This document shows, in pieces, positions 1 to 50,053 of a DNA stretch of 50,053 nt; within the stretch, counting starts at the first letter, position 1, and the number at the start of each line of letters is the position of its first letter. Position numbers and translations under genes: made by a program. The DNA comes from Akkermansia muciniphila (lineage in GTDB: Bacteria > Verrucomicrobiota > Kiritimatiellia > RFP12 > UBA1067). The DNA lies in NCBI GenBank assembly GCA_945870145.1, contig CAMBQV010000002.1, forward strand, positions 1-50,053, in the 5' to 3' direction. The notes under the pieces were generated by a model, which made no database searches, was not told where the DNA came from, and saw only the letters and a list, made by a program, of their open reading frames with translations.

Positions 1-160
1 GAGTCAGAAGTCAGGATACAGAATTGATTCTCAATGAGTTACACAAGAAAACGACTCGCCTTTTAGTGATCCCAAAAAATGGAGACCTGAAAAAGTTTAC
101 GAGTGTCGGACATAAACCCTTGCTGTTCAACTCCTGACTCCTGAATTCTCGCTTCTGAAT
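1..160. repeat. Hairpin-armed intergenic element; left arm cut by the window edge
   Basis: Short-period word arrays at 1-30 (gagtcagaagtcaggatacagaattgattc) and 131-160 (ctcctgactcctgaattctcgcttctgaat) are imperfect reverse complements. The 100-nt core carries a 16-codon dead-end ORF on the minus strand (ATG at 111-113, MSDTRKLFQVSIFWDH-stop). Confidence 0.4.
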
Positions 161-361
161 GCCGTGCGATTGTTACGGAGTAAAATCGCACCCAGAACGT
201 CGGAGATTAAAAGGGCGCATTTTCGATTGATTAACCTCTGGCCGCCCACCGACCTTGCGTCGGTGGAGGCAAACGTTGTATGACGGAGGATGCGAGGCTC
301 CTCACTCAACTTTCTTCACCCTCGGCGCAAGGCCGGGGGGATCGGAAGCAGGAGTCACGTG

Positions 362-2959
362 TTATCGCACAAGCTTCTCGAACGGAATATGAGGAGAGAG
401 GCTCAAGAGTGGTTTTACGATCTCACCCTTAGCCTGTTTTTCGGGCTCGGTGTAAGCGCCGTAGAAATTACTATTGCAATCGATCCAAAGCGTGATACGT
501 CTCATCTCTTCCGGCGTCAGCTTCAAGCCGTGATGTTCTTTGACTAAGAGCTGGTACAACTTTGAAATGCGCGCCCCATCCTGAGCTGGCAGTGAATATT
601 CACGTCCGTTGATCTTGATCGCACCATTGCCACCGTTTTTGCACCAAGCCATACCCTGCAATTTTGCGAACGATTCTGACCAGCCATGCGCTCCGAATTT
701 CGTGCCACTAAACCCAGGACCTTTCTTCCCATCAACACCTTTCGTGTGGCAATCAACACATTTTGCATCCAGCACAGGTTGAACCAGCCTTGGGAAGGTC
801 AACGGATAGGACCCTTCCGCCTCTGGCTTGATCTCCGAAGGCGGACGCGACAATGCCATCAGTGCTTTCCCCCCGGTGTTCTTGGGCGAAACATTCTTGG
901 CTTCATGACAGCCCACGCAGGCCATGGTCTCGCCGGGATGCAGATAGGTCTCGGACCTCATACTCATCACGCAGAGACCCTGATCATCAATCGCCTGGAA
1001 GTAGACGGGGATCTCCGTCGGCATCTTGAAATGGACGCTTCCGTCCTCTTCAACAGGGACCGTTCCCAACACGCCACGGCAGAGAGACTGAGCCGCCTTG
1101 CCGATGTTTGGCTCGTTGATCACCAGGTTCGGCTTGGAGAACAGATTGATGATCCTGAGTTCCTTGATCTTCGTCCCTTGCGGAAACGCATATTCACCCT
1201 CGTAGATATTCATGATGGTAACCACGCCCTGGGAGCGATCCTCCCCTGGAACACTGTCTGCCTTCGCTTGTGTCGTCCTGATTGGCAATACTGGCGGACG
1301 TTGACGTGACCTCAGCGGCATCGGATCGAGTGCAGCAATATTGCTGTCACGATAGAGCAACTCCCGATTGCCAAAACTATCAAGCAAGTAAATGCCATAG
1401 TTGTTTTGGCCAGAATCATAAACAGCAAGATAGTAATCTTCGCTCAGCGGCCAGGGCTGTCCATAGAACTCACCTCTCGGAGTATGCTTGCCGCTGCCGG
1501 CGCTATGAGGATGCCCTGGGGCCCTCTCAGATTCCGGAAAAAGGGCTTCAGGTGTTATACGCTTAACCTGAGACATCTCCTTGTCGTCCTTCTCCATGAG
1601 ATCGATCAGCACAAGCGATCCATAATTCTGTCCATGGTGCGGCGCGGCAACGCCCACATATTTATGGGAGTTCGGAATTGCCCTATTCGAAAGCTCCATC
1701 CATGGCCGGAGTTCCCTCTTCTCCGGATAGTTCCCATGGTAACTGCGCGGGTCGCGCCCGTCTGGGAAACATTGCCAAAGGTGATGTGCAATATCAGAGT
1801 CGCGATCAACATAATCCCAGCGCGTGTATATAACCATCCCGTTATTGTCAACACTCGGGTGCCACTCATTGGTATCATGATAACTCAATGGCATAACATC
1901 ACTGCCGTCCGCCATCATGGCATACAGTGTGTAGGTGGAACAGAGCCTCGTGCCGCACCGCTGATTACCACCGATGCGGTCAGAGATGAAAACAATCCTC
2001 CCGCTCGGCAGGAAGCAGGGGTCAAAATCATTGTTACGCCCAAAGGTCAATTGTTTCAGATTGCTTGCCTTACCAGTTTCAGGATTGAAGTCGGCCTTGA
2101 AGACATGAAACACGCGCTCTGGCAACCAGAGATAATGGTTATGGCCGGCCTTCTTTTCAAGAAAATGTTCATTCTTAACTCGCTCAAGCTTGTCCGTCAT
2201 TGAATTCGGATCGAAATCCTTCGGGATCTCCCGTTGCGCTTCTGTAAACGCAAAGAGGATACTCTTGGCATCGAAGTCCAGATCAAGCGAAATGAACGAG
2301 CCCTTGTTATCAATATTCTTATCCTTGAGCGGACCGTTTGCAACAGGAACATCCTTCAGAATGCTAACAGCTTCGGCTTTATCGCTGAATGCGTGATTTA
2401 AAACAAAGACTCCGCCTTGGGGATCCTGGTTGAAGCCTAAATACTGATCCACCATATGATTATCGCCACCGCGCTGCTTATTGTGTTTTACAAACAGTAT
2501 CTTGTCAAAATCCAACAGCGGATTCTGGAACGCAACTTTCCGGCGCAACGCCGTGACCTTATTAAAGAGCGCTTGTTGCTGCTCGATTGTCAAATCCGGC
2601 TTATTTTCTGTACGCAATCCTGCAAGCGCCTGGGCTTCATCTTGCAAGGTCAGGCCACGCTTTTTCTTTTGCAGATCAGCAATCAACGCAGCCGTCCTGC
2701 GCAGGACAATATCGACGGAGGTTTTGTCACTCTCCAGAATCAGCGCCTCCTTCCGGAGACTCTCTTTTGCCAGACGCTCAGTATTCCAGTTTGGACGATC
2801 AAGTATCTGAGCGGCAAGTACACCGAACTCTCCGGGGTAGATGGAGCTCCGGGGGGCTACTATTTTCTTCCCCGCCTTCTTCACATGGGTACTCACCTCC
2901 GCTGCCAATCCTGAAGCGACAGCAAGAAACAACATTGCAGTTACGAGAATCTGTTTCAT
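362..2959 (-). CDS. Secreted TolB/PD40-like beta-propeller protein with two C-terminal CxxCH haem-c motifs (HzsA-related type)
   Basis: Uninterrupted 865-aa ORF. N-terminal signal peptide MKQILVTAMLFLAVASGLAAE. CVGCH and CVDCH motifs lie in the last ~170 aa. Family name assigned by eye only. Confidence 0.65.
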   Translation of the reverse strand: MKQILVTAMLFLAVASGLAAEVSTHVKKAGKKIVAPRSSIYPGEFGVLAAQILDRPNWNTERLAKESLRKEALILESDKTSVDIVLRRTAALIADLQKKKRGLTLQDEAQALAGLRTENKPDLTIEQQQALFNKVTALRRKVAFQNPLLDFDKILFVKHNKQRGGDNHMVDQYLGFNQDPQGGVFVLNHAFSDKAEAVSILKDVPVANGPLKDKNIDNKGSFISLDLDFDAKSILFAFTEAQREIPKDFDPNSMTDKLERVKNEHFLEKKAGHNHYLWLPERVFHVFKADFNPETGKASNLKQLTFGRNNDFDPCFLPSGRIVFISDRIGGNQRCGTRLCSTYTLYAMMADGSDVMPLSYHDTNEWHPSVDNNGMVIYTRWDYVDRDSDIAHHLWQCFPDGRDPRSYHGNYPEKRELRPWMELSNRAIPNSHKYVGVAAPHHGQNYGSLVLIDLMEKDDKEMSQVKRITPEALFPESERAPGHPHSAGSGKHTPRGEFYGQPWPLSEDYYLAVYDSGQNNYGIYLLDSFGNRELLYRDSNIAALDPMPLRSRQRPPVLPIRTTQAKADSVPGEDRSQGVVTIMNIYEGEYAFPQGTKIKELRIINLFSKPNLVINEPNIGKAAQSLCRGVLGTVPVEEDGSVHFKMPTEIPVYFQAIDDQGLCVMSMRSETYLHPGETMACVGCHEAKNVSPKNTGGKALMALSRPPSEIKPEAEGSYPLTFPRLVQPVLDAKCVDCHTKGVDGKKGPGFSGTKFGAHGWSESFAKLQGMAWCKNGGNGAIKINGREYSLPAQDGARISKLYQLLVKEHHGLKLTPEEMRRITLWIDCNSNFYGAYTEPEKQAKGEIVKPLLSLSPHIPFEKLVR

Positions 2960-3121
2960 GAATCCAATCCCCTTTATAAATTCTTTTTATTATGCAGGCT
3001 GGGGCTGAAAATAGTCAATCCTTAAAGATAGCCGATTAAAGGAAACCGTTTAATACACATTTCCCTTGATTCTGAAATCCTTAAGAGCAATAATGAAAAC
3101 GCTCAATAAGGAGAGTCAAAC

Positions 3122-3355
3122 ATGGATGATAAAACATTACAAATTTGCAGAATTTCGGCCTTTCTGGCCTTTGTCTTCTGCTTTACAGCTGGCTTATGGA
3201 TACTCACGAAGACAGGATTAGCCCACGGCAACGATGCGCTGACCACAGGAATCGGACTCTATTTTCTCGGGAAGGCGTTTTTCGTGGGCCCCATGCTCTA
3301 CCTTGCAACAAAAAGACTGAGTCGACCTGACAGAGGGCTTGTGCAGTCGGCATAA
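3122..3355 (+). CDS. Small membrane protein (two predicted TM helices), hypothetical
   Basis: 77-aa ORF with two hydrophobic stretches (ISAFLAFVFCFTAGLWIL, GIGLYFLGKAFFVGPMLYL). It ends 9 nt before uvrB. Confidence 0.4.
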   Translation: MDDKTLQICRISAFLAFVFCFTAGLWILTKTGLAHGNDALTTGIGLYFLGKAFFVGPMLYLATKRLSRPDRGLVQSA

Positions 3356-3364
3356 TCATAAGGC

Positions 3365-5338
3365 ATGAATCACTTAACCCCCTTCACGATTGAGGCTCCC
3401 TTTGAGCCGACTGGCGACCAGCCGCAAGCGATCCAAAAGCTTGTGCAGGGACTCCATGACGGCGCGAAACGTCTCACGCTAGAGGGTGTTACAGGGTCGG
3501 GAAAGACCTTCACCATGGCGAATGTCATTCGCGATTGGGGACGTCCCGCGTTGATCATCTCGCACAACAAGACGCTCGCGGCCCAACTCTTCGCGGAGCT
3601 GAAGGCCTTTTTTCCAAACCATGCGGTTGAATATTTCATCAGTTATTACGACTATTATCAGCCTGAAGCCTACATTCCTCAGACCGACACGTATATTGAA
3701 AAGGACTCCGCAGTCAACGAAGAGATCGAGCGTTATCGTCTCGGCGCGACCAACTCCTTGCTGGGCCGGCGCGATGTGATTATCGTGGCGTCGGTCTCGT
3801 GCATCTATGGCTTAGGCTCGCCGGAAGACTACAAGCAGATGCTCGTCGACATCAAGCCCGGGCAGGTCTGTGTGCGCGACCAGATGCTGGAGGAGCTTGT
3901 CGCCATCCAATACACGCGAAATGATTATGAGACCCAGCCTGGTACCTTCCGCGTGCGGGGCGATACAGTTGACATCTTCCCCTCGTACAATACCTCTGGC
4001 GTTCGTGTCTCTTTCTTCGGAGATGAGATCGAGGAAATCAAGCGCTTTGATCCCATCAGTGGTAAGACAGAAAACCCGCCCCTGCTCCGCGCCGTGATTT
4101 CGCCAGCCAAACATTTTGTGATGCCCAAGGAGAAGATCAACCTTGCGCTGGTACGCATTAGCACAGAACTCGATGAGCGTCTCAAGGAGCTCGAACAGCA
4201 GGGCAAGCTCCTCGAAGCGCAACGCCTCAAGCAACGTACGGAGTTCGACCTTGAGATGTTACGCGAGCTTGGCTATTGCAGCGGTGTTGAAAACTACTCG
4301 CGCCATCTCGCTGGGCGTGCCGCAGGTGAGGCGCCTGCTTGCCTGATCGATTATTTTGACGGCGACTTTTTGACCATCATTGATGAGTCGCATGTCACCC
4401 TCCCTCAGATCAGGGCCATGTACAACGGCGACCAGGCGCGCAAGCAGACCCTCGTGGACTATGGCTTCCGCCTACCCTCCGCAAAAGATAACCGTCCCCT
4501 CAACTTCAATGAGTTTCTAGATAAGGTCGGCCCCATTCTCTTCACCACTGCGACACCGAGTGTCTATGAGAAGCAGGTCAGCGAAGTGACTGTTGCGCAG
4601 GTCATCCGTCCTACAGGACTCCTCGATCCGCCCGTGGAGGTCAGGCCCCTGACAAACCAGATTGACGACCTCATGGAGGAGATCCGTCGGTGCGCCGAAC
4701 AGGGCGACCGCGTCCTCGTGACCACACTCACGAAGCGGACCGCCGAAGACCTGACTGCCTACCTCCATGAAACGGGTATTCGCGTCGAGTATCTGCACAG
4801 CGGAATAGATGCCTTGAAGCGGGTGGATATCCTGGGTCGGTTGCGCAAAGGCACCTTCGACTGCCTCATCGGCATCAACTTGCTCCGCGAGGGGCTCGAC
4901 CTGCCCGAAGTGGCGCTTGTTGCCGTTCTGGATGCGGACAAGGAGGGCTTCCTCCGTTCCGCCACCTCGTTAATACAGACTGCTGGACGTACCGCACGTC
5001 ATGTCAATGGACGTGTCATTCTGTATGCCGACAGAGTCACCGAGGCCATGCGGCAAATGATCGAGATCACCCAGACGCGCCGAGCCAAGCAGGAGGCTTA
5101 TAATACCGAGCACAATATTACACCGCAAAGCGTCAAACGCGCCATCCACGAGTCGCTGAAACTCTATGAAGAGGCAGAGGAGATTGAAGCCAGCATGGTT
5201 GCCGAGTCTCAGGAAGCCTACAATGTGCAGACTGTCATTGCAGATTTGGAACGCGAAATGCTCGAGGCAGCACATGATCTCGAATTCGAACGCGCAGCGG
5301 CCTTGCGTGACGAGATTAAGCTCTTGAAAAGCCAATAG
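3365..5338 (+). CDS. uvrB: Excinuclease ABC subunit B
   Basis: 657 aa. Walker A GVTGSGKT, a helicase motif set, and a C-terminal UVR domain (EAAHDLEFERAAALRDEI). Confidence 0.97.
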   Translation: MNHLTPFTIEAPFEPTGDQPQAIQKLVQGLHDGAKRLTLEGVTGSGKTFTMANVIRDWGRPALIISHNKTLAAQLFAELKAFFPNHAVEYFISYYDYYQPEAYIPQTDTYIEKDSAVNEEIERYRLGATNSLLGRRDVIIVASVSCIYGLGSPEDYKQMLVDIKPGQVCVRDQMLEELVAIQYTRNDYETQPGTFRVRGDTVDIFPSYNTSGVRVSFFGDEIEEIKRFDPISGKTENPPLLRAVISPAKHFVMPKEKINLALVRISTELDERLKELEQQGKLLEAQRLKQRTEFDLEMLRELGYCSGVENYSRHLAGRAAGEAPACLIDYFDGDFLTIIDESHVTLPQIRAMYNGDQARKQTLVDYGFRLPSAKDNRPLNFNEFLDKVGPILFTTATPSVYEKQVSEVTVAQVIRPTGLLDPPVEVRPLTNQIDDLMEEIRRCAEQGDRVLVTTLTKRTAEDLTAYLHETGIRVEYLHSGIDALKRVDILGRLRKGTFDCLIGINLLREGLDLPEVALVAVLDADKEGFLRSATSLIQTAGRTARHVNGRVILYADRVTEAMRQMIEITQTRRAKQEAYNTEHNITPQSVKRAIHESLKLYEEAEEIEASMVAESQEAYNVQTVIADLEREMLEAAHDLEFERAAALRDEIKLLKSQ

Positions 5339-5345
5339 CTTTTTA

Positions 5346-5429
5346 GCATCCGAAAAATGCGAAAAGAGCGAAGTGAGCTAGCGCCTTATACATCATTCCA
5401 ATATTCCACAATTCCAGCATTCCAGTCAG
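5346..5429. repeat. Two adjacent short-period word arrays (gcgaa-type and attcca-type) directly 3' of the uvrB stop
   Basis: catccgaaaaatgcgaaaagagcgaagtgagc at 5346-5378 and catcattccaatattccacaattccagcattccagtcag at 5391-5429. gcgaa-type words recur at 8531-8553, 43957-43967 (reverse) and 49873-49893. Confidence 0.3.
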
Positions 5430-5434
5430 CGGCC

Positions 5435-6118
5435 CTAACCACCAATGCCGAAGAGTTTCTGGAGCAGTTCCTTCAGGGCGGCTTCGCCTCCGATAACGAG
5501 GACGGTAATCAGCACGGCGAAATAGATCGTCGTCGCCAAATTCATGAGATGACCAAACAGGATGCAGAGTCCATCCCGTTGTAACAATCCGATCGCTAGG
5601 AAGAGCAGCGCCAGTCCCGGGAGCGTATTGCTGAAGGGGACAAACCCAAAGGGGGCCATCAGTAGGAGAGCCCCGTAAATCAGGGCGCAATTATTGACGG
5701 TGTTCATGGACCAGACATCCACAAGTCCTTTTAATCGGTGCGGACGACTAATACGATCCAGACGATCCAACCATTTACTTCCCTTAATCAAGGCTGAACG
5801 TATCTTTTCTGCGGGTAAAACCCGTGAAGCTATCCAGGACGGCAACCACAAATTGCGATCAAAAAGGCGACTGATGCCGACGAGTAAAATCGCAAAGCCA
5901 AAGACCGTACTCACGCCTGGAATCGAAACAGGGACCATGAAGACGAGTGTCAAAAAGGCTGAGAGGATCAACAGCCCATCCTGCCCGACAATGTCCCGAA
6001 TCTCCAACAAGGTCACCTTGTCGGGCGGCAAGTTTCCGATAAAAACTTTGAGCTTCTGTCCAAGCGAGGCTGTCTTTAATTCATTCGGCCCGGGCTGTGA
6101 AAGGTCCTGAGTACTCAC
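5435..6118 (-). CDS. ExoD-like exopolysaccharide synthesis membrane protein
   Basis: 227 aa. A polar N-terminus is followed by several TM helices (LLILSAFLTLVFMVPVSIPG, FGFAILLVGISRLF), an arrangement typical of the ExoD family. Assigned by eye. Confidence 0.6.
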   Translation of the reverse strand: MSTQDLSQPGPNELKTASLGQKLKVFIGNLPPDKVTLLEIRDIVGQDGLLILSAFLTLVFMVPVSIPGVSTVFGFAILLVGISRLFDRNLWLPSWIASRVLPAEKIRSALIKGSKWLDRLDRISRPHRLKGLVDVWSMNTVNNCALIYGALLLMAPFGFVPFSNTLPGLALLFLAIGLLQRDGLCILFGHLMNLATTIYFAVLITVLVIGGEAALKELLQKLFGIGG

Positions 6119-6193
6119 GGTGTAATCCTCTTCGGTTTATCAAAAAAACGTACTCATCATACCGATTCACCCTATCAGAAGCAAGCGACAAAC

Positions 6194-7633
6194 TTAGAAC
6201 GAGAGTAGCATCTGCCAGATATACATGGCGGCATTCGAGTCCACTGTATTCCACATCCGCTCAGCCAACTCGGGATTGCCTTGGACCGCGCTGCAATTGA
6301 TATCCTTAAGATGTTCCTGCCAGGTGACGCAACGTCCGGGTGCCCGGTGAAGGGGTGCCGGAATCTTACCGGCTGGCGTGTGCGCCGAAGAGGGACATAC
6401 ACAGAGCTCTGCTAAAGGCGAATCAGGAGTAGCATAGACCCCCAATTCACGGGTCGCTTCGACCATGGCCCTCATGTTCTCGACCTTGGTATCATTCTGC
6501 ATGATGGCACTGCAATCCATGATGTAGCCACCCTCTTTACCCAAGATGGAGATCAGATTCTTCACTTCGGCGCGCACTTGATCTGGCGTCCCGATTGCCA
6601 TGGTCACATTGCTGACCCCGCCGCTGATCGCGAACTTATCGTGCAACTTGTCATGGATCCGCTGTGGATTACCCCTGTCAATATGATAGACAATACTCCG
6701 CTCGGGCAGTTCATGGAAGGCATCCAGATGATAATCCCAGTTACCCTCGGCATAGAAGAGCGTCTGATGATTACTCTTCCAAAGTTCTTCAATAATCGGT
6801 TTAACCGTTGGCCAGTAGACATTATTGAACTGGTCAGGGGTGACAAAGGGGACACCGCCCCGATGCATCCAGTAACCGATCGGAAGCTGGGAGGACGGAT
6901 CTGCTGTTGCGGCTGCAACCCAGTGGAGATGCGGCATCAGGGCCTCGCACGCCTTCATTACCTTTTCAGGGCGCTCGAAGAGATCCATGGTCAGACCGAT
7001 ATAGCCACGAAACTTATCTGCGAGAATATCGAGCGGCGCCTTAAAGATGCCGCAGATCGCACCGGGTGTCCCGGTCTCACTCCGCATGCGGGCACATTGC
7101 GGCCCAAAGGCGTTGAAATACTGGACCATCGCCATGGCCGAAGAGACCAGTGCAACCTGATTGCGATAGGTCGAGGGCGTGCCAGCAGAGGCAATACGAC
7201 GTGTCGCGCGCGGGAACCAGACTTCATAGAGAAAGGCTGTCGGATCATCAATCAGCCGATCATACTCGTCCTCACGCATGAAAGACTTTTCCTCTGGCGG
7301 CTCGACATATTGAAAGCCGCGATTCGCGGGAACATCCACGCCCGGCACGCCATAATACCGCGCAGAGGCTGCATCGGTAATGCCTGTCCAGACATAGACC
7401 ATATTCGGCACAGCCGAATCCCAGTCATAATCCTTGCAGGATTGAATGACCGCCTCAAAGGCGTCTGGATAGCTCTGTGTTAACTGCTGGCAATCGAAAC
7501 CGGCATGGGTACCTGTAAACTCTGCGGCAAAGGGTCGTATCGGAATCATGTCCGGCTTACGGTTATTGAGTGCCGTGATATAGCGACGTAACCTAGTCTG
7601 GTATTTTTCTTCAGTAGTCATGCATCTCCTCAT
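6194..7633 (-). CDS. Uroporphyrinogen-decarboxylase (URO-D)/MtaA-like family protein, unusually long
   Basis: 479-aa ORF. The N-terminus (YITALNNRKPDMIPIRPF) and overall pattern resemble URO-D-like proteins. The ATG at 7633 forms an ATGA overlap with the upstream stop. An alternative ATG at 7621 is preceded by AGGAGA. Confidence 0.5.
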   Translation of the reverse strand: MRRCMTTEEKYQTRLRRYITALNNRKPDMIPIRPFAAEFTGTHAGFDCQQLTQSYPDAFEAVIQSCKDYDWDSAVPNMVYVWTGITDAASARYYGVPGVDVPANRGFQYVEPPEEKSFMREDEYDRLIDDPTAFLYEVWFPRATRRIASAGTPSTYRNQVALVSSAMAMVQYFNAFGPQCARMRSETGTPGAICGIFKAPLDILADKFRGYIGLTMDLFERPEKVMKACEALMPHLHWVAAATADPSSQLPIGYWMHRGGVPFVTPDQFNNVYWPTVKPIIEELWKSNHQTLFYAEGNWDYHLDAFHELPERSIVYHIDRGNPQRIHDKLHDKFAISGGVSNVTMAIGTPDQVRAEVKNLISILGKEGGYIMDCSAIMQNDTKVENMRAMVEATRELGVYATPDSPLAELCVCPSSAHTPAGKIPAPLHRAPGRCVTWQEHLKDINCSAVQGNPELAERMWNTVDSNAAMYIWQMLLSF

Positions 7634-8484
7634 TTAAATAAACTGCGAACATATTCAGCATTTCGTTTGCCATCTTCAACAGGATTCTTTGACGGGCTGG
7701 ACGTCTCCAACGTGATCCACCCTTTATACCCAATCTCCTTGAGTGCTGCGGTGACAACTTCAAAATGAGGCTTATCCGCATCGAGATACTGCGAGCCGTT
7801 CTTGTAGTGGACCTGCGCAATGCGTCCCTTCAATTTGCGGATCTCTGCGGGCGAGTCATACTTCTTGGTCTTTCCGGTGTTGTAAACATCGTAGTAAATG
7901 CCAACCGACTCATGACCGATCAGATCCAGCATCCGGAGAAGCTGGTCGGCATTGAGAAAACTTTCGATCGCCAAGGTCACCCCTGCCTCTTTTGCAGCCG
8001 GCGCGACAGCCTTGATCTTTTCAGCAGCGGCCTTGAACTCCGCCTCCTTAAGCACGCCGCCCTCCAGAAGATCACCCTTGCCGAAGAAGGCCAAGAGAAT
8101 GTTCTGTGCCTTCAGTTCCTTTGCAGCATCAATACCCTGCTTCATCCAGCTTATTGCACGCGGATCTGTGGCCAAAGGGCATTGATTAAATAAACCCATC
8201 ATGATCGAGGTGATCGGCAGACCCGTCTGCTTCATCTGCTCCTGATAACGTTTCAAAGTCGCAGGCGCGGCAATCTCCAACGTGTCAGCCGTTGTTCCTT
8301 CACGAACCTCCACCCCGTCGAACCCCGCTTGCTTCGCCTGTTCAAGCCCCATCATACACGTACCAATACGGATGCGCGTTCTTTCGGAAGTCGCCCAGAC
8401 AGATGCCGGCACAAACGTACCAGCTGCCAGTGCAGTACCTCCTAGTAAAAAGTGTCGTCTCGAAAATTGATTCATGTTTTTCAT
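7630..8484 (-). CDS. Tat-exported sugar phosphate isomerase/epimerase (xylose-isomerase-like TIM barrel)
   Basis: 284 aa. Twin-arginine signal FSRRHFLLGGTALAAG...VWA. TIM-barrel pattern typical of the AP endonuclease 2 / xylose isomerase-like fold. Confidence 0.75.
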   Translation of the reverse strand: MKNMNQFSRRHFLLGGTALAAGTFVPASVWATSERTRIRIGTCMMGLEQAKQAGFDGVEVREGTTADTLEIAAPATLKRYQEQMKQTGLPITSIMMGLFNQCPLATDPRAISWMKQGIDAAKELKAQNILLAFFGKGDLLEGGVLKEAEFKAAAEKIKAVAPAAKEAGVTLAIESFLNADQLLRMLDLIGHESVGIYYDVYNTGKTKKYDSPAEIRKLKGRIAQVHYKNGSQYLDADKPHFEVVTAALKEIGYKGWITLETSSPSKNPVEDGKRNAEYVRSLFK

Positions 8485-8490
8485 TCCAAC

Positions 8491-8567
8491 AATAACGCAA
8501 TAACGCTCGTTACGTATTCGTAACCATTCGGCGAATGCCGAAAGCGAAGCGGTAATAACGCAATTCT
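8491..8567. repeat. Word-array element (aataacgcaat-type plus gcgaa-type) abutting the stop codon of the 8568 gene
   Basis: aataacgcaataacgc at 8491-8506, hairpin gttacgtattcgtaac, cattcggcgaatg, then gaaagcgaagcggtaataacgcaattct ending at 8567. The stop codon (cta, i.e. TAG on the minus strand) is at 8568-8570. Confidence 0.5.
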
Positions 8568-9827
8568 CTACACGCGCAGCCCCTCCAACCGCCCATCAAG
8601 CCGTTCCGTGTCCTTGATGATCTCATCCCAGGTAATCACTTTCCCTGTATAGGCCGCCTTACGTCCCATGATCGTGATCAGGCAGCTCTGGACACTGGGT
8701 GCGACGGTCAGATTGGAGCAGTCACCCTTCTTAATCGCATCATAGAAGGCGAGCACATTGTTAAAGGCTCCCTCCTTATAGATCTGCTTTGTCTCACCGC
8801 CCCGATAGAAATTTTCTCCGCGGATCATGACATTACCGCCGTACTTCGCCTCAAGTACGCCCTTGGAGCCGAAGACGCGGCAGACAATACCATCCGGCTG
8901 TGTGCCATGTCCATCGAACTGGCGCGAACTAAAGCCTATGCCCACATTGTTGGGATACGTGAACTGGACGGTGAAATGATCCCAGCAATCACCTGTATGT
9001 TTGCGAACCTTACGACCGCCCGTTCCGTAAGCACTCACAGGCGGCGTCTGACAGACCCAATTCATCACGTCCAGGCTATGAATGTTCTGTTCCGTGATGA
9101 TGTCTCCCGAAAGCGCCTTGTCAAAGAGCCAATTCCCCAGCCGACCCTCCGGACCTTCATGCTCCGCATTACGATCAAACCCTCCGCAATGATAGGAGAC
9201 CTCCCCAAAGACCAGTTCTCCGATTGCGCCGGCATGTACGCGTTTAATGGTCTCCTGGAAAACTGGCATAGCACGTGTCTGAAAATCCACGAGAAAACTG
9301 AGCTTCTTCTCGCCAGCAAGCTTGACCGTGGCTTCAATGGAACGGCAGCCGGGAACATCCACGGCGATCGGCTTTGCAAGATAGACATGGACGCCTGCAT
9401 CAACCGCAGCCGCAGCTTGTTCCGGATGGAAAAACGGCGGCGACATGATCGCCAGCACATCCGGTTTTGTTTCCAGTGCGCGCTTGTAGCCATTTAAACC
9501 CGAGAAACAGCGTTCCTTGGCCAAGCCAAACGATTGGCCCATCTTATCAGCTTTCGCTTGAAAGTAGTCGGCAACCGCAGTGATTTCATAACCGCCATGC
9601 TGTTTCAGGAGACTTGCGATAAAGGTTCCGCGTCCCCCGCACCCCACAATGGCGACCTTGATCTTCGATCCCGTTAAACTGATTACAGGTGCTAACGGCT
9701 TCGATTCCTGCGCCAGAAGTGGCGATACAACAGTCGCAGCCCCCATCGCGGCCACAAAATGGCGTCGCGAAAAATAGGTCGTAGTTGATAAATGATTATA
9801 CTGAACAGTCATAATGATTATACCCAT
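8568..9827 (-). CDS. Tat-exported Gfo/Idh/MocA family oxidoreductase
   Basis: 419 aa. Twin-arginine signal YFSRRHFVAAMGAATV. Rossmann motif KVAIVGCGGRG. Alternative start at M6. Confidence 0.85.
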   Translation of the reverse strand: MGIIIMTVQYNHLSTTTYFSRRHFVAAMGAATVVSPLLAQESKPLAPVISLTGSKIKVAIVGCGGRGTFIASLLKQHGGYEITAVADYFQAKADKMGQSFGLAKERCFSGLNGYKRALETKPDVLAIMSPPFFHPEQAAAAVDAGVHVYLAKPIAVDVPGCRSIEATVKLAGEKKLSFLVDFQTRAMPVFQETIKRVHAGAIGELVFGEVSYHCGGFDRNAEHEGPEGRLGNWLFDKALSGDIITEQNIHSLDVMNWVCQTPPVSAYGTGGRKVRKHTGDCWDHFTVQFTYPNNVGIGFSSRQFDGHGTQPDGIVCRVFGSKGVLEAKYGGNVMIRGENFYRGGETKQIYKEGAFNNVLAFYDAIKKGDCSNLTVAPSVQSCLITIMGRKAAYTGKVITWDEIIKDTERLDGRLEGLRV

Positions 9828-9929
9828 CCAAACTTTTTATTATTTAATCAAAAATAAGGATTTTCAGCTTGTAAGATCATGCCAAATATTTGTAAAATGC
9901 GGACATAAGTACTACAAAAGGATAGAAGT

Positions 9930-10670
9930 ATGAATTCCAAAATGATTCAAGAGAATTTTTTAAAAGCGACCGGAAGCAATATTCATCATTTTAAGGCCTT
10001 GTTCGACCTGATCCCTGATGTCGCCTTTTTTATGAAGGACCTTGAGGGGCGCTTTGTTATGAACAACCGACGTGCCTGTGAGTTTTGTCGAGTAAAGCAG
10101 GAGAGTGAAACGTATGGCAAGAATGACCATGATTTTTTCACCAAAGAGCAAGCAGACGAATATGTGCGGGGCGACCAGGAGGTCATGCGTACTGGTAAAC
10201 CGATCATCAATGAGATATGCGCGGCGCCAGGCGTCACCGATCAACTGATTGTGTATAGCAAAGTCCCTGTCCATAACGGCAAGAAAAAAATCATCGGTAT
10301 TGCAGGAATCCATCGCATTATTGACGGCTTACGCGATATACCGAAGTGGCAGGGACGCTTTGCGCAAAGCGTAGCCTATATCCACAAAAACTATAGCAAG
10401 CCGATTCGGACTGAACAATTGGCAAAGATGGCGGGAGTCTCGAAACGACAGCTTGACCGACGTTTTATTCGTCTCTTCAATGCAAATCCCAATGAATATT
10501 TGCAGCGCGTGCGCATTCATGCTGCGCGAGAACTCTTGGAAAAGTCAGACCGCACGATTACAGACATTGCGCAATCCTGCGGCTTCTATGACCATAGCCA
10601 CTTCACAAAAACCTTCAAACTCATCATGTCCTGCACCCCCTTCCACTACCGCAAGAGTCATCGGGTCTAG
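9930..10670 (+). CDS. AraC-family transcriptional regulator with N-terminal PAS-like domain
   Basis: 246 aa. C-terminal AraC HTH (TEQLAKMAGVSKRQLDRRF...ITDIAQSCGFYDHSHFTKTFK). Divergent from the 6194-9827 cluster. Confidence 0.85.
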   Translation: MNSKMIQENFLKATGSNIHHFKALFDLIPDVAFFMKDLEGRFVMNNRRACEFCRVKQESETYGKNDHDFFTKEQADEYVRGDQEVMRTGKPIINEICAAPGVTDQLIVYSKVPVHNGKKKIIGIAGIHRIIDGLRDIPKWQGRFAQSVAYIHKNYSKPIRTEQLAKMAGVSKRQLDRRFIRLFNANPNEYLQRVRIHAARELLEKSDRTITDIAQSCGFYDHSHFTKTFKLIMSCTPFHYRKSHRV

Positions 10671-10801
10671 CGTGTGGTACCACACGAGGTAGGAGGTGTC
10701 AGGGAGGAGGGAGGAGATAAAACTCCTGCTTCCTACCTCCTACTTCCTACCTCCTACCTTCTTTGGGTGCTGATTCAACAAAGTTGAATCGTACCCAAAG
10801 A
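10671..10801 (+). other. Three stacked hairpins immediately 3' of the AraC-like gene
   Basis: Perfect palindrome cgtgtggtaccacacg at 10671-10686. Purine-word arm 10687-10716 pairs with pyrimidine-word arm 10723-10759 across the loop ataaaa. A nested hairpin at 10760-10801 pairs tctttgggt with acccaaaga and gattcaac with gttgaatc. Confidence 0.6.
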
Positions 10802-10842
10802 CCCATTGCCTTTTGGGCCACATTCGTCTATGATGATGCGCA

Positions 10843-12033
10843 ATGAATTCAAGACGTGAAGCTATCTTCGTTCTCACCCGCTGGTTGGAAACCCGCGACT
10901 TCCCAGACCGCATGCTCAGTGACCACCCTGACCATGCCTTTATTCTGGACATGGTCTATACCACGATCCGCCGTTACCGCTCCCTCACCTGGGTGCTTGA
11001 ACAGGTCGTCAAAAAGATGCCCAAGGGTGAAACCGAGGCGGCCCTCCTCCTGGGCGCAGCGCAAGTCCTCTATATGCCGGATGTCGCGGATTACGCGGCA
11101 GTCAATGAGACTGTCGAAGCCGCCAAGCTCACCTCCAAGCAAGCCGCCGGCCTTGTCAACGGTGTGCTTCGCAACATCTTACGCAACATTGAGGCGACCC
11201 GCAAAGCCCTCTCCGAGCAATCCATCGGCATCCGCATGTCCCATCCCGATGCCTTGATCACCCGCTGGCAGGAGCGTTTTGAAGAGCCTGAAGTCATCGC
11301 CTTGTGCGAGTGGAACAATACCCCTCCAGCGACCTATCTCGCGTGGGCTCCCGGCGCGGAAAAACCCTTTACCCCCTTACCCCATGGTACACGTATCGAA
11401 GCGGTGCCGGGTTATGCAGAGGGTCGTTTCATCGTGCAGGACCCTGCAACAGACGCGGCGATCAGCCTCATGAACATCCAGCCCAACCTGCGCATCCTTG
11501 ATGCCTGCGCCGCACCGGGAGGCAAGAGCATTCAGATCGCGTGGCGTATGCAGGGAGGAACCCTGGTTGCCATGGACATGTACGAGGACCGCCTCCAAAC
11601 CTTACGGGCGAATCTTGCGCGGACCAAACTGCCGAACGTCATCGTGGCTCAAGGTGACTTGGTCCAAGATGCTGCGCGGATACAAGTTGAGCACGGACTC
11701 TTTGATCGCATCCTGCTGGATGTCCCCTGTTCGAACACCGGCGTCTTGCGTCGCCGTCCGGATGCCCGCTGGCGCTGGACCACCAAACGCATGAAGAAAC
11801 TCTGCGAGACGCAAGCGAAACTTTTAGAGGCCGCCTTGTCCCTGCTCGCCCTGGGCGGACGTATCGTCTACTCGACGTGCAGCCTGGAGCCCGAAGAGAA
11901 TCGCAAGCAGATCGCCCTCTTGCGAAAAGCACATCCGGAGGTCGAATGTGTCGGAGTCGAAGAACGCATTCCCACGCGAAGCCAGACCGACGGCGCCTTT
12001 GCCTGCGCCCTCGAACGTGTCGCACAACCTTAA
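10843..12033 (+). CDS. rsmB: 16S rRNA (cytosine-C5) methyltransferase RsmB/Sun
   Basis: 396 aa. NusB-like N-terminus, SAM motif DACAAPGGKS, catalytic DVPCS and TCS motifs. Confidence 0.85.
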   Translation: MNSRREAIFVLTRWLETRDFPDRMLSDHPDHAFILDMVYTTIRRYRSLTWVLEQVVKKMPKGETEAALLLGAAQVLYMPDVADYAAVNETVEAAKLTSKQAAGLVNGVLRNILRNIEATRKALSEQSIGIRMSHPDALITRWQERFEEPEVIALCEWNNTPPATYLAWAPGAEKPFTPLPHGTRIEAVPGYAEGRFIVQDPATDAAISLMNIQPNLRILDACAAPGGKSIQIAWRMQGGTLVAMDMYEDRLQTLRANLARTKLPNVIVAQGDLVQDAARIQVEHGLFDRILLDVPCSNTGVLRRRPDARWRWTTKRMKKLCETQAKLLEAALSLLALGGRIVYSTCSLEPEENRKQIALLRKAHPEVECVGVEERIPTRSQTDGAFACALERVAQP

Positions 12034-12953
12034 GGGAACAGCACATCCAAAAAGCGTTCGGCGACAACTGCTCCCTCGGGCGGAGAGATCGCAAGATCCG
12101 GACTGACCTCGATCACGGTGGTGCGCTTTGAAACCGGATCAATCAGAAAATCAATACCGACCAAGGGTAGCTTGAGCGCTTTTGCAATACGCTGCGACAG
12201 TTGGAGCGCGCGGCGCGGAACGCGGTCAGTGACCACTTCCACCGTGCCCCCAGTGTGATAGTTGTTTGTCAGCCGTACTTGCACACATTCACCTAGCCGA
12301 GGAACATCCTCTGGTTTACGTTTCAGCTCGGCTAGATTACGCCGAGTCTCCGCATTCCAAGGGATCTGATTACTGGGATCGCTCTTCCGACGTTCCACAT
12401 TGCGCCGAGAGATCAGCTGGCGTATGGAGTGGCGTCCATCACCCGTCACAGAAGCCGGTGAACGCTGGATCGCGGCAGCCAGTTCGCCTCCGGTCAGGAT
12501 CACACGAAGATCCTCCCCGGGCATCGTCTCCTCCAAAACCACATCTGCCTCGTAGCGACGGGCAAACTGCACCGCGCGTTTCAGTTCATCCGCTGTCCGC
12601 ACACCCATGGAGACTCCGCGTCCGCCCCATTGCATACAAGGCTTCACAACGATGGGCGCATACTGCTTTAAAAAGGCGACTGCTAACTCCGGGCAAGAGT
12701 CCTCGTAGGGAATCTGGGCTGGCACTGGAATTCGTTGGGACACAAGCCAGGCATGGCAGGCGCGCTTGTTGTTAACCAGATGATAGGTCGCCGCACCGAC
12801 AAGGTCGGTCAGAGCATTGAAACAGCGAATGGTCTTACCCTTCTGCGTGAGATCAAAAATAGGCAGGTCTGGATCAGGGTTGATGATCTTGACCTTGATG
12901 CCGCGACGCTTGGCTGCATCTGTTAAGGTTGTGGTATAGGGTGTCAGGTTCAT
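12030..12953 (-). CDS. ATP-grasp peptide ligase, cyanophycin-synthetase/RimK-like
   Basis: 307 aa. VVKPCMQWGGRGVSMG, the GDGRHSIRQLISRRN insertion, NYHTGGT and GIDFLID motifs are typical of CphA N-domain-like ATP-grasp enzymes. The start overlaps the alr stop (ATGA at 12950-12953). Confidence 0.7.
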   Translation of the reverse strand: MNLTPYTTTLTDAAKRRGIKVKIINPDPDLPIFDLTQKGKTIRCFNALTDLVGAATYHLVNNKRACHAWLVSQRIPVPAQIPYEDSCPELAVAFLKQYAPIVVKPCMQWGGRGVSMGVRTADELKRAVQFARRYEADVVLEETMPGEDLRVILTGGELAAAIQRSPASVTGDGRHSIRQLISRRNVERRKSDPSNQIPWNAETRRNLAELKRKPEDVPRLGECVQVRLTNNYHTGGTVEVVTDRVPRRALQLSQRIAKALKLPLVGIDFLIDPVSKRTTVIEVSPDLAISPPEGAVVAERFLDVLFP

Positions 12954-14074
12954 GCGTTTTGATAGCGGCGTTCCACGCGGTTTCCAAACGAGCAGATAAT
13001 CTCATACGGATGGGTTCCCTTGAGGCGAGCCCACTCCTCGACATGAATAGCTTGTTCGCCCTCGCCTCCAAGACAGATGACCTCATCGCCGATCTGCGCG
13101 GCGGCGAGTTTTTTAAGGGAGACGACGGTATAGTCCATAGAGATTCGTCCCAGGACAGGACAGGGCACGCCTCTAATCAGCATATAGCCCTTGTTTGAGA
13201 GCGCCAGCGGAAGGCCGTCCGCATAGCCAGCGGAAATGACACCCACACGCGTATCCCGTTTCAAGACACACGTATGACCGTAACCAATACCTGTGCCGGC
13301 CGGCAAATCACGGATCGCTGTCAGACGCGTCTTGAGCGTCAGGATCGGATCCAGACGCAAAGCCCGATGTCCGGCTGTGTCAAACGAGCCATGCAGGTTG
13401 ATCCCGGTGCGGATCACATTAAAAGGGGCTTGATAGGCGCACGGAAAATTGTTGATGGCATCGCTGTTCGCAATATGCCGCTTTGAAAAGGTGATGCCAG
13501 ACTGGGCCAGAAGATCCAAGAGCTTGCAAAAATCATGGACTTGGCTTTGGGTCAGAAGAGAGTCAGTATCATACGCTGAAGGGAAGTGCGAGAAGATTCC
13601 CTGACAATCGAGACCGGGCAGGGAGTGGGCCTTCCGAATCACAGACTCGGCATCGCGCATCAGGATGCCGAGACGTCCCATGCCGGTATCAATCTTAAAA
13701 TGGACGACACCGCGTTTTCCCTGCTTCACCGCCTCCTCGCTGATTCGCTTGGCGGATTCCAGATCTGTCACCGGTAAAACCACGTCCGACTCAACCATCG
13801 GTGCGATCTCCTCCGGCAGGATGCTGCTCAAAATCTGGACAGTCCCCTTCAGTGGCAGCAACTGGATCGCCTCATAAGGTTCAGCGACACCAAACTGTGT
13901 CACGCCCGCATCGCTGAGCGCACATGCGATCGGCAACACGCCAAGGCCATACGCATTGGCCTTCAAAACAGCCAAAACCTCCGCAGGCGCAACCGCCTCA
14001 CGAATCTTGCGATAGTTTGAAATCAAACGGCCGAGATCAATCTCCAGCCACACACGCCTAGGTATCGTAGTCAT
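12950..14074 (-). CDS. alr: Alanine racemase
   Basis: PLP-lysine motif VLKANAYGLG and a C-terminal beta domain. The ORF extends to 14116, but MTTIPRRVWLEIDL (ATG 14072-14074) fits the family N-terminus. Confidence 0.9.
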   Translation of the reverse strand: MTTIPRRVWLEIDLGRLISNYRKIREAVAPAEVLAVLKANAYGLGVLPIACALSDAGVTQFGVAEPYEAIQLLPLKGTVQILSSILPEEIAPMVESDVVLPVTDLESAKRISEEAVKQGKRGVVHFKIDTGMGRLGILMRDAESVIRKAHSLPGLDCQGIFSHFPSAYDTDSLLTQSQVHDFCKLLDLLAQSGITFSKRHIANSDAINNFPCAYQAPFNVIRTGINLHGSFDTAGHRALRLDPILTLKTRLTAIRDLPAGTGIGYGHTCVLKRDTRVGVISAGYADGLPLALSNKGYMLIRGVPCPVLGRISMDYTVVSLKKLAAAQIGDEVICLGGEGEQAIHVEEWARLKGTHPYEIICSFGNRVERRYQNA

Positions 14075-14093
14075 AAACAGGATAAGTATTGTA

Positions 14094-14194
14094 TTTCGGA
14101 ACCACAAAATCCACAAAAATCACAAACTTTATTTGTGGACCTCATAATTAGGGGTTCCAAAGTTTAGAAACGTGCCATGTCGCTTCTTCCTGTG
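14094..14194 (-). pseudogene. Remnant of a second GxxExxY cassette (arm plus last 19 codons)
   Basis: 101-bp unit, ~85% identical to 14195-14295. It reads KKRHGTFLNFGTPNYEVHK-stop, against KKRHGMLLNFGAPKYEVHKYIL-stop in the intact gene. The first 33 nt (tttcggaaccacaaaatccacaaaaatcacaaa) are identical in both units. Confidence 0.7.
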
Positions 14195-14630
14195 TTTCGG
14201 AACCACAAAATCCACAAAAATCACAAAATGTATTTATGAACCTCATATTTTGGGGCTCCAAAGTTCAGTAACATGCCATGCCGCTTCTTCGTGGCCTTCA
14301 AATAATGTAAAACCTGAGCCTCGTTTTCGCCCGACAGCGCTTTTGCAGCCTTTAGTTCAACAATAAACAAGTCATTAACCATTAAGTCGGCAACATAGTC
14401 GCCAACAACAAAATCATCCTCATCATAGACTTTAATTGCCACCTGCTGTTCAACAGAGCAACCAGCCTTTCTCAAACGATGTGCTAATGAATTTTCGTAA
14501 ACCTTCTCAAGAAATCCATTACCAAAATACTTATGAATCTCAAAACCTGTCTGTCTAATCACATCTGCCAATGCGTAAACATCATTCATTTTTTAACCCC
14601 TTTTGTGCCTTTTGTGGATTTTGTGGTTCC
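14195..14630 (-). mobile_element. GxxExxY gene cassette bounded by inverted word-array arms
   Basis: Arm ggaaccacaaaatccacaaaaatcacaaa at 14199-14227 pairs with ttttgtgccttttgtggattttgtggttcc at 14601-14630. The outer 21 nt are perfect reverse complements. The gene's stop codon lies inside one arm, and its ATG is 11 nt from the other. Confidence 0.5.
14221..14589 (-). CDS. GxxExxY family protein (PD-(D/E)xK-like)
   Basis: 122 aa. GNGFLEKVYENSL is the eponymous GxxExxY motif. IVELKA and the C-terminal LLNFG motif are typical of the family. Confidence 0.85.
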   Translation of the reverse strand: MNDVYALADVIRQTGFEIHKYFGNGFLEKVYENSLAHRLRKAGCSVEQQVAIKVYDEDDFVVGDYVADLMVNDLFIVELKAAKALSGENEAQVLHYLKATKKRHGMLLNFGAPKYEVHKYIL

Positions 14631-14635
14631 TCCCC

Positions 14636-16345
14636 TTAAGCCTTAAACAGGGCTCCCATCTTTTTGCCCAGCAAGAGGCTACAGCCTAAGAGCGTCACGG
14701 AGAGGAAAACCATGGCCCAGACACCGAGTGCGGCGGCGAGGAAGCGTCCGATTCCCATCAACTGGAAGAGTTCGAAGATCGTCTTGGTGATCGGATAATA
14801 TTCGACCTTCTGGGCCAGCATCACGCTGTCCGAAACTTCCAACATGCTAAAGGAGAAGACCATCAGAGCGCCTGCGATGACGTTTGCAGCGATCAACGGC
14901 AGCGTCACCCGGCGAAGAGCACAGAACGGCGACGCGCCGAGGTTGAGCGCCGCCTCCTCCAGGGTGACAGACGTTTGCTGCAGTCCAGCCACAGCTGCAC
15001 GCACCATGTAGGGCAGACGACGGATCGCGTAGGCGACAATCAGAAAGAGGGTAGGATTGACGCGGATATCGAGCAGCGCAGCCCATTGGGGATGGGCTTT
15101 CCCCCACGGTCCTGTCGCCAAGAAGCCACTCACTGAAACAAAACCAAACGCCATGACCAATCCGGGAACAGCAAGCGGAATCATGGCAAGGGCGTCCAAA
15201 ACGCCCTTGAGGCGGAGACGCGAACGGACCACGACCCACGCGACGCCTACGCCGACAACCATGTTGAAAAGAACAGCCATGGAGGAGAAGAGCAAACTGT
15301 TCTTAATCGCATTCAAGGTCATGTCATGGCCCAGCGCCTCGGAATAGTGCGAGAGTGTCCACGCCTCTGGCAGAACGGTCTTGTACCAGGAGCCCGGAAC
15401 CGAGAGGCTCGTCAGAATCACACCGGCATGGGGCAAAAGCGCCAAAATCACCACCCCGAGGAAAGGCAACACAATCAGCAAATTTCCCAAGGGGCCCACT
15501 TTTTTCTGCTGATACAAAGGCGCGGCCTTGGACTGTAACGCATAGGCCCGTCCGCCAAAGATAAAATGGCCCACAGCATACATGGTAATGCTGAAACAGA
15601 GCACCACCGTGACCAGGGCATACGGGAAGGGGGAGCCGCTCATCTCCTTGAACTCATCATAGATCTGAACTGCGACACAACGTGTATACCCCATCATCAA
15701 GGGCGTTCCAAGCTCGGTGAAGCAAGCGATAAAGACGAGCGTGCCACCTGCGAAAAGCCCTGGCGTCACTAACGGCAAGGTGATGCGCCGGAAGGTCTGC
15801 CACCCATTGGCCCCCAAATTGTGGGCGGCCTCATGCATGGCTGGATCAATGTTTGCAAAGGCCGCAGCCACATTCAAATAAAGGATCGGGTAGAAGGCGA
15901 GTGCTTGTAATACGATGACGCCAAACACGCGGGACTCCCCCAGCCAATCAATCGGACCACATCCCAGCAATGCATTCAATGCGCCGTAAGGTCCCAGAAA
16001 CTGGGTAAGGCCTATCGCTCCGACAAAGGGAGGCAACACCAGGGGAACAAGCAACAAGGCATTCAGTGTCTTCTGGCCAGCAAACGTGTACCACTGGGAA
16101 AGCCACGCGAGCGGGATGGCCACGCAAGAGGCCAAAAGGGTTGAGCCAAGCGCAAGGCAGAAGCTATTGAACAGCCCCTCTGCATAGATCGGGTTACGGA
16201 AGACCTCCAGCAGGTACGCAAAGGTCCAGCGGCCGTTCACAACAAAACCATGACTCACCACCATGAAGAGAGGCCACAGCAGAAGCCCCCCCAACAGCGC
16301 TGTCAGAAGAACAAACAAAATCCACGCTATGCGATTACTTAACAT
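14636..16345 (-). CDS. ABC transporter permease, fused double domain (iron(III)/thiamine-type)
   Basis: 569 aa, about 12 TM helices, two permease EAA-type loops (EAAHNLGANGWQTFRRITLP and EEAALNLGASPFCALRRVTLP). No ATPase or binding protein lies nearby. Confidence 0.85.
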   Translation of the reverse strand: MLSNRIAWILFVLLTALLGGLLLWPLFMVVSHGFVVNGRWTFAYLLEVFRNPIYAEGLFNSFCLALGSTLLASCVAIPLAWLSQWYTFAGQKTLNALLLVPLVLPPFVGAIGLTQFLGPYGALNALLGCGPIDWLGESRVFGVIVLQALAFYPILYLNVAAAFANIDPAMHEAAHNLGANGWQTFRRITLPLVTPGLFAGGTLVFIACFTELGTPLMMGYTRCVAVQIYDEFKEMSGSPFPYALVTVVLCFSITMYAVGHFIFGGRAYALQSKAAPLYQQKKVGPLGNLLIVLPFLGVVILALLPHAGVILTSLSVPGSWYKTVLPEAWTLSHYSEALGHDMTLNAIKNSLLFSSMAVLFNMVVGVGVAWVVVRSRLRLKGVLDALAMIPLAVPGLVMAFGFVSVSGFLATGPWGKAHPQWAALLDIRVNPTLFLIVAYAIRRLPYMVRAAVAGLQQTSVTLEEAALNLGASPFCALRRVTLPLIAANVIAGALMVFSFSMLEVSDSVMLAQKVEYYPITKTIFELFQLMGIGRFLAAALGVWAMVFLSVTLLGCSLLLGKKMGALFKA

Positions 16346-16376
16346 TGTCCTTAACGAATGTTATTACCATACGGAA

Positions 16377-17186
16377 TCAGGTGAAAGGCTTGCTTAGCCA
16401 GACATTTTTCTGTTTCTTTTTGACGACAACATAACCATTACTGGCTAGACGATCTATCAGTTGATTTGAATCACCATGACACTCCATGCGAATTTCTTTA
16501 ATTCTCGCCATGCTATTTTCGTTTAACGAGGGTATAATGTCAAATTCGGCGCCTTCACAATCCATTTTTAGCAAATCAACATCGAGAATGTTATTATTAT
16601 CGAGTAAAGCATTTACAGTCATTGTTTGAACTTCCTGGTATTCTGTTTGATTACTAGTACTTTGACTGTTGTTAATCCTATTGTAAGGACTTGATGAACA
16701 AGGGAATCTTACGACATCATTGTCAATATTGCTGATTGCTTTGTTGAAAGGAATAATAACATTTTCTAAGTGATTTATTCTTATGTTTTCACAAAGAACG
16801 TTAAACGCTTCTAACGATGGCTCAATTGCATAAACTTTTTTTGCTCCTGACAGAGCCGCATATAGCGAAAATACACCAATATTAGCACCAATATCAATTA
16901 TTATACTATCCTTCTTTACACGGCCATAATCTCGTTTTAAGAAAACAACAAAGAACGTTATTAAATCGTGAGGATGAGAAGAGAATAAGATTTTCTTCTC
17001 CCCTTTTAAGTCTATATACTCAGGTGATTTGCACTGAATATAATACTTGAGGCAAATGATCGGGCGTTGGACTACGATCAACAAATAAGGAAGAGCCTTG
17101 ACAAAAGTGAACCCTTGACTTAGTAATTTCGTAATTGAAATATTTCTGTTCGCAACTCTCACCAGTGACTCCTTATTTAATGTCAA
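16377..17186 (-). CDS. FkbM-family SAM-dependent methyltransferase on an AT-rich islet
   Basis: 269 aa. IIDIGANIGVFSLYAA, AIEPS and KMDCEGAEF motifs. Local GC is about mid-30s % by eye, against mid-50s in the flanks. Confidence 0.75.
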   Translation of the reverse strand: MTLNKESLVRVANRNISITKLLSQGFTFVKALPYLLIVVQRPIICLKYYIQCKSPEYIDLKGEKKILFSSHPHDLITFFVVFLKRDYGRVKKDSIIIDIGANIGVFSLYAALSGAKKVYAIEPSLEAFNVLCENIRINHLENVIIPFNKAISNIDNDVVRFPCSSSPYNRINNSQSTSNQTEYQEVQTMTVNALLDNNNILDVDLLKMDCEGAEFDIIPSLNENSMARIKEIRMECHGDSNQLIDRLASNGYVVVKKKQKNVWLSKPFT

Positions 17187-17376
17187 TTTTCATGACGCGC
17201 TGTGTTATTGAGCCAACCTCTCTCAGAGAAGACCACCTCCCCCCAACAAAATGATATAAGAATAGAGGATGGTACAAGTGCAGTCAAGAACCTAACTATT
17301 TGGATAACGCGGCTATTCAATGCGATGGAAGCCACCAGCTGTGCATACAACAAGCTCCAAACGGGCAGTCGCTCGG

Positions 17377-17446
17377 CGGGGATACCCTTGCCCTCTGCGC
17401 GTGCTTATTCGCGCGCGTTTATTCGAACCGGGGGTTCTCATCCCGT
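17377..17446. repeat. Repeat B copy 1
   Basis: cggggatacccttgccctctgcgcgtgcttattcg...gggttctcatcccgt. It is the same unit as 17597-17649 with a 14-nt internal duplication. Confidence 0.7.
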
Positions 17447-17506
17447 AAAAAAAGAAAGCCCAAAGTGATTTTTCACTTTGAGCTTTTCATTTTTCCACTT
17501 AAAAAG

Positions 17507-17525
17507 TGGCGGGGACGACGGGATT
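17507..17525 (-). repeat. Partial copy of the tRNA-Asp 3' end (att-like direct repeat)
   Basis: tggcggggacgacgggatt equals the last 19 nt (including CCA) of the tRNA at 17715-17733. With flanks, the identity is 22 nt (17504-17525 vs 17712-17733). Confidence 0.8.
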
Positions 17526-17596
17526 GGCGCTCTTTCGCTGTCGCTCATCGCTCTCGTCCGGATTACCGGCCGAGCGTTAAGCAGGCGTTCGGGCTA

Positions 17597-17649
17597 CGGG
17601 GATATCCTTGCCCTCTGCGCATGCTTATTCGAACGGGTTCTCATCCCGT
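17597..17649. repeat. Repeat B copy 2
   Basis: cggggatatccttgccctctgcgcatgcttattcgaacgggttctcatcccgt. Confidence 0.7.
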
Positions 17650-17655
17650 CGGAAA

Positions 17656-17689
17656 TAAAAAAGCTGCAAACTCCTTCGAGTTTACAGCT
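17656..17689 (-). terminator. Rho-independent terminator after tRNA-Asp (minus strand)
   Basis: 12-bp stem, 17662-17673 paired with 17678-17689, loop cttc. The single non-Watson-Crick position is a G-U pair only in the minus-strand RNA. A U-run follows on the minus strand. Confidence 0.6.
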
Positions 17690-17714
17690 TTTTGCCTCTA
17701 TCTTAAAAAGAAAG

Positions 17715-17791
17715 TGGCGGGGACGACGGGATTCGAACCCGCGACCACCGGATCGACAGTCCGGTGCGCTAACCAATTGCGCCACGTCCCC
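17715..17791 (-). tRNA. tRNA-Asp (GTC), CCA encoded
   Basis: Cloverleaf parsed by hand: GGGGACG-TG-GCGC-AATTGGTTA-GCGC-A-CCGGA-CTGTCGA-TCCGG-TGGTC-GCGGG-TTCGAAT-CCCGT-CGTCCCC-G-CCA, 77 nt. Confidence 0.95.
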
Positions 17792-17875
17792 GCAAAAGTT
17801 CGTGTACTTTAGCAGATTAACGCTTCACTCTGCAATAACAAAAATAAAAAAATTCGCCGAACTGTTCAGTCACCG

Positions 17876-19615
17876 TTACTTACGCCAGACGGGAACGAAG
17901 AGGATGCGCGCACGCTCCTCGGTGCCATCTGCCAAAATACCCCAGAGGAGTGACCATTCGTAACGTTCTGTTTTCTCATGGCCACAGCGCAAATAGGAAG
18001 CCAGAACAGGAATACGCCAATAAGTAAAGTCTGAGCGCACATCCTTCACATGGCGCATCAGGCCGAAGCAGGTGCTGAAATGATGTCGATCCGGATTCTC
18101 TTCCACATTCAGGAGCCAGGTCCTCAGAAGGCTGAAACGATAAAAGGATGACCCTGCGTCGGCCTCCATGAGCCAGCCCCCTAAGAGATCCATTCCTGCA
18201 GAGTGACCTTCATAAGATGGAAAGCGCACAGGCCACGGGAGGTCATTCCCCCAGGAGGCCAACCAGGAGGGGCTTTCCACTGTCACAGGCGTCTTTAAAG
18301 CACGGGATGCCTGATTCTCGCAAGTTTTCTTCTCCGAGGCCTCCTCTGACCAGACCGCAGCGACTAGACGTCCCTCGCGCTGAACGCTCCAGCTCCCCTC
18401 CTTAAAGCGCTCCTTGAGATAATCTTCCATGCGCCATCGAAAAGAGCTTGCAAAACCAGGGCGTTCCCAATAGCTCAACCAGAGTCTCTTTTGCTTGCCG
18501 TCTCCACCTTTCGTGATAAATATCCGATCCCCCATCCAGCCCTTCAGAAAGTCATAATCATCCGCGGCAACAATTTTCTCCCCGCACAACAAGAGCGCGA
18601 TGCCCATCACACCGAGTGAATTGGTCGTGACCTTCTCGTACGTTCTGCCCAAAAGTGCTGGTTCCGGAGCAAAGGTAGCGGGAACAAACCCCTTAAGATA
18701 CCGACGTTCTGGGTAGAGGATCTCCGCTGTTGTCTGTGGCATCCGTCCATCATAGATGCCATTAAGCGCCTGCCATCCTGCATCGCGCCGAAGACGGTTA
18801 CAAAAGACTGCGCCATCGAGGTAGGGACGTGTCAATGCTCCCGTGATAAAAGAAGGGCACCACTTCAATTGCTCGGAGACCTCTGACATGTCAGCATCCT
18901 GCATCAACGATTCAACTCCCCATGCCCCGAAGGGCGTAGCCGTATTCAAGGGAACACCATCTAAAATGCTATCCACGCCGAGCAAAACAGCATTACCCTC
19001 GACAAAGGAGGTCAGCGCTTGTGAACGATCAAAATCTAATTCCGCCTCCTTGGTCCGCTTCGTGAGACCATAGTGTGAGTCTTCGATAGCATGACAGAAC
19101 TCATGGACGTAGACAAACCGTTCCATGCCTTGAAAACCAGCAAGGGATAGCCCATTTGTCTTCTCCTGCTCTTCTACATAGACAAGTCGACGCTCTTCAT
19201 GATCATAATATGCAGCTGCCTCCTCCTGCATAAAAGAGAGAAGCAACGCTTTTAGGGATTGCTCCTTATGTAGCACTCGGAACTGCCGCAAAAGAAGATC
19301 TGACTCCTCCAAAGAGGCCTTGTTATGCGGCTTCTCAAGGTCCTTCTCCATGGAACGCCTCAACTCCTCTTTTGTCTCTTCGCGGATGGCAACCTCGTGT
19401 TGGAGCTTCAAACCCCTCAGTTGTACAGCCATCGCCTGATACTCACGGATCTGGGCCTCCTTGTTATCGCCTTCAGAGATCTCCCTGGGGAGCATCGAGC
19501 AGCCTGTCAACCAGAGAAGAAAAAGAGAAAGCCAAGCAGTAGCAGTTGGCAGTACCAGTTGGCAGTTCGGCCACGTTATAGTTAGGAATCCGCTATGGTG
19601 CTCATTACTTTTCAT
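17876..19615 (-). CDS. Putative lipoprotein with HExxH zinc-metalloprotease motif
   Basis: 579 aa. Lipobox LWLTGC at about residue 38. VYVHEFCHAIED motif. The N-terminal codons overlap a word array (19536-19570), so the start is uncertain. Confidence 0.55.
   Translation of the reverse strand: MKSNEHHSGFLTITWPNCQLVLPTATAWLSLFLLWLTGCSMLPREISEGDNKEAQIREYQAMAVQLRGLKLQHEVAIREETKEELRRSMEKDLEKPHNKASLEESDLLLRQFRVLHKEQSLKALLLSFMQEEAAAYYDHEERRLVYVEEQEKTNGLSLAGFQGMERFVYVHEFCHAIEDSHYGLTKRTKEAELDFDRSQALTSFVEGNAVLLGVDSILDGVPLNTATPFGAWGVESLMQDADMSEVSEQLKWCPSFITGALTRPYLDGAVFCNRLRRDAGWQALNGIYDGRMPQTTAEILYPERRYLKGFVPATFAPEPALLGRTYEKVTTNSLGVMGIALLLCGEKIVAADDYDFLKGWMGDRIFITKGGDGKQKRLWLSYWERPGFASSFRWRMEDYLKERFKEGSWSVQREGRLVAAVWSEEASEKKTCENQASRALKTPVTVESPSWLASWGNDLPWPVRFPSYEGHSAGMDLLGGWLMEADAGSSFYRFSLLRTWLLNVEENPDRHHFSTCFGLMRHVKDVRSDFTYWRIPVLASYLRCGHEKTERYEWSLLWGILADGTEERARILFVPVWRK
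19536..19570. repeat. ggcagt-type word array
   Basis: gcagtagcagttggcagtaccagttggcagttcgg. It shares the exact 18-mer gcagtagcagttggcagt with 33659-33676. Confidence 0.6.
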
Positions 19616-19708
19616 GTGAACCTTTCAAGAAGATGGAAAAGATTAAAGCACCCCCTTCATAAAGTAAAGCAGAATGGCCATTTTCATAAAGAATTCGTTC
19701 GATTCGCT

Positions 19709-19737
19709 TTGACTTTAGCCAGCCATTCTGTTAATTT
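19709..19737 (+). promoter_or_regulatory. Candidate sigma-70 promoter for the tRNA-Pro/tRNA-Asp pair
   Basis: TTGACT (19709-19714), a 17-nt spacer, TAATTT (19732-19737), located 22 nt upstream of tRNA-Pro. Confidence 0.4.
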
Positions 19738-19759
19738 GAAACCCGTTTTTATTTATCAT

Positions 19760-19836
19760 CGGAGCGTAGCGCAGCCTGGTAGCGCGTTTGGTTCGGGACC
19801 AAAAGGTCGAGGGTTCAATTCCCTCCGCTCCGACCA
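19760..19836 (+). tRNA. tRNA-Pro (CGG), CCA encoded
   Basis: CGGAGCG-TA-GCGC-AGCCTGGTA-GCGC-G-TTTGG-TTCGGGA-CCAAA-AGGTC-GAGGG-TTCAATT-CCCTC-CGCTCCG-A-CCA, 77 nt. Confidence 0.95.
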
Positions 19837-19849
19837 TTTTTTATCCTGC

Positions 19850-19926
19850 GGGGACGTGGCGCAATTGGTTAGCGCACCGGACTGTCGATCCGGTGGTCGC
19901 GGGTTCGAATCCCGTCGTCCCCGCCA
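19850..19926 (+). tRNA. tRNA-Asp (GTC), CCA encoded
   Basis: 77 nt, the exact reverse complement of 17715-17791. Confidence 0.95.
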
Positions 19927-19942
19927 TTTTTTATGGCGTTTC

Positions 19943-20734
19943 ATGGAAACAACCCTTCAAGTCATCCTCTTAGCGATTCTGCAAGGCATTGCGGAGTTTC
20001 TGCCCATCAGCAGTTCCGGACATCTGGTTCTCGGCCAAGCCCTTCTGGGCATGAAAGAGGCTGGCATCACCTTGGAAGTCGCCCTCCATGCCGGCACCTT
20101 GGTGTCAACCCTCATTTATTATCGGACTGCGGTGTTGAAGATCATCACAGGCCTCCTCAAGGGTTGTCGTGACTCCTGGCGCACCGCACTCTACATCGTG
20201 ATTGCAGGTATTCCGGCGATCGTTTTTTATCTCCTCTGCAAAAAGCACGTAGATGCCGCCTTTGAAGATCCCACTGTTGTGGGATGCGCCCTGCTCTTCA
20301 CAGGGGTTATTTTAACCTCCTTGCGCTGGATTCCCGCCCGAGATGAACTCAACACCTTTTGGCGTGCGACCTTCATCGGTGTTGCGCAAGCCATTGCCAT
20401 CCTTCCAGGGGTCAGCAGATCAGGCATGACCATCTCTGCGGCACGGTTCTCCGGCATCAGCCCTGAAAAATCTGCCGAGTTTTCCTTTTTAGCCAGCATC
20501 CCCCTGATTGCGGGAGCCACACTGAAGAAACTTCTGGAGTCTTTTCAGGAGACCCCTGCTGTAACAGAAGCCTCACTCTCTCCCCTTTTGCTCCTCTTTG
20601 GGGCTGTAATCTCTGCCATCGTCGGTTATTTCGCTCTGGCGTTTCTTGTCAAAACCCTGCGCGGCCGCTATTTCTGGTGCTTTGGCATCTACTGCCTGCT
20701 TGCCGGTTGCTGTACCATCCTCTTCACGCGCTAA
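19943..20734 (+). CDS. uppP: Undecaprenyl-diphosphate phosphatase
   Basis: 263 aa from METTLQVILLAILQGIAEFLPISSSGHL (BacA signature). The longer ORF from 19595 reads through both tRNA genes and is rejected. Confidence 0.92.
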   Translation: METTLQVILLAILQGIAEFLPISSSGHLVLGQALLGMKEAGITLEVALHAGTLVSTLIYYRTAVLKIITGLLKGCRDSWRTALYIVIAGIPAIVFYLLCKKHVDAAFEDPTVVGCALLFTGVILTSLRWIPARDELNTFWRATFIGVAQAIAILPGVSRSGMTISAARFSGISPEKSAEFSFLASIPLIAGATLKKLLESFQETPAVTEASLSPLLLLFGAVISAIVGYFALAFLVKTLRGRYFWCFGIYCLLAGCCTILFTR

Positions 20735-20780
20735 GGTCTCTCTTTTTGCACTATACGATGCAAAAGGCATCTGGTAATAT

Positions 20781-21206
20781 ATGCGCATGAAAAAGAATAC
20801 CTCTGTGATACCAGAACCCGTCCGGGATTTGTTGGTGCAGGCAGCAAGATGGGCAGCACGCAACGCTTACTGCCCTCATTCGCATTACGCGGTCGGCGCA
20901 GCCGTGCTCATGACCGACGGACAAATCTATACAGGGTGCAATGTGGAGAATGCCTCTTATGGCCTAACACTCTGTGCCGAACGTGTCGCCATCTCCAAGG
21001 CCGTCAGCCATGGCAATCGCACCTTTGCCGCGCTCGCGGTCGTCGGCGGGACTCCTAAAAAACCAGCCTTCCCATGTGGCGCTTGCCGTCAGGTCATGGT
21101 CGAATTCATGAGTTCAGAGAGCCCTGTTTATATTGCGCCTCTGAAATCGGGAAAACCTGTAAGTACGACCGTGGGTGCCTTGCTTCCTTGCGCGTTTCAG
21201 AAATAA
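20781..21206 (+). CDS. cdd: Cytidine deaminase
   Basis: 141 aa. CAERVA and PCGACRQ zinc-binding motifs. Confidence 0.9.
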   Translation: MRMKKNTSVIPEPVRDLLVQAARWAARNAYCPHSHYAVGAAVLMTDGQIYTGCNVENASYGLTLCAERVAISKAVSHGNRTFAALAVVGGTPKKPAFPCGACRQVMVEFMSSESPVYIAPLKSGKPVSTTVGALLPCAFQK

Positions 21207-21221
21207 TGATAGGCGTCCTTT

Positions 21222-21830
21222 ATGCGCATCTACAGTGATTTTGATGATGTCATCTGCGAAACCGCACAAGCCCTTTCCGTTCTTGCAAAGGGCATGTTTG
21301 GTCGTGACGTGCCGTATGAAAATATCGAGTTCTTTAATTTGCAGAAGGCATTCTCGCTGACGGACGAGGAGATTAACCGCCTGATGGACCGCGCGCATGA
21401 GACGGACTTTCTCGTAGCCCTCAACCCGATTCCTGATGCCGTCAGCAGCGTGCAAGCCTTGTCTGCCGCCGGCCATGAAGTTGTGATCGTCACTGGACGC
21501 CAATCCCTCTGCCATGAGGGTACCTCCCAATGGCTTCGCAACCACGGCCTTGGCCATCTTGAAATCCTCTATGTTGACAAGTATAAACGCGCACCCGCCA
21601 CGCTACCAGCGCACGTCCCCAAGATGCTGACCATCGAAGAGCTGCACGAGCTCCACTTTGACATCGCGATCGACGACTCTCCAACCGCACTTGATTTACT
21701 GATGCATCGGACGCAGTGCCACATCATTGTTTTCGACCGCCCCTGGAACCGCCAGTATACCGGGATCCCCCATCTCCGTCGCGCCTTGACTTGGCAAGAA
21801 ATTCTCGCTTTGGATATTATTAAAACCTAA
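21222..21830 (+). CDS. HAD-family 5'(3')-deoxyribonucleotidase-like phosphatase
   Basis: 202 aa. N-terminal DFDDV (DxDxV) nucleophile motif. Adjacent to cdd. Confidence 0.6.
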   Translation: MRIYSDFDDVICETAQALSVLAKGMFGRDVPYENIEFFNLQKAFSLTDEEINRLMDRAHETDFLVALNPIPDAVSSVQALSAAGHEVVIVTGRQSLCHEGTSQWLRNHGLGHLEILYVDKYKRAPATLPAHVPKMLTIEELHELHFDIAIDDSPTALDLLMHRTQCHIIVFDRPWNRQYTGIPHLRRALTWQEILALDIIKT

Positions 21831-21843
21831 GAAAAGATAAAAC

Positions 21844-23862
21844 ATGAAAAACGAAACACCATGGTTGACCTCCTTGAGTTTAGCTCTCCTAATCACGAGC
21901 CAAGCCTTCTGCCAGACACCTCCGCCGCCGCCTTATGTGGGTGTCTCCTACTATCCGGAAATGGGAATGGATAAGGTCGACAAGGATATCCAGCAGATGA
22001 AGGCGATCGGCGTGAACATGGTCCGCATGAGCGAGTTTGCCTGGATCCGCATGGAACCATCCAAGGGGTCTTATGATTTTACATGGCTCCATCAGGTCGT
22101 TGACAAAATGACAGCAGCAGGCATTGCCGTGGTCCTCTGCACACCCACGGCCACACCACCGATCTGGCTCAGTGAAAAACATCCTGAAATCCTGCGCGTC
22201 AACCCGACTGGACAGCAAATTACCCATGGCGGACGGCGGCACTACTGCCCCAACTCCCCGATCTATCAAAAGTACTCCGTACAAATCGCCCAAAAGATGG
22301 CCGAAGAATTCGCGGCCTCGCCCTTCGTTGTCGCGTGGCAGATTGATAATGAGTTCTGGGATGACTGCTACTGTCCCGAATGCGAGAAGGCCTTCCACGT
22401 GTGGCTCAAGAAGCGCTATGGGACGATTGAAAATATGAATCAAACATGGGCAACCGTCTTGTGGAGCCAGGCGTATCAATCCTTTGACCAGGTGCCACTT
22501 CCGAATCCTTCATGTGTCGGCGGACGCCACCACCCCTCGCTCCGTGTCGCCTACCGCCATTTCATGAGCGACAGCTACATCGCCTACTGCGATGCGCAGG
22601 CGTGTGTCATCCGCAAGAAGACCGGAAGAGCTGTCACCACGAATGCACACAATCCTGTTTATCAGCGGATTGACTACGAAGCCCTCTTCTCCGGACTCGA
22701 CATTGTCGGCACCGACAGTTATGCGGGACCGAACGCACTCTTGCGTTTCGCCTTTGAAGCAGACTGGATGCGCGCGCTCGGCAAGCGTTTCTGGCTGGCC
22801 GAGACCTGCAGTACCCACGCAGCGGCCGCGGCTGTGGGTGATAAAGAGTCGCTTGTTTTTTACCCAGGGTCACTCCGCTCAAAGATGTGGCTTACCTACG
22901 CACTCGGTGGCGAAACCGTCAGCTTCTGGCTCTGGAAGACGCACTGGGCCGGACAAGAGATGGAACACGGAAGCCTCGTCTATCCGTGGGGAGAGGAGTG
23001 TGCGAACACACCTGAAATTCGCCAAGTGGCCAAAGAGTTAAATACGCACGGCGACTGGTTCCGCGCGACACGCCCTAAACCAGCGGCTGTCGCCATGCAC
23101 TATGGTGTACCCCTCCAATGGCAATTTGAAGCCAGCGCGATTGCCGCGAACATCAACTATGATGCGGACATCACAGGATTCCATCGCCTACTCGCCAATG
23201 CCGGCATCCCGCGGGATGTCATCATGGCCGGGGCTCCGGTTGATTCATATCAGATGGTCCTCTCGCCTTTTGTGCCCTCTTTGGACGCAGACTTAATGAA
23301 ACGTATGCAAGCCTTTGTTGAAAAGGGCGGCACATGGGTTCTGGGTCCGCTCTCCGCCTGTCGCACGACAGAGACCACAGCCCATCAGGATGCCTGCTAC
23401 GGTGCGACGTTCGAACAATGGCTGGGGGTTCACGTGAGGCACCGCATGACACCCGGGGGTGTCACCCAACTGAAAGACAACCAAGAGACCGTCTCGTGCC
23501 GTCTCTGGTGTGATGCTTATGAGCTTCGCCAGCCCAATCGCCGTGTCCTCGCCTCTTATTCAGGCGGACCCTTGAATGGCTTTGCAGCAGTCGTCGAGTG
23601 TCCGATCGGCAAGGGACGCGTCATCCTGCTCGGCACACAACCCGATGATGCCTGGCTCACGAAACTGGTTAAGCGCCTTACACCTCAATCCACATGGGAA
23701 GTAACCCCCGGTGTTGTCGTTGCTGAACGTGTCACAGCGGACAACAAACCAGCCGGTGCTATTCTGGTGAATACCCAGGCCGAGCCCGCAACCTATCGCA
23801 CCAAAGGCTCAGAAGCAAAGACCCTGCCGAGTTATGGGGTCGAAATCTTGAAAGCTAAGTAA
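21844..23862 (+). CDS. Secreted GH42-family beta-galactosidase
   Basis: 672 aa. Signal peptide, then GVSYYPE...MVRMSEFAWIRMEPSKGSYDF, typical of the GH42 N-terminus. WQIDNE catalytic region. Confidence 0.85.
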   Translation: MKNETPWLTSLSLALLITSQAFCQTPPPPPYVGVSYYPEMGMDKVDKDIQQMKAIGVNMVRMSEFAWIRMEPSKGSYDFTWLHQVVDKMTAAGIAVVLCTPTATPPIWLSEKHPEILRVNPTGQQITHGGRRHYCPNSPIYQKYSVQIAQKMAEEFAASPFVVAWQIDNEFWDDCYCPECEKAFHVWLKKRYGTIENMNQTWATVLWSQAYQSFDQVPLPNPSCVGGRHHPSLRVAYRHFMSDSYIAYCDAQACVIRKKTGRAVTTNAHNPVYQRIDYEALFSGLDIVGTDSYAGPNALLRFAFEADWMRALGKRFWLAETCSTHAAAAAVGDKESLVFYPGSLRSKMWLTYALGGETVSFWLWKTHWAGQEMEHGSLVYPWGEECANTPEIRQVAKELNTHGDWFRATRPKPAAVAMHYGVPLQWQFEASAIAANINYDADITGFHRLLANAGIPRDVIMAGAPVDSYQMVLSPFVPSLDADLMKRMQAFVEKGGTWVLGPLSACRTTETTAHQDACYGATFEQWLGVHVRHRMTPGGVTQLKDNQETVSCRLWCDAYELRQPNRRVLASYSGGPLNGFAAVVECPIGKGRVILLGTQPDDAWLTKLVKRLTPQSTWEVTPGVVVAERVTADNKPAGAILVNTQAEPATYRTKGSEAKTLPSYGVEILKAK

Positions 23863-23887
23863 GCAGGCAACCATTTTTCTGATACAC

Positions 23888-25525
23888 ATGATACAGGACA
23901 AAACTATGGCGCACATTTTTCTATACGGGCCTCCCGGCAGCGGCAAATCAACCATCGGACAGCTCCTTAGCCACCGGCTTGAGCGTAAGTTCATTGACGT
24001 CGACCAAACCATCGAAGCCAGCGCACGGATGATCATCCGTGATATCTTTGCCGCCGAGGGCGAAGCTGGCTTCCGCATCCGTGAACAGCGCGCCCTCCGG
24101 GATGCCGCAGCCGATGTCGAACCGTGTATCATCAGTCTGGGGGGTGGCGCGTTGCTGAACCCTGACAGTCGCGCCTTTGCAGAAGCAAAAGGCGTTGTTC
24201 TCTTCATGGATGTCAGCGTGGCCATTCTAGAACAGCGCATCGCCAATAAACCGAATCATCGTCCCTTGCTGGCCGTCAACACAGACTGTGCGCAACCCCC
24301 TGCAGCAGGCAAGGGAAAGCCGATCGCGCAGCTCCTCGCTGAACGGGCCAGCCACTACGGCTCCTTTCCCCATCGCGTCGTGGTCGGGACAGGCTCGCCT
24401 GAGGAGACCACCGACTGCGTCCAAGCGGAACTCGGACTCTATCATGTCTCAGGCATGGGTAAGCCATATGATGTCGTGATCGGCGCCGACCTGCTCGCCC
24501 AACTCGACAAGCAACTTCAAGCTCTGGAGATCGGGAAAAAGACCGTCATTGTCGGCGACACCCACACCCTTCCCCTCTATGGCGATCGGGTCGTAAAAGC
24601 CCTTCACCGAGCTGGCATCGAAGCCTCTTGCTTTGCAATCCCGGCAGGCGAAGCCACCAAGACGCTCGAGACTGTCTCAACGATTCTGGGGGCCTTTGCA
24701 AAGGCAGGAATTGAACGTACCCACACCGTCATCGCCCTCGGCGGCGGCGTGGTCGGTGACCTCACAGGGTTTGCCGCGGCAATCTGGATGCGGGGCATCC
24801 GCTGGATCAACCTGCCGACAACTTTGCTCGCGATGGTCGACTCTGGCATCGGTGGTAAGACAGGTGCTGACCTTCCAGAAGGAAAGAACCTTGTGGGAGC
24901 CTTCCACGCGCCCAGCGCGGTCTTCATCGACACCTCGACGCTGGCCACACTTCCCGTATCCGAACTCCGTTGCGGACTGGCGGAGACCATCAAGCATGCC
25001 ATCATCGGCGATCCTGGCTTGATCCCGCTTCTCGAACGCTTTTCCTGTTGCAAGCGTGCTGATCCATCCAAGCCCTGTTCAGCGACAACCGATGCAAAAA
25101 CACTGATCCCACTCGTGGCGCGCTCATTGGCGGTCAAGGTCAAGACAATCATCAAAGACCCTTATGAAAAAAATGTCCGGGCATCCCTTAATTTGGGCCA
25201 TACGATCGGACATGCCATCGAACATCACGCCCACTTTTCCATGTTGCATGGCGAGGCCGTCGCCATCGGAACTGTGATTGAGGCGCGCTTAGCCGAGAAG
25301 GCAGGCCTCGCCTCGCCAGAGTTTGCAGATCAACTTGCCACGATCTTCGCCACAGTCGGACTGCCGACGACCTTGCCACAAGGCATCTCGTGCAGTCAGC
25401 TCATCGACGCCATGTTGCGCGACAAGAAAACAGCGAACGGAAAGATCCGTTTCTCCCTGCCGATCGGACTCGGAGATGTGCGCATCCATCAGGTCGTGGA
25501 CGAAGCGCTTCTGCGACAGATTTAA
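23888..25525 (+). CDS. aroKB: Bifunctional shikimate kinase / 3-dehydroquinate synthase
   Basis: 545 aa. The N-terminus has the AroK P-loop (GPPGSGKST). The rest is AroB (GGGVVGDLTGFAAA, NLGHTIGHAIE). Confidence 0.9.
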   Translation: MIQDKTMAHIFLYGPPGSGKSTIGQLLSHRLERKFIDVDQTIEASARMIIRDIFAAEGEAGFRIREQRALRDAAADVEPCIISLGGGALLNPDSRAFAEAKGVVLFMDVSVAILEQRIANKPNHRPLLAVNTDCAQPPAAGKGKPIAQLLAERASHYGSFPHRVVVGTGSPEETTDCVQAELGLYHVSGMGKPYDVVIGADLLAQLDKQLQALEIGKKTVIVGDTHTLPLYGDRVVKALHRAGIEASCFAIPAGEATKTLETVSTILGAFAKAGIERTHTVIALGGGVVGDLTGFAAAIWMRGIRWINLPTTLLAMVDSGIGGKTGADLPEGKNLVGAFHAPSAVFIDTSTLATLPVSELRCGLAETIKHAIIGDPGLIPLLERFSCCKRADPSKPCSATTDAKTLIPLVARSLAVKVKTIIKDPYEKNVRASLNLGHTIGHAIEHHAHFSMLHGEAVAIGTVIEARLAEKAGLASPEFADQLATIFATVGLPTTLPQGISCSQLIDAMLRDKKTANGKIRFSLPIGLGDVRIHQVVDEALLRQI

Positions 25526-25538
25526 TTTAAGGGGACAG

Positions 25539-26591
25539 CTAATGTGAAGAGAGTCCATTGAGCCACAGCAAGGCCGAAAGCTCGCCCTCTTCCTGCAATC
25601 TCGTGAAAAACACCAGCCTCTCCTCCGGGGGCAAATCGAACCCATCGTCACACATTAGACTGAAAGAGTTCACAAGGGCACGAAACTCCGCGATTTCTCT
25701 AGTCCGTTGGGCGACCGTCATGCCGCGGGATTCAAGCTCAGTTTCCTGTGGAAGTCGCGACAAAAACCTCTCCTCCATGGTCATGCTAAACATATTCTCA
25801 ACAAGAGTATGGCCCATCTGGCTCTGCATACTTTGGGCAAGGCTTGAGCCGGCAAGGGCCCACGTCCTAGCAAAATCGATCCTGTCTTCTGTGGCCGATA
25901 TTTCTGTGTGAACATCCTGTAACATGTTCATGAGATTACGCATGGGCGTCAACAGGCGATTCTCCACATTGAAAGATGCCACCCCAAGTGCATCATCCGG
26001 CGAAAAACCCGAGAACACGAGAAATTCCTGTCCATCACTGATCATCTCGCTGACGTAGTTGTTAGCAGTGGTTTTAAGGCCTGCCTCTAAGAAGAGGTTA
26101 AGTGCGCCCTCTCGGCCCCCCTCCTGCAACAACTGTTCGCCAAGTAGGTAACAAGGCACGGCATCGTCTGGAAGTAATTTCTGCAACCTTTCCAACAGGG
26201 CTTTTCGTTCCTTTGTAGGCTCGGCATCGTATAAGACGCAATGAAACAGTACCATCGGGTCATCAGGATATCGAGCAAGCGCCTCCTTCAGAAAGTCCTT
26301 GTTCATACTCGCTCGAAACGCTTGCAGAAGTCTGCGCGCGTCGCGGCCATAATTAGTCAGATAGGTTTCAATCAGATTCTCCGCCTCAGGTGGCGTCTCT
26401 GGTTTGTTCATCTCAGGGAAAACTGATGGATGATTCGTTTTGACCCCAGTCCCAACAGAAACAGCAGCGATCTTTGTGGGTACACCAGCTTTTGAGACTT
26501 CTGCCGTTTCAGGCCGCTCTCTCGTCCATATCCAAAGCAGTATCACCACACCTAGAATAGCCACCCCAACTATTAGAAATCTTTTAGACAT
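25539..26591 (-). CDS. Membrane-anchored hypothetical protein
   Basis: Start taken at MSKRFLIVGVAILGVVILLWIW (26591). The ORF extension to 26654 would overlap the GH32 3' end. Confidence 0.5.
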   Translation of the reverse strand: MSKRFLIVGVAILGVVILLWIWTRERPETAEVSKAGVPTKIAAVSVGTGVKTNHPSVFPEMNKPETPPEAENLIETYLTNYGRDARRLLQAFRASMNKDFLKEALARYPDDPMVLFHCVLYDAEPTKERKALLERLQKLLPDDAVPCYLLGEQLLQEGGREGALNLFLEAGLKTTANNYVSEMISDGQEFLVFSGFSPDDALGVASFNVENRLLTPMRNLMNMLQDVHTEISATEDRIDFARTWALAGSSLAQSMQSQMGHTLVENMFSMTMEERFLSRLPQETELESRGMTVAQRTREIAEFRALVNSFSLMCDDGFDLPPEERLVFFTRLQEEGELSALLWLNGLSSH

Positions 26592-26619
26592 AATTTGTTT
26601 TCTCTCTATTCCGATCACA

Positions 26620-29586
26620 TTACCGCCATATGGACTTAATCGGGTGAAGCTCAAGATTCACCAGTTTCACATTTCCTCCAATGGCAGTCAGATTCAAGCT
26701 ATCGTCTTTGGGATCGAATGCGACCTGCTGACTAAGAGAGAAGACTCCGCCATCGGAAAAGATTTCAATTGATGACCAATCGACAAGCATGCGTATCGTT
26801 AGAAGCTGGTTTGAATCCGGGCGTAATACCGGTGACTGCTTGTCGCCAAATTTGTTTTTCTCAACACCTTGATAGATGATTTTTTGTCCAGCAATATCAT
26901 ATTGATAGCTGACGTTCGCGATTTGAAACACAACCTTTTCTGCCGTGGCACCCTTCAAGTCGAAGGTTAGGGTCATGTCGAAGGTCTTTGCCCGGACACC
27001 CGTGAGGATATTATCAGCGCCCACTTCCCTCTGACCTATTCGAACAGGAGTGCCGTTATACAACGCTTCAATAGCCGCAATAGGGCTCCGAGTGACGCGC
27101 ATTTTACCATCACGTGTTACCAGTCCCAGTTCAACTGGAAAGGTCGCGTTCCGCTCCCAGGGTTCCTCGCCAATGCCACCGTTCCACTCGTCCATCCAGG
27201 CGAGTTGGATGTATTTCTTCTGGGGTAGTGTGTATGGGAAAAAGCACTGGCCCGCATAAAAGTCAGGCCCAACATCCATGAAGAGGCTCTCTGTGGACTG
27301 GTTCTCGTCAATAAAGCGCGTTCCATCAAAGTGACCAACAAGGTATTGGCCGGCGGCATCATAAATGACCCACTTCATGTTGTTCGGATCACCGTTAAGC
27401 GGGAGCTCCACAAGATCGGGGCATTCGAAACCAAACTTGATGTTACTCAGCTTTTCCCAGTTGATGAGATCCTTCGATCCGTAAAAAGTGGTGCCTTCTT
27501 CGTAAATGGCCATCACCCACTTTTTCGTCGGTTCATGCCAAATGACGCAGGGATCCCTCGGGACGGCGCCACGGGTGGGATTGGCGACAGGGTTTTTATC
27601 GTAGTTATTCCAGATTTTGCCCTTGTTATTACTCCAAGCGATGCAAGTGCCCACTTTGGTTCCTGTATAGAATGCGATCAGGGCGGAGTTTGTTGAGCCC
27701 GTGATTTTCGCTGCAACTGGCCCGCTAACCACAATTCCACTCCCTGAGTAAACCTGTTCTCCTGAAACGTTTTGCTTGGCGCCAGATGAGCGGGCATGGC
27801 TGTTTTTGCCAATTAAAGCGAGCCCATGATCGTTCCAATGGAGTAGGTCATCGGTGCTGGCATAGCCACCATCTCGATTGTTTTTTCCCCACTGATAGAG
27901 CATGTGATACTTGCCATCGAGATACCACAGGGCGTTTATATCGTTCATCCATCCATTTTGGGGTGAAAAGTGAAATTGGGGACGATAGGGTTCCTGATAA
28001 TCTGTAGCCTGGTAATGTCGATTGAACGGTGAGGCGCCCTCTAGCTTGGGATCAGAATATCCCCATCCCGCAGACATCAAAATCGTTCCCAGCAGGCAGG
28101 AATATGGTGCTGTTTTTACATGATTATTCACATTTTTCTTCACCGTGCGCCAATCGAGGCCTGTGCGCCGGGCGACTTCGCCATAACTACCATAACGTTT
28201 GAAGAGCCGCTGACAATAGCCCGCGCTCAGTTGTTGCGCTGACAACTCGCCTCGCTCAAATGCGGATAGCCAGACATCTTCACCTGCGGTCATATTCGTG
28301 TCTCCGCGATATTCGCCTGTCAGCAAAATACAGCGGACAGCTTGTTCCAGCTCTCGGACATTTCCTGGCCAGGCGTAGTCACATCCGACTCCTTTTTCAA
28401 GTGCTCCCAAAACAGCCGTGAGCGTAATCGACTCCACATCCCCTCCCAGCCGTGACAGGATATGACGGATGAGCATCTCCAGTTCATGCGGAGACTCCTG
28501 AAGCCGCAGCCGCAACGTTGGCACCTCGATCTGATCCGAACAGAGACGATAGAAGAAGTCGTCACGAAATGTACCCTCGCGCCGTAAGGTGCCGAGTTCA
28601 CGATTCGTCGCGGCGATGACACGACCTTTGAATCGACAGACCTCATGGCTGCCGACTGGCGAGAAGGTGCGTTGCTGCAAGACTTGTAAGAGTTTAATCT
28701 GAATCGGCTCTGAAGCATCACCGATCTCATCCAAGAAGATCGCCCCATGTGGACTGCACCGCGCAAACACACCCTCGTGCCGCTCCACCGCACCCGTAAA
28801 GGCGCCCTTGCGATGGCCGAACAACTCGGACTCAATCAGTGTCTCCGAAAACTGCGACAGATTGATCGCCACAAAGGCGCGTGTGAAACTCTCGGCAAAA
28901 GCTCGTTTCCCTGAAAGGAAGGGAATGAACCCTGAACGCCCCAACGCAGCAGCGACCGCGCCCTTGCCTGTGCCGGTCTCGCCAAGCAACAAGGTCGAGA
29001 AATCCTCCATCCGATTCCATAGTCCGCGCACATACCAGCGCATATCATGCGTGAAAATATTGTCCCAGAGTCGCTTGCGGAGTTGCTTCATACAGGGGCT
29101 TTCCCCCACGAGACTATTTGATATAAAATAAAAGGCCCGTCGCATCTGATAAAAGATGGCGATATACTGCTCAGCCTCTGTGCGCGAAAACCCATGCTGT
29201 ACCAATTTTTCAAAGAGTCCGACTGCAAAGGGCGCCTCACATACAGCATCCCCTGCCTCACCCTGCCGTCGGATCAACGCATCGAAATCCGGCCGATGCC
29301 GATGAAACAAACTAAAGAGTATCCCCGCCGTCACCAGCTCCTGATCCGCCTCTGTCTCAAACGAACCCTGTGCACACACACCTGTCGAAACCGTTAGCCG
29401 CTTGAGCCGTTGTTCCAATTCGGTTAAGAGTCCCTGCAACGCTTCATCCCATTCGCCCGTCGCGACCCCCAGAACACGCATGTCGGCCTCGCGCCGGGCA
29501 TCAGTGAAGGGATTGATAAAGGCTGATTGTTGTACCGCCTCAAAGAACTGCCGATCCTCAGAGGAGAGCTTTCTCTTGTTTTTCAT
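26620..29586 (-). CDS. Sigma-54-dependent activator (AAA+ plus Fis-type HTH) in one frame with a GH32 beta-fructofuranosidase domain
   Basis: 988 aa with no stop. bEBP motifs: GETGTGKG, ESELFGHRKGAFTGA, IFLDEIG, WPGNVRELE, and HTH GEVARRTGLDWRTVKK. The hydrophobic linker APYSCLLGTILMSAGWG follows, then GH32 motifs WMNDIN, RDP and FECPD. Confidence 0.8.
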   Translation of the reverse strand: MKNKRKLSSEDRQFFEAVQQSAFINPFTDARREADMRVLGVATGEWDEALQGLLTELEQRLKRLTVSTGVCAQGSFETEADQELVTAGILFSLFHRHRPDFDALIRRQGEAGDAVCEAPFAVGLFEKLVQHGFSRTEAEQYIAIFYQMRRAFYFISNSLVGESPCMKQLRKRLWDNIFTHDMRWYVRGLWNRMEDFSTLLLGETGTGKGAVAAALGRSGFIPFLSGKRAFAESFTRAFVAINLSQFSETLIESELFGHRKGAFTGAVERHEGVFARCSPHGAIFLDEIGDASEPIQIKLLQVLQQRTFSPVGSHEVCRFKGRVIAATNRELGTLRREGTFRDDFFYRLCSDQIEVPTLRLRLQESPHELEMLIRHILSRLGGDVESITLTAVLGALEKGVGCDYAWPGNVRELEQAVRCILLTGEYRGDTNMTAGEDVWLSAFERGELSAQQLSAGYCQRLFKRYGSYGEVARRTGLDWRTVKKNVNNHVKTAPYSCLLGTILMSAGWGYSDPKLEGASPFNRHYQATDYQEPYRPQFHFSPQNGWMNDINALWYLDGKYHMLYQWGKNNRDGGYASTDDLLHWNDHGLALIGKNSHARSSGAKQNVSGEQVYSGSGIVVSGPVAAKITGSTNSALIAFYTGTKVGTCIAWSNNKGKIWNNYDKNPVANPTRGAVPRDPCVIWHEPTKKWVMAIYEEGTTFYGSKDLINWEKLSNIKFGFECPDLVELPLNGDPNNMKWVIYDAAGQYLVGHFDGTRFIDENQSTESLFMDVGPDFYAGQCFFPYTLPQKKYIQLAWMDEWNGGIGEEPWERNATFPVELGLVTRDGKMRVTRSPIAAIEALYNGTPVRIGQREVGADNILTGVRAKTFDMTLTFDLKGATAEKVVFQIANVSYQYDIAGQKIIYQGVEKNKFGDKQSPVLRPDSNQLLTIRMLVDWSSIEIFSDGGVFSLSQQVAFDPKDDSLNLTAIGGNVKLVNLELHPIKSIWR

Positions 29587-29619
29587 ACATTGAATGTATC
29601 ATCCTTGTACATAAAATGT
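29585..29619. promoter_or_regulatory. Two palindromes, candidate enhancer (UAS) sites
   Basis: ATACATTGAATGTAT at 29585-29599 and ACATAAAATGT at 29609-29619, lying 74-108 nt upstream of the -24 element. Confidence 0.35.
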
Positions 29620-29692
29620 CTAATCTGTTTTTTAAGACCCTCGTTAAAAGTCATAACCCTTTCATTTTAAACAATTCTCGAGCGCTTACTTT

Positions 29693-29708
29693 ATGGCACG
29701 TTCCTTGC
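29693..29708 (+). promoter_or_regulatory. Sigma-54 (-24/-12) promoter
   Basis: TGGCACGTTCCTTGCA, with GG at 29694-29695 and GC at 29706-29707 (GG-N10-GC). It lies 54 nt upstream of the ATG at 29762 and is divergent from the activator gene. Confidence 0.75.
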
Positions 29709-29761
29709 AATATACAAAATGAATCTTAACGTGAAATACAATAGAGAAAGACCATCTTCAG

Positions 29762-30202
29762 ATGAAAAAAACAATCATTAGCTCCTTTATCATCCTCGCT
29801 TATGTGAATCTCATCCCTTACGCCTGCAGGCTTTGGCGTGGTCTTGACTGGGTGGCTCAGTATCTTCCAGACAACAAAGACCATCTCATTTCAGGACTGC
29901 TCTTTGTCGGCATTTTCGCATCGCTACCGGCGATTCCATTGGTCGTTACATTCCTGTTCCGCAAGTGGATTCCGGTCACATTTGCGCTTTCGATCATCTG
30001 TACTACAACCCTGTTATGCCTCTGGCATCACAACTATGATCTTGCGTCAGATGCCCAAGCTGCCATCGGCCTCATGTTTATCCCGATATTTGCAACTGTA
30101 CTCACTTCCGTTGGTGCCGGAATCATCGGAACAATCGAATTCCTCGTCCGTAGAAGAAAAAAAGGTGCCCAACAGACACGTGCTGGCGCAGAGACTGCCT
30201 AA
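29762..30202 (+). CDS. Small integral membrane protein, hypothetical
   Basis: 146 aa, four hydrophobic helices, basic C-terminus. Confidence 0.55.
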   Translation: MKKTIISSFIILAYVNLIPYACRLWRGLDWVAQYLPDNKDHLISGLLFVGIFASLPAIPLVVTFLFRKWIPVTFALSIICTTTLLCLWHHNYDLASDAQAAIGLMFIPIFATVLTSVGAGIIGTIEFLVRRRKKGAQQTRAGAETA

Positions 30203-30260
30203 AATCGTTACTCCCAATTGGGAATTTTTTCAATTGTCTTAAGACAAAAAGAAAGGTACC

Positions 30261-33200
30261 GTGTCATCCATGACAAAGCAATTCAAATGGCTCAACCTCT
30301 CGCAAGCGATCGGCGCCTTGATTGATAACACCTTCAAGATGCTCACGGTGATTTATTTGGTCAATGCCCTTGGCAAGGATTTATCCCAGACGCTCTCGCT
30401 CGCCTCAGCGCTTCTGGTCATCCCCTTCATCCTCTTCTCGAATTGGGCCGGTGCGCTGACAGATCGCTACAGCAAACGCAACCTCTTTGTGATCATCAAA
30501 TGGGGAGAGCTCCTGTTGTTACTGCTGGCATTCCCTGCGCTCCTCTCCGGGCAGGCGTGGTGTATGCTCGCACTCCTCTTCCTGCTGGCCGCCCAAAGCG
30601 CTTTCTTCGGACCTGTCAAGCGCGGCATCGTGCCAGAGCTGGTCTCCGGTGATGCGTTGGCCCAAGCCAACGGACAGATGACCGGGGCCTCTTACTTGGC
30701 GATTATTCTCGGACTCTTTTTGCCATCACTCGCAATAACCATTCTGCATCTCAGTTATTCCATGGTACTCCTGCTCTGCGTTGCCTTTTCGATCTGCGGA
30801 CTCCTCTGCGCCTATCGCCTCCCCCCTACTCCAGCAGCGAATCGCCCCTCCCAGTGTTCGCTCTGGCTCTTTCCTGACGCACTACGTACACTACGCTTCC
30901 TGACGCCCCATGTTTGGCTCAAGCGCGCGCTCTGGGGCTCCGTGGCCTTCTCAGGCGTCTCTGCCCTCTTCCAACAAAACCTCGTCATCACTGCGCAAGA
31001 CGTTTTTGCACTCTCGGTGGAAGCCAGTGGCTATCTCTTTCTGCTTGTAGCCCTCGGAATCATGTTGGGCGCCTGGGTTTCTGGAAGGCTCTCCCCGCAT
31101 ACCATCGAGACAGGGCTTATTCCAATCGGTGCCCTGGGACTCGCACTCTCACTCTTTGGCCTGGGCATCACCCGTCATCCACTTATGCTTGGTTTTTGGC
31201 TGGTCTTGCTCGGCATCACTTCTGGTGCTTGTATCGTGCCGTTGACTGCCTATATCCAAAGTAAGTCGCCCGCGCACAATCGTGGCGAGATCTTCGGAGC
31301 AATCGAATTTTGGAGTTTCTTAGCCATGGTGTTAGCGTCTGGGCTCTTTTATCTTCTGACAGGAATCCTTCATGTAAATGCACAAGCCTGCATGTTGATT
31401 ACAGGAGGAATCGGCGCAGGTGCTGCGGCATGGACCCTCTACCGCCTGCCTCACCACACCTTCCGTTTTCTTGTTTCACGTCTCACACGCCTCTTGTATC
31501 GTGTCGAGATTCATGGATTGGAGAATCTTCCGCGCGAGGGCGGGGCGCTACTTGTGGCTAACCACACCGCGTATGGGGATGTCACCATTCTCCAGTCAGC
31601 CACGCAACGGACCATCCGTTACGTCATGTCGCGTGAAATATTTTCGAGCTGGGCCTGGTGCCAACCCTTCTTCCGCCTCTCAAGTGTGATCCAGATTCAC
31701 ACAAAAGATGGTCCGCGCGCCCTCGTCCACGCCTTGACGCATGCACGTGAGGCCCTTCAGCAGGGCGAACTCGTCGGTATCTTTCCTGAAGGCAGGCTCA
31801 CGCCCAACGGCACCATCCAGAGTTTTCACAAGGGATTCGAGAAGATCGTCAAGGGAACAGATGCGCCGATTATTCCCGTCCATCTCGACAATCTCTGGGG
31901 AAGCATTTTCAGTTACCGTTATGGCAAACCCGGCTTCCGCTGGCCCAAGACATTTCCCTTGCGTGTGACACTCCGTATCGGCAAGCCCCTGAAGTCCGAT
32001 GCCACTGCCGAGGAGGCGCGCCAGGCTGTGATCGAACTCGGGGTTCAAACCGCGCTCGAACATGCTGCGCGTCCCGGTAACACCCTGGGACAACGCCTCC
32101 TTCAGCAAGCCAGAAGACACTGGGGACGCCTAATTGCGCAAGACACCCTTGGACAATCCTTGACTTACGGCAAGCTTCTCTCTGGCGCACTCGCTCTAAA
32201 TGCGCGCCTCAAAACACGGCTCGCCCCTGCACAGAACATCGGCGTCCTCTTCCCGCCTTCGGTCGGTGCCCTGCTCGTCAATGTAGCACTCGCGCTGCAA
32301 GGCAAGACTGTCGTCAACCTCAATTGGACTGTCTCGCAAGAGGCCTTCGTCTCCGCGGTCAAGCAGAGTGGCCTCCGCCAGATCATCACCTCCCGGCGCT
32401 TTCTTTCAAACCTTACACTACCCGAAACCTCGGCTGAACTGCTGTGCCTCGAAGATCTGCTTCAGACGCTCACCTTGAAAGAAAAGGTGTCAGCCTTTCT
32501 ACAGGCACGCTTTGCATCTGCCCAGGCGCTGTGTAACGGCTCGTTTCCCAAACCCTCGGATCCAGCCTGCATCATTTTTTCCTCTGGGTCTACAGGTATC
32601 CCGAAGGGCGTGGTCTTGAGCCATGCAAATCTGCTCTCCAATGTTGACGCCCTTGAAACTGTTGTACCCGTGACACCGCGGGATACGCTCTGCGCCTCGC
32701 TGCCCTTCTTCCACTGCTTTGGTTTTTTAGGAACGCTCTGGTGGCCTTTACTCATCGGGATCAAGACTGTTTTTCATGCGAATCCGCTCCAAGTCTCCCA
32801 GATCCTACACCTCTTGCGTGAGGCCAAAGCCACGACACTGCTCACCACACCGACCCTGTTACAGGCCTATCTGCGCAAGGGCACAAAAGAGGACTTCGCC
32901 ACGTTACGTCATCTCTTCACTGGCGGAGAAAAACTTCCCGTCGCACTCGCTGAAGCCTGCGAAAAGGCTATCGGACTCCGTCCCCTCGAAGGGTATGGAT
33001 CCACCGAACTTTCACCGGTTGTCGCGATGGGCCTTTCAGATCGTACGTTTGACGCCCTCACGACGAAGGGGAATAAGCCAGGGAGTACGGGGCGTCCCCT
33101 GCCCAACATCGCACTCAGAACAGTCGACCCTGAGACAGGCGCTCCTCTGCCGGCCTACGAAACCGGACTCCTCCTCGTCAAAGGACCGAACGTCATGACC

Positions 33201-33665
33201 GGTTATCTGAACAACCCGGAGAAGACAGCCGAGGTTTTGCACGACGGCTGGTATAACACAGGCGACATCGCTCGTATTGACGAAGAGGGCTTCCTTTTCA
33301 TTACCGACCGCCTCTCGCGTTTTAGTAAAATCGGTGGCGAAATGGTCCCCCATGGGGCCGTCGAAGAGGTGCTTCAACACGCCAGCGGCACAACAGAACC
33401 CTGCGTCGCCGTCATCGGGGTGCCAGACGAGAAGGCCGGTGAACGTCTCGTCGTCTGCCTCACGCCACAGGCGGGCGATATTGAGAAACTCTATCAGGCC
33501 CTCAAGGAGAGCAAACTTCCCAACCTCTGGATCCCGAGCCGTACCGACTTCATTTCCATACCAGAAATTCCTTTACTGGGCACAGGCAAGATTGATCTGC
33601 GCTCCGTACGCGAAGGGATAACGCAAGCCCAGCCGCCCAGAGGGGGCAGTGGCAGTAGGCAGTAG
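30261..33665 (+). CDS. LplT-like MFS transporter / PlsC acyltransferase / acyl-ACP synthetase (Aas) triple fusion
   Basis: 1134 aa. About 12 TM helices at the N-terminus, an acyltransferase HX4D-type motif (NHTAYGD), and AMP-binding motifs (SSGSTGIPKG, YGSTE, TGD, GKID). GTG at 30261 or ATG at 30270. The last 8 codons and the stop lie inside a word array. Confidence 0.85.
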   Translation: MSSMTKQFKWLNLSQAIGALIDNTFKMLTVIYLVNALGKDLSQTLSLASALLVIPFILFSNWAGALTDRYSKRNLFVIIKWGELLLLLLAFPALLSGQAWCMLALLFLLAAQSAFFGPVKRGIVPELVSGDALAQANGQMTGASYLAIILGLFLPSLAITILHLSYSMVLLLCVAFSICGLLCAYRLPPTPAANRPSQCSLWLFPDALRTLRFLTPHVWLKRALWGSVAFSGVSALFQQNLVITAQDVFALSVEASGYLFLLVALGIMLGAWVSGRLSPHTIETGLIPIGALGLALSLFGLGITRHPLMLGFWLVLLGITSGACIVPLTAYIQSKSPAHNRGEIFGAIEFWSFLAMVLASGLFYLLTGILHVNAQACMLITGGIGAGAAAWTLYRLPHHTFRFLVSRLTRLLYRVEIHGLENLPREGGALLVANHTAYGDVTILQSATQRTIRYVMSREIFSSWAWCQPFFRLSSVIQIHTKDGPRALVHALTHAREALQQGELVGIFPEGRLTPNGTIQSFHKGFEKIVKGTDAPIIPVHLDNLWGSIFSYRYGKPGFRWPKTFPLRVTLRIGKPLKSDATAEEARQAVIELGVQTALEHAARPGNTLGQRLLQQARRHWGRLIAQDTLGQSLTYGKLLSGALALNARLKTRLAPAQNIGVLFPPSVGALLVNVALALQGKTVVNLNWTVSQEAFVSAVKQSGLRQIITSRRFLSNLTLPETSAELLCLEDLLQTLTLKEKVSAFLQARFASAQALCNGSFPKPSDPACIIFSSGSTGIPKGVVLSHANLLSNVDALETVVPVTPRDTLCASLPFFHCFGFLGTLWWPLLIGIKTVFHANPLQVSQILHLLREAKATTLLTTPTLLQAYLRKGTKEDFATLRHLFTGGEKLPVALAEACEKAIGLRPLEGYGSTELSPVVAMGLSDRTFDALTTKGNKPGSTGRPLPNIALRTVDPETGAPLPAYETGLLLVKGPNVMTGYLNNPEKTAEVLHDGWYNTGDIARIDEEGFLFITDRLSRFSKIGGEMVPHGAVEEVLQHASGTTEPCVAVIGVPDEKAGERLVVCLTPQAGDIEKLYQALKESKLPNLWIPSRTDFISIPEIPLLGTGKIDLRSVREGITQAQPPRGGSGSRQ

Positions 33666-33685
33666 CAGTTGGCAGTGGCAGCGAG
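33645..33685. repeat. ggcagt-type word array overlapping the stop codon of the Aas fusion
   Basis: ggcagtggcagtaggcagtagcagttggcagtggcagcgag. The 18-mer at 33659-33676 is identical to 19536-19553. Confidence 0.6.
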
Positions 33686-33777
33686 ATATTAATCTTCGGT
33701 CCTTTTATCCTTTCGTCCTTGAGTCAATATCCCAAGTCGCATGTCCAATGTCCCAAGTCCTCAACAAAGTAATCCTC

Positions 33778-34497
33778 ATGAAACGAATTATTCTTTGGTG
33801 TTTCATCTTCCTTCTCTGCACGTCTATGAATAAAAGCAACCATTCGGAACCCCGGGAAACCGTAGTCCTTCTACACGGCCTCAACCGGACGCATCGGGCG
33901 ATGTCGAAACTTGCAAGCGCGCTTGAAGCAGACGGTTATAACGTGATCAATTGCGACTACCCCTCGCGCTCGGCAGAAATTCAAACGCTCTCGGAAAATC
34001 TCTTCGCCTCGTTGCTGCCACGGATCAGCGACTCCCACCGTGTCCATTTTGTCACCCACTCCATGGGCGGTATCGTGTTGCGTACGTATCTCCAGACACA
34101 GTCGATCCCCAACCTCGGACGTGTCGTGATGCTTGCCCCACCCAGCCAGGGCAGTGAAGTAGTGGATAAACTCGGCTGGTTCCCTCCATTCGCCTGGTTC
34201 AACGGCCCCGCTGGACTCCAACTCGGCACGAACTCCGACAGCGTCCCTAACCGACTCCCTCCCCCCTCTTTTGAGCTGGGCATCATTGCGGGCGACCGCA
34301 CGGTCAACCCGCTCCTCTCTTTTATGATCCCCGGAAAGGACGACGGCAAGATTTCCCTTGCGAGAGCTAAGGCGGAAAACACTAGCGCTTTTCTCGTGTT
34401 ACACGTCACCCACACCTTTATGATGCGCAACGTCCACGTGATTGACCAGACTAAGCACTTTCTGAAAACGGGCTCGTTTCAAAAAAGTGAAAGATGA
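33778..34497 (+). CDS. Secreted alpha/beta hydrolase (esterase/lipase-like)
   Basis: Start at MKRIILWCFIFLLC. VVLLHGL and the nucleophile elbow HSMGG. Confidence 0.75.
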   Translation: MKRIILWCFIFLLCTSMNKSNHSEPRETVVLLHGLNRTHRAMSKLASALEADGYNVINCDYPSRSAEIQTLSENLFASLLPRISDSHRVHFVTHSMGGIVLRTYLQTQSIPNLGRVVMLAPPSQGSEVVDKLGWFPPFAWFNGPAGLQLGTNSDSVPNRLPPPSFELGIIAGDRTVNPLLSFMIPGKDDGKISLARAKAENTSAFLVLHVTHTFMMRNVHVIDQTKHFLKTGSFQKSER

Positions 34498-34541
34498 AAT
34501 CCCTGTGGCAATCATGACCGCCATCTGATATAGTAGTTATC

Positions 34542-35471
34542 ATGAAATGGTCATATTTCTATCTGTGTATTTTATCGGGACACCTCAGCACGCAGGCATC
34601 CTTACTATCGGCCGTGCCAGAGCGAGTTTCGACTGCAGGGGCAGTGGATAACACCGTGTCACAACAGGTGGACACAATCGCTCTTGCTCAATCTAATGTC
34701 ACGCAAAAGTCGGAAAGTTCGACGCGCGTGGGGGACATCCCCTTTGAAGAGAGCCCGTATCCCGTGATCTTAGACCGGATGCCTTTTGGCGCTCCGCCCA
34801 TTGCCAGCGCGGTGAACCCAGAAGCCTCCGCGATGAGCGACGCCAAAGTAATCGAGGAACAGAATAAGCTGGCAGCGGCATTTTCTTGGACAGCCATCAA
34901 CATTACGCCGGAGGGGAAGACCGCCATCGGCTTCACCGATCTTACGCCTAATAAACCACCCGAGAGCTATTATATTACCGTTGGGGAATCTGCAAACAAC
35001 TGGAAGCTTATTCAGGCAGATTACACCTCCGAAACTGCCACCATTGAGAAAGACGGCATTCGAATCTCGCTTAAATTCGGCAACAAAAGCCCCATTACAC
35101 CGACAGCCACAGGGGCAATACCTTCTACTCCTGCAGGGGGCGCGCCTAGCCTAGGACTTTCAAGATTTAGCCATCTCCGAACGTCGCTAGGCCACCAGCT
35201 TAACACGCCTTCTTCGAGTCTAGAAAAGGCCGCAGCGCCAACGAGCCTTGGAGGCAACACCGCGCTCTCCTCCTTTAGTGAGCGTCTAAAAGAGCGCATG
35301 AAGGCACAAGAGAATCTGAGACAGGAATCTGATCGCAAGCAGAAGGAAGAACTGTCAAAGATCGTGACCGATGCCCTTCGTAAAGAAAAAGAAGATGCTG
35401 CCGCAGCCGCCGCATTGCAAGAGCCCGTTGTCGTTCCCGAAGGTCAGCCGATCGAAGTGATCGCGCAGTAA
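34542..35471 (+). CDS. Secreted hypothetical protein with a low-complexity, charged C-terminus
   Basis: 309 aa, signal-like N-terminus, first gene of the EPS-like gene string. Confidence 0.5.
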   Translation: MKWSYFYLCILSGHLSTQASLLSAVPERVSTAGAVDNTVSQQVDTIALAQSNVTQKSESSTRVGDIPFEESPYPVILDRMPFGAPPIASAVNPEASAMSDAKVIEEQNKLAAAFSWTAINITPEGKTAIGFTDLTPNKPPESYYITVGESANNWKLIQADYTSETATIEKDGIRISLKFGNKSPITPTATGAIPSTPAGGAPSLGLSRFSHLRTSLGHQLNTPSSSLEKAAAPTSLGGNTALSSFSERLKERMKAQENLRQESDRKQKEELSKIVTDALRKEKEDAAAAAALQEPVVVPEGQPIEVIAQ

Positions 35472-35484
35472 GAAATAGCTTGTT

Positions 35485-35976
35485 ATGACTAAACAGGTCC
35501 AACAGTTTGTGCTATTCATCCTTGCGGTTAGCATAGTAACCTCTGTGGTCTATCACGTCCTGAACCGAGACAACATATCACTTCAAAAAGCTCAACAGTA
35601 CGCCTCCAATGGCCGTTATTCTGAAGCCGTGTCCCTTTACGAAAAGCTCGTAGCAAACGGGGTACATTCGGAAGTAGTGTACGAAGGAGTGCTGATTTGC
35701 CAAAACGCCCTGAAAAAGCCTGAAAAAGCACGCGGCGCGTTGCAAAACCTCATTTTTCAAAACAAAGATGCTGCGCCCACACGTTTGCGTTATTTAGCCG
35801 CTACCGCGCTAGGGATGGGGGAGCAGGATATAGCGGCACAGCAATACCGCAAGGTGTTACTGGCGCGACCGGATGACCGGTCTGCACGATTGGGCTTGGC
35901 CCGCGCGTTGGCACGTTCCGGCCTCTATGAGGAAGCTGTGAAGGAGTATCGTCTTCTACTGGGAGAAATAAAATGA
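35485..35976 (+). CDS. TPR-repeat protein with N-terminal TM anchor
   Basis: 163 aa. TM FVLFILAVSIVTSVVYHVL, then TPR-like A/Y/L periodicity. Confidence 0.6.
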   Translation: MTKQVQQFVLFILAVSIVTSVVYHVLNRDNISLQKAQQYASNGRYSEAVSLYEKLVANGVHSEVVYEGVLICQNALKKPEKARGALQNLIFQNKDAAPTRLRYLAATALGMGEQDIAAQQYRKVLLARPDDRSARLGLARALARSGLYEEAVKEYRLLLGEIK

Positions 35977-36602
35977 ACTGTTTACACATCATGTTGATCG
36001 CCTCTGTCGTAGCAACAGCTACGTGCTCGCTCGCGAAGGAGAGCCAACCCCTTACACAACCCGACGCCGGACTGCCAGGTCTCACACCATCTGAAGTAAT
36101 CCCGGACTGGGTGGCGCGCTGGGAACTGGCACGGTGCCTGACGATCTTGAAACGCTACGACGAAGCCATTGCCGACTACCAGATTCTCCTGAAAGGGAAA
36201 CCTGAACTGCATAAGGCAAGACTAGAATGCGCGCAAGTGCTGGTCTGGAGTGACAAAAAAAGTGAGGCTGACACCCTTCTTGAAAAAATTAACGCCTCCC
36301 AGCTCACCCTACCCGAGCAAGGTGCGTTAGCCGACCTCTATGTGATCCTCAAAAAATATGCACTCGCAGCACCCCTCTACCGGACTGTCCTAGCCGCAAC
36401 CCCCGAGGACCACAAGACGCGCTTGAAATTAGCCGAAATGCTGAGCTGGGAAAAGAAATACGCCGAGTCCCTCACTGAATACACGACCCTCTTGAAAGCC
36501 CTTCCGGAAGATCAGCAGATCCGTCGCAAGTATGCGTTGGTCCTAATCTGGAATGGACAACATGAAGCCGCGATCCCTGAGCTGCGAAAAACCTTGCCAT
36601 GA
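35973..36602 (+). CDS. TPR-repeat protein, secreted
   Basis: 209 aa. ATGA overlaps with both neighbours. Confidence 0.6.
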   Translation: MNCLHIMLIASVVATATCSLAKESQPLTQPDAGLPGLTPSEVIPDWVARWELARCLTILKRYDEAIADYQILLKGKPELHKARLECAQVLVWSDKKSEADTLLEKINASQLTLPEQGALADLYVILKKYALAAPLYRTVLAATPEDHKTRLKLAEMLSWEKKYAESLTEYTTLLKALPEDQQIRRKYALVLIWNGQHEAAIPELRKTLP

Positions 36603-39103
36603 CCCTTAACGGTAAATACATTTTCCTGATTAGCCTCTTGCTGGCTGGAACATCGCGGAGCTGGGGTGAAATAGCCCGCTCAACGATTGTACCTGAGCCG
36701 AGTCGCATCTCTGATGACCAAGCCAGGGTTGCCTTGGTACAAGCACTTTTGAAGACACCTGCCGGACGCCAAGAGGCGCTTGTCCAATTGAAAAAATTGC
36801 AGAGTACCTCACCGTCCATGTCCCAGCTCATCCGGGATCTGGCTGGGAGTTACGCCGCCTTGGGGCACTATCAAACCGTACACGCTTTTGCAAAAGAATG
36901 GCCAGCCGATAGCGAAGAACACCCAAAGCTTTCCATTGAACATGCGATTTTGTGGGGTGATTTCTATGGCGCAGAAGACTACTGGTCTCAGCGCTATAAG
37001 CAAAACCCCAAGGACCTCGACGTGGCTTTACGTTTAGCTTCCGCTCTGGTCGAAGCTGAACGCACCAATGAGGCTGAGGAGCTCTATCGAACCCTTTGGC
37101 AACGCCCACCCCATTTCCCCTCTGCCGCGCTGGGGTTGACGCGTGTCTATCTCTTGCAGAAACAGTTTTCGAAGGCTGAAGCCTTTGCCATTGAGTTACA
37201 GGGCCGTCCGAATATCCCTCGGGACGTAATACGCCTCCTAGCCGAGGCGCTTCTGGCCCAAGATAAACTCCCCGATGCCGAAGCGGTCTTTGCCAGTCTG
37301 ACCGAAAGCACTGAGGCCACGGCCGAGGATTGGACCCGCCTCGGCGTCGTCCACCTAAAGCTCGACGAACAAGAGCGGGGCAAGACCTGTTTCCAGAAAG
37401 CGCTTGAACGCGATCCGAAACAGGTCGAGGCTGCCTTTCGCCTGGCAGGCAAGACTGTTGACTCAGATGACTTCATAAAAGAACTTTTTAGCCGGGAGTT
37501 GGATGCAAGCCAACTGGTGCAGTGGGCCTCCTGGTATACGACGGAGAGTCTTTATGCACGAGCACTGGCCTGTTATATACAAGCACTCAAGATTGACGCT
37601 GACTGTTTCCCGGCTTCCGAAGGCCGAGCCTTTGTCCTCGCCATCAGTGGCAACTATGAAGAGGCAGAAAAAGAGTTTCGTGCGTTGAGTGTCCTCTTCC
37701 CAGAGAGTGCCAGATTACAAATCCGCCTTGCACGTACCCTGGCCTGGTCACGGCAATACGACAAAGCCCTGGACCTGTATGATGCCTTGATTAAAGGACA
37801 CGAACACGATCTTCTGTTGCAACGCGAAGCTGCGAGAGTCGCGCTTTGGGCTAAACGTTATGATGATGCAATGGCACGTTATGACCGTATCGTGAACAGC
37901 TCCGTCGCTGATCAATCGTATAAATCCGTACTCGTAAAAGCCGTTACGGCTGAGCGTGCCTATAAGCGCCTCTTATGGTACCACCGGTATGGGCAGGCGC
38001 TCCAGGAGGTCAACACCGTGATCGAACTGATGCCTGGCGATCAAGAAGCTGTCTTTGACCGGGCTCAGATTCACTGCATTCTTGGACTTTGCGACCTCGC
38101 CCGCTCTGACTACAACCATCTACTACAACTCAATCCCATGCACAGTATAGCCTCCGAGGCTCTTGAGCTGGCACGACTGGATGCTCATCCTAGTGTCCAG
38201 CTGAGTGGCTCCTACTGGAGAGAAGATGGGCATGGAGACCTCTCGGATATCTACCGTTATACCACCGCCGTCGGATTAACCGTGCCGATCTATTGCAGGG
38301 CTGACCTCTTTGTTGAATCCCGGCGCTGGTTCGAATTTCCAGGGGGCTACAATGGACGGATTGATGCGTGGAGTTATACCACCGGCCTCCGTGCGGCACT
38401 GAACTCCTTTTTGCAAGGCGAGGTCAGCTGGACCTTCAAGCAGTATGAACAGACCCGCTTTACAGATACCCATACAGGCCAAGCTAAACTCTGGGCGAAC
38501 CTCTACGACTATGCGCAACTGGGGGTCGGCTATGGACGTACAGATGAACTCTACAATCGCTTTGGTTATTTTCAGAAGACGCAGGCTGACAATACGTGGG
38601 TTGAATTAAAATCTGATCTCACACGGCGGTGGGATGCGCTGCTCCGCTTAAAAGACACCCACTACAATGACAGCAACAATGGGTACTCTGTTTTTCTCAA
38701 CACAGGCTATGACATCACGGATCATCCCCGTATCCTCAAACTCTCGGCATCCGCTGAATACCGGGATACCGACGAAGACAATCAATACATTTACAATGCT
38801 GGCCGACTCGTCAACATCATCCACCCCTACTGGGCTCCACAAAATTATGTGGCTGGCTTCCTGACCTTGGAATGGTGGCACGACCTCTCGGGTCCCCATC
38901 AATATTGTGGCAATAAGCGCCATTTCTATGACCTGAAGGCCTCCGTAGGAACCGATACCGAATCTAATCCAGGAATTACCCTTGAAGCTGAATGGCAATA
39001 TCGTTTTACCAACCGCTGGTCCGTCGGAATCAATGCGTATACGCATTACTCTGAGGAGTGGAACGCACAAGGTTTCTGGCTATCGTTAGGCTGTCAATTA
39101 TAG
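36599..39103 (+). CDS. TPR-repeat plus C-terminal beta-barrel outer-membrane export protein (BcsC/PgaA-like architecture)
   Basis: 834 aa. Signal peptide, about 500 aa of TPR repeats, then a Y/W/G-rich alternating pattern typical of a porin. Confidence 0.65.
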   Translation: MTLNGKYIFLISLLLAGTSRSWGEIARSTIVPEPSRISDDQARVALVQALLKTPAGRQEALVQLKKLQSTSPSMSQLIRDLAGSYAALGHYQTVHAFAKEWPADSEEHPKLSIEHAILWGDFYGAEDYWSQRYKQNPKDLDVALRLASALVEAERTNEAEELYRTLWQRPPHFPSAALGLTRVYLLQKQFSKAEAFAIELQGRPNIPRDVIRLLAEALLAQDKLPDAEAVFASLTESTEATAEDWTRLGVVHLKLDEQERGKTCFQKALERDPKQVEAAFRLAGKTVDSDDFIKELFSRELDASQLVQWASWYTTESLYARALACYIQALKIDADCFPASEGRAFVLAISGNYEEAEKEFRALSVLFPESARLQIRLARTLAWSRQYDKALDLYDALIKGHEHDLLLQREAARVALWAKRYDDAMARYDRIVNSSVADQSYKSVLVKAVTAERAYKRLLWYHRYGQALQEVNTVIELMPGDQEAVFDRAQIHCILGLCDLARSDYNHLLQLNPMHSIASEALELARLDAHPSVQLSGSYWREDGHGDLSDIYRYTTAVGLTVPIYCRADLFVESRRWFEFPGGYNGRIDAWSYTTGLRAALNSFLQGEVSWTFKQYEQTRFTDTHTGQAKLWANLYDYAQLGVGYGRTDELYNRFGYFQKTQADNTWVELKSDLTRRWDALLRLKDTHYNDSNNGYSVFLNTGYDITDHPRILKLSASAEYRDTDEDNQYIYNAGRLVNIIHPYWAPQNYVAGFLTLEWWHDLSGPHQYCGNKRHFYDLKASVGTDTESNPGITLEAEWQYRFTNRWSVGINAYTHYSEEWNAQGFWLSLGCQL

Positions 39104-39111
39104 GGTTACGT

Positions 39112-40755
39112 ATGCCTCAAAAGAAAACCGCCACTGTACTGAATGCTTTGACCCTGGGCTCACTTGTGACCCTCGTGACAGGTGCTGCTTATTTAATGGC
39201 CCGAACCGTGATCTATATGTCATTATCAGGTGTCTGGTATGAAAAGGGTCTTGGATTTCTCCTGTTGCTCGCCGAAGTCTTCATCTTGATTCATGGTGCG
39301 GGCTATTCGTTCCAGTTGCTGCGTATCTCCAGACGTGAATCGGCAAAAGAGACGCCACCCGAACTGCCAGAGGTATTACCACCCGTCGCCGTAGTGGTAT
39401 CAGCCTACAACGAGCCTTTAGATGTCGTTGAGAGAACCCTGGTGAGTTTCTACAACCTTCGCTATCCCAATAAGTGCCTCTACCTTCTGGATGACACGCG
39501 CTATGACGCGGTTTCGCCCGAAAAAGCCGAGCAGATGAAAGCCTATCGCGCGCAAGTTGATGCACTTGTAAAAAAGATAGGGGTTGGACTTTTTCGTAGA
39601 AAATGGCACAGCGCAAAAGCTGGCATGCTCAATGACTTCCTAGCCCTTGCAGCCGGGAGAGAGCGTCCGGATTTCGAATTCACAGGGCCCCAGAACGAAA
39701 CACGTCCACGGGATTTTAAATACCTCGTTGTCTTTGATGCCGACCAGACCCCCTTCCCGAACTTCCTAGAAGACTTGGTTGCTCAAATGGAGGCTGACCC
39801 CAAATTAGCCTTCGTACAGACGCCACAATACTATACCAACTTCCAACATAATCGTGTCGCGCGTGCATCAGGACTTCAACAGGCTGTTTTCTACGAGTAT
39901 ATTTGCGAAGGCAAGGACACCCAGGACGCCATGTTCTGCTGTGGCACCAATGTGATCTTCCGCCGTGAAGCCCTGGAAGCAGTCGGGGGTATTGAAGAGT
40001 CCTCGGTTACAGAAGATTTTGCAACCTCCTTGAAACTGCACACCGCCGGCTGGCGCTCAGCCTATTCCAGTAAAGCGCAAGCCTTCGGGTTAGGCCCTGA
40101 AGATCTCGGCGGTTACCTGAAGCAGCAAACTCGCTGGGCGCTGGGGACCATTGGCATGCTCCGGATTCTGCTCGCCAGTTTCATTCGCCGGCCATGGGCC
40201 TTGACGCCTGCGCAATGGTGTGAGTATTTCCTCTCCAGCACCTACTACTTTATTGGCTGGGCCTTCTTTATTTTGGTGCTCTGCCCGATCGTCTATCTGC
40301 TTCTGGATGTTCCGAGCTACTTTGCCTATCCCCACATTTTTCTCCTCTTCTTCCTGCCGTACGTGGTGATTACCTTGCTCATGTTCTTCTGGACATTACG
40401 AAAACGGTACTATGGCCCGAAGGATATCATCCTCGGACAACTCCTCGTCGCCATCGCCTTCCCCGTCTACATGAAAGCATCCTTCTACGCACTGATCAAT
40501 AAGAAGACCTCGTTTGTTGTCACACCCAAGGGAAGCAGTCATGCGCTCCCGTTGACAGCCCTTTGGGCCCAACTGGGACTTGCAGGACTCAATGTTGTGG
40601 CTATCGTCTGGGGTATTCACAGGTTGATTTACGAGCCTGCGCTCGTGACAGGCCTCTCAGTCAACATCTTCTGGTGCCTCTATCACCTCCTTATGCTTTC
40701 CGCGGTACTCTACCTGAACAATCCGGAAGAGCCTTCAAAGGAAGCACGCGCATGA
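39112..40755 (+). CDS. BcsA-like family-2 glycosyltransferase (processive polysaccharide synthase), no PilZ domain
   Basis: VVSAYNEP, LLDDT, HSAKAGMLN, FDADQ, VQTPQ, TED, QQTRW (QxxRW). TM helices on both sides. The protein ends after the last TM. Confidence 0.85.
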   Translation: MPQKKTATVLNALTLGSLVTLVTGAAYLMARTVIYMSLSGVWYEKGLGFLLLLAEVFILIHGAGYSFQLLRISRRESAKETPPELPEVLPPVAVVVSAYNEPLDVVERTLVSFYNLRYPNKCLYLLDDTRYDAVSPEKAEQMKAYRAQVDALVKKIGVGLFRRKWHSAKAGMLNDFLALAAGRERPDFEFTGPQNETRPRDFKYLVVFDADQTPFPNFLEDLVAQMEADPKLAFVQTPQYYTNFQHNRVARASGLQQAVFYEYICEGKDTQDAMFCCGTNVIFRREALEAVGGIEESSVTEDFATSLKLHTAGWRSAYSSKAQAFGLGPEDLGGYLKQQTRWALGTIGMLRILLASFIRRPWALTPAQWCEYFLSSTYYFIGWAFFILVLCPIVYLLLDVPSYFAYPHIFLLFFLPYVVITLLMFFWTLRKRYYGPKDIILGQLLVAIAFPVYMKASFYALINKKTSFVVTPKGSSHALPLTALWAQLGLAGLNVVAIVWGIHRLIYEPALVTGLSVNIFWCLYHLLMLSAVLYLNNPEEPSKEARA

Positions 40756-41762
40756 AGTCGGCAGGATTACTTATCATCCTGCTCTCCTTGTTCCTGTCTG
40801 GATGTCGCACACCGCCAGCAGAAATTCTCACACGCAACGCGTTTACTTGGGGTGTTGCACTCGACGGTTATCCCTTAACCACTGATCGCCTCGCTGCCGT
40901 ACGCCAGGAGATCGGTGTCCCTTCCGATCGAATTGTCTTCTTCATGCTCTGGCCTGAGCGCGGCAACAAACCAGGAGCCTTTCCGCTCGAAACAGTGAAC
41001 GCCATTCATGCCGAGGGGGCCCTCCCCTGTTTGACGTGGGAGCCGATGTTCCTAAAGGAGAATCGCGAAGTGGCGATCTCCGCCCAGGCGATTCTCGCAG
41101 GCGAGTATGATGTCTTTATTACGGCCTTCGCACAAGCGGCCGCACAGTGGAAGAAGCCCCTGCTCATTCGTTTTGCACATGAGATGAACCTCTCCCGTTA
41201 CCACTGGGGAGGAACAGCTGCAGAGTATGGGCCAAACTCGCCGGAGCTCTACAAACAGATGTTCCGTTACGTTGTCAGCCAGTTCGACAAGCAACAGGCC
41301 GATAATGTCCTCTGGGCCTTCTGCCCGAATGCCGAGTCCGTGCCGCAAGCACCGTGGAATACCCTTTCCGCCTACTATCCCGGCGACGATGTGGTGGACT
41401 GCCTTGGAGTTGATGGTTACAATTGGGGTACGACTCAAACGCTTGAAAAAAACGGATGGAACAGCTTTGGAAAACGTTTTGATGAGATTTTCAAGCCCGC
41501 CGTCACAGAGCTACGCGCACTCTCAAAACAGAAACCGCTCTTCGTTTTCGAAACAGCAAGTGTTGCCAATGGTGAACTTCAATGTTACTGGCTTATTCAC
41601 GCCGTCAAAGCTGCACTAGATTTAGAAATAAATGGCATCACGTGGTTCCATGCGGACAAAGAAATTGACTGGCGACTCCAATCCTGGAGTGCAAGCGCGT
41701 TAAGAAGAATAATGCAGAATAAACAAGTGAGGTCCAATGAAAAAATCAGATCTATTGAATAG
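40752..41762 (+). CDS. GH26-like glycoside hydrolase lipoprotein
   Basis: Lipobox LFLSGC. RFAHEMN...HWGG, YYPGDDVVDCLGVDGYNW and FVFETAS resemble GH26 signatures. ATGA overlap with the synthase. Confidence 0.65.
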   Translation: MKSAGLLIILLSLFLSGCRTPPAEILTRNAFTWGVALDGYPLTTDRLAAVRQEIGVPSDRIVFFMLWPERGNKPGAFPLETVNAIHAEGALPCLTWEPMFLKENREVAISAQAILAGEYDVFITAFAQAAAQWKKPLLIRFAHEMNLSRYHWGGTAAEYGPNSPELYKQMFRYVVSQFDKQQADNVLWAFCPNAESVPQAPWNTLSAYYPGDDVVDCLGVDGYNWGTTQTLEKNGWNSFGKRFDEIFKPAVTELRALSKQKPLFVFETASVANGELQCYWLIHAVKAALDLEINGITWFHADKEIDWRLQSWSASALRRIMQNKQVRSNEKIRSIE

Positions 41763-41973
41763 TTTACAGGAGGCTATTCGTACGGAGGAGAGCGCCTCGG
41801 CCATTTTCCTGACGCATCTCCAAGCGCTGACCGAGCGCATGGGCATCGATAAGGCCCTTGCCGAGGAGGCTCGCCAGGTCTTAGAGCATCTGATCACGGA
41901 AAACAAGCGACACCAAGCTATTTTGGAAGCTTTACAAAAACAGCTCAAAGGAGATGAACGCCATGATTGGTAA
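41737..41973 (+). CDS. Small helical-hairpin protein, possible ferritin-like half
   Basis: 78 aa. Overlaps the 3' end of the GH26-like gene by 26 nt and the next ORF by 20 nt. Confidence 0.4.
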   Translation: MKKSDLLNSLQEAIRTEESASAIFLTHLQALTERMGIDKALAEEARQVLEHLITENKRHQAILEALQKQLKGDERHDW

Positions 41974-42160
41974 ACAACAATGGAATGAGATGGCGCTTCA
42001 GGTTCACGAACTTGAGAAGCGGATGCAAGTGACCTACGCGGATCTGGCTCAAAAAGTTTCTGAGCCCGGTGTCAAGGCGATCTTTACCAATCTGGTTCAA
42101 GATGAACAGAACCATGCCGACGCGATTGACGCCATCGCACGCAAGATCATGAAATCTTAA
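41954..42160 (+). CDS. Small ferritin/rubrerythrin-like half-domain protein
   Basis: 68 aa. HELEKRMQVTYADLA ... LVQDEQNHADAI matches an E...ExxH two-helix unit. Alternative ATG at 41963. Confidence 0.45.
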   Translation: MNAMIGKQQWNEMALQVHELEKRMQVTYADLAQKVSEPGVKAIFTNLVQDEQNHADAIDAIARKIMKS

Positions 42161-42249
42161 CGTTCTTTTTTGCTTTTGCAATCAGACACGCTTTTGCGCT
42201 ATACTCTTGACGCTCATCAATACCCTCCCAGGAGGTTGCTTTACAAGGA

Positions 42250-42735
42250 GTGATTATGGATCCGCTATTAGAGATGTTAAAAAAGAATGCGCGCGAGTCA
42301 GATGCCGTGCTGGCAAAAGAGCTCGGCACAACTGAAGCCGATGTCAAGGCACGTATTGCAGCGTATGAAAAAGACGGCGTTCTCCGTGGCTTCCGTGCAC
42401 TCATCAATCCAGCGCGCATCGATGACACCACCGTGCACGCGGTCATCGAGCTGCGCATCCGCCCGGAACGCGAAGGCGGTTTCGACCGTTTGGCCTCGCG
42501 TATCAGCCAATGCCCACAAGTGGAATCCATGTTTCTGATGTCCGGCGGCTTTGACCTGATGCTCTTTGTGAAGGGGAAAAATCTTCAAGAAGTCGCTAAT
42601 TTTGTGAGCGTCCATCTCGCGACGATTGACGGAGTCCTCTCGACTGCAACCCATTTCATGCTCAAGACCTATAAGGATCAAGGTATCCTGATGGAAGGTG
42701 AACACTATGATGACCGACTCCAAGTCAGTCCCTGA
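42250..42735 (+). CDS. Lrp/AsnC-family transcriptional regulator
   Basis: 161 aa. HTH LAKELGTTEADVKARI and a RAM domain. Confidence 0.85.
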   Translation: MIMDPLLEMLKKNARESDAVLAKELGTTEADVKARIAAYEKDGVLRGFRALINPARIDDTTVHAVIELRIRPEREGGFDRLASRISQCPQVESMFLMSGGFDLMLFVKGKNLQEVANFVSVHLATIDGVLSTATHFMLKTYKDQGILMEGEHYDDRLQVSP

Positions 42736-43888
42736 ACAATTTATTGCTCCGCATCTGCGAGACATTCCTAAGTCGGGCATTCGGGACTTTTTTGACATTG
42801 TCGCCTCCCGTAAAGATGTGATCTCTTTGGGTATTGGCGAGCCGGATTTTCAGACCCCTTGGCACATCCGCGAAAAGGCCATGACCGCCATTGAACGTGG
42901 CTTCACACGTTACACCTCGAATCTCGGCATGCCGGAACTCCGCCAAGCTCTGACGACATACATGAAGCACGCCTTCCATGCCACGTATGACTGGAAGAGT
43001 GAGATCCTAGTCACCGTCGGAGTCAGCGAGGCTCTGGATATCGCCCTGCGCGCCGTCCTCTCGCCTGGCGATGAGGTTCTCTACCACGAGCCCTGTTTCG
43101 TGGCTTATGCACCCTTGATCCGCATGGCGCACGGCGTGCCGGTCGCTGTGAACACCTTCCGCAAAGATGATTTTCGCCTGACGGTCGAGGAGCTCGAAAA
43201 AAAGGTCACGCCGAAGTCGCGCGTCCTGCTGATCAACTTCCCGAACAATCCGACCGGCGCCTGCCTGACGAAAGCGGACACCGAAGCGCTCGCTGACTTT
43301 GTGATCAAACACAACCTGCTCCTGATTTCAGACGAGGTTTATTCGGAATTGACCTACGAGGGCGGACGCCACTCTATGGCCGCCATCTCGCGTATCCGGG
43401 ACCGCCTCATCTTCATGAACGGGTTTTCAAAAGCCTGGTCGATGACGGGTTTCCGTCTCGGTTATGTCTGTGCTCCCGCACCCTTGACCGATGCAATGAT
43501 GAAGATTCATCAATATTGCATGATGAGTGCACCGACGGTCAGCCAATGCGCGGGAATCGAAGCCCTGGCAGCAGGGAATGAAGATATCGTCGAAATGCGC
43601 GATTCCTATCATCAGCGCAGAAACTTCCTGGTCGCCTCCCTGAACGAAATGGGGCTGGACTGCTTCATGCCACGTGGCGCCTTCTACGTCTTCCCCTCCA
43701 TCCAAACGACAGGCTTGACAGCCCATGAATTTGCGATGCGCTTCCTGCAGGAATATAGTGTCGCCTGCGTCCCTGGCTCAGCCTTCGGCACATGCGGCGC
43801 GGGTTATCTCCGTTGCGCCTATGCCACCGGTATGGAGCAACTCAAAGAAGCCATGTCGCGGATGCAGACGTTCTTGAAAACGCTGTAG
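42698..43888 (+). CDS. Class I/II PLP-dependent aminotransferase (aspartate/aromatic type)
   Basis: 396 aa. SGIRDFFD, NPTG, SKAWSMTGFRLGY (PLP lysine). Confidence 0.88.
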   Translation: MNTMMTDSKSVPEQFIAPHLRDIPKSGIRDFFDIVASRKDVISLGIGEPDFQTPWHIREKAMTAIERGFTRYTSNLGMPELRQALTTYMKHAFHATYDWKSEILVTVGVSEALDIALRAVLSPGDEVLYHEPCFVAYAPLIRMAHGVPVAVNTFRKDDFRLTVEELEKKVTPKSRVLLINFPNNPTGACLTKADTEALADFVIKHNLLLISDEVYSELTYEGGRHSMAAISRIRDRLIFMNGFSKAWSMTGFRLGYVCAPAPLTDAMMKIHQYCMMSAPTVSQCAGIEALAAGNEDIVEMRDSYHQRRNFLVASLNEMGLDCFMPRGAFYVFPSIQTTGLTAHEFAMRFLQEYSVACVPGSAFGTCGAGYLRCAYATGMEQLKEAMSRMQTFLKTL

Positions 43889-43918
43889 AATTGCACACAG
43901 CGAATACGCTTGTCCCAA

Positions 43919-44048
43919 ATTGCCTTATTGCCTGATTGCCTTATTGCGTTATTAGAGCTTCGCTTCCAAAAATCGTCAAATACTTTCGTCCTTGACCACA
44001 AGAGAATGTGATTTCTCAAATAATAAGGCAATAAGGCAATAACGCAAT
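43919..44048. repeat. Hairpin-armed element (attgcc/aataaggcaat word arms) with a degenerate core
   Basis: Left arm 43919-43953, right arm 44019-44048. attgccttattgcc pairs with ggcaataaggcaat as a perfect 14-bp stem. The element ends 4 nt before the purD stop codon. Confidence 0.6.
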
Positions 44049-44052
44049 TCTC

Positions 44053-45330
44053 TTACCGATTAAACGCGCGACGCGCGATATCGTTGCGATATTGAGCGCC
44101 CTCAAAGGTGATAAGCTTAGCCACCTCATACGCACAACCCACGGCACTCTTAAGATCAGTACCTAGCGCAGTGACGGCCAGTACGCGTCCGCCAGCGGTG
44201 ACGACCTTGCCATCCTTGAGCGATGTTCCCGCATGGAAGACGGTAGCGCCCTTAACCTGTGCGGCTGCCTCAAGTCCTTTAATCTCGTCACCCTTTTTAT
44301 ACGTGCCAGGGTATCCCCCTGCTGCCATGACAATGGTCGCGGCGGCCTCGGGACGGACCTGAATGAGGCCGTCATGCAGGATACCATCAATACACGCCTG
44401 GAGCGCAGGAATCAAGTCCCCAGCGATACGCGGCAACACAGCTTCGGTCTCGGGATCACCAAAACGCGCATTGAACTCCAGCACGTTGATACCCTTCTTG
44501 CTAATCATGAGACCCGCATAAAGCACGCCTTTGTAGACAATACCGCGCTTCTTGAGTTCACGCACCACGGGCAGGATGATCTGCTCCTTGATGTAGGGGA
44601 TAAGATCTTCGGTCACAACAGGCGCAGGCGAGTAGGCTCCCATGCCACCGGTGTTGGGACCTTGGTCATTATCAAAGATTCGCTTGTGATCTTGTGACGA
44701 GGGCAGGATTACGGTGTGCTCGCCATCGACGAGGGCCAAAATGGATGCCTCTTCGCCTTCCAGAAAATCCTCGATCAAAACTTCGGCCCCGGCCTTACCA
44801 AAAATGGCCTCCACGAGCATGGAGTTAATCGCTTCAACTGCCTCGGCGCGTGTCTGAGCAATCACGACACCTTTTCCAGCGGCCAAACCGTCGGCCTTGA
44901 TAACCACAGGTAAATCGAATTGATCCAATGCAGCAATGGCATCCGTGGCATTTGTGAACCCGAACGAACGCGCCGTCGGCACACCTGCAGCGGTCATGAC
45001 GTCTTTTGAGAAGAGCTTACTGCCCTCCATACGCGCACCTGCCTGGCACGGACCGAAAACGCGGAGCCCCTCAGCGTTAAAAGCGTCAGTGATCCCCAGG
45101 CAGAGCGGCACTTCAGGTCCGATCACGGTCAGATCAGGCCGATTAACCTTTGCCCATGCGACAAGGCCAGAAACATTTTCAGCTGAAATGGGAACAGACT
45201 CTGCAACACCAACAGTCCCCGCGTTTCCAGGTGCGCAAAACAGCGTTGGCTTACACGAATCCTGAGACAATCTCCACGCAATGGCATGCTCACGTCCGCC
45301 ACCTCCGACAACTAAAATTTTCATGGTCAT
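44053..45330 (-). CDS. purD: Phosphoribosylamine--glycine ligase
   Basis: 425 aa. KILVVGGGGREHA and ATP-grasp motifs. Confidence 0.95.
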   Translation of the reverse strand: MTMKILVVGGGGREHAIAWRLSQDSCKPTLFCAPGNAGTVGVAESVPISAENVSGLVAWAKVNRPDLTVIGPEVPLCLGITDAFNAEGLRVFGPCQAGARMEGSKLFSKDVMTAAGVPTARSFGFTNATDAIAALDQFDLPVVIKADGLAAGKGVVIAQTRAEAVEAINSMLVEAIFGKAGAEVLIEDFLEGEEASILALVDGEHTVILPSSQDHKRIFDNDQGPNTGGMGAYSPAPVVTEDLIPYIKEQIILPVVRELKKRGIVYKGVLYAGLMISKKGINVLEFNARFGDPETEAVLPRIAGDLIPALQACIDGILHDGLIQVRPEAAATIVMAAGGYPGTYKKGDEIKGLEAAAQVKGATVFHAGTSLKDGKVVTAGGRVLAVTALGTDLKSAVGCAYEVAKLITFEGAQYRNDIARRAFNR

Positions 45331-45375
45331 AAAGATACCCTCTCTCCCTCGCTAAATCAAGCAGATTGATGGATG

Positions 45376-47457
45376 TTACTTCATACTGGGCAGGACGATC
45401 CCGCGCAGGATAATCTTCTGGCAGGCGATGAAGACAATGGCTGTCGGGATAGAGACCAGCACGAAACCGGCCATCACAGCCCATGGCTGGTCGCTCATCT
45501 GCTGACTCATCTGGTACATCCAGACCGCCAAGGTCCAGTTACTCTGTTTCTGGCAGACCAGCAGTGCCCACTCCCAACTATTATAAGCAGCAATAAACGC
45601 ATGGAGTGCATTTATCGCGAGGATGGGCGTGGTCATCGGCAGGGTGATCTTTAGAAAAACTTGCCATTCCTTCGCACCGTCAATCATGGCAGCCTCATAC
45701 AGTTCACGTGGCAACCCATCAAAGAAACCCTTCAAGATGAAGATCGACATGCCACTGGCGAGCGTCGGCAATACAAGCGCCGCAAACGTATTGAGCAACC
45801 CCAAGTCGCGAATCAGCAGAAAACCTGGGATCGCCGTGACTGCGGCGGGGAAAGCCATGGTGGCTAGAAGAAAGAGCAGAATCTTTTCAGCGAAATTAGC
45901 CTTCATACGCGACAACGCGTATGCCGCCAAGGGATTCACCGTCAAGGTGGCTAGGATGGAGAGCAGAACAAGCCAGATCGTATTCCCGAAGGCTTGCCCG
46001 CGTACAAACAAATACTCGGAAACCATGCGGTAGTTGGAAAACATATTCGCAAAGAAATCACGCCAGCCACGCTGAAGGAAGGTAACGGCGAGCGCTTCAC
46101 GAAAAGGGAAACGTGCCTCTTCGATGCGGGACAGGGACCAACCATACACGCGATTTAGCTTTTCAAGCGAACCGTACTTAGCCAGCAGATAAGTCTGCCA
46201 ATCTCCCTCTGCACTCAGGACTTCTAATTTGTCGACGGAAACTGCGGGTATGAAATTTCGCCAGAGCGCACTGTTCTCATACGGCAGGAGTTTGACCTCA
46301 TCAAAGGAGGCAATGGTTCTTCCAGTCAATTGCTTATAGGAGGCCACCGAGCGACAGATTTTTCGGACATGCGACTGGAACTGCCTTTCCAGTTCAGGAG
46401 AAACAATGATTCGCAGCAGACGCCTCGGATACACCTCATGAATAAAGCGGCTCCACTCATTTCGTAAAAGGACTGGCGCATCCAAAGGCAAGGGAAACGG
46501 GATTGTCTCGAACCCTTCACACGCTGTCCCTGCCCATTTTGCATAATCCTCTGGCGCTAAAATGTGGTCTGACGCGAGACCTAATCGGGACAGGACAGCA
46601 GGACGCTTAAGATAGTTAACCCATTGCGACCGTGATTCAAACGGCACCGTCCGCGTCATCGGAGACTCCAGTGTCGCATACGCCTTGTACGCATCCCACG
46701 TTAAAAGGCTCTTTCGTTGCGCTTCACAACCCGGTGTAAAGGCCAATTCACGATAGGCCTTTTTGAACTCCTGATAAAGGTCACTCTTGGGATCGTCTGT
46801 CGGATAATCCCACTCTGGATGGTGAAGCGGGGCACGTTGCTGGGCGATCATGCGAACACCAAAAAAAGAGATGTAGCGAATTGCCCACTCCTTGTTGAGC
46901 AGAGAGAGCGCAGCCTCTTGTCGCGCCAAAGGGGTCATTGCGCCATAGTGAGCAGGATTCTTCCTCAAGAGTTGCTCTTCAAAATGGTGACGAACAAACG
47001 GGGCCACATCACGCGCATCAAAAGTGCAGACGCTGTTGCGAATATCATACTCCAAGTTGAATTCCGCATAGTCCGTCGCACGTTGCCGCCACTGGCTCGC
47101 AACGACAGGGTTTTCCATATTTTTGAGTTCGCCCTCTGCAAACTGGTGAGCTCCTTCGACATCCCGAGAGACTGCTACCCAGCTTCCCCAATGCTCTGGC
47201 GCATCAGGATAGACTGTGGAGGGAAAACGCGGATAGCACGTAGCTACGTAACGAACAAAACGATCCTCACGATTCCAGAGTGCCCGCACCAGTGGCGAAA
47301 AGCGATAGTAGTCATAAGGGCCAGTCAAAGAGGAGGCCACCATGACGAGAAAAGGGAAGAGCATGGTCAGCCCGCCAATCGACAATAAGAGATAGATCAG
47401 CCCTAAGAAGAGCCGTGCTTTCCATGTTTTCCGCTCAACTGTAAGGATAACCCCCAT
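45376..47457 (-). CDS. Carbohydrate-type ABC permease with a ~430-aa extracytoplasmic insertion after TM1
   Basis: 693 aa. C-terminal MalG-like core (EAAMIDGAKEWQVFLKITLP). A long soluble region separates the first and second TM. Confidence 0.75.
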   Translation of the reverse strand: MGVILTVERKTWKARLFLGLIYLLLSIGGLTMLFPFLVMVASSLTGPYDYYRFSPLVRALWNREDRFVRYVATCYPRFPSTVYPDAPEHWGSWVAVSRDVEGAHQFAEGELKNMENPVVASQWRQRATDYAEFNLEYDIRNSVCTFDARDVAPFVRHHFEEQLLRKNPAHYGAMTPLARQEAALSLLNKEWAIRYISFFGVRMIAQQRAPLHHPEWDYPTDDPKSDLYQEFKKAYRELAFTPGCEAQRKSLLTWDAYKAYATLESPMTRTVPFESRSQWVNYLKRPAVLSRLGLASDHILAPEDYAKWAGTACEGFETIPFPLPLDAPVLLRNEWSRFIHEVYPRRLLRIIVSPELERQFQSHVRKICRSVASYKQLTGRTIASFDEVKLLPYENSALWRNFIPAVSVDKLEVLSAEGDWQTYLLAKYGSLEKLNRVYGWSLSRIEEARFPFREALAVTFLQRGWRDFFANMFSNYRMVSEYLFVRGQAFGNTIWLVLLSILATLTVNPLAAYALSRMKANFAEKILLFLLATMAFPAAVTAIPGFLLIRDLGLLNTFAALVLPTLASGMSIFILKGFFDGLPRELYEAAMIDGAKEWQVFLKITLPMTTPILAINALHAFIAAYNSWEWALLVCQKQSNWTLAVWMYQMSQQMSDQPWAVMAGFVLVSIPTAIVFIACQKIILRGIVLPSMK

Positions 47458-48315
47458 TTATTTCATCCAGCGCACATATGCACCGCAGGGCGTTGAAAGG
47501 GCCTCTGGAGCTCCGGTCAACAACATCTCGCCCGAGGCGAAACTGCCCCCGAGCCCTGCAACAGCCTGCCCCAGCACATGCTCAAGAACCACGGGCGTAT
47601 AGCCCGGCGTATGGGCACTCAACAGAATAAAGAGCGGCTCTGGAGAGAGCAACTGGCGGCAGAGGCTCAATGTCTCTGGCAGATCCTTCTCAATCTTATA
47701 CATCTCGTTGTTCTGTCCGCGGCCAAAGGTCGGAGGATCTAGAATAACCGCATCATACCGACGTTCACGTTTGATCTCACGACAGAGAAACTTATGTGCA
47801 TCATCCACGATCCAGCGGATCGGATGGTCCTGCAACTTATTCAGCGTAGCATTCTCGCGTGCCCACTGAACCATCCCCTTTGAAGCATCCAAATGACAGA
47901 CCTCCGCCCCACCTAGGGCTGCGGCCAACGTGGCACCCCCAGAGTAGGCAAAAAGGTTGAGCACCTGCAACGGACGCTGACGCTCCGTAATAGCCTTGCG
48001 CACAGTCTCCTGTATCCATAGCCACTGAGCACGCTGTTCAGGAAAGATGCCCAAGTGTCCAAAATCTGTGCCCGAGAGTTTGAAAATAACGTCCGACGCT
48101 TTTACAGTCCACTCTGCTGGCAAGGCACTACGGTTATGCCACTGATTACCCTCTGCACGGTCAAAGGTCGCGTGCGCCTTCTGCCAAACAGACTCCGGCA
48201 TACACGGTTTCCATGCTGCTTGCGAGCAGGGACGGGCAAGGACATACGGACCAAAACGCTCAAGCTTCTTCCCGTCTCCGCTATCTAACAACGCATAATC
48301 ATCTTCTGCAATCAT
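47458..48315 (-). CDS. Class I SAM-dependent methyltransferase, RlmI/RlmK-like
   Basis: 285 aa. LNLFAYSGGATLAAALGGA and ILDPPTFGRG motifs. Confidence 0.75.
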   Translation of the reverse strand: MIAEDDYALLDSGDGKKLERFGPYVLARPCSQAAWKPCMPESVWQKAHATFDRAEGNQWHNRSALPAEWTVKASDVIFKLSGTDFGHLGIFPEQRAQWLWIQETVRKAITERQRPLQVLNLFAYSGGATLAAALGGAEVCHLDASKGMVQWARENATLNKLQDHPIRWIVDDAHKFLCREIKRERRYDAVILDPPTFGRGQNNEMYKIEKDLPETLSLCRQLLSPEPLFILLSAHTPGYTPVVLEHVLGQAVAGLGGSFASGEMLLTGAPEALSTPCGAYVRWMK

Positions 48316-48357
48316 CTCGACTCCCAGTTTCTTCGCTCAATAAGACAACTCTTCTCT

Positions 48358-48390
48358 TAATAAGGCAATAACGCAATAAGGCAATTCTCT
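48358..48390. repeat. aataaggcaat-type word array abutting a stop codon
   Basis: taataaggcaataacgcaataaggcaattctct ends at 48390. The stop codon of the 157-aa gene is at 48391-48393. Confidence 0.55.
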
Positions 48391-48864
48391 TTAAGCAATC
48401 GCGAAAGTCAACTTACCTGGGCTGAGATCAATCGAACGGATTTTACCGCCCAACGTGAACGCCTTGTTTTGCAGAAGAGTCGGAAAATGGAGCAAGAAGG
48501 AGTCCCCTGATACCGTCAACCCCGGAATCTGCGGAATCTGATTGGCAAGAGCCGAAACAATAGCCTCACCGCCACCACTGAAAAAGGAGGCTTTCACTTT
48601 GGTTAAGCGTACCACCAGAGTCTCCCCCCCATCTGCAGGGGTCAACTCACAATGTCCTTCAAAGGGAACTGGCAGAAAGCCCATCACAAATTTTCCAGAA
48701 ATAGTGATCTCCCCCTTACCAAAACAGAGGTTCACATCTTTGACATTCTTGATTTGGTTTTGGGCCTCAGCCGGCATATTCGCCTTCTGCATCTCCCAGG
48801 TCCGCTGAACCGCGGCCACGACTTCCTTGTCTGTTACTGTCAAACTCAATGTATGAATGGTCAT
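48391..48864 (-). CDS. Hypothetical protein
   Basis: 157-aa ORF with an SD-like GGAAGGA upstream. No family recognised. Confidence 0.5.
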   Translation of the reverse strand: MTIHTLSLTVTDKEVVAAVQRTWEMQKANMPAEAQNQIKNVKDVNLCFGKGEITISGKFVMGFLPVPFEGHCELTPADGGETLVVRLTKVKASFFSGGGEAIVSALANQIPQIPGLTVSGDSFLLHFPTLLQNKAFTLGGKIRSIDLSPGKLTFAIA

Positions 48865-48878
48865 TTTATTCCTTCCAC

Positions 48879-49058
48879 TGGCGTCCCATAGGTCCGCCGA
48901 GGCTGTAGCATTTTAGGCTGTAGGCTATTAGGTAAAATGGCGGAAAATGGTTTGTTTAATATCATTAATGCCATTGGTTGAAAACAAACAGAAACACATG
49001 TACTTCCTAACAGTCTACAGCCTAAAAACCTAAAAACCTGCGTCCTATGGGACGCTAA
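48879..49058. mobile_element. 180-bp MITE-like hairpin-armed element with a 14-bp target-site duplication
   Basis: Direct repeat tttattccttccac at 48865-48878 and 49059-49072. Terminal inverted repeats tggcgtcccatagg... and ...cctatgggacgctaa, plus inner ctgtagg/cctacag word arms. The core holds the 14-codon ORF MAENGLFNIINAIG-stop (48937-48981). Confidence 0.7.
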
Positions 49059-49059
49059 T

Positions 49060-49854
49060 TTATTCCTTCCACAAAAAACCCGTTAACGGGGATGAAGCAT
49101 CAGCCATGGCGCGAGGCGCACGTGGCCCTGCTTGGCGAGCAAGTTCAGCAGCCTCAACCGCTTTTGAAAAGGCGAGAGCCATCTTCACAGGATCCGCCGC
49201 AGCAGCGATCGCTGTGTTCACTAAAACGCAATCAGCCCCCATCTCAATGGCCTCCGCCACATGAGAGGGAAGTCCGAGTCCTGCGTCTACAACAACAGGC
49301 ACATTCGCATTTGCGATGATGATCTCAATCATATCCCGCGTACGGAGTCCCCTGTTCGTCCCAATCGGAGCACCCAAGGGCATCACGGCAACAACACCGA
49401 CCTCCTCAAGTCGCTTAGCCAGCACAGGGTCGGCATTCATGTAGGGAAGCACTTTGAAGCCCTCTTTCGCCAAGACCTCGGAGGCCTTGAGTGTCTCAAT
49501 CGGATCAGGGAGTAAATGATGAAGATTAGGGGTCAGTTCAAGCTTAATCCAGTCAAAGCCTCCGGCGGCACGCGCCAGACGCGCAATACGAATCGCCTCC
49601 TCTGCCGTGCGTGCCCCGCTCGTGTTCGGCACGATCACGACCTTATTCGGATCGAGTTTGGAGATAAGCGGATCGCCTTCGGGATTTTTATCCAAATCAA
49701 CACGACGAAGCGCCACCGTCACCAATTCACAGCCTGAGACCTCGATTGCCTGGCGCATCAGCTCGTGCGAACCAAATTTTCCGGTTCCAATAAAGAGTCG
49801 CGACCGGAATTCGCGACCTGCAATGATAAGTGGTTTCATGAAGGGCAATATCAT
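49060..49854 (-). CDS. thiG: Thiazole synthase
   Basis: 264 aa. LFIGTGKF, the catalytic-lysine region WIKLE, and VMPLGAPIG. Alternative start MKPLII at 49839. Confidence 0.93.
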
Positions 49855-50053
49855 ACAACAATTATCCCGCTGTTGTAAGGCGAAAAATGCGAAAACTACT
49901 GCCCACGCGGTACGTCATAATTAAGGACACTGAAAACAAAATTGGTCGTCCATGACGAAAAGCGCTTCCGTCAAATACGTGGACACCGTAAATTAGAGGC
50001 ATGAAAACGATGTCCAGCACCACGTTCAAAGACAACTTTCCTCGTTACAAGCG

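Follow-up and report, generated by a model that had tools for sequence, protein, structure and literature searches.

Small inserted elements with word-array arms fill intergenic spacers of a Kiritimatiellia genome and resemble 23S rRNA intervening sequences

The intergenic spacers of this Kiritimatiellia genome consist largely of small, fast-changing inserted elements, the full-length copies of which carry a small gene. We analysed a stretch of 50,053 nucleotides (the window) and consider it probable that its word-array sites derive from small inserted cassettes with the architecture of 23S rRNA intervening sequences (IVSs), some as copies and others as gene-less derivatives or one-armed remnants. 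The full unit is about 0.45–0.5 kb long and comprises an arm, a ribosome-binding site, a small open reading frame (ORF) and the same arm inverted. Each arm is 25–36 nt in length and consists of two to five tandem 6–9-nt words, and the ORF encodes either a GxxExxY PD-(D/E)XK nuclease (in the window) or a four-helix-bundle "IVS protein" (in related genomes). The sites in the window are as follows.

1–160, no strand assigned: hairpin with inverted GTCAGAA/GTCAGGA word arms (1–30, 130–158) around a core of ~100 nt; z −3.7 (− strand).
5339–5434, + strand: whole uvrB–exoD spacer, with the end module TTTTTAGCATCCGAA plus GCGAAAA words (5340–5372) and an ATTCCA array (5394–5425); not a hairpin.
8485–8567, + strand: two direct AATAACGC arrays around two mini-hairpins plus GCGAAGCGG.
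10671–10797, + strand: 127-nt insertion with three hairpins, starting directly after the AraC stop codon; z −9.1.
14090–14635, − strand: GxxExxY cassette with CCACAAAAT word arms (14601–14630, 14199–14228) and a duplicated arm (14098–14126).
19536–19566, + strand: solo GCAGT(A/T)G array between a surface-protein gene and tRNA-Pro.
33645–33765, + strand: GGCAGT array, then TCCTTT and TCCCAAG arrays; not a hairpin.
43918–44049, no strand assigned: gene-less hairpin with AATAAGGC/AATAACGC word arms (43918–43953, 44021–44049; inverted repeats I7 and I10) around a 68-nt core; z −6.
48316–48390, − strand: spacer between the 157-aa gene and a methyltransferase gene, with a solo AATAAGGC array (48359–48386).
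48866–49072, no strand assigned: 181-nt insertion (48879–49059) with its flanking duplications; z −8.4.
49880–49905, − strand: GCGAAAAATGCGAAAA words plus CTACTGCCC (reverse complement GGGCAGTAG), upstream of thiG.

Reading of the sequence and Tandem Repeats Finder located all of the word arrays cited in a preliminary description of this DNA at or near the positions where it had placed them. The non-coding 8.8% of the window held 18 of the 26 arrays of period 5–12, against 0.33 expected from shuffled non-coding sequence, and a 19th array spanned the stop codon at 33663–33665. AATAASGCAAT, allowing one mismatch, matched 14 times (1.47 expected from shuffles), with 12 of the matches falling within four intergenic spacers. 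An exact 18-mer proposed as a link was confirmed at 19536 and 33659 and was also present in two further genomes (L026 and L061), and the gaagcgaagc-NN-taataacgcaat module was found at 8540–8564 and, reversed, at 43943–43966 (inverted repeat I2). The 13-mer at 33710 and 43983 was likewise exact, but this link was not significant alone (three matches with two or fewer mismatches vs. 1.5 expected), and the 13-mer had no match in other genomes.

These sites had been described as one family of hairpins, usually with inverted arms. Instead, we found several arm families together with many one-armed or solo arrays, and true hairpins at 5 of about 11 sites only (1–160, 10671–10797, 14098–14630, 43918–44049, and 48879–49059). 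Fold z-scores ranged from −3.7 to −9 at 1–160, 10671–10800, 43889–44052, and 48865–49059. At 5339–5434, 19520–19600, 33640–33777, 48316–48390, and 49855–49910, in contrast, they were about −1.2 or weaker on both strands, indicating that these sites are unstructured; half of the sites are solo arrays of this kind. Where the neighbouring genes have the same orientation (1–160, 10671–10800, and 48865–49059), the sense strand folded better at two of the three (1–160 and 10671–10800). No element matched a canonical terminator or an Rfam family.

All eight of the proposed contacts with stop codons were real (0–5 nt away or overlapping). However, placement was not specific to stops, as the elements occupy whole spacers and adjoin start codons about equally often: across five genomes, ends of AATAAGGC-type arrays came within 10 nt of a stop codon 8 times and of a start codon 6 times, as judged from crude ORF calls. 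Insertion into stop/start junctions, and not a bias towards the sequence 3′ of stops, explains the contact with stop codons. The units insert in the few nucleotides between a stop and the next start and sometimes replace the last codons, giving a new stop; the GGCAGT array, for example, provides the TAG stop (33663–33665) of the MFS/acyltransferase/AMP-ligase fusion gene.

The gene-bearing copy in the window shows the complete design. As proposed, an intact GxxExxY gene (TIGR04256, 117 bits; 14221–14589) is enclosed by the 14098–14630 element, with its stop codon inside an arm, and the arms are 93% complementary (inverted repeats I3 and I4). What had been taken for a stub is a 101-nt tandem duplication (14090–14291; direct repeat D1) that repeats one arm and the 3′ end of the gene. 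L001 and L002 have retained the cassette, which lies there, as in the window, between the ABC permease gene and alr. GxxExxY genes with inverted arms of CACAAA words were also found between the HepT and DUF218 genes of OW818680.1 (arms of 31 nt, 94% complementary) and, in a Verrucomicrobia MAG, between purL and purQ. With the window, these make three unrelated loci in three genomes and support the portability of the gene-bearing copy. In a Bacteroidales homologue of GxxExxY, the arms consist of CGAATT words, which in L111 make up a hairpin without a gene. The dN/dS of the gene was 0.10. In the comparison with L002 its synonymous sites were saturated (pS 0.75), yet the arm differed at just 3 of 32 nt.

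The second cargo connects the gene-less hairpins to the same design. Four-helix-bundle genes (TIGR02436) have AATAACGC-type words on their flanks in L022 and CCTAAAA/CCTACAG words in L076; these are the arm words of the gene-less hairpins at 43918–44049 and 48879–49059, respectively. The arms of the former, which sits between the converging aminotransferase and purD genes, are 88–93% identical to one arm of the L022 cassette. Different arm vocabularies accompany different cargo lineages. Loss of the cargo leaves hairpins with cores of roughly 10–100 nt, and the cores of the gene-less hairpins contained no detectable remnant of a cargo ORF; further breakdown would yield the solo arrays, which we regard as remnants of cassettes.

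Insertion was clearest at thiG. The 48879–49059 element has the inverted ends GGCGTCCCATAGGTCCGCC and AGCGTCCCATAGGACGC (48880–48898, 49040–49056), with CTGTAGG/CCTAAAAA arrays subterminal inside them, and is flanked by a 13-bp target duplication, TTATTCCTTCCAC (48866–48878 and 49060–49072), that copies the thiG stop codon and the ribosome-binding site of the next gene. The junction between thiG and the 157-aa gene is 1–3 nt in L113, L114, L115, and L117 (the empty site), compared with 181 nt plus the 13-bp duplication in the window and strain L109. A clear target duplication was seen at this element only and not at 10671, 14098, or 43918, and the GGCGTCCCATAGG ends did not recur anywhere in the sequences compared.

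The elements are insertions, and they also exchange short modules, so that even 95%-identical strains have different spacers. Strain L110, related to the window at that level, does not have the 127-nt element behind the AraC gene, and its AraC protein has a different C-terminus. It has a different core at 8485–8567 between retained flanking words and no homology to the 1–160 region, the whole of which is absent; the element there is truncated by the window edge. Between uvrB and exoD, three unrelated spacers occur: one of 96 nt in the window, a 255-nt mosaic in L111, and 2 kb of toxin–antitoxin genes in L110. At the junction corresponding to 48316–48390, L113 has a spacer of 8 nt, L117 one of 65 nt containing the same words, and L115 one of 60 nt containing ATTCCA words; in L119 the genes overlap. 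Homology with strain L109 stops exactly at 49880–49905. The 8485–8567 site, with mini-hairpins GTTACG-TATT-CGTAAC and TTCGGC-GAAT-GCCGAA, is a variant of a 51-nt module located between AATAAGGC words in other genomes. The hairpins at 10671–10797 are, in order, CGTGTGG-TA-CCACACG, one with GGTAGGAGG/CCTACCTCC word arms, and TTTGGGT...ACCCAAA; the third, together with CTCC words, is also found upstream of thiG in L117. The TTTTTAGCATCCGAA end module occurred 18 times in the compared sequences, mostly in other genomes, and the TCCCAAG words of 33645–33765 recur in L083, L075, and L110. Together, these results support the view of the preliminary description that the elements are cassette-like insertions with sequence-diverse arms and common modules. 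Of the three outcomes that it had named as speaking against it (arms that do not recur outside this stretch, no enrichment next to stop codons, and no empty sites in relatives), none was observed.

The preliminary description had recognised no described class; relatives do exist among 23S rRNA IVSs (PMC4990558) and cyanobacterial STRR hairpins (PMC2670836). In Coxiella, the terminal inverted repeats of the IVS form a 28-bp stem within which RNase III cuts, and the IVS contains three to four tandem GACAGAT heptamers and a four-helix-bundle ORF; 23S rRNA IVSs are regarded as selfish and possibly transposon-derived, and gene-less or decaying versions exist (PMC4990558). Like these S23p/four-helix-bundle IVSs of Coxiella, Leptospira, and Salmonella, the present elements are small insertions with terminal inverted repeats (a ~28-bp stem), tandem heptamer words at the 5′ end and a small ORF exactly within the stem, and four-helix-bundle genes with word-array arms occur in L022 and L076. 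Unlike IVSs, which lie in helix 25 or 45 of 23S rRNA, they lie between protein-coding genes and carry a GxxExxY nuclease in the window; their arm vocabularies are numerous, solo arrays are frequent, modules are shuffled, and RNase III excision is a prediction. STRRs share short tandem word arrays (7-bp in STRR) that are intergenic, including inside operons, and hairpin-capable (PMC2670836). They differ in phylum, and the arrays described here have periods of 6–9 nt, just 2–5 copies and positions as arms around cargo genes. To our knowledge, neither presence/absence nor target duplication, both seen here, has been reported for STRRs. Like the REP/BIME and REPIN sequences of proteobacteria, the elements are extragenic mosaics of short motifs at gene ends and include hairpin doublets; REPINs have been described as miniature mobile DNA (PMC3116915). 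However, they have no GTAG-type REP consensus, and no RAYT gene was seen. Nested very small modules, such as the 51-nt module, recall the very small dispersed repeats of Nostoc reportedly described by Elhai and colleagues in 2008. In contrast to both groups, the building blocks here are tandem words, not single palindromes.

Foldback elements and MITEs also have inverted ends of short tandem sub-repeats, empty sites in relatives and gene-less derivatives, and the 13-bp duplication at thiG fits them. An unlikely alternative is that ordinary elements of this type are mobilised in trans by a transposase whose gene lies elsewhere in the genome, with the arrays as subterminal transposase-binding sites, the GxxExxY and four-helix-bundle genes as passengers or separate insertions, and RNA structure incidental. 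The inverted ends, duplication and empty sites of 48879–49059 agree with this, as do the inverted pairs of the TTTTTAGCATCCGAA module and subterminal words in L075 and the co-variation of arms between cassettes, as in transposon ends. However, no transposase partner is known, none was present among the scanned window proteins, and most copies lack a duplication. Moreover, a 122-aa nuclease or a four-helix-bundle protein fills the loop exactly, the arms being bounded by the ribosome-binding site and stop codon of the cargo ORF in three genomes and two cargo families, which is not expected of random passengers; rRNA IVSs have the same design and no known transposase (PMC4990558).

It is less probable still that the arrays are host regulatory or spacer RNAs, selected intercistronic modules like REP/BIME or STRR that act as A-rich leaders without structure, as hairpins that stabilise or process mRNA, or as devices for translational coupling, and spread by recombination and gene conversion rather than selfish insertion. 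For STRR hairpins, a role in transcript stabilisation or translational coupling has been proposed (PMC2670836). The AATAAGGC arrays lack structure and are often found in sense orientation 2–35 nt upstream of start codons, and arms are conserved although synonymous sites are saturated. Two genomes that are 80% identical both keep an A-word spacer of 37 nt at an orthologous operon junction, which could reflect host function rather than decay. Nevertheless, close relatives lack the elements and have tight 1–8-nt junctions, the same junction holds different words in different lineages, the arrays run in both directions relative to transcription (by our count, ~17 sense and 6 antisense), and the target duplication indicates insertion; the lack of terminator or Rfam matches also counts against a host role. 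Neutral microsatellites arising by local replication slippage, with likeness between sites coincidental, are very improbable. Pure long 8-mer arrays of the same word do occur singly in unrelated bacteria (L029, L033, and L040), and we estimate that chance alone would give ~280 matches to the scan pattern in 596 Gb. This explanation is already contradicted by identical composite modules that recur with the same imperfections across loci and genomes, several genomes with 4–18 loci each, inverted pairs that bracket ORFs precisely, and an element with a target duplication and empty sites in relatives.

For the IVS-like cassettes that we favour, transcription of the operon would allow the arms to pair into a ~30-bp stem that loops out the insert. 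By analogy with rRNA IVSs, this stem would probably be cut by RNase III, and excision of the insert would let the flanking genes remain expressed. Insertion may involve a transposition-like step; one copy has a target duplication. Candidates for the mobilising enzyme are the cargo nuclease, working on its own arms, and a factor whose gene lies outside the cassette. None of 106 AATAAGGC loci had a GxxExxY gene beside the array, so action of the nuclease on its own arms is supported for the CACAAA and CGAATT arm types only. A structure model of the 122-aa GxxExxY protein (pLDDT 94.5) has a PD-(D/E)XK core with conserved D68, E78, and K80, and among solved folds it is closest to Cas4, MGME1, and lambda exonuclease.

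The window has a G+C content of ~52% and carries ordinary housekeeping and sugar-metabolism genes, and the best named relatives of its UvrB (72-83% identity) are Kiritimatiellia MAGs. An exact-sequence look-up of the purD product gave no record, and the searches with GxxExxY and UvrB yielded no 100%-identical match; the close relatives of the window genome that were found are the strains represented by loci L109 (99.2%) and L110 (95%). Non-coding sequence makes up about 8.8% of the window, which contains no rRNA gene; the element sites all lie between protein-coding or tRNA genes. The assigned genes and structured intergenic sites were as follows.

3365-5338, uvrB
further genes assigned: exoD, Gfo/Idh/MocA oxidoreductase, AraC regulator, rsmB, alr
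further genes assigned: ABC permease, MFS/acyltransferase/AMP-ligase fusion, purD, thiG
1-160, hairpin
10671-10797, hairpin
14090-14635, minus strand, cassette with a GxxExxY gene (14221-14589); arms 14199-14228 and 14601-14630, 30 nt, 93% complementary
43918-44049, gene-less hairpin; arms 43918-43945 and 44022-44049, 28 nt, 93% complementary
48879-49059, gene-less hairpin; 181-nt thiG element between thiG and the gene for a 157-aa product

The preliminary description, which reported arrays of short imperfect words forming a family of hairpin cassettes directly 3' of stop codons, proved largely correct. Every cited word array was found, and the arrays were not random: AATAASGCAAT occurred 14 times (1.47 expected), and 18 of the 26 arrays of period 5-12 fell in the non-coding 8.8%, with a 19th straddling a stop codon, compared with 0.33 in shuffled non-coding sequence. 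Of the links said to join separate sites, both the 18-mer and the shared module gaagcgaagc/taataacgcaat were verified, whereas the 13-mer was an exact match that by itself was without significance; the claimed stop-codon contacts were real in every case. Hairpins were present at five sites only, the others being single arrays, neither strand of which folded better than shuffled controls. The reading as cassettes was right in spirit, but the elements neither form a single family nor are specific to stop codons. The hairpins at 1-160, 10671-10797, 43918-44049, and 48879-49059 gave fold z-scores of -3.7 to -9, the fifth hairpin site being the arm pair around the GxxExxY gene, and the stems are predicted to be strong.

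Comparison with related genomes revealed that the elements are insertions and that the spacers turn over fast. In relatives in which the product of the gene beside thiG was 94%, 82%, or 78% identical, the gap between the two genes was 1-3 nt (TTGTGGAAGGAATAAtATG); the same junction in the window and in the 99.2%-identical strain contained the 181-nt insert. The element ends in inverted repeats (GGCGTCCCATAGG...) and is flanked by a 13-bp direct duplication (GTGGAAGGAATAA) that leaves the stop codon of thiG and the ribosome-binding site of the next gene intact. No further copy of its ends was found among the collected loci, and the sites at 10671, 14098, and 43918 showed no recognisable target duplication. 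A duplication at the 157-aa/methyltransferase junction was not claimed, because the AGAGAA by the stop codon belongs to the array's own conserved end (GCAATTCTCT). Upstream of thiG, homology to L109 stopped exactly at an array edge, and the next junction downstream measured 8, 60 (ATTCCA words), 65 (AATAAGGC words), or 75 nt, or was an overlap, depending on the lineage.

Insertion and loss take place at other stop/start junctions as well. The 127-nt triple hairpin that follows AraC in the window was absent from L110, where AraC also ended differently; at the site corresponding to 8485-8567, L110 kept the flanking words around a different core. The uvrB-exoD spacer was 96 nt in the window, ~2 kb of toxin-antitoxin genes in L110, and a 255-nt mosaic in a 92% relative. 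The L110 island (11978-13998) encodes a MazE-type antitoxin, a ParE-type toxin, and other small ORFs, separated by word-array hairpins, one of them made of GACTCAAAGACTGAAAGAC and its inverse (~12555-12650). L110 and the window further differ in the final 16 nt of uvrB.

We then examined the genes enclosed by arms. The GxxExxY gene of the window (TIGR04256) lies exactly between its arms, with its stop codon within one of them, and the cassette is retained in two relatives; the dN/dS of the gene is 0.10. The arms are under constraint; in this cassette, an arm differed at 3 of 32 nt where synonymous sites were saturated. Cargo and arm move as a unit. At a different locus, OW818680.1 carries a 56%-identical GxxExxY gene with a CACAAAGAA-word arm pair (31 nt, 94% complementary), and in a Verrucomicrobia MAG a 59%-identical gene flanked by CACAAA-word arms lies between purL and purQ. 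The arms of a Bacteroidales homologue consist of CGAATT words, which also build a gene-less hairpin in L111, a locus of another genome. Among the 106 scan loci, no GxxExxY gene lay next to AATAAGGC arrays, save one Bacteroidales homologue with other arms.

Other cargo was found as well. TIGR02436 four-helix-bundle genes had AATAACGC-type words on both sides in a Rikenellaceae MAG (L022) and CCTAAAA/CCTACAG words in ELA499 (L076); the arms of the window's two gene-less hairpins, at 43918-44049 and 48879-49059, are built from these words. No remnant of a cargo gene was seen in the cores of these two hairpins. In OW818680.1, CTTTAGAAC words bracket an AbiEii gene. In the same genome, an accessory island (L121, 250-3400) holds AbiEii, MNT/HepT, and GxxExxY genes, each separated by CTTTAGAAC arrays, together with a 201-nt sequence that is highly structured and directly repeated (2373-2573 and 2650-2850, 94% identical); the layout of the island resembles a cassette array, with no integrase in view.

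The GxxExxY family is listed as of unknown function (PMC3424549), and our literature searches for GxxExxY/PF13366 turned up only that description. A structural model of the protein (pLDDT 94.5) had Cas4, MGME1, and lambda exonuclease as its nearest solved folds, and on this model it is a predicted minimal PD-(D/E)XK nuclease with conserved catalytic residues. A sequence search against solved structures gave no match, and defence-system and phage libraries gave weak Cas4-like matches at most.

To follow the vocabulary in other genomes, we searched 185,579 species genomes for adjacent pairs of AATAAGGC-type words, a pattern for which we estimated ~280 chance matches. Many lone matches in unrelated bacteria were plain microsatellites. 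Genomes with multiple loci were MAG ELA499 (18 loci), OW818680.1 (8), a MAG labelled Akkermansia (8), and MAG ELA183 (4), and in these the arrays formed mosaics with further modules common to the window:

TTTTTAGCATCCGAA plus NCGAA words, window 5340-5372
GGCAGTAGCAGTTGGCAGT
GTCCCAAG words
ATTCCA words; CCTAAAA/CCTACAG words
51-nt unit inserted between AATAAGGC words, window variant 8506-8552

At gathering thresholds, Rfam identified three tRNAs in the window and nothing else, and no Rfam family matched the arrays or modules there or, at E up to 1, in eight related loci; full-text literature searches for the word strings gave no match. A conserved short ORF starting from ATGACGCGAA in the TTTTTAGCATCCGAA module was rejected because several copies, including those of the window's relatives, are without ATG. 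A comparison of array density between Kiritimatiellia-type and other loci was discarded because every locus had been chosen for having an array.

We compared the elements with known systems and judged the rRNA intervening sequence (IVS) to be the closest kind, of which they would be a variant. The Coxiella 23S rRNA IVS, described as a selfish element with a suggested transposon origin, has a 28-bp terminal inverted-repeat stem cut by RNase III; GACAGAT heptamers stand in three or four tandem copies at the 5' end, and the loop holds an ORF for a four-helix-bundle protein (PMC4990558). The architecture is alike: inverted repeats able to form a stem of the IVS size (~25-30 bp) surround inserts in the window (30- and 28-nt arms, z -6 to -9). 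However, IVSs occupy helix 25/45 of the 23S rRNA gene, whereas the elements here sit in operon junctions outside rRNA and have other cargo; GxxExxY replaces the S23p/four-helix-bundle ORF in the window, although such ORFs (TIGR02436) do occur in L022 and L076. Cyanobacterial STRR heptamer arrays, which form intergenic hairpins of unknown function (PMC2670836), are likewise tandem and intergenic, but they belong to heterocystous cyanobacteria rather than Kiritimatiellia, and the periods here are 6-9 nt. BIME and REPIN elements are extragenic mosaics, as are those here (PMC3116915); this class, defined by an imperfect palindrome of 20-40 nt with a conserved 5' tetranucleotide and by association with a RAYT gene, was rejected because the units here are tandem words, the sole REP-like palindrome being GCGTCCCATAGGACGC at one element's end, and no Y1-transposase was found among the scanned window proteins. 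Integrons were also rejected: the arms are without the RYYYAAC ... GTTRRRY attC cores, the GTTAYAG...GGTAAC module of related genomes has the opposite core order, and the sites are scattered among housekeeping genes rather than contiguous beside intI/attI. Intrinsic terminators (a G+C-rich stem and then a T run) were dismissed since terminator-like sites occurred at chance level (23 versus 20.8 and 18 versus 19.4); the scan picked no word-array arm, only the small palindrome at one thiG-element end, and its counts of sigma-70 promoters were also at chance level.

These comparisons suggest a model in which the stem would form in polycistronic RNA, where RNase III may process it or where it may at least sequester the insert, so that the operon would tolerate the insertion. 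Mobility could come from the cargo nuclease or from a trans-acting factor, and gene-less hairpins and solo arrays would be decay products. One of the two main rivals holds that the elements are MITEs mobilised in trans, with the genes as passengers. At 48879-49059, sub-repeated inverted ends occur together with a target duplication (13 bp), as in foldback transposons and MITEs, and presence/absence polymorphism at orthologous sites was observed; no transposase was found among the scanned window proteins. The other main rival, that the arrays are spacers or regulatory RNAs selected by the host, stays alive because two genomes that are 80% identical have an A-word spacer of equal length (37 nt) at an orthologous junction.

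A broader extension of the mobile-element reading, which we consider rather unlikely, is that GxxExxY (PDDEXK_3) and four-helix-bundle "IVS proteins" serve as cargo, and possibly in mobility or maintenance, for a single widespread class of ~0.5-kb autonomous elements, bounded by word-array stems and located at operon stop/start junctions across Kiritimatiellota, Verrucomicrobiota, and Bacteroidota. In that case the 23S rRNA IVSs would simply be those copies that had inserted into rRNA, the arrays would be recognition sites of the cargo proteins, and the RNA stem would protect the operon from harm by the insertion.

More generally, the cassette interpretation would place two very common families, GxxExxY/PDDEXK_3 and TIGR02436, in a genomic context and offer a testable role for them, tie the long-unexplained rRNA IVSs to a broader kind of element, and provide a reason why intergenic spacers here turn over far faster than the surrounding genes. 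For annotation, the elements account for odd gene ends (array-supplied stop codons, variable UvrB and AraC C-termini) and for spurious small ORFs, and the stems are candidates for natural sites of RNase III processing within operons.

Several further observations were made in the other genomes. A recurrent ~55-nt module, GTTAYAG...GGGAATRAAC...GGTAAC followed by a T run, often lies just upstream of the TTTTTAGCATCCGAA module (ELA499 L103, 2440-2500 and 2690-2758; also L089, L020, and L066); it had no Rfam match and may be a terminator-like hairpin. Word arrays are not all intergenic, as a ATTGCCTTATTGCC array within coding sequence in L069 (947-981, OW818680.1) and L092 (4433-4475, Spirochaetaceae) codes for a signal peptide's hydrophobic core (..IALLPYCLIALL..). 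Spacers of similar style with other words, in which different short arrays stand side by side or inverted arms abut gene ends, occur in another Kiritimatiellota MAG (L112, 7402-7535 and 15029-15135) and, in other phyla, in L038 (Calditrichia), L025 (Bacteroidales UBA3724), and L024 (Hydrogenedentota); the phenomenon may therefore extend far beyond this lineage. The "uncultured Akkermansia sp." MAG CAYWNP01 has ~80% nucleotide identity to OW818680.1 over syntenic genes (L049 versus L091) and shares intergenic vocabulary with the window, so its taxonomic label needs checking.

Within the window, two tRNA-Asp(GTC) genes (99% identical) lie on opposite strands at 17715-17791 (-) and 19850-19926 (+). 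A 26-nt piece of the tRNA-Asp 3' end is found at 17500-17525, and a 61-nt sequence is directly repeated (17359-17419 and 17579-17639, 79% identical), with a terminator-like hairpin after both copies. The region (17187-17875 and 19760-19926) looks like integration scars at tRNA-Asp or a duplicated small-RNA unit. In a single 988-aa ORF at 26620-29586 (-), residues 194-353 form a sigma-54-interaction AAA+ domain and residues 539-981 a GH32 glycoside hydrolase; this ORF is either an unusual fusion or two genes joined through an assembly or frame artefact. Finally, 41763-42146 and 42531-42697, where no ORF was called, have coding-like composition and neither arrays nor structure, and are probably missed or frameshifted genes around a 127-aa ORF (42147-42530).

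Follow-up and report, generated by a model that had tools for sequence, protein, structure and literature searches.

A GxxExxY gene between inverted arms, inserted between permease and alr genes, and its arm-flanked relatives in many phyla

The gene for a 122-aa GxxExxY protein that lies between inverted arms in the permease-alr spacer of the window (the whole stretch of DNA analysed, 50,053 nucleotides) is part of an insertion at that site, where relatives carry occupied, empty and solo-arm alleles. It belongs to a widespread class of GxxExxY cassettes, of which we found a description in neither Rfam nor the literature on the family, and whose loci share an arm motif, co-variation between the arms, a position relative to host genes and a base composition. 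Protein and arm cores are both under strong purifying selection. We tentatively explain the structure as a DNA element of the IS, MITE or REP-RAYT kind, an ancient and vertically inherited insertion whose arms would be cis sites for its own nuclease and which would be mobile or formerly mobile; we regard this explanation as quite possibly correct.

The cassette between permease and alr

All features of the locus lie on the minus strand. The upstream host gene, an ABC transporter permease with two BPD_transp_1 domains by profile matches (14636..16345), ends in a TAA stop (14636-14638) that is 5 nt from the 5' arm (14601..14630). Read in sense, this arm is GGAAC-CACAAAAT-CCACAAAAGG-CACAAAA, that is, three CRCAAAR units behind a GGAAC terminus; the family consensus has TTARC at that place. 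An 11-nt spacer, GGGGTTAAAAA (14590..14600), with a Shine-Dalgarno-like GGGG ahead of the ATG (GGAG or AGGA at the same place in the orthologs), leads into the GxxExxY gene (14221..14589), a minimal PD-(D/E)XK nuclease core according to HMM matches, invariant residues and a structural model. Its TGA (14221-14223) is inside the proximal 3' arm (14199..14228), which reads TTTTGTGATTTTTGTGGATTTTGTGGTTCC in sense and has the same sequence in L002, L004, L088 and L087. Beyond this arm come an 8-nt junction and an ORF-tail remnant of 19 codons and a stop (14127..14198), which belong to a distal 101-bp tandem unit (14090-14190), then a second, distal copy of the 3' arm (14098..14126; 29 nt, no difference from the proximal copy), a 23-nt leader brought by the insert and missing from the empty site of L089 (14075..14097), and the downstream host gene alr, for alanine racemase (12950..14074; ATG at 14072-14074). 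A preliminary description of this DNA had reported a 122-aa ORF between arms with matching outer 21 nt, its stop within one arm and its ATG 11 nt from the other, wedged between a permease stop 5 nt off and the alr start; the coordinates bear it out in each of these respects.

The two arms are 30 nt each and complementary at 28 of 30 positions. The 21 nt at their outer ends, GGAACCACAAAATCCACAAAA, have exactly three copies in the 50-kb window (at 14098, 14199 and 14610), all of them at this locus, and appeared in none of 100 shuffles. The distance between arm and ATG leaves no space for an internal promoter. GC3 of the window cassette is 0.39, as against 0.62-0.68 for the flanks. Single-strand deamination was considered as the source of the AT-richness and discarded, third-position C-depletion being a property of the window gene and not of the whole family.

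Of the 13 mismatches between the 101-bp units 14090-14190 and 14191-14291 (87% identity), 11 are in the 63-nt coding tail and none is in the 29-nt arm; the remnant, translated as KKRHGTFLNFGTPNYEVHK up to its stop, matches the tail of the resident ORF at 52 of 64 positions. The neighbouring unit that had been described, with the same arm and the last 19 codons of a diverged paralogue, is thus present, its arm unchanged and its tail diverged. It had also been proposed that the arms are constrained independently of their cargo. This claim holds because of the comparison of orthologs, in which the 3' arm cores are unchanged between clades with saturated synonymous sites, and not because of the contrast between arm and tail within the window alone, which is not significant (Fisher p = 0.12). 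The tandem duplication was found in the window and L002 only, and is missing from L004, L005 and L088; since L002 is an independent metagenome contig, the duplication is not an assembly artefact. The remnant could equally be a decapitated second cassette or the outcome of a lineage-specific tandem duplication in which 101 bp (ORF tail, arm and 8 nt) were copied, and such a local duplication would be later than the insertion of the cassette.

The preliminary suggestion of an insertion, to be checked by a search for empty junctions in relatives, is upheld by the alleles found. In L089, the alr product of which has 82% amino acid identity (95% to that of the cassette-bearing L088), the junction is empty and clean, running from permease stop to alr start as ...GGGTAA-T-ATG...; in L087 (95% amino acid identity to the window) only the 3' arm and leader remain; and the cassette is carried by L088, L004, L005, L002 and the window. 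At the sole comparable junction (L088 occupied versus L089 empty) there is no target-site duplication, and the inserted DNA reaches 9 nt and 23 nt past the arms, which are therefore not the exact ends of the insert. An 8-nt repeat flanking the window cassette, TAAACAGG, was examined as a candidate target-site duplication and is unsupported by the same comparison. Between clades the non-coding portion of the 3' arm does not differ, apart from one change in L005, and 3' arm plus GAAATACAATACT are identical in the window, L002 and L087 despite a synonymous divergence of 0.27-0.5. In the 5' arm, the spacers have changed without compensation in the window's clade while the cores are fixed.

Synonymous divergence between clades is saturated in the cassette gene as it is in its flanks (dS of 1.48 for the GxxExxY gene, 1.70 for alr and 1.66 for the permease), indicating that the cassette is old; on the same grounds we rejected a horizontal transfer of the cassette from one clade to the other, its between-clade dS equalling that of the flanks. 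Non-synonymous divergence is 0.035 versus 0.12-0.15 for the flanks, and with a dN/dS of ∼0.02 the protein is strongly constrained by purifying selection. When sequences of one clade are compared, the cassette gene has about half the dS of the flanks, which could be due to synonymous constraint or some gene flow. We saw no sign of recent transposition among the exact proteins P0087 and P0034, each of which occurs on 10-12 contigs and always in one context, and paralogues within one genome are deeply diverged and have private arm variants. None of 50,697 phage records contains the gene, and the 8 plasmid records that do (out of 72,556) are all typed non-mobilizable, most of them with sizes of hundreds of kb or above; phages and plasmids are therefore not evident vehicles.

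Arms and architecture across the family

Whether other GxxExxY paralogues have arms of their own had been put forward as a check on the window structure, and they do: inverted arms flank the gene in 57 of 77 independent loci from many phyla, and 62 of 82 loci lie above the 99th percentile of shuffles. Each arm is built of about three tandem 9-10-nt CRCAAAR units followed by a TTARC end, and the TTARC|CRCAAAR terminus is common to both ends of the cassette. In 458 kb there are 134 matches to the strict motif, as against 0 in shuffles, and the motif extends to a Bacteroidota isolate with a protein identity of 33%. Smith-Waterman scores of arms are 40.5 within the same cassette, 24.6 against other cassettes and 14.3 for shuffled arms. 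The two arms of a cassette co-vary: 93.6% of cells are paired (83.2% in shuffles) and 65 cells show a double change (22 in shuffles), neither value being reached in any of 500 shuffles.

The position of the cassettes is similarly regular. Between arm and ATG there are 0-17 nt, and the gene's stop codon is within the 3' arm or close to it. Upstream genes share the orientation of the cassette in 33 of 42 loci (p = 3e-4), end a median of 7 nt before the arm, and in 7 of 33 loci have as their stop codon the TAA or TAG of the arm terminus itself. Cassettes are lower in GC than their flanks in all 76 loci compared. Loops fall into two length classes (18-92 nt or 378-557 nt), and 14 gene-less hairpins were found in 10 of 80 loci, with more of them away from any GxxExxY gene in L110 and L090, along with mini-cassettes that carry an internal deletion and stand in tandem arrays. 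CRCAAAR-type arms also lie directly upstream of alr in the unrelated lineages L138 and L110. As for other cargo within CRCAAAR arms, only antisense or spurious ORFs were seen. The arms are undescribed in the literature that we searched on GxxExxY, PF13366 and TIGR04256 and on intervening sequence (IVS) and four-helix-bundle proteins.

The same check had been proposed for four-helix-bundle paralogues, and three of the four genes examined are flanked by inverted arms, in the same wedged architecture and with other unit sequences, such that arm sequence tracks cargo family. The query was a consensus probe (170 bits against TIGR02436), and only real database proteins were analysed. A motif regex found no four-helix-bundle genes in ∼950 kb of retrieved loci.

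The nuclease and the competing explanations

The protein matches TIGR04256 at 117.1 bits (cut-off 35) and, as its sole Pfam match, PF13366 (PDDEXK_3) at 110.9 bits (cut-off 22), with no match to PF05635. Residues G25, E28, Y31, D68, E78 and K80 are invariant in 33 sequences. The AlphaFold model (pLDDT 96) has as its nearest solved folds Cas4 SSO0001, LHK-Exo, MGME1 and lambda exonuclease, so that the best fold matches are DNases, with tRNA-splicing endonucleases among the weaker ones; it predicts an intact D-E-K nuclease core of the metal-dependent type. A sequence search of the PDB gave no match, and PADLOC and PHROGs gave weak Cas4-like similarity or nothing, leaving a known defence system unsupported. 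No known transposase family was found for the enzyme, the matches being PDDEXK_3 and the weak Cas4 similarity, and we know of no PD-(D/E)XK protein of this size that acts alone as a recombinase. The PF13366/TIGR04256 family numbers at least 7,872 cluster representatives at E <= 1e-10; it occurs across many phyla and is listed without a known function.

According to the explanation that we favour, the locus would be a compact cassette of about 460-470 bp, inserted anciently and passed on vertically, the arms of which would act at the DNA level like transposon ends or REP sequences and be bound by the cassette's own nuclease. Transcription of the host operon would carry the mobile or formerly mobile cassette, and its decay would give rise to gene-less miniature hairpins and solo arms. 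The protein would bind or cut its own arms, and its action on them may have driven insertion; the long RNA stem would then be a consequence and not a selected function, and may limit translation or create processing sites. Since the mismatches in the stem are strand-symmetric and the spacer changes in the 5' arm are uncompensated, the constraint appears to act on DNA or a sequence motif over RNA pairing. Several observations weigh against this explanation. They include the lack of a target-site duplication, the extension of the inserted DNA past the arms, the missing signs of recent movement, the absence from phages and rarity in plasmids, and the fact that no lone recombinase of this size and type is known. 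A dN/dS of ∼0.02 in a gene that stays at one site would also be expected of a domesticated gene, or one that benefits its host, more than of an active selfish gene, and the tight placement behind stops, where arm and ATG adjoin, is equally compatible with a logic at the level of RNA or translation.

That logic would be followed by an RNA-level, IVS-like module, which we consider possible but doubtful, in which a transcript reading through from the upstream gene forms a ∼30-bp stem that is cut by RNase III, by another RNase specific for double strands or by the encoded, maturase-like nuclease. The cut would free a closed-loop monocistronic mRNA and separate the host messages, allowing the insertion to be tolerated in operons, and the stem could occlude the ATG, keeping nuclease synthesis low. 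Folding indeed predicts pairing between the 5' arm and a 3' arm (MFE -171 kcal/mol, z = -5.2), and the strong co-variation of the arms, the co-directional cassettes a median of 7 nt past the upstream stop, the closeness of start and stop codons to the arms, the same arm-flanked layout around four-helix-bundle genes (a family found inside 23S rRNA IVSs) and the tRNA-splicing endonucleases among the weaker fold matches are all consistent with such a module. However, on the sense strand G.U mismatches are not in excess of A.C/C.A mismatches (40 versus 56, and about 18 versus 17 A.C in a curated set), and a structural RNase III site has no need of a CRCAAAR/TTARC motif that spans phyla. The uncompensated variation of the 5' arm spacer in the window's clade and the perfect conservation of a partnerless solo 3' arm in L087 likewise argue against it, as do the metal-dependent D-E-K triad, the DNases among the best folds, and Rfam, which offered no matching family and returned only tRNAs or noise at the gathering threshold (window and 20 loci) and at an E-value threshold (cassette). 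The likeness to rRNA intervening sequences drawn in the preliminary description is therefore not specifically supported: the stem is predicted and the arms co-vary, yet there is no wobble preference and the motif is shared.

It is improbable, in our judgement, that the locus is instead a domesticated regulatory module without present mobility, the arms of which would resemble operators, each with three sites to which the GxxExxY protein or a host factor binds, and would set the expression of cassette and neighbouring genes, with an inverted symmetry that mirrors that of the protein, and with the 3' arm and 23-nt leader serving as promoter and leader of alr. Such a role would suit the unchanged 3' arm and GAAATACAATACT in the window, L002 and L087, the solo arm surviving right upstream of alr in L087, the CRCAAAR-type arms next to alr in L138 and L110, and the strong selection on the protein at a fixed site. 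An outward alr promoter, TTGTGG-17 nt-TACAAT (-35 at 14111-14116, -10 at 14088-14093), is possible from the sequence; by our own reading TTGTGG-17 nt-(T/C/A)A(C/T)AAT is kept in all lineages, including A2 and T6 of the -10-like hexamer, but a sigma-70 consensus scan did not call this arrangement or any promoter there. Regulation also fails to account for the AT-richness of all 76 loci compared, for miniatures and tandem arrays, for the empty/occupied polymorphism and for the position after stops, and the 122-aa nuclease core has no separate DNA-binding domain in the model. Chance or artefact, in the form of a fortuitous low-complexity inverted repeat or an assembly error with a misassembled remnant, could be suspected from the A/C-rich, low-complexity arms and from the use of metagenome assemblies. 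Its probability is negligible, and for practical purposes it is refuted by the shuffles, none of 100 giving even one copy of the 21-mer, by relatives in which the structure and its duplication recur in independent assemblies from other samples, and by recurrence of the motif in the 57 of 77 independent loci, isolate genomes included.

A bolder version of the DNA-element explanation, which we think unlikely, would make the GxxExxY cassettes and, by analogy, the four-helix-bundle cassettes distinct minimal autonomous elements of ∼460 bp, whose proteins, in the present case a nuclease of about 120 aa, act on their own folded, tandem-unit arms either for insertion at host stops and excision or in a maturase-like processing of the hairpin. 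The cassette would supply a replacement stop (the TTAR terminus) and an outward leader, allowing operons to survive insertion; in the maturase-like variant the nuclease would process its own hairpin and the host would come to depend on each copy, which would explain a dN/dS of ∼0.02 at fixed sites. If true, either variant would assign a role to a large orphan family and account for the related ORFs within rRNA intervening sequences. The arms turn an anonymous family into a defined genetic element, with a co-varying cis element, a fixed position, a compositional signature and allele states, and the architectural link to four-helix-bundle IVS genes suggests a common life of small selfish or domesticated genes in transcription units. 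The arms also explain recurrent spurious ORFs, breaks of contigs in assemblies from PVC and Acidobacteria, and the 147-151-aa forms, in which read-through lengthens the C-terminus by ∼25 aa.

Comparison with known systems

The IVSs in 23S rRNA of Leptospira and Coxiella (S23p/PF05635/TIGR02436) resemble the cassette in having an ORF of ∼120 aa within inverted repeats, a long predicted stem and a tolerated place in a transcribed region. Elements with IVS ORFs are described as selfish in one report (PMC4990558). The cassette differs from them in its place between protein-coding genes, with no rRNA in the window, in its PD-(D/E)XK nuclease cargo, which is not PF05635, and in arms that have a phylum-spanning motif and no wobble signature. 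PD-(D/E)XK homing endonucleases, such as I-Ssp6803I, share with it a small nuclease gene that is present or absent at one precise site; the cassette, however, lies outside any intron or intein, has its own inverted arms, and occurs beside many different host genes, and therefore has no single gene-specific target. Integron attC cassettes are alike in their co-oriented small ORF without space for a promoter, which needs transcription from upstream, in an imperfect inverted-repeat site with co-varying halves, and in tandem arrangements with common repeats, whereas here the repeats bracket the ORF in place of one attC at its 3' end, and the cassettes are single and scattered behind housekeeping genes and not collected in one array; among the housekeeping neighbours of the cassette we saw neither an integrase nor attI.

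Among IS elements and MITEs of the Correia or ERIC type we find the same compact TIR-ORF-TIR build with the stop within the right end and sub-terminal motifs, as well as miniature hairpins formed by internal deletion, AT-richness relative to the host and a place in operon spacers. In contrast to these, the cassette has no target-site duplication (at one junction), no known transposase and a length of only ∼460 bp, and near-identical copies in other contexts were not found (for P0087 and P0034). RAYTs are vertically inherited, conserved genes of a nuclease type with inverted copies of a motif and gene-less hairpin doublets elsewhere, and the gene itself shows no evidence of recent movement. The cassette enzyme is a PD-(D/E)XK protein and not an HUH/Y1 (IS200-like) transposase, the cassettes form multi-copy paralogous families with private arm variants in each, every arm consists of three tandem 9-10-nt units, and in the sampled sequence hairpins that bear a gene are not greatly outnumbered by those that lack one. 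With REP/REPIN-RAYT systems the cassette nonetheless has in common a vertically inherited gene under purifying selection, the dS of which matches that of its flanks, together with an inverted motif and gene-less hairpins.

The permease-alr cassette

All features of the locus lie on the minus strand, which is also the sense strand of the cassette. The ABC permease gene (14636-16345; stop TAA 14636-14638) is followed after a 5-nt spacer by the 5' arm (14630-14601), an 11-nt stretch with GGGG, and a 122-aa GxxExxY ORF (14589-14221), whose TGA stop falls within the 3' arm (14228-14199; the 5' arm is 28/30 complementary to it). An 8-nt junction leads to a remnant of the ORF tail and then to a second 3' arm (14126-14098), which a 23-nt leader separates from alr (ATG at 14074). 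Coordinates and complementarity thus bear out the structure given in the preliminary description, i.e. an ORF between inverted arms with an adjoining copy of tail and arm. The ORF matches GxxExxY/PDDEXK_3 models (117 bits to TIGR04256, 111 bits to PF13366), the outer 21-mer of the arm occurs three times in the window, always at this locus (0 in 100 shuffles), and the cassette has a G+C content of ~40% versus ~56% in its flanks.

The two 101-bp tandem units differ by 13 mismatches, none in the arm and 11 in the 63-nt tail, a contrast that is not significant alone (p = 0.12). Among the permease-alr loci compared, the duplication is found only in the window and L002 (L-numbers denote loci fetched from other genomes and metagenomes), so it would either have arisen by tandem duplication within this lineage or be what is left of a second cassette copy. 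These two readings fit equally well because the remnant tail is identical to the resident tail at 52/64 positions and to the L088 tail at 50/64; of the 'decapitated second cassette' proposed earlier, tail and arm stand, while the origin from a second copy is no better placed than tandem duplication.

Searching for exact proteins and scanning with alr brought up permease-alr neighbourhoods from other metagenomes, which group into clade A (L002 and L087, together with the window) and clade B (L088, L004/L003, L005/L006 and L089); five loci carry a cassette with matching arms. L089 has a clean, cassette-less junction (...AAAGGGTAA-T-ATGAGT...), at which point its close relative L088 (alr 95% identical in amino acids) carries an insert of 467 nt made up of 9 nt, arm-ORF-arm and 23 nt; no target duplication appears in this comparison of occupied and empty sites. 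L087, whose two flanking proteins are each 95% identical to those of the window, lacks the 5' arm and ORF and keeps TTTTGTGATTTTTGTGGATTTTGTGGTTCC and the leader directly before alr. The relatives with an empty junction or a solo 3' arm bear out the insertion proposed in the preliminary description: the cassette is an insertion between the two genes, old at this site and lost at least twice.

Between-clade synonymous divergence is saturated in all three genes (cassette gene 1.48, alr 1.70, permease 1.66), and the cassette has therefore co-diverged with its flanks. Its between-clade dN of 0.035, compared with 0.12-0.15 in the neighbours, shows that its protein is under purifying selection stronger than that on alr. 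The non-coding 3' arm is invariant over the same distance, bar one substitution in L005, and changes in the 5' arm fall mainly in inter-unit spacers, without compensation. Such conservation reflects constraint on sequence motifs; selection on the arms independent of the cargo, as first proposed, is supported by the unchanged 3' arm and the spared unit cores of the 5' arm. GC3 of the cassette gene is 0.39 here versus 0.62-0.68 in the flanks, in all four lineages, despite long residence. Within clades, where synonymous divergence is not saturated as it is between them, the cassette gene (0.21-0.30) shows about half the value of its flanks (0.42-0.63), which could reflect synonymous-site constraint or some cassette gene flow.

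Arm-bracketed genes in other genomes

A 33-homologue alignment served to collect 80 GxxExxY loci on contigs taken from one genome per species, spanning Verrucomicrobiota, Planctomycetota, Acidobacteriota, Hydrogenedentota, Nitrospirota, Chloroflexota and others. When the 90 nt preceding the start were aligned, with gaps, to the 120 nt surrounding the stop (threshold, 99th percentile of shuffles), significant inverted arms emerged in 62/82 loci, five of them of the window's clade; the remaining 57/77 independent loci answer the question, raised at the outset, of whether other GxxExxY genes have arms of their own, and the arm-bracketed design is general. In the consensus arm, about three tandem CRCAAAR units, at a spacing of 9-10 nt, follow a TTARC terminus; the strict motif was counted 134 times over 458 kb (shuffles, 0). 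Bernardetia, a Bacteroidota isolate whose GxxExxY protein is merely 33% identical, has arms AACACAGAGA...CCACAGAGA / TCTCTGTG...TCTCTGTGTT around the gene, with ade and a mannose-1-phosphate guanylyltransferase gene as neighbours. The CRCAAAR arm lies 5' of the gene in 49 loci and in reverse orientation in 11; in the inspected cases this reversal is due to flanking hairpins that are complete but gene-less.

Mean arm-pair scores were 40.5 within a cassette, 24.6 between cassettes and 14.3 for shuffles. Across 19 well-anchored arm pairs, 93.6% of cells were paired (shuffles, 83.2%), and 17/26 pairs contained double changes (65 cells versus 22 in shuffles), values reached by 0/500 shuffles. The upstream gene is co-directional in 33/42 loci (p = 3e-4), its stop lies a median 7 nt from the arm, and in 7/33 loci the TTARC terminus itself supplies that stop as its TAA/TAG. 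In most loci the start codon follows the 5' arm by 0-17 nt, leaving no space for a promoter, and the stop lies in or near the 3' arm; 147-151-aa forms arise where a missed stop lets the ORF read through the arm. G+C of the cassette gene was below that of its flanks in 76/76 loci (mean difference 9.8 points).

Loops between adjacent strict arms are bimodal in length, with 14 gene-less hairpins (18-92 nt), 20 gene-bearing loops (378-557 nt) and none between; the gene-less hairpins and mini-cassettes would be decay products of cassettes. Hairpins of this kind with the cassette arm motif also occur in L110 and L090, loci picked via alr, not GxxExxY.

Four-helix-bundle (4HB) genes, a family known from rRNA intervening sequences (IVS), were absent from the window and from ~950 kb of fetched loci, and members were retrieved with a consensus-like probe validated against TIGR02436 (170 bits). 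In the contexts examined (dprA-4HB-topA, epimerase-4HB-epimerase and 4HB-leuA) they are wedged between co-directional housekeeping genes, as GxxExxY cassettes are. Three of the four 4HB genes examined have their own inverted arms (p <= 0.015), which the preliminary description had suggested checking for this family, made of other short tandem units (GCTAGC, TCAGC and ATGAGTG types). In this small sample both families share the architecture and arm sequence appears to track cargo family, which fits a prediction that each protein recognises its own arms. One 4HB cassette (L190, 380-840) corresponds to an internally deleted remnant at the matching L188 site (690-810), which retains a 5' arm of 7-nt ATGAGTG units.

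Repeat arrays and palindromes

Several loci hold further arrangements. A tandem array of internally deleted mini-cassettes in L032 (2020-3530; period ~227 nt) retains both arms, the ATG and an ELKA...stop remnant, and in L042 (964-1059) a TTTGYG unit is repeated 12 times in tandem. L169 (230-2240) carries two GxxExxY cassettes 1 kb apart with a phosphoribosyltransferase gene between them; their arm subtypes differ (CACAAAA versus CGCAAAGAA), and two gene-less hairpins immediately precede the second gene (layout X-x, X-x, gene, x). The permease-alr junction of a more distant relative (L138, 230-1180) holds a different insert of ~950 nt. This contains another ORF, a large palindrome built from a second family of repeats (CGTAGGGCAACGCCCTACG, AAGGCTGAAAGCCTTG) and, shortly before alr, an arm of the CRCAAAR type; the two repeat types are nested together in L090 (4030-4660).

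Within the window, a 180-bp imperfect palindrome (48865-49072), with GGCGTCCCATAGG / CCTATGGGACGC as its outer arms and TAGGCTG units making up the inner ones, lies between thiG (49060-49854, minus strand) and a 157-aa ORF (48391-48864, minus strand), flanked by the 14-nt direct repeat TTTATTCCTTCCAC. Its appearance is that of an insertion in which duplication of the target left the stop on the upstream side and the ribosome-binding site on the downstream side intact. A hairpin at 43918-44049, between convergent genes and 3 nt from the purD stop (44053-45330, minus strand), has arms of four tandem ATTGCCTT-type units and a 76-nt loop, an architecture like that of the cassette arms with a different unit sequence. 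Another (10680-10766), GGAGG-rich in its 5' arm and with CCTAC/CCTCC repeats (7-nt units) in its 3' arm, lies 10 nt past the stop of an AraC-family regulator gene. An inverted tRNA-Asp(GTC) pair (17715-17791, minus; 19850-19926, plus; 84-nt arms, 99% complementary) brackets a 579-aa ORF (17876-19615, minus strand), with tRNA-Pro(CGG) beside one copy and an adjoining island of 33-38% G+C in which an FkbM-type methyltransferase is encoded (16377-17186).

The probable nuclease and the proposed role of the arms

The AlphaFold model (pLDDT 96) has a minimal alpha-alpha-beta-beta-beta-alpha-beta-beta PD-(D/E)XK core, closest among solved folds to Cas4 SSO0001, LHK-Exo, MGME1 and lambda exonuclease (TM about 0.5-0.6), with tRNA-splicing endonucleases and Holliday-junction resolvases ranked lower. 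Because D68, E78, K80 and the GxxExxY residues are invariant in the 33-homologue alignment, the protein is likely an active metal-dependent nuclease. Sequence search found no relative of solved structure, a defence-system model search gave nothing past weak Cas4 similarity, and the sole statement on function found in the literature was 'unknown'. None of 50,697 phage records contains the gene, and 8/72,556 plasmid records do; all eight plasmids are typed as non-mobilizable, and most measure hundreds of kb or more.

An RNA-processing, IVS-like module, as the stem-loop of the preliminary description implied, is a serious but rather unlikely rival. The predicted minimum-free-energy transcript structure does pair the 5' arm with the distal 3' arm (z = -5.2). 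Were RNA pairing under selection, G.U mismatches should be tolerated on the sense strand and A.C ones removed; no such G.U excess is seen in the 49 cassettes whose CRCAAAR arm is 5' (40 G.U versus 56 A.C/C.A; p = 0.13, in the opposite direction, with few mismatches and limited power), nor in the curated arm set (~18 G.U versus ~17 A.C). The predicted fold thus stands and the mismatch signature does not, although the few mismatches, by limiting the power of this wobble test, are what keep the RNA model in contention. No Rfam family matching the arms was found. Because the mismatch spectrum shows no G.U preference, different phyla share the conserved arm motif, changes in the spacers of the window's clade are uncompensated and the partner-less arm of L087 is perfectly preserved, our preferred view is that the arms are recognised through their sequence motifs in DNA, or in a symmetrical manner on both strands; their co-variation could be kept by concerted evolution or by selection for foldable DNA structure.

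The same solo arm, conserved before alr, would suit a regulatory or promoter module, as would a candidate promoter (TTGTGG-17-TACAAT/CACAAT/AATAAT) read by eye before alr across lineages; a promoter scan did not call this arrangement, and we consider such a role improbable. Our leading, still tentative, reading is a compact DNA element in which the arms would serve as cis sites for the element's own nuclease, expression would depend on read-through transcription from the host, and the permease-alr copy would be ancient and essentially immobile. Against it stand the absent target duplication, insert ends that lie beyond the arms, the lack of any sign of recent transposition, deeply diverged GxxExxY paralogues within one genome and a dN/dS of ~0.02 that looks domesticated. 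We found no published description of the arms in a literature search of incomplete coverage that did not extend to curated family notes. Among known systems, a DNA element of this kind would resemble IS, MITE or REP-RAYT elements.

Follow-up and report, generated by a model that had tools for sequence, protein, structure and literature searches.

The window, that is, the whole stretch of 50,053 nt that was analysed, contains on its minus strand a single uninterrupted reading frame (26620-29586) that begins with ATG and encodes 988 amino acids (Table 1). It comprises a complete sigma-54 activator (bEBP) and a complete GH32 beta-fructosidase. The translation across the junction (...RTVKKNVNNHVKTAPYSCLLGTILMSAGWGYSDP...) was checked and is correct, bearing out the claim of an earlier note on this DNA that no stop codon separates the two halves. 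In a motif scan of the 988-aa protein every listed bEBP and GH32 motif was present once.

Table 1. Features of the fused reading frame and its surroundings in the window
Feature	Position	Strand	Evidence and remarks
Fused ORF bEBP::GH32, 988 aa	26620..29586 (incl. stop codon)	-	ORF call, Pfam; L067 counterpart intact at 1027-3993
bEBP N-terminal all-helical domain, residues 1-190	29017..29586	-	No Pfam family; N25-P26-F27 nearly invariant to invariant across family
AAA+ sigma-54 interaction domain and lid, residues 194-423	28318..29007	-	Walker A 28960-28983, GAFTGA 28789-28806, Walker B 28720-28737
C-terminal three-helix HTH, residues 450-492	28111..28239	-	Recognition helix 479-492 spans fusion point
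Junction	28125..28139	-	Relatives' bEBP-locus homology ends 28125; GH32-locus homology begins 28139/28136; (G/A)TGAATA microhomology
In-frame GTG, V486	28129..28131	-	Met position of standalone GH32; candidate internal start giving 503-aa preprotein
GH32 Sec-type signal peptide (predicted), residues 486-509	28060..28131	-	Ends in conserved GWG; the 'hydrophobic segment' of the earlier note
Mature GH32 beta-fructosidase (predicted), residues 510-988	26623..28059	-	WMNDIN 27934-27951, RDP 27550-27558, FECPD 27415-27429
Segment of ~2.6 kb, GH32 and 350-aa ORF	25526..28124	-	Absent from sister-species loci; GC 49.4% vs flanks 53.7-55.7%
Co-inserted 350-aa ORF	25539..26591	-	N-terminal hydrophobic anchor, no Pfam family, only 9 homologues
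aroK-aroB fusion gene, convergent	23888..25525	+	Its stop codon is the exact point where synteny with relatives resumes
Two invariant palindromes, ACATTGAATGT (29587-29597) and ACATAAAATGT (29609-29619)	29587..29619	.	~90-115 bp upstream of promoter
Sigma-54 -24/-12 promoter TGGCACGTTCCTTGCA (predicted)	29694..29709	+	Only perfect consensus match in window; faces 146-aa ORF
Probable bEBP target operon: 146-aa membrane ORF (29762-30202) and MFS/acyltransferase/AMP-binding (Aas-like) gene (30261-33665)	29762..33665	+	Syntenic in all close relatives

In the bEBP half, Pfam places Sigma54_activat at residues 194-353 (143.4 bits; gathering cut-off 20.2) and the AAA lid at residues 369-422. Walker A (GETGTGKG, residues 202-209), the GAFTGA loop (261-266) and Walker B (FLDEIG, 284-289) are present, in agreement with the complete AAA+ core described earlier. 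The fold resembles those of FleQ, NtrC1, ZraR, NifA and PspF (target-normalised TM ~0.8), with ZraR as a PDB match at 5e-39 by phmmer and FleQ as a Foldseek match at 7e-17. The C-terminal HTH is modelled by AlphaFold as three helices (450-465, 468-475 and 479-492) with pLDDT >90. It had been described as Fis-type; the three-helix HTH is real, and the assignment to the Fis type found no support: Pfam HTH_8 gave no match to it, and its comparison with Fis by hhalign (1% probability) was not significant. The best solved-structure match of the HTH, obtained with the family profile, is the HTH of the IS21 transposase IstA (E 8e-4). The protein has in common with NtrC-family bEBPs (FleQ, NtrC1, ZraR, PspF) the AAA+ domain with GAFTGA and Walker A/B, a similar fold, an HTH at the C-terminus and a divergent promoter with a perfect -24/-12 match. 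It differs from them in its N-terminal domain (~190 residues, helical, no known family), in an HTH that is not detectably HTH_8/Fis-type, and in the in-frame 503-residue secreted enzyme appended in this lineage only. Pfam matched no PRD, EIIA or EIIB domain on the 988-aa protein or on P0251, and no rpoN was found among the genes of the 50-kb window.

The sigma-54 promoter is conserved, together with the two palindromes, in loci L007, L009-L016 and L019, and relatives that carry no GH32 have kept both. The palindromes are candidate binding sites of the bEBP, and this conservation suggests that the divergent promoter at 29694 is its conserved target. Two by-products of the analysis may outweigh the fusion in use: the conserved sigma-54 promoter with its candidate sites before an operon of membrane-lipid type (Aas-like), and the uncharacterised bEBP family itself, which has a novel N-terminal domain and is widespread in Kiritimatiellales.

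The GH32 half matches Glyco_hydro_32N (PF00251) at residues 539-829 (158 bits) and Glyco_hydro_32C (PF08244) at residues 861-981 (42.5 bits). Its catalytic motifs WMNDIN (546-551, nucleophile), RDP (677-679) and FECPD (720-724, EC acid/base) are kept in the orthologue alignment; the full GH32 domain with these motifs and a beta-sandwich had been correctly recognised in the earlier note. Standalone GH32 orthologues are 503 aa long and 84% identical over 99% of their length. Their Met aligns with V486, encoded by GTG 28131-28129, and the product of the window from V486 to the end is exactly 503 aa. The signal peptide of the orthologues and the conserved GWG align with what appears as a 'linker' in the fusion. 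The hydrophobic core there is ~12 residues long, with a hydrophobicity within the range of the standalone orthologues' signal peptides, and for the best window of 19 residues the additive dGapp is ~ +6.6 kcal/mol, far from that of a TM helix. Judged by these comparisons, the hydrophobic segment is the predicted cleavable signal peptide of the GH32 itself and not the TM helix proposed earlier. Since the bEBP frame runs directly into this signal peptide, the stretch is inherited from the GH32 and did not evolve as a TM linker. The second proposal made earlier, a GH32 with a plausible signal peptide translated from an internal GTG, fits the orthologue alignment; both in-frame GTGs named for it (28143-28141 and 28131-28129) are present. 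The recognition helix (479-492) directly abuts the signal peptide with no linker, and pLDDT falls below 50 from residue 496 in the AlphaFold model. Standalone secreted beta-fructosidases/levanases (e.g. of Verrucomicrobiia bacterium Tous-C3TDCM) share the signal peptide and the WMNDIN/RDP/EC motifs; unlike them, the gene described here lacks its own ATG and 5' region, has GTG at the Met position and continues the frame of a regulator gene upstream of it.

According to one reading offered earlier, the protein is a one-component sigma-54 activator tethered to the membrane; its GH32 module, outside the cytoplasm, would sense or cleave fructan, and the promoter at 29694 would be under its control. 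An N-in, C-out topology is formally possible, and the fusion has been kept in two strains, neither half being disrupted. The only functional connection known to us between a GH32 fructanase and a sigma-54 activator is that of LevR with levanase. LevR controls the levanase operon levDEFG-sacC in Bacillus and Clostridium (PMC6615313; PMC3162934). It acts on this operon in trans via PRD/EII domains and PTS phosphorylation, whereas the present fusion has neither PRD nor EII domains and no evident regulatory relationship, the genes apparently having been physically fused by accident. ToxR/CadC-type activators have the same parts in nominally the same order, with a DNA-binding domain in the cytoplasm, then a hydrophobic segment and an extracytoplasmic C-terminal domain. 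Their TM helix is a true one, a linker is present and the architecture is conserved; the segment in the present fusion is a predicted cleavable signal peptide, without a linker and in a singleton architecture. No other protein with both PF00158 and PF00251 was found among the best 120 matches from 5.8 billion proteins, nor is the architecture repeated in 57 other family loci, where a stop codon follows the HTH. The supposed TM segment corresponds to the orthologues' signal peptide and shows no compensating changes, the HTH is not separated from the hydrophobic core, and the promoter with its upstream sites is conserved where GH32 is lacking. Moreover, the probable targets, the 146-aa ORF and the Aas-like gene, have no relation to fructan, and neither a fructan locus nor genes of fructan uptake or catabolism occur nearby in the window. 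An evolved fructan-sensing activator is thus unsupported and highly improbable. No paper dealing with membrane-anchored bEBPs, or with the use of fructan by Kiritimatiellota, turned up in the literature search. The main value of the analysis lies in the corrected annotation: the ORF should not be taken to represent a new, membrane-bound class of sigma-54 activators that sense fructan, and appears instead to consist of two ordinary genes that a recent insertion brought together.

The fusion was found in the window, in an ENA contig that is 100% identical to it (L001) and in a JGI contig from another strain (L067), and in no other family locus. L067 is 96.5% identical to the window (393 differences over 11 kb) and shares its junction 35-mer, the 988-aa ORF being likewise intact. 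The two strains differ at 2 synonymous and 0 non-synonymous sites in the bEBP, and at 6 synonymous and 5 non-synonymous sites in the GH32. A chimeric join or an indel error could in principle have produced a false read-through, since both alternative frames have stops 1-3 codons from the junction and a single indel would restore two genes; L001, being identical, might also come from the same reads. However, L067 comes from a different data source and a diverged strain and has the identical junction, the insert is bordered on either side by sequence in synteny with relatives, so that two misjoins would be needed, and the shared microhomology of 6-15 nt is far below assembler k-mers. An artefact is therefore exceedingly improbable and is ruled out by L067: the fusion is real and heritable. 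The earlier expectation that resequencing might remove it is not borne out by the two diverged strains. Since both strains retain it and the search for an unfused allele in this species found none, the fusion is at least tolerated and could be selected.

Past RTVKK, the bEBP comes to a stop after 3-57 residues in each of the 57 other family loci (Kiritimatiellales and relatives); orthologues with a stop codon after the HTH are what the earlier note had named as a refutation, and they speak against the membrane-tethered reading. None of the 57 has a GH32 near the bEBP within the fetched flanks, and the same holds for distant relatives; a conserved bEBP-GH32 gene pair that later merged was rejected on this ground. 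The bEBP orthologues of sister species are 489 aa long, end in KKNVNIQ followed by the stop and share ~91-93% amino-acid identity. Directly 3' of them lies aroKB or a PIN/MazE pair. In the syntenic loci the 146-aa and Aas-like genes are read divergently from the 489-aa bEBP, and aroKB converges on it from the other side; the gap between bEBP and aroKB is empty (L014/L015) or holds PIN/MazE (L007, L009-L012). The 90% cluster of the fusion itself contains separate 489-aa bEBPs and a 503-aa GH32, and no second GH32 copy is present in the window.

These comparisons indicate that the 988-aa ORF is probably a chimera of recent origin, formed from two ordinary genes by an insertion of ~2.6 kb at the 3' end of the bEBP gene. 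The ancestral state would be that of the sister species, with a 489-aa activator (...RTVKKNVNIQ-TAA), an 84-nt hairpin spacer and convergent aroKB. A foreign segment of ~2.6 kb, carrying the secreted GH32 gene and the 350-aa ORF, would then have been joined to the bEBP 3' end by illegitimate recombination at a microhomology between bEBP ...AAT GTG AAT A(TC CAA TAA) and GH32 (A)ATG AAT AAT CAT... The join would have cost the bEBP gene its final two codons together with the TAA stop and the spacer, and the GH32 gene its own ATG and 5' region. On the other flank, nucleotide homology with relatives resumes at 25525, and the GC content of the insert is lower than that of the flanks. Meaningful repeats, direct or inverted, are absent from the ends of the insert, which contains neither an integrase nor a transposase. 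The donor arrangement of GH32 and 350-aa ORF was found nowhere in the searches, and more than one step may therefore have been needed for the insertion. Of the 9 homologues of the 350-aa ORF, the one on a long contig adjoins GH101 and sulfatase genes, not GH32.

The second reading of the earlier note, two fused genes with an internal GTG, stands with regard to the fusion, the signal peptide and the Met position at V486, and fails with regard to the mechanism, for which it had assumed loss of a stop codon. Stop loss between pre-existing neighbours is not indicated, because the relatives have no GH32 at the bEBP locus. Origins by a single indel (A5 to A4, duplication of TG, or A6) were also considered and rejected; each restores a stop within 1-3 codons, and none gives the real 3' end of the relatives (KKNVNIQ and stop, 489 aa), and for this reason the recombination and insertion model was preferred. 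In an alternative nucleotide alignment against GH32 donors, insertion of TG after the ancestral GH32 ATG is formally possible. With breakpoints placed within a few nt, the ancestral state in sister species and two diverged strains, the locus is a well-resolved natural case of the origin of a chimeric ORF.

With respect to expression, it was also considered that only the 988-aa fusion is made, and that its internal signal peptide directs it to Sec, where the GH32 is translocated and cleaved after GWG509, so that both functional proteins arise by processing. The bEBP would then be left with a short hydrophobic C-terminal tail and be transiently membrane-bound or freed by signal-peptide peptidase. 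Consistent with this are the lack of a stop and of a demonstrable RBS or promoter between the halves, the positively charged n-region KKNVNNHVK preceding the signal peptide, the conserved small-residue cleavage motif GWG, and the intactness of both halves in two strains. However, efficient targeting is doubtful for a weakly hydrophobic signal peptide after a folded cytoplasmic domain of 485 residues, the amount of GH32 made would depend on how strongly an activator is expressed, which is normally little, and the recognition helix, ~4-8 residues from the hydrophobic core, could not bind DNA while tethered. Such processing is accordingly regarded as unlikely. It is very doubtful that the fusion has been retained as useful, with a membrane-targeted chain from which signal peptidase or signal-peptide peptidase frees an exported fructosidase and an activator, coupling activator availability to secretion load or fructan. 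If so, the expression of the 146-aa/Aas-like envelope operon would be coupled in turn, and a newly arisen membrane-coupled sigma-54 activator would have been caught at its origin. The locus is in addition a usable natural test case for the behaviour of an internalised signal peptide and for the tolerance of a regulator to a large C-terminal appendage.

Under the preferred model of a recent insertion, the bEBP half would keep its ancestral role of activating the divergent promoter at 29694 before the 146-aa ORF/Aas-like operon, unconnected to fructan. The GH32 would now be transcribed from the bEBP promoter and most likely still be made as a 503-aa secreted preprotein from the candidate internal start GTG 28131 and cleaved after GWG509. 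Ribosomes starting at the bEBP ATG would also yield a 110-kDa read-through fusion as a by-product. Counts of promoter and terminator signals inside the bEBP gene equal the shuffled expectation and are uninformative. GTG is a minority start codon in the window (3 of 30 genes), and SD-like cores precede 7 of the 30 genes. The leader of GTG 28131 (GGTGAAGAAAAAT) is A-rich and non-Shine-Dalgarno and resembles normal starts here.

One unbroken minus-strand ORF of the window joins a sigma-54 enhancer-binding protein (bEBP) to a C-terminal GH32 beta-fructosidase, as the earlier note had claimed from the sequence alone. Pfam places domains of both families in it and NCBIfam concurs on both halves. The GAFTGA, Walker A/B, WMNDIN, RDP and FECPD motifs occur in one copy each, and neither half is unusual for its family. 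Re-translation bore out the hand translation of the junction, and both in-frame GTGs described there are present. The ENA locus L001 is 100% identical to the window. The JGI locus L067 (Ga0247841) comes from another strain, separated from the window by 393 differences across 11 kb; it shares the junction 35-mer and has the 988-aa ORF intact, which rules out an artefactual fusion and answers the concern that it might vanish with independent sequence. The fused alleles of the window and L067 differ at 13 codons (bEBP half, 2 synonymous and 0 non-synonymous; GH32 half, 6 synonymous and 5 non-synonymous), a pattern compatible with upkeep of both halves and too small to decide; some changes cluster at codons 697-713, which points to a recombination tract. 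An unfused allele was not found for the window species, in which the fusion may therefore have reached fixation. Over the compared segment (window 19542-30612), divergence from L067 is a mosaic of ~0.3% at 24.4-30.6 kb (fusion and flanks) and ~7-8% at 19.5-24.4 kb (GH42 to BacA), suggesting that the insert-bearing segment has undergone recent recombination or a sweep.

Features of the window and of the compared loci
Feature	Position	Strand	Remarks
865-aa ORF	362-2959	-	
aroK-aroB (aroKB)	23888-25525	+	convergent to bEBP
bEBP/aroKB gap, window	25526-28124		GH32 + 350-aa ORF
bEBP/aroKB gap, L007	8471-9365		
bEBP/aroKB gap, L014	8471-8554		
Co-inserted 350-aa ORF	25539-26591	-	N-terminal membrane anchor
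Fused ORF	26620-29586	-	988 aa
Sigma54_activat AAA+ domain	residues 194-353	-	Pfam
AAA lid	residues 369-422	-	Pfam
GH32 N	residues 539-829	-	Pfam
GH32 C	residues 861-981	-	Pfam
GTG at V486	28131-28129	-	
bEBP N-terminal domain	29017-29586	-	~190 residues
Palindromes	29587-29597, 29609-29619		ACATTGAATGT and ACATAAAATGT
Sigma-54 promoter	29694-29709	+	TGGCACGTTCCTTGCA
146-aa ORF, then Aas-like gene	29762-33665		
Junction, relatives			AAG AAG AAT GT(C/G) AAT ATC CAA TAA
Junction, GH32 donors			GAGAAAA ATG AAT AAT CAC
Junction, window			AAG AAA AAT GTG AAT AAT CAT

The hydrophobic segment HVKTAPYSCLLGTILMSAGWG, previously read as a possible membrane helix, aligns with the N-terminal signal peptide, ending in a conserved GWG, of standalone GH32 orthologues. 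Its hydrophobicity (KD12 1.58; additive dGapp ~+6.6 kcal/mol over 19 residues) lies inside the range of the nearest of these and far from transmembrane values. The orthologues are 503 aa long (84% identity, 99% coverage); their Met aligns with V486, from which the window likewise encodes exactly 503 aa.

The fusion is not conserved in the sequences compared and is, on that evidence, lineage-specific. Among the best 120 matches of the whole ORF in ~5.8 billion proteins, none held PF00158 and PF00251 together, and every match returned covers one half alone. The 90%-identity cluster of the query contains many separate 489-aa bEBPs, ending in 'KKNVNIQ*', 'KKNVNSQ*' or 'KKNVTCL*', and also a separate 503-aa GH32 starting with 'MNNHIKT...'. 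By a scan of GTDB species genomes, the bEBP family occurs in Kiritimatiellales, in Pontiellaceae and in related MAGs. The C-terminus is covered at 57 loci of the family; every one of these has its stop 3-57 residues past RTVKK, mostly 3-8, and no GH32 in the fetched flanks. Distant relatives (<=53% identity) end soon after a conserved '...LDRRTVKK', and no GH32 neighbour was found for them.

Sister-species loci (82-88% nucleotide identity) show the order Aas-like <- 146-aa ORF <- / bEBP(489) -> / <- aroKB. The gap between bEBP and aroKB serves as an insertion spot whose content varies: L014/L015 have an 84-nt hairpin spacer there and nothing else, whereas L007 and L009-L012 have a PIN/MazE toxin-antitoxin pair. 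Homology with these relatives extends on the bEBP side to window 28125 and restarts at 25525, the aroKB stop, while homology to standalone GH32 loci starts at 28139 (L017, 89.7%) or 28136 (L005). Comparison of the three junction sequences therefore places the join in a common (G/A)TGAATA microhomology. The fusion is an accident with precisely mapped breakpoints, in which ~2.6 kb took the place of the two final codons of the bEBP gene, its TAA and the spacer, with loss of the GH32's own ATG and 5' region. The insert has a GC content of 49.4% (54-56% in the flanks) and no terminal repeats at its ends. Its 350-aa ORF has no Pfam domain and nine homologues in 5.8 billion proteins, all unannotated and none linked to GH32. 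The aroK-aroB gene, a shikimate kinase / 3-dehydroquinate synthase fusion, is fused in all sister-species loci.

The AlphaFold model (pLDDT 90.5, pTM 0.84) comprises a confidently predicted all-helical N-terminal domain, an AAA+ core matching FleQ, NtrC1, ZraR, NifA and PspF, and a three-helix HTH (450-465, 468-475, 479-492), with confidence <50 from residue 496 onward. The N-terminal domain belongs to no Pfam family, and in 59 sequences N25-P26-F27 and several more of its residues show (almost) no variation. The HTH matched neither Fis nor HTH_8; its best profile match was the IstA HTH of IS21 (E 8e-4). In the model the recognition helix directly meets the signal peptide with no linker, so embedding in the membrane would pin the helix that reads DNA to the surface of the bilayer. 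This would argue against a functional tethered activator. An evolved fructan sensor, one reading in the earlier note, is unlikely. The sole known link between a sigma-54 activator and GH32 is LevR, which regulates levDEFG-sacC (PMC6615313; PMC3162934). LevR acts in trans via PRD/EII domains, which are absent from the fused ORF. Likeness to ToxR/CadC-like tethered regulators is limited to the nominal order of parts, and their defining features were sought in the ORF and not found. The fusion is chiefly of value as a clean natural example of gene fusion and as a caution against over-reading chimeric architectures.

Transcription of GH32 would now start at the bEBP promoter, and translation from GTG 28131 probably still gives a 503-aa preprotein, which would be exported and cleaved after GWG509; ribosomes starting at the bEBP ATG would yield a 110-kDa read-through product. 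The leader of this GTG is A-rich and resembles normal starts of the genome. Across 30 gene starts of the window, an SD-like core precedes 7 and most leaders are A/T-rich, which suggests largely SD-independent initiation. A plausible but less likely alternative is that the fusion protein alone is made and then processed at its internal signal peptide.

The sole perfect -24/-12 match in the window points at the 146-aa ORF, a multi-pass membrane protein without Pfam family, and the Aas-like gene (MFS/acyltransferase/AMP-binding, lysophospholipid-recycling type), the divergent partners that this bEBP family keeps in close relatives. This arrangement suggests a sigma-54-controlled membrane-lipid function. 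The promoter is identical base by base in L007, L009-L016 and L019, all without GH32; the ancestral target of the bEBP would therefore be an envelope or lipid-type operon and not fructan utilisation. Two invariant palindromes, 90-115 bp upstream of the promoter and conserved across sister species, are candidate bEBP binding sites (UAS and autoregulatory); one adjoins the bEBP start codon. The rest of the 50-kb window holds no fructan locus and consists of housekeeping genes. In the 865-aa ORF Pfam finds only the middle domain of the hydrazine synthase alpha subunit (HZS_alpha, E 2.8e-21), which is odd outside anammox and probably reflects merely a shared beta-propeller-type module.

Follow-up and report, generated by a model that had tools for sequence, protein, structure and literature searches.

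What lies between thiG, which encodes thiazole synthase, and the gene that follows it in the 50,053-nt contig analysed here (the whole stretch is referred to as the window), and did it arrive there by transposition? At this junction, a 180-nt insert is enclosed by two copies of a 14-nt sequence, TTTATTCCTTCCAC (48865-48878 and 49059-49072), which are its sole two matches in the window even with up to two mismatches allowed (0.25 expected). The right copy includes the last thiG codons and the stop codon (49060-49062, TAA in reverse complement), and the left copy, which includes GGAAGGA, adjoins the ATG (48862-48864) of an ORF of 157 aa. A preliminary description of the locus had read this arrangement as a MITE-like insertion that split a formerly tight thiG junction, and the inverted repeats, arms, flanking repeats and empty site reported below support that reading. 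The insert is very probably one copy of a family of non-autonomous DNA transposons (miniature inverted-repeat elements, MITEs) spread through Kiritimatiellia/PVC genomes.

Structure of the insertion and the empty site in relatives

The locus comprises the following features, the element being read from its A end to its B end.

48391..48864, minus strand: 157-aa conserved hypothetical gene, which starts 1-3 nt past the thiG stop in relatives
48867..48875, no strand: left copy of the 9-bp target-site duplication TATTCCTTC (register and length from 30 family copies; empty site in relatives)
48876..49060, plus strand: putative MITE of 185 nt that starts with CACTG and ends with TAATT (full-length homologues in other MAGs are 70-90% identical)
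48876..48898, plus strand: A end, with the 5-mer CACTG, the inverted repeat GCGTCCCATAGG (48881-92) and the degenerate palindrome half TCCGCC
48900..48933, plus strand: subterminal arm on the A side, made of AGGCTGTAG-type word repeats and strongly conserved between copies
48934..49005, plus strand: variable centre with a chance mini-ORF (48937-48981, MAENGLFNIINAIG followed by a stop); centres follow MAG lineages and have no conserved frame
49006..49039, plus strand: B-side subterminal arm, with CTACAGCCT words and CCTAAAAA twice, complementary to the A-side arm
49040..49060, plus strand: B end, with the perfect hairpin GCGTCC-TATG-GGACGC (which includes the inverted repeat at 49044-55) and the 5-mer TAATT
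49061..49069, no strand: right copy of the 9-bp duplication TATTCCTTC, formed by the final codons of thiG and stop-codon bases one and two
49060..49854, minus strand: thiG, thiazole synthase (PF05690, 3.5e-106), the upstream gene of the split junction

The two halves of the terminal inverted repeat (GCGTCCCATAGG at 48881-92 and CCTATGGGACGC at 49044-55) are complementary at 12/12 positions, and the inner arms (48906-32 and 49006-32; 27 nt), built of AGGCTGTAG-type words, are 85% complementary. The gene-strand RNA of the insert region is predicted to fold as one long hairpin (-77 kcal/mol, z = -5.5). The 50-kb window contains a single copy of the element. Pfam scans of the 37 ORFs covering the window detected only housekeeping genes and no transposase, in agreement with the preliminary description, which had seen none.

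Relatives were found by exact look-up of the 157-aa protein and then through its homologues at 94%, 82% and 78% identity, all of which were traced to their contigs. The four contigs found by exact look-up (L001-L004, from four samples, 99.3-99.6% identical to the window) all contain the insert, whereas it is missing at the orthologous site in the three more distant lineages (L005-L013), in which the thiG stop and the 157-aa gene are separated by 1-3 nt. In L005 and L006, whose 157-aa protein is 94% identical, the thiG stop is followed by the next ATG as GTGGAAGGAATAATATG, with the aligned junction ...GGTTTTTTGTGGAAGGAATAATATG..., and the junction is equally tight in L007 and L008 (...GTGGAAGGAGTGAGAGATG...) and in L011 and L013 (...GTGGAAGGAATAGAAAATG...). 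The window reads ...GTGGAAGGAATAAA-[180 nt]-GTGGAAGGAATAAAATG... in the same alignment. The tight junction that had been predicted to be restored by removal of the insert is thus present in relatives, as GTGGAAGGAATAATATG and its variants. Moreover, BLAST aligns L005 to the window as two HSPs that share 13 nt at the junction, a classic sign of target duplication. Since all three outgroup lineages are empty, insertion in the lineage of the window is the parsimonious reading; it is later than the split from the L005 lineage (82-87% DNA identity) and fixed in the 99%-identical strains.

A separate observation concerns the contig end. The alignment of the contigs L001-L003 (99.4% identical) with the window ends at position 49906, which is 52 nt upstream of thiG; the segments beyond it are 49907-50053 in the window and 8049-8195 in L001. 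Given that the window is an entire 50,053-nt contig, a strain-variable breakpoint falls at its end.

A dispersed family and the length of its target-site duplication

A scan of one genome per species with the exact pattern GCGTCCCATAGG-N(5-25)-AGGCTGTAG matched 66 loci, 64 of them in 21 PVC/Kiritimatiellia MAGs (up to 12 loci per MAG) that are labelled Kiritimatiellia, Kiritimatiellae, Verrucomicrobiota, PVC group, 'Lentisphaeraceae' or 'bacterium'. The two matches in Acidobacteriota were rejected: they lack the other features of the family, lie in GC-rich surroundings and correspond in number to about the chance expectation. Full-length homologues of the window element are 70-90% identical to it (e.g., 89.6% for L030, 86% for L032 and 83% for L040). 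Two further copies are present in the metagenome that holds the strain of the window (three loci in total), one of them with an 8/9 duplication beside a start codon. No copies were found in PLSDB plasmids or IMG/VR viral contigs. The sequences used for comparison all come from metagenome assemblies, where repeats are frequently collapsed or truncated.

Read inward from each end, family members present a 5-mer CA[C/G/T]T[G/A] (most commonly CACTG, CATTA or CAGTA), the palindrome GCGTCCC-ATA-GGGACGC and two to three AGGCTGTAG-like words. CACTG is terminal at 16 of the 60 ends examined, and most ends have CA at their tip. The two ends of the window element are related without being symmetric. Conservation is strong in the arms, and the centres fall into seven multi-copy clusters and three singletons, which track the MAG lineages. 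The 30 copies for which both ends are present measure 163-215 nt, and none of them is gene-sized.

Some copies are nested or adjacent: partial elements form a 777-nt composite at L021 (480-1257), and at L082 (4335-6072) two lie 1.4 kb apart, together with a fragment of a third, which suggests that these elements insert into or beside one another. In the MAG CAZTAJ, an element is found 1-15 nt past the stop of paralogous ORFs of ~850-900 aa at three loci (L036 2553-2735, L055 284-461 and L073 1796-1958). A GH71 domain is present in the two paralogues that were checked, and L036 joins them by BLAST similarity only. Duplication of the gene along with the element, or else repeated insertion behind such genes, would account for this pattern.

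The flanks of the 30 two-ended copies were compared in every register. Only one register is prominent, that in which the 5-mers belong to the element and the adjoining 9 nt to the flanks; it gives 86% identity per position, as against 22-36% in out-of-frame registers. The duplication is perfect (9/9) in 18 copies, 8/9 in three and 7/9 in four; none is recognisable in the remaining five, perhaps because of age or rearrangement. For the 21 copies that reach 8/9 or better, positions within the 9 bp match at rates of 95-100% and those outside at 14-62%. The 9-mer itself is different at every site, with targets of 71% A+T. Because the duplication of the family is 9 bp long with sharp edges, the element of the window is delimited at 48876-49060, and its true duplication is TATTCCTTC (48867-75 and 49061-69).

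The preliminary description had taken the whole 14-nt repeat as the target-site duplication and had expected such duplications around other copies. Flanking duplications are indeed present there, but they measure 9 bp, not 14, and the remainder of the window repeat corresponds to matches of the element ends to the flanks. The 14 nt consist of the 9 bp plus TT and CAC. The two target bases left of the duplication are the same as the TT that ends the element, and the three to its right are the same as the CAC with which the element starts; TT and CAC both belong to the terminal 5-mers of the element (TAATT and CACTG). Flank extensions of 1-4 nt exist in other copies, and the five bases of the window are the longest among the 21 near-perfect copies. 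These extra matches reflect either coincidence or a weak target preference, and the excess of CA after the right-hand duplication (10 of 30 copies) hints at such a preference. The family value of 9 bp removes the concern, raised with the original observation, that 14 bp would be too long for a target-site duplication, and with it a casposon-like reading.

Two alternative origins of the direct repeat can be weighed against these data. One is a genuine 14-bp duplication produced by a long-stagger integrase (casposase/Cas1-like, or an IS with long variable duplications), in which case this copy would be unlike the rest of its family. The exact length of the window repeat and the 13-nt overlap at the L005 empty site speak for it; we nevertheless regard it as very improbable, as the duplication stops sharply at 9 bp in the 20 other near-perfect copies, the five extra bases belong to conserved terminal 5-mers (CACTG, and TAATT resembling TAATG) that are present where flanks mismatch, and the empty site of L005 departs from the repeat at one of these extra bases (A versus T). 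The other is site-specific recombination by an integron-, tyrosine- or serine-recombinase-like system, the direct repeat being a duplicated core site. This seems hardly credible: the palindromic GC-rich ends do look like recombinase binding sites and insertion at gene boundaries is recurrent, but flanking 9-mers that differ at every locus leave no common core, and the targets are merely loosely AT-rich.

Flanking genes, RNA structure and the mini-ORF

The duplicated 9 bp, which read GAAGGAATA on the gene strand, include the Shine-Dalgarno (SD) sequence used by the 157-aa gene and, of the thiG stop codon, bases one and two; base three is provided by the last base of the element, an A at position 49060. 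For this reason, thiG keeps its exact stop and the 157-aa gene, which here lies 194-195 nt downstream of thiG, keeps its ribosome-binding site with the native SD. A consensus end (...TAATG/TACTG) would have lengthened ThiG by six residues. As judged from the sequence, both genes stay intact, and their translational coupling would be lost. The B-end hairpin (49040..49060) is terminator-like on both strands, and on the gene strand a terminator-like stem and U-run (GCGUCC-CAUA-GGACGC-AGGUUUUU) directly follows the thiG stop, at the start of the intergenic segment that can fold into the long predicted hairpin. The expression of thiG and of the 157-aa gene may be altered by this arrangement.

Searches of Rfam gave no match to the element, either at gathering score or at E<=1, and RNAalifold detected compensatory change in only 3 of 40 arm pairs. 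It is thus the sequence of the arms, and not their pairing, that looks conserved, which would argue against selection on RNA pairing.

The centre of the element carries a mini-ORF of 14 codons on the plus strand, 3 nt past the A-side arm, in which the preliminary description had seen a GxxExxY-like start. The ORF exists, but its kinship with GxxExxY proteins did not survive comparison: of 16 homologous copies from other genomes, 15 have ACG, ACA, ATT or some other triplet in place of its ATG, and its frame is broken by stops in several copies; each of the six frames is interrupted by stops among the aligned copies. The ATG and a similar mini-ORF are retained in L083, a second copy from the same metagenome, as expected from recent common descent. 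With 14 codons, the mini-ORF is too short to be scored against PF13366. A small ORF on the opposite strand (MCFCLFSTNGINDIKQTIFRHFT followed by a stop) seemed conserved in two copies and was rejected, as most others contain stops. Searching all loci by tblastn with the GxxExxY protein of the window identified no PDDEXK_3 gene within family copies, the sole match lying 4.7 kb from an element. We conclude that the mini-ORF is a chance ORF and not a GxxExxY remnant, and that the element is without coding capacity.

A GxxExxY gene proper is present elsewhere in the window (14221-14589, minus strand; PF13366 at 6e-32), within a cassette (14090-14630) between 30-nt inverted arms made of CACAAAA words. 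This cassette lies 5 nt past the stop of the upstream transporter gene, with no target duplication seen, and includes a 101-nt tandem duplication (14090-14190 and 14191-14291, 87%) that repeats one arm and the last ~22 codons of the gene. Like the element at thiG, it is intergenic, lies beside a stop codon and has short-word arms able to form a long hairpin. In contrast to that element, it carries a gene and has other arm sequences, shares no sequence with it and has neither the terminal 5-mer nor the palindrome nor a flanking duplication.

These observations bear on two further explanations of the insert. It had been proposed that short, arm-only derivatives arise by internal deletion of hairpin-armed GxxExxY (PDDEXK_3) cassettes, the insert being one of them with N-terminal codons retained. 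The position of the 14-codon ORF just beyond the A-side arm, its counterpart in L083 and the occurrence in the same window of a true GxxExxY gene between inverted word-repeat arms all fit this idea. It is nevertheless close to refuted, given the loss of the ATG and the stops in copies from other genomes, the lack of any PDDEXK_3-like ORF in the family copies, the uniformly small size of all 30 two-ended copies and CACAAAA arms that are unrelated to those of the family. For the same reasons of differing arms, termini and flanks, the insertion does not demonstrate that the GxxExxY cassettes are mobile, as had been claimed; a false lead is thereby removed, since the event at thiG says nothing on their mobility. 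It is also highly improbable that the segment is immobile here, an ancestral intercistronic structured RNA or terminator that relatives deleted between direct repeats. The strong predicted hairpin and the terminator-like stem with its U-run straight after the thiG stop speak for such an RNA, but the three lineages at greater distance (94%, 82% and 78% protein identity) all have the empty site, the element is found at dozens of unrelated loci with its own 9-bp duplication at each, and the Rfam and covariation results point the other way.

The window contains other repeats and hairpins. GGCAATAA/CGCAATAA word repeats ending in ...AATTCTCT abut the stops of three minus-strand genes (8537-8570, 43918-44054 and 48358-48391), the second of them forming a hairpin with an inverted partner. 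The one after the 157-aa gene occupies the same place in relatives with a 78%-identical protein (L011-L013, 3477-3516); given this shared position at such distance, it is a conserved gene-end repeat of old origin and separate from the MITE. At 10680-10766, just past the stop of an AraC-type regulator gene, GGAGGTAGGA/CCTACCTCC words form an imperfect hairpin of 36 nt that represents another sequence type. A 579-aa ORF without Pfam match lies between two inverted copies of tRNA-Asp(GTC) (17715-17791 on the minus and 19850-19926 on the plus strand; 99% identity over 84 nt), and ~200-nt-spaced repeats are found at 17359-17660; the region 17359-19930 may be an integration or rearrangement remnant. 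Finally, in a single 988-aa ORF (26620-29586), a sigma-54 activator AAA+ domain is joined to GH32 N- and C-terminal domains; this ORF corresponds either to an unusual fusion or to two merged genes.

Mobilisation and relationship to known elements

The assignment to MITEs rests on a combination of features: a length of 185 nt, terminal inverted repeats (12/12 complementary, with related 5-mers and subterminal arms of 27-34 nt), a fixed 9-bp duplication that varies from site to site, no coding capacity, multiple copies, and a filled versus an empty site. Such an element is probably mobilised in trans. By analogy with other DNA transposons, a transposase encoded elsewhere would recognise the conserved ends, cut an AT-rich target with a 9-bp stagger and join the element to it, and gap repair would then produce the duplication TATTCCTTC. 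At the present locus, the target would have been the AT-rich junction ...GAAGGAATAA|A|ATG, where a gap of 1 nt separated thiG from the gene after it. The contrast between conserved arms and freely diverging centres fits recognition of the ends by a protein. Only two features, the inverted repeats and a duplication of fixed length (9 bp), point to the class of this enzyme.

In the window and in the 0.56 Mb of family loci, we detected neither an autonomous partner nor a transposase with matching ends, and the vicinity of unpaired ends and the intervals between distant ends with a common 9-mer (recurrence within 7 kb) likewise gave no autonomous element. Three candidates were discarded: L046 contains ordinary genes, L020 an AAA_14/DUF4143 ATPase and L024 nested copies. 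Clustering of the 758 ORFs from all loci for multi-copy proteins, with Pfam annotation, yielded ABC transporters, GH71 proteins, NAD kinase and housekeeping proteins, and nothing transposase-like. The absence of the partner is weak evidence, because MAG assemblies usually drop IS copies. It is possible, although unlikely, that the family is moved by a type of transposase not yet recognised (or host-encoded), or that it has been co-opted as intercistronic hairpins or terminators that uncouple operon genes of Kiritimatiellia. This idea is based on class-wide arms with interchangeable, lineage-specific centres, the location at stop/start boundaries in operons and the lack of a partner IS.

As a MITE insertion, the thiG locus offers a clean and datable transposition event with both filled and empty sites. 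The signature of the family, CA[C/G/T]T[G/A]GCGTCCCATAGG ends with a 9-bp duplication, can be used to annotate assembly-breaking repeats in Kiritimatiellia/PVC MAGs and in the hunt for the responsible transposase. It may also serve to study how insertions are tolerated in translationally coupled junctions, stop codon and ribosome-binding site both being preserved in the present case.

In text searches of the literature, we came across no account of MITEs from Kiritimatiellia or Verrucomicrobia and no useful information on GxxExxY. Several known groups resemble the family in part. Correia elements of Neisseria, the enterobacterial ERIC/IRU sequences and RUP elements are bacterial MITE-type families with TA (2 bp) duplications. 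Compared by description, Correia and ERIC elements share with the present family a length of 100-200 bp, terminal inverted repeats, non-coding sequence and many intergenic copies; they are often co-transcribed with their neighbours as long hairpins, and exhibit target duplications and filled/empty polymorphism between relatives. The present family differs from Correia, ERIC and RUP elements by a 9-bp duplication that is not TA, by palindromic ends with AGGCTGTAG words and by its PVC/Kiritimatiellia hosts, and it has no match in Rfam or PLSDB.

Duplications of 9 bp are typical of IS1, IS10/IS50 (IS4 family), the IS903 group and ISLre2, and are also made by MITEAba12 of Acinetobacter. As far as descriptions allow a comparison, these elements resemble the family in their fixed 9-bp duplication, short inverted termini and loosely AT-rich targets; the family differs from the IS in having no associated transposase gene, and we know of no IS end that matches the termini 5'-CA[C/G/T]T[G/A]GCGTCCC. 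Casposons, Cas1-solo transposons with 14-15-bp duplications, have similar inverted termini and recall the apparent 14-nt repeat of the one copy in the window, whereas the family duplicates 9 bp, has no Cas1 and occurs in many copies, the one in the window being 185 nt long. REP/BIME sequences with RAYT, and the palindromic elements derived from IS200/IS605, insert without target duplication and have no long terminal inverted repeats. They share with the family GC-rich, intergenic, palindromic hairpins in multiple copies, and are set apart from it by its 9-bp duplication and its two-ended inverted-repeat structure. The elements of Kiritimatiellia/PVC genomes thus apparently form an undescribed MITE family, of a known kind of element that will not surprise a specialist.
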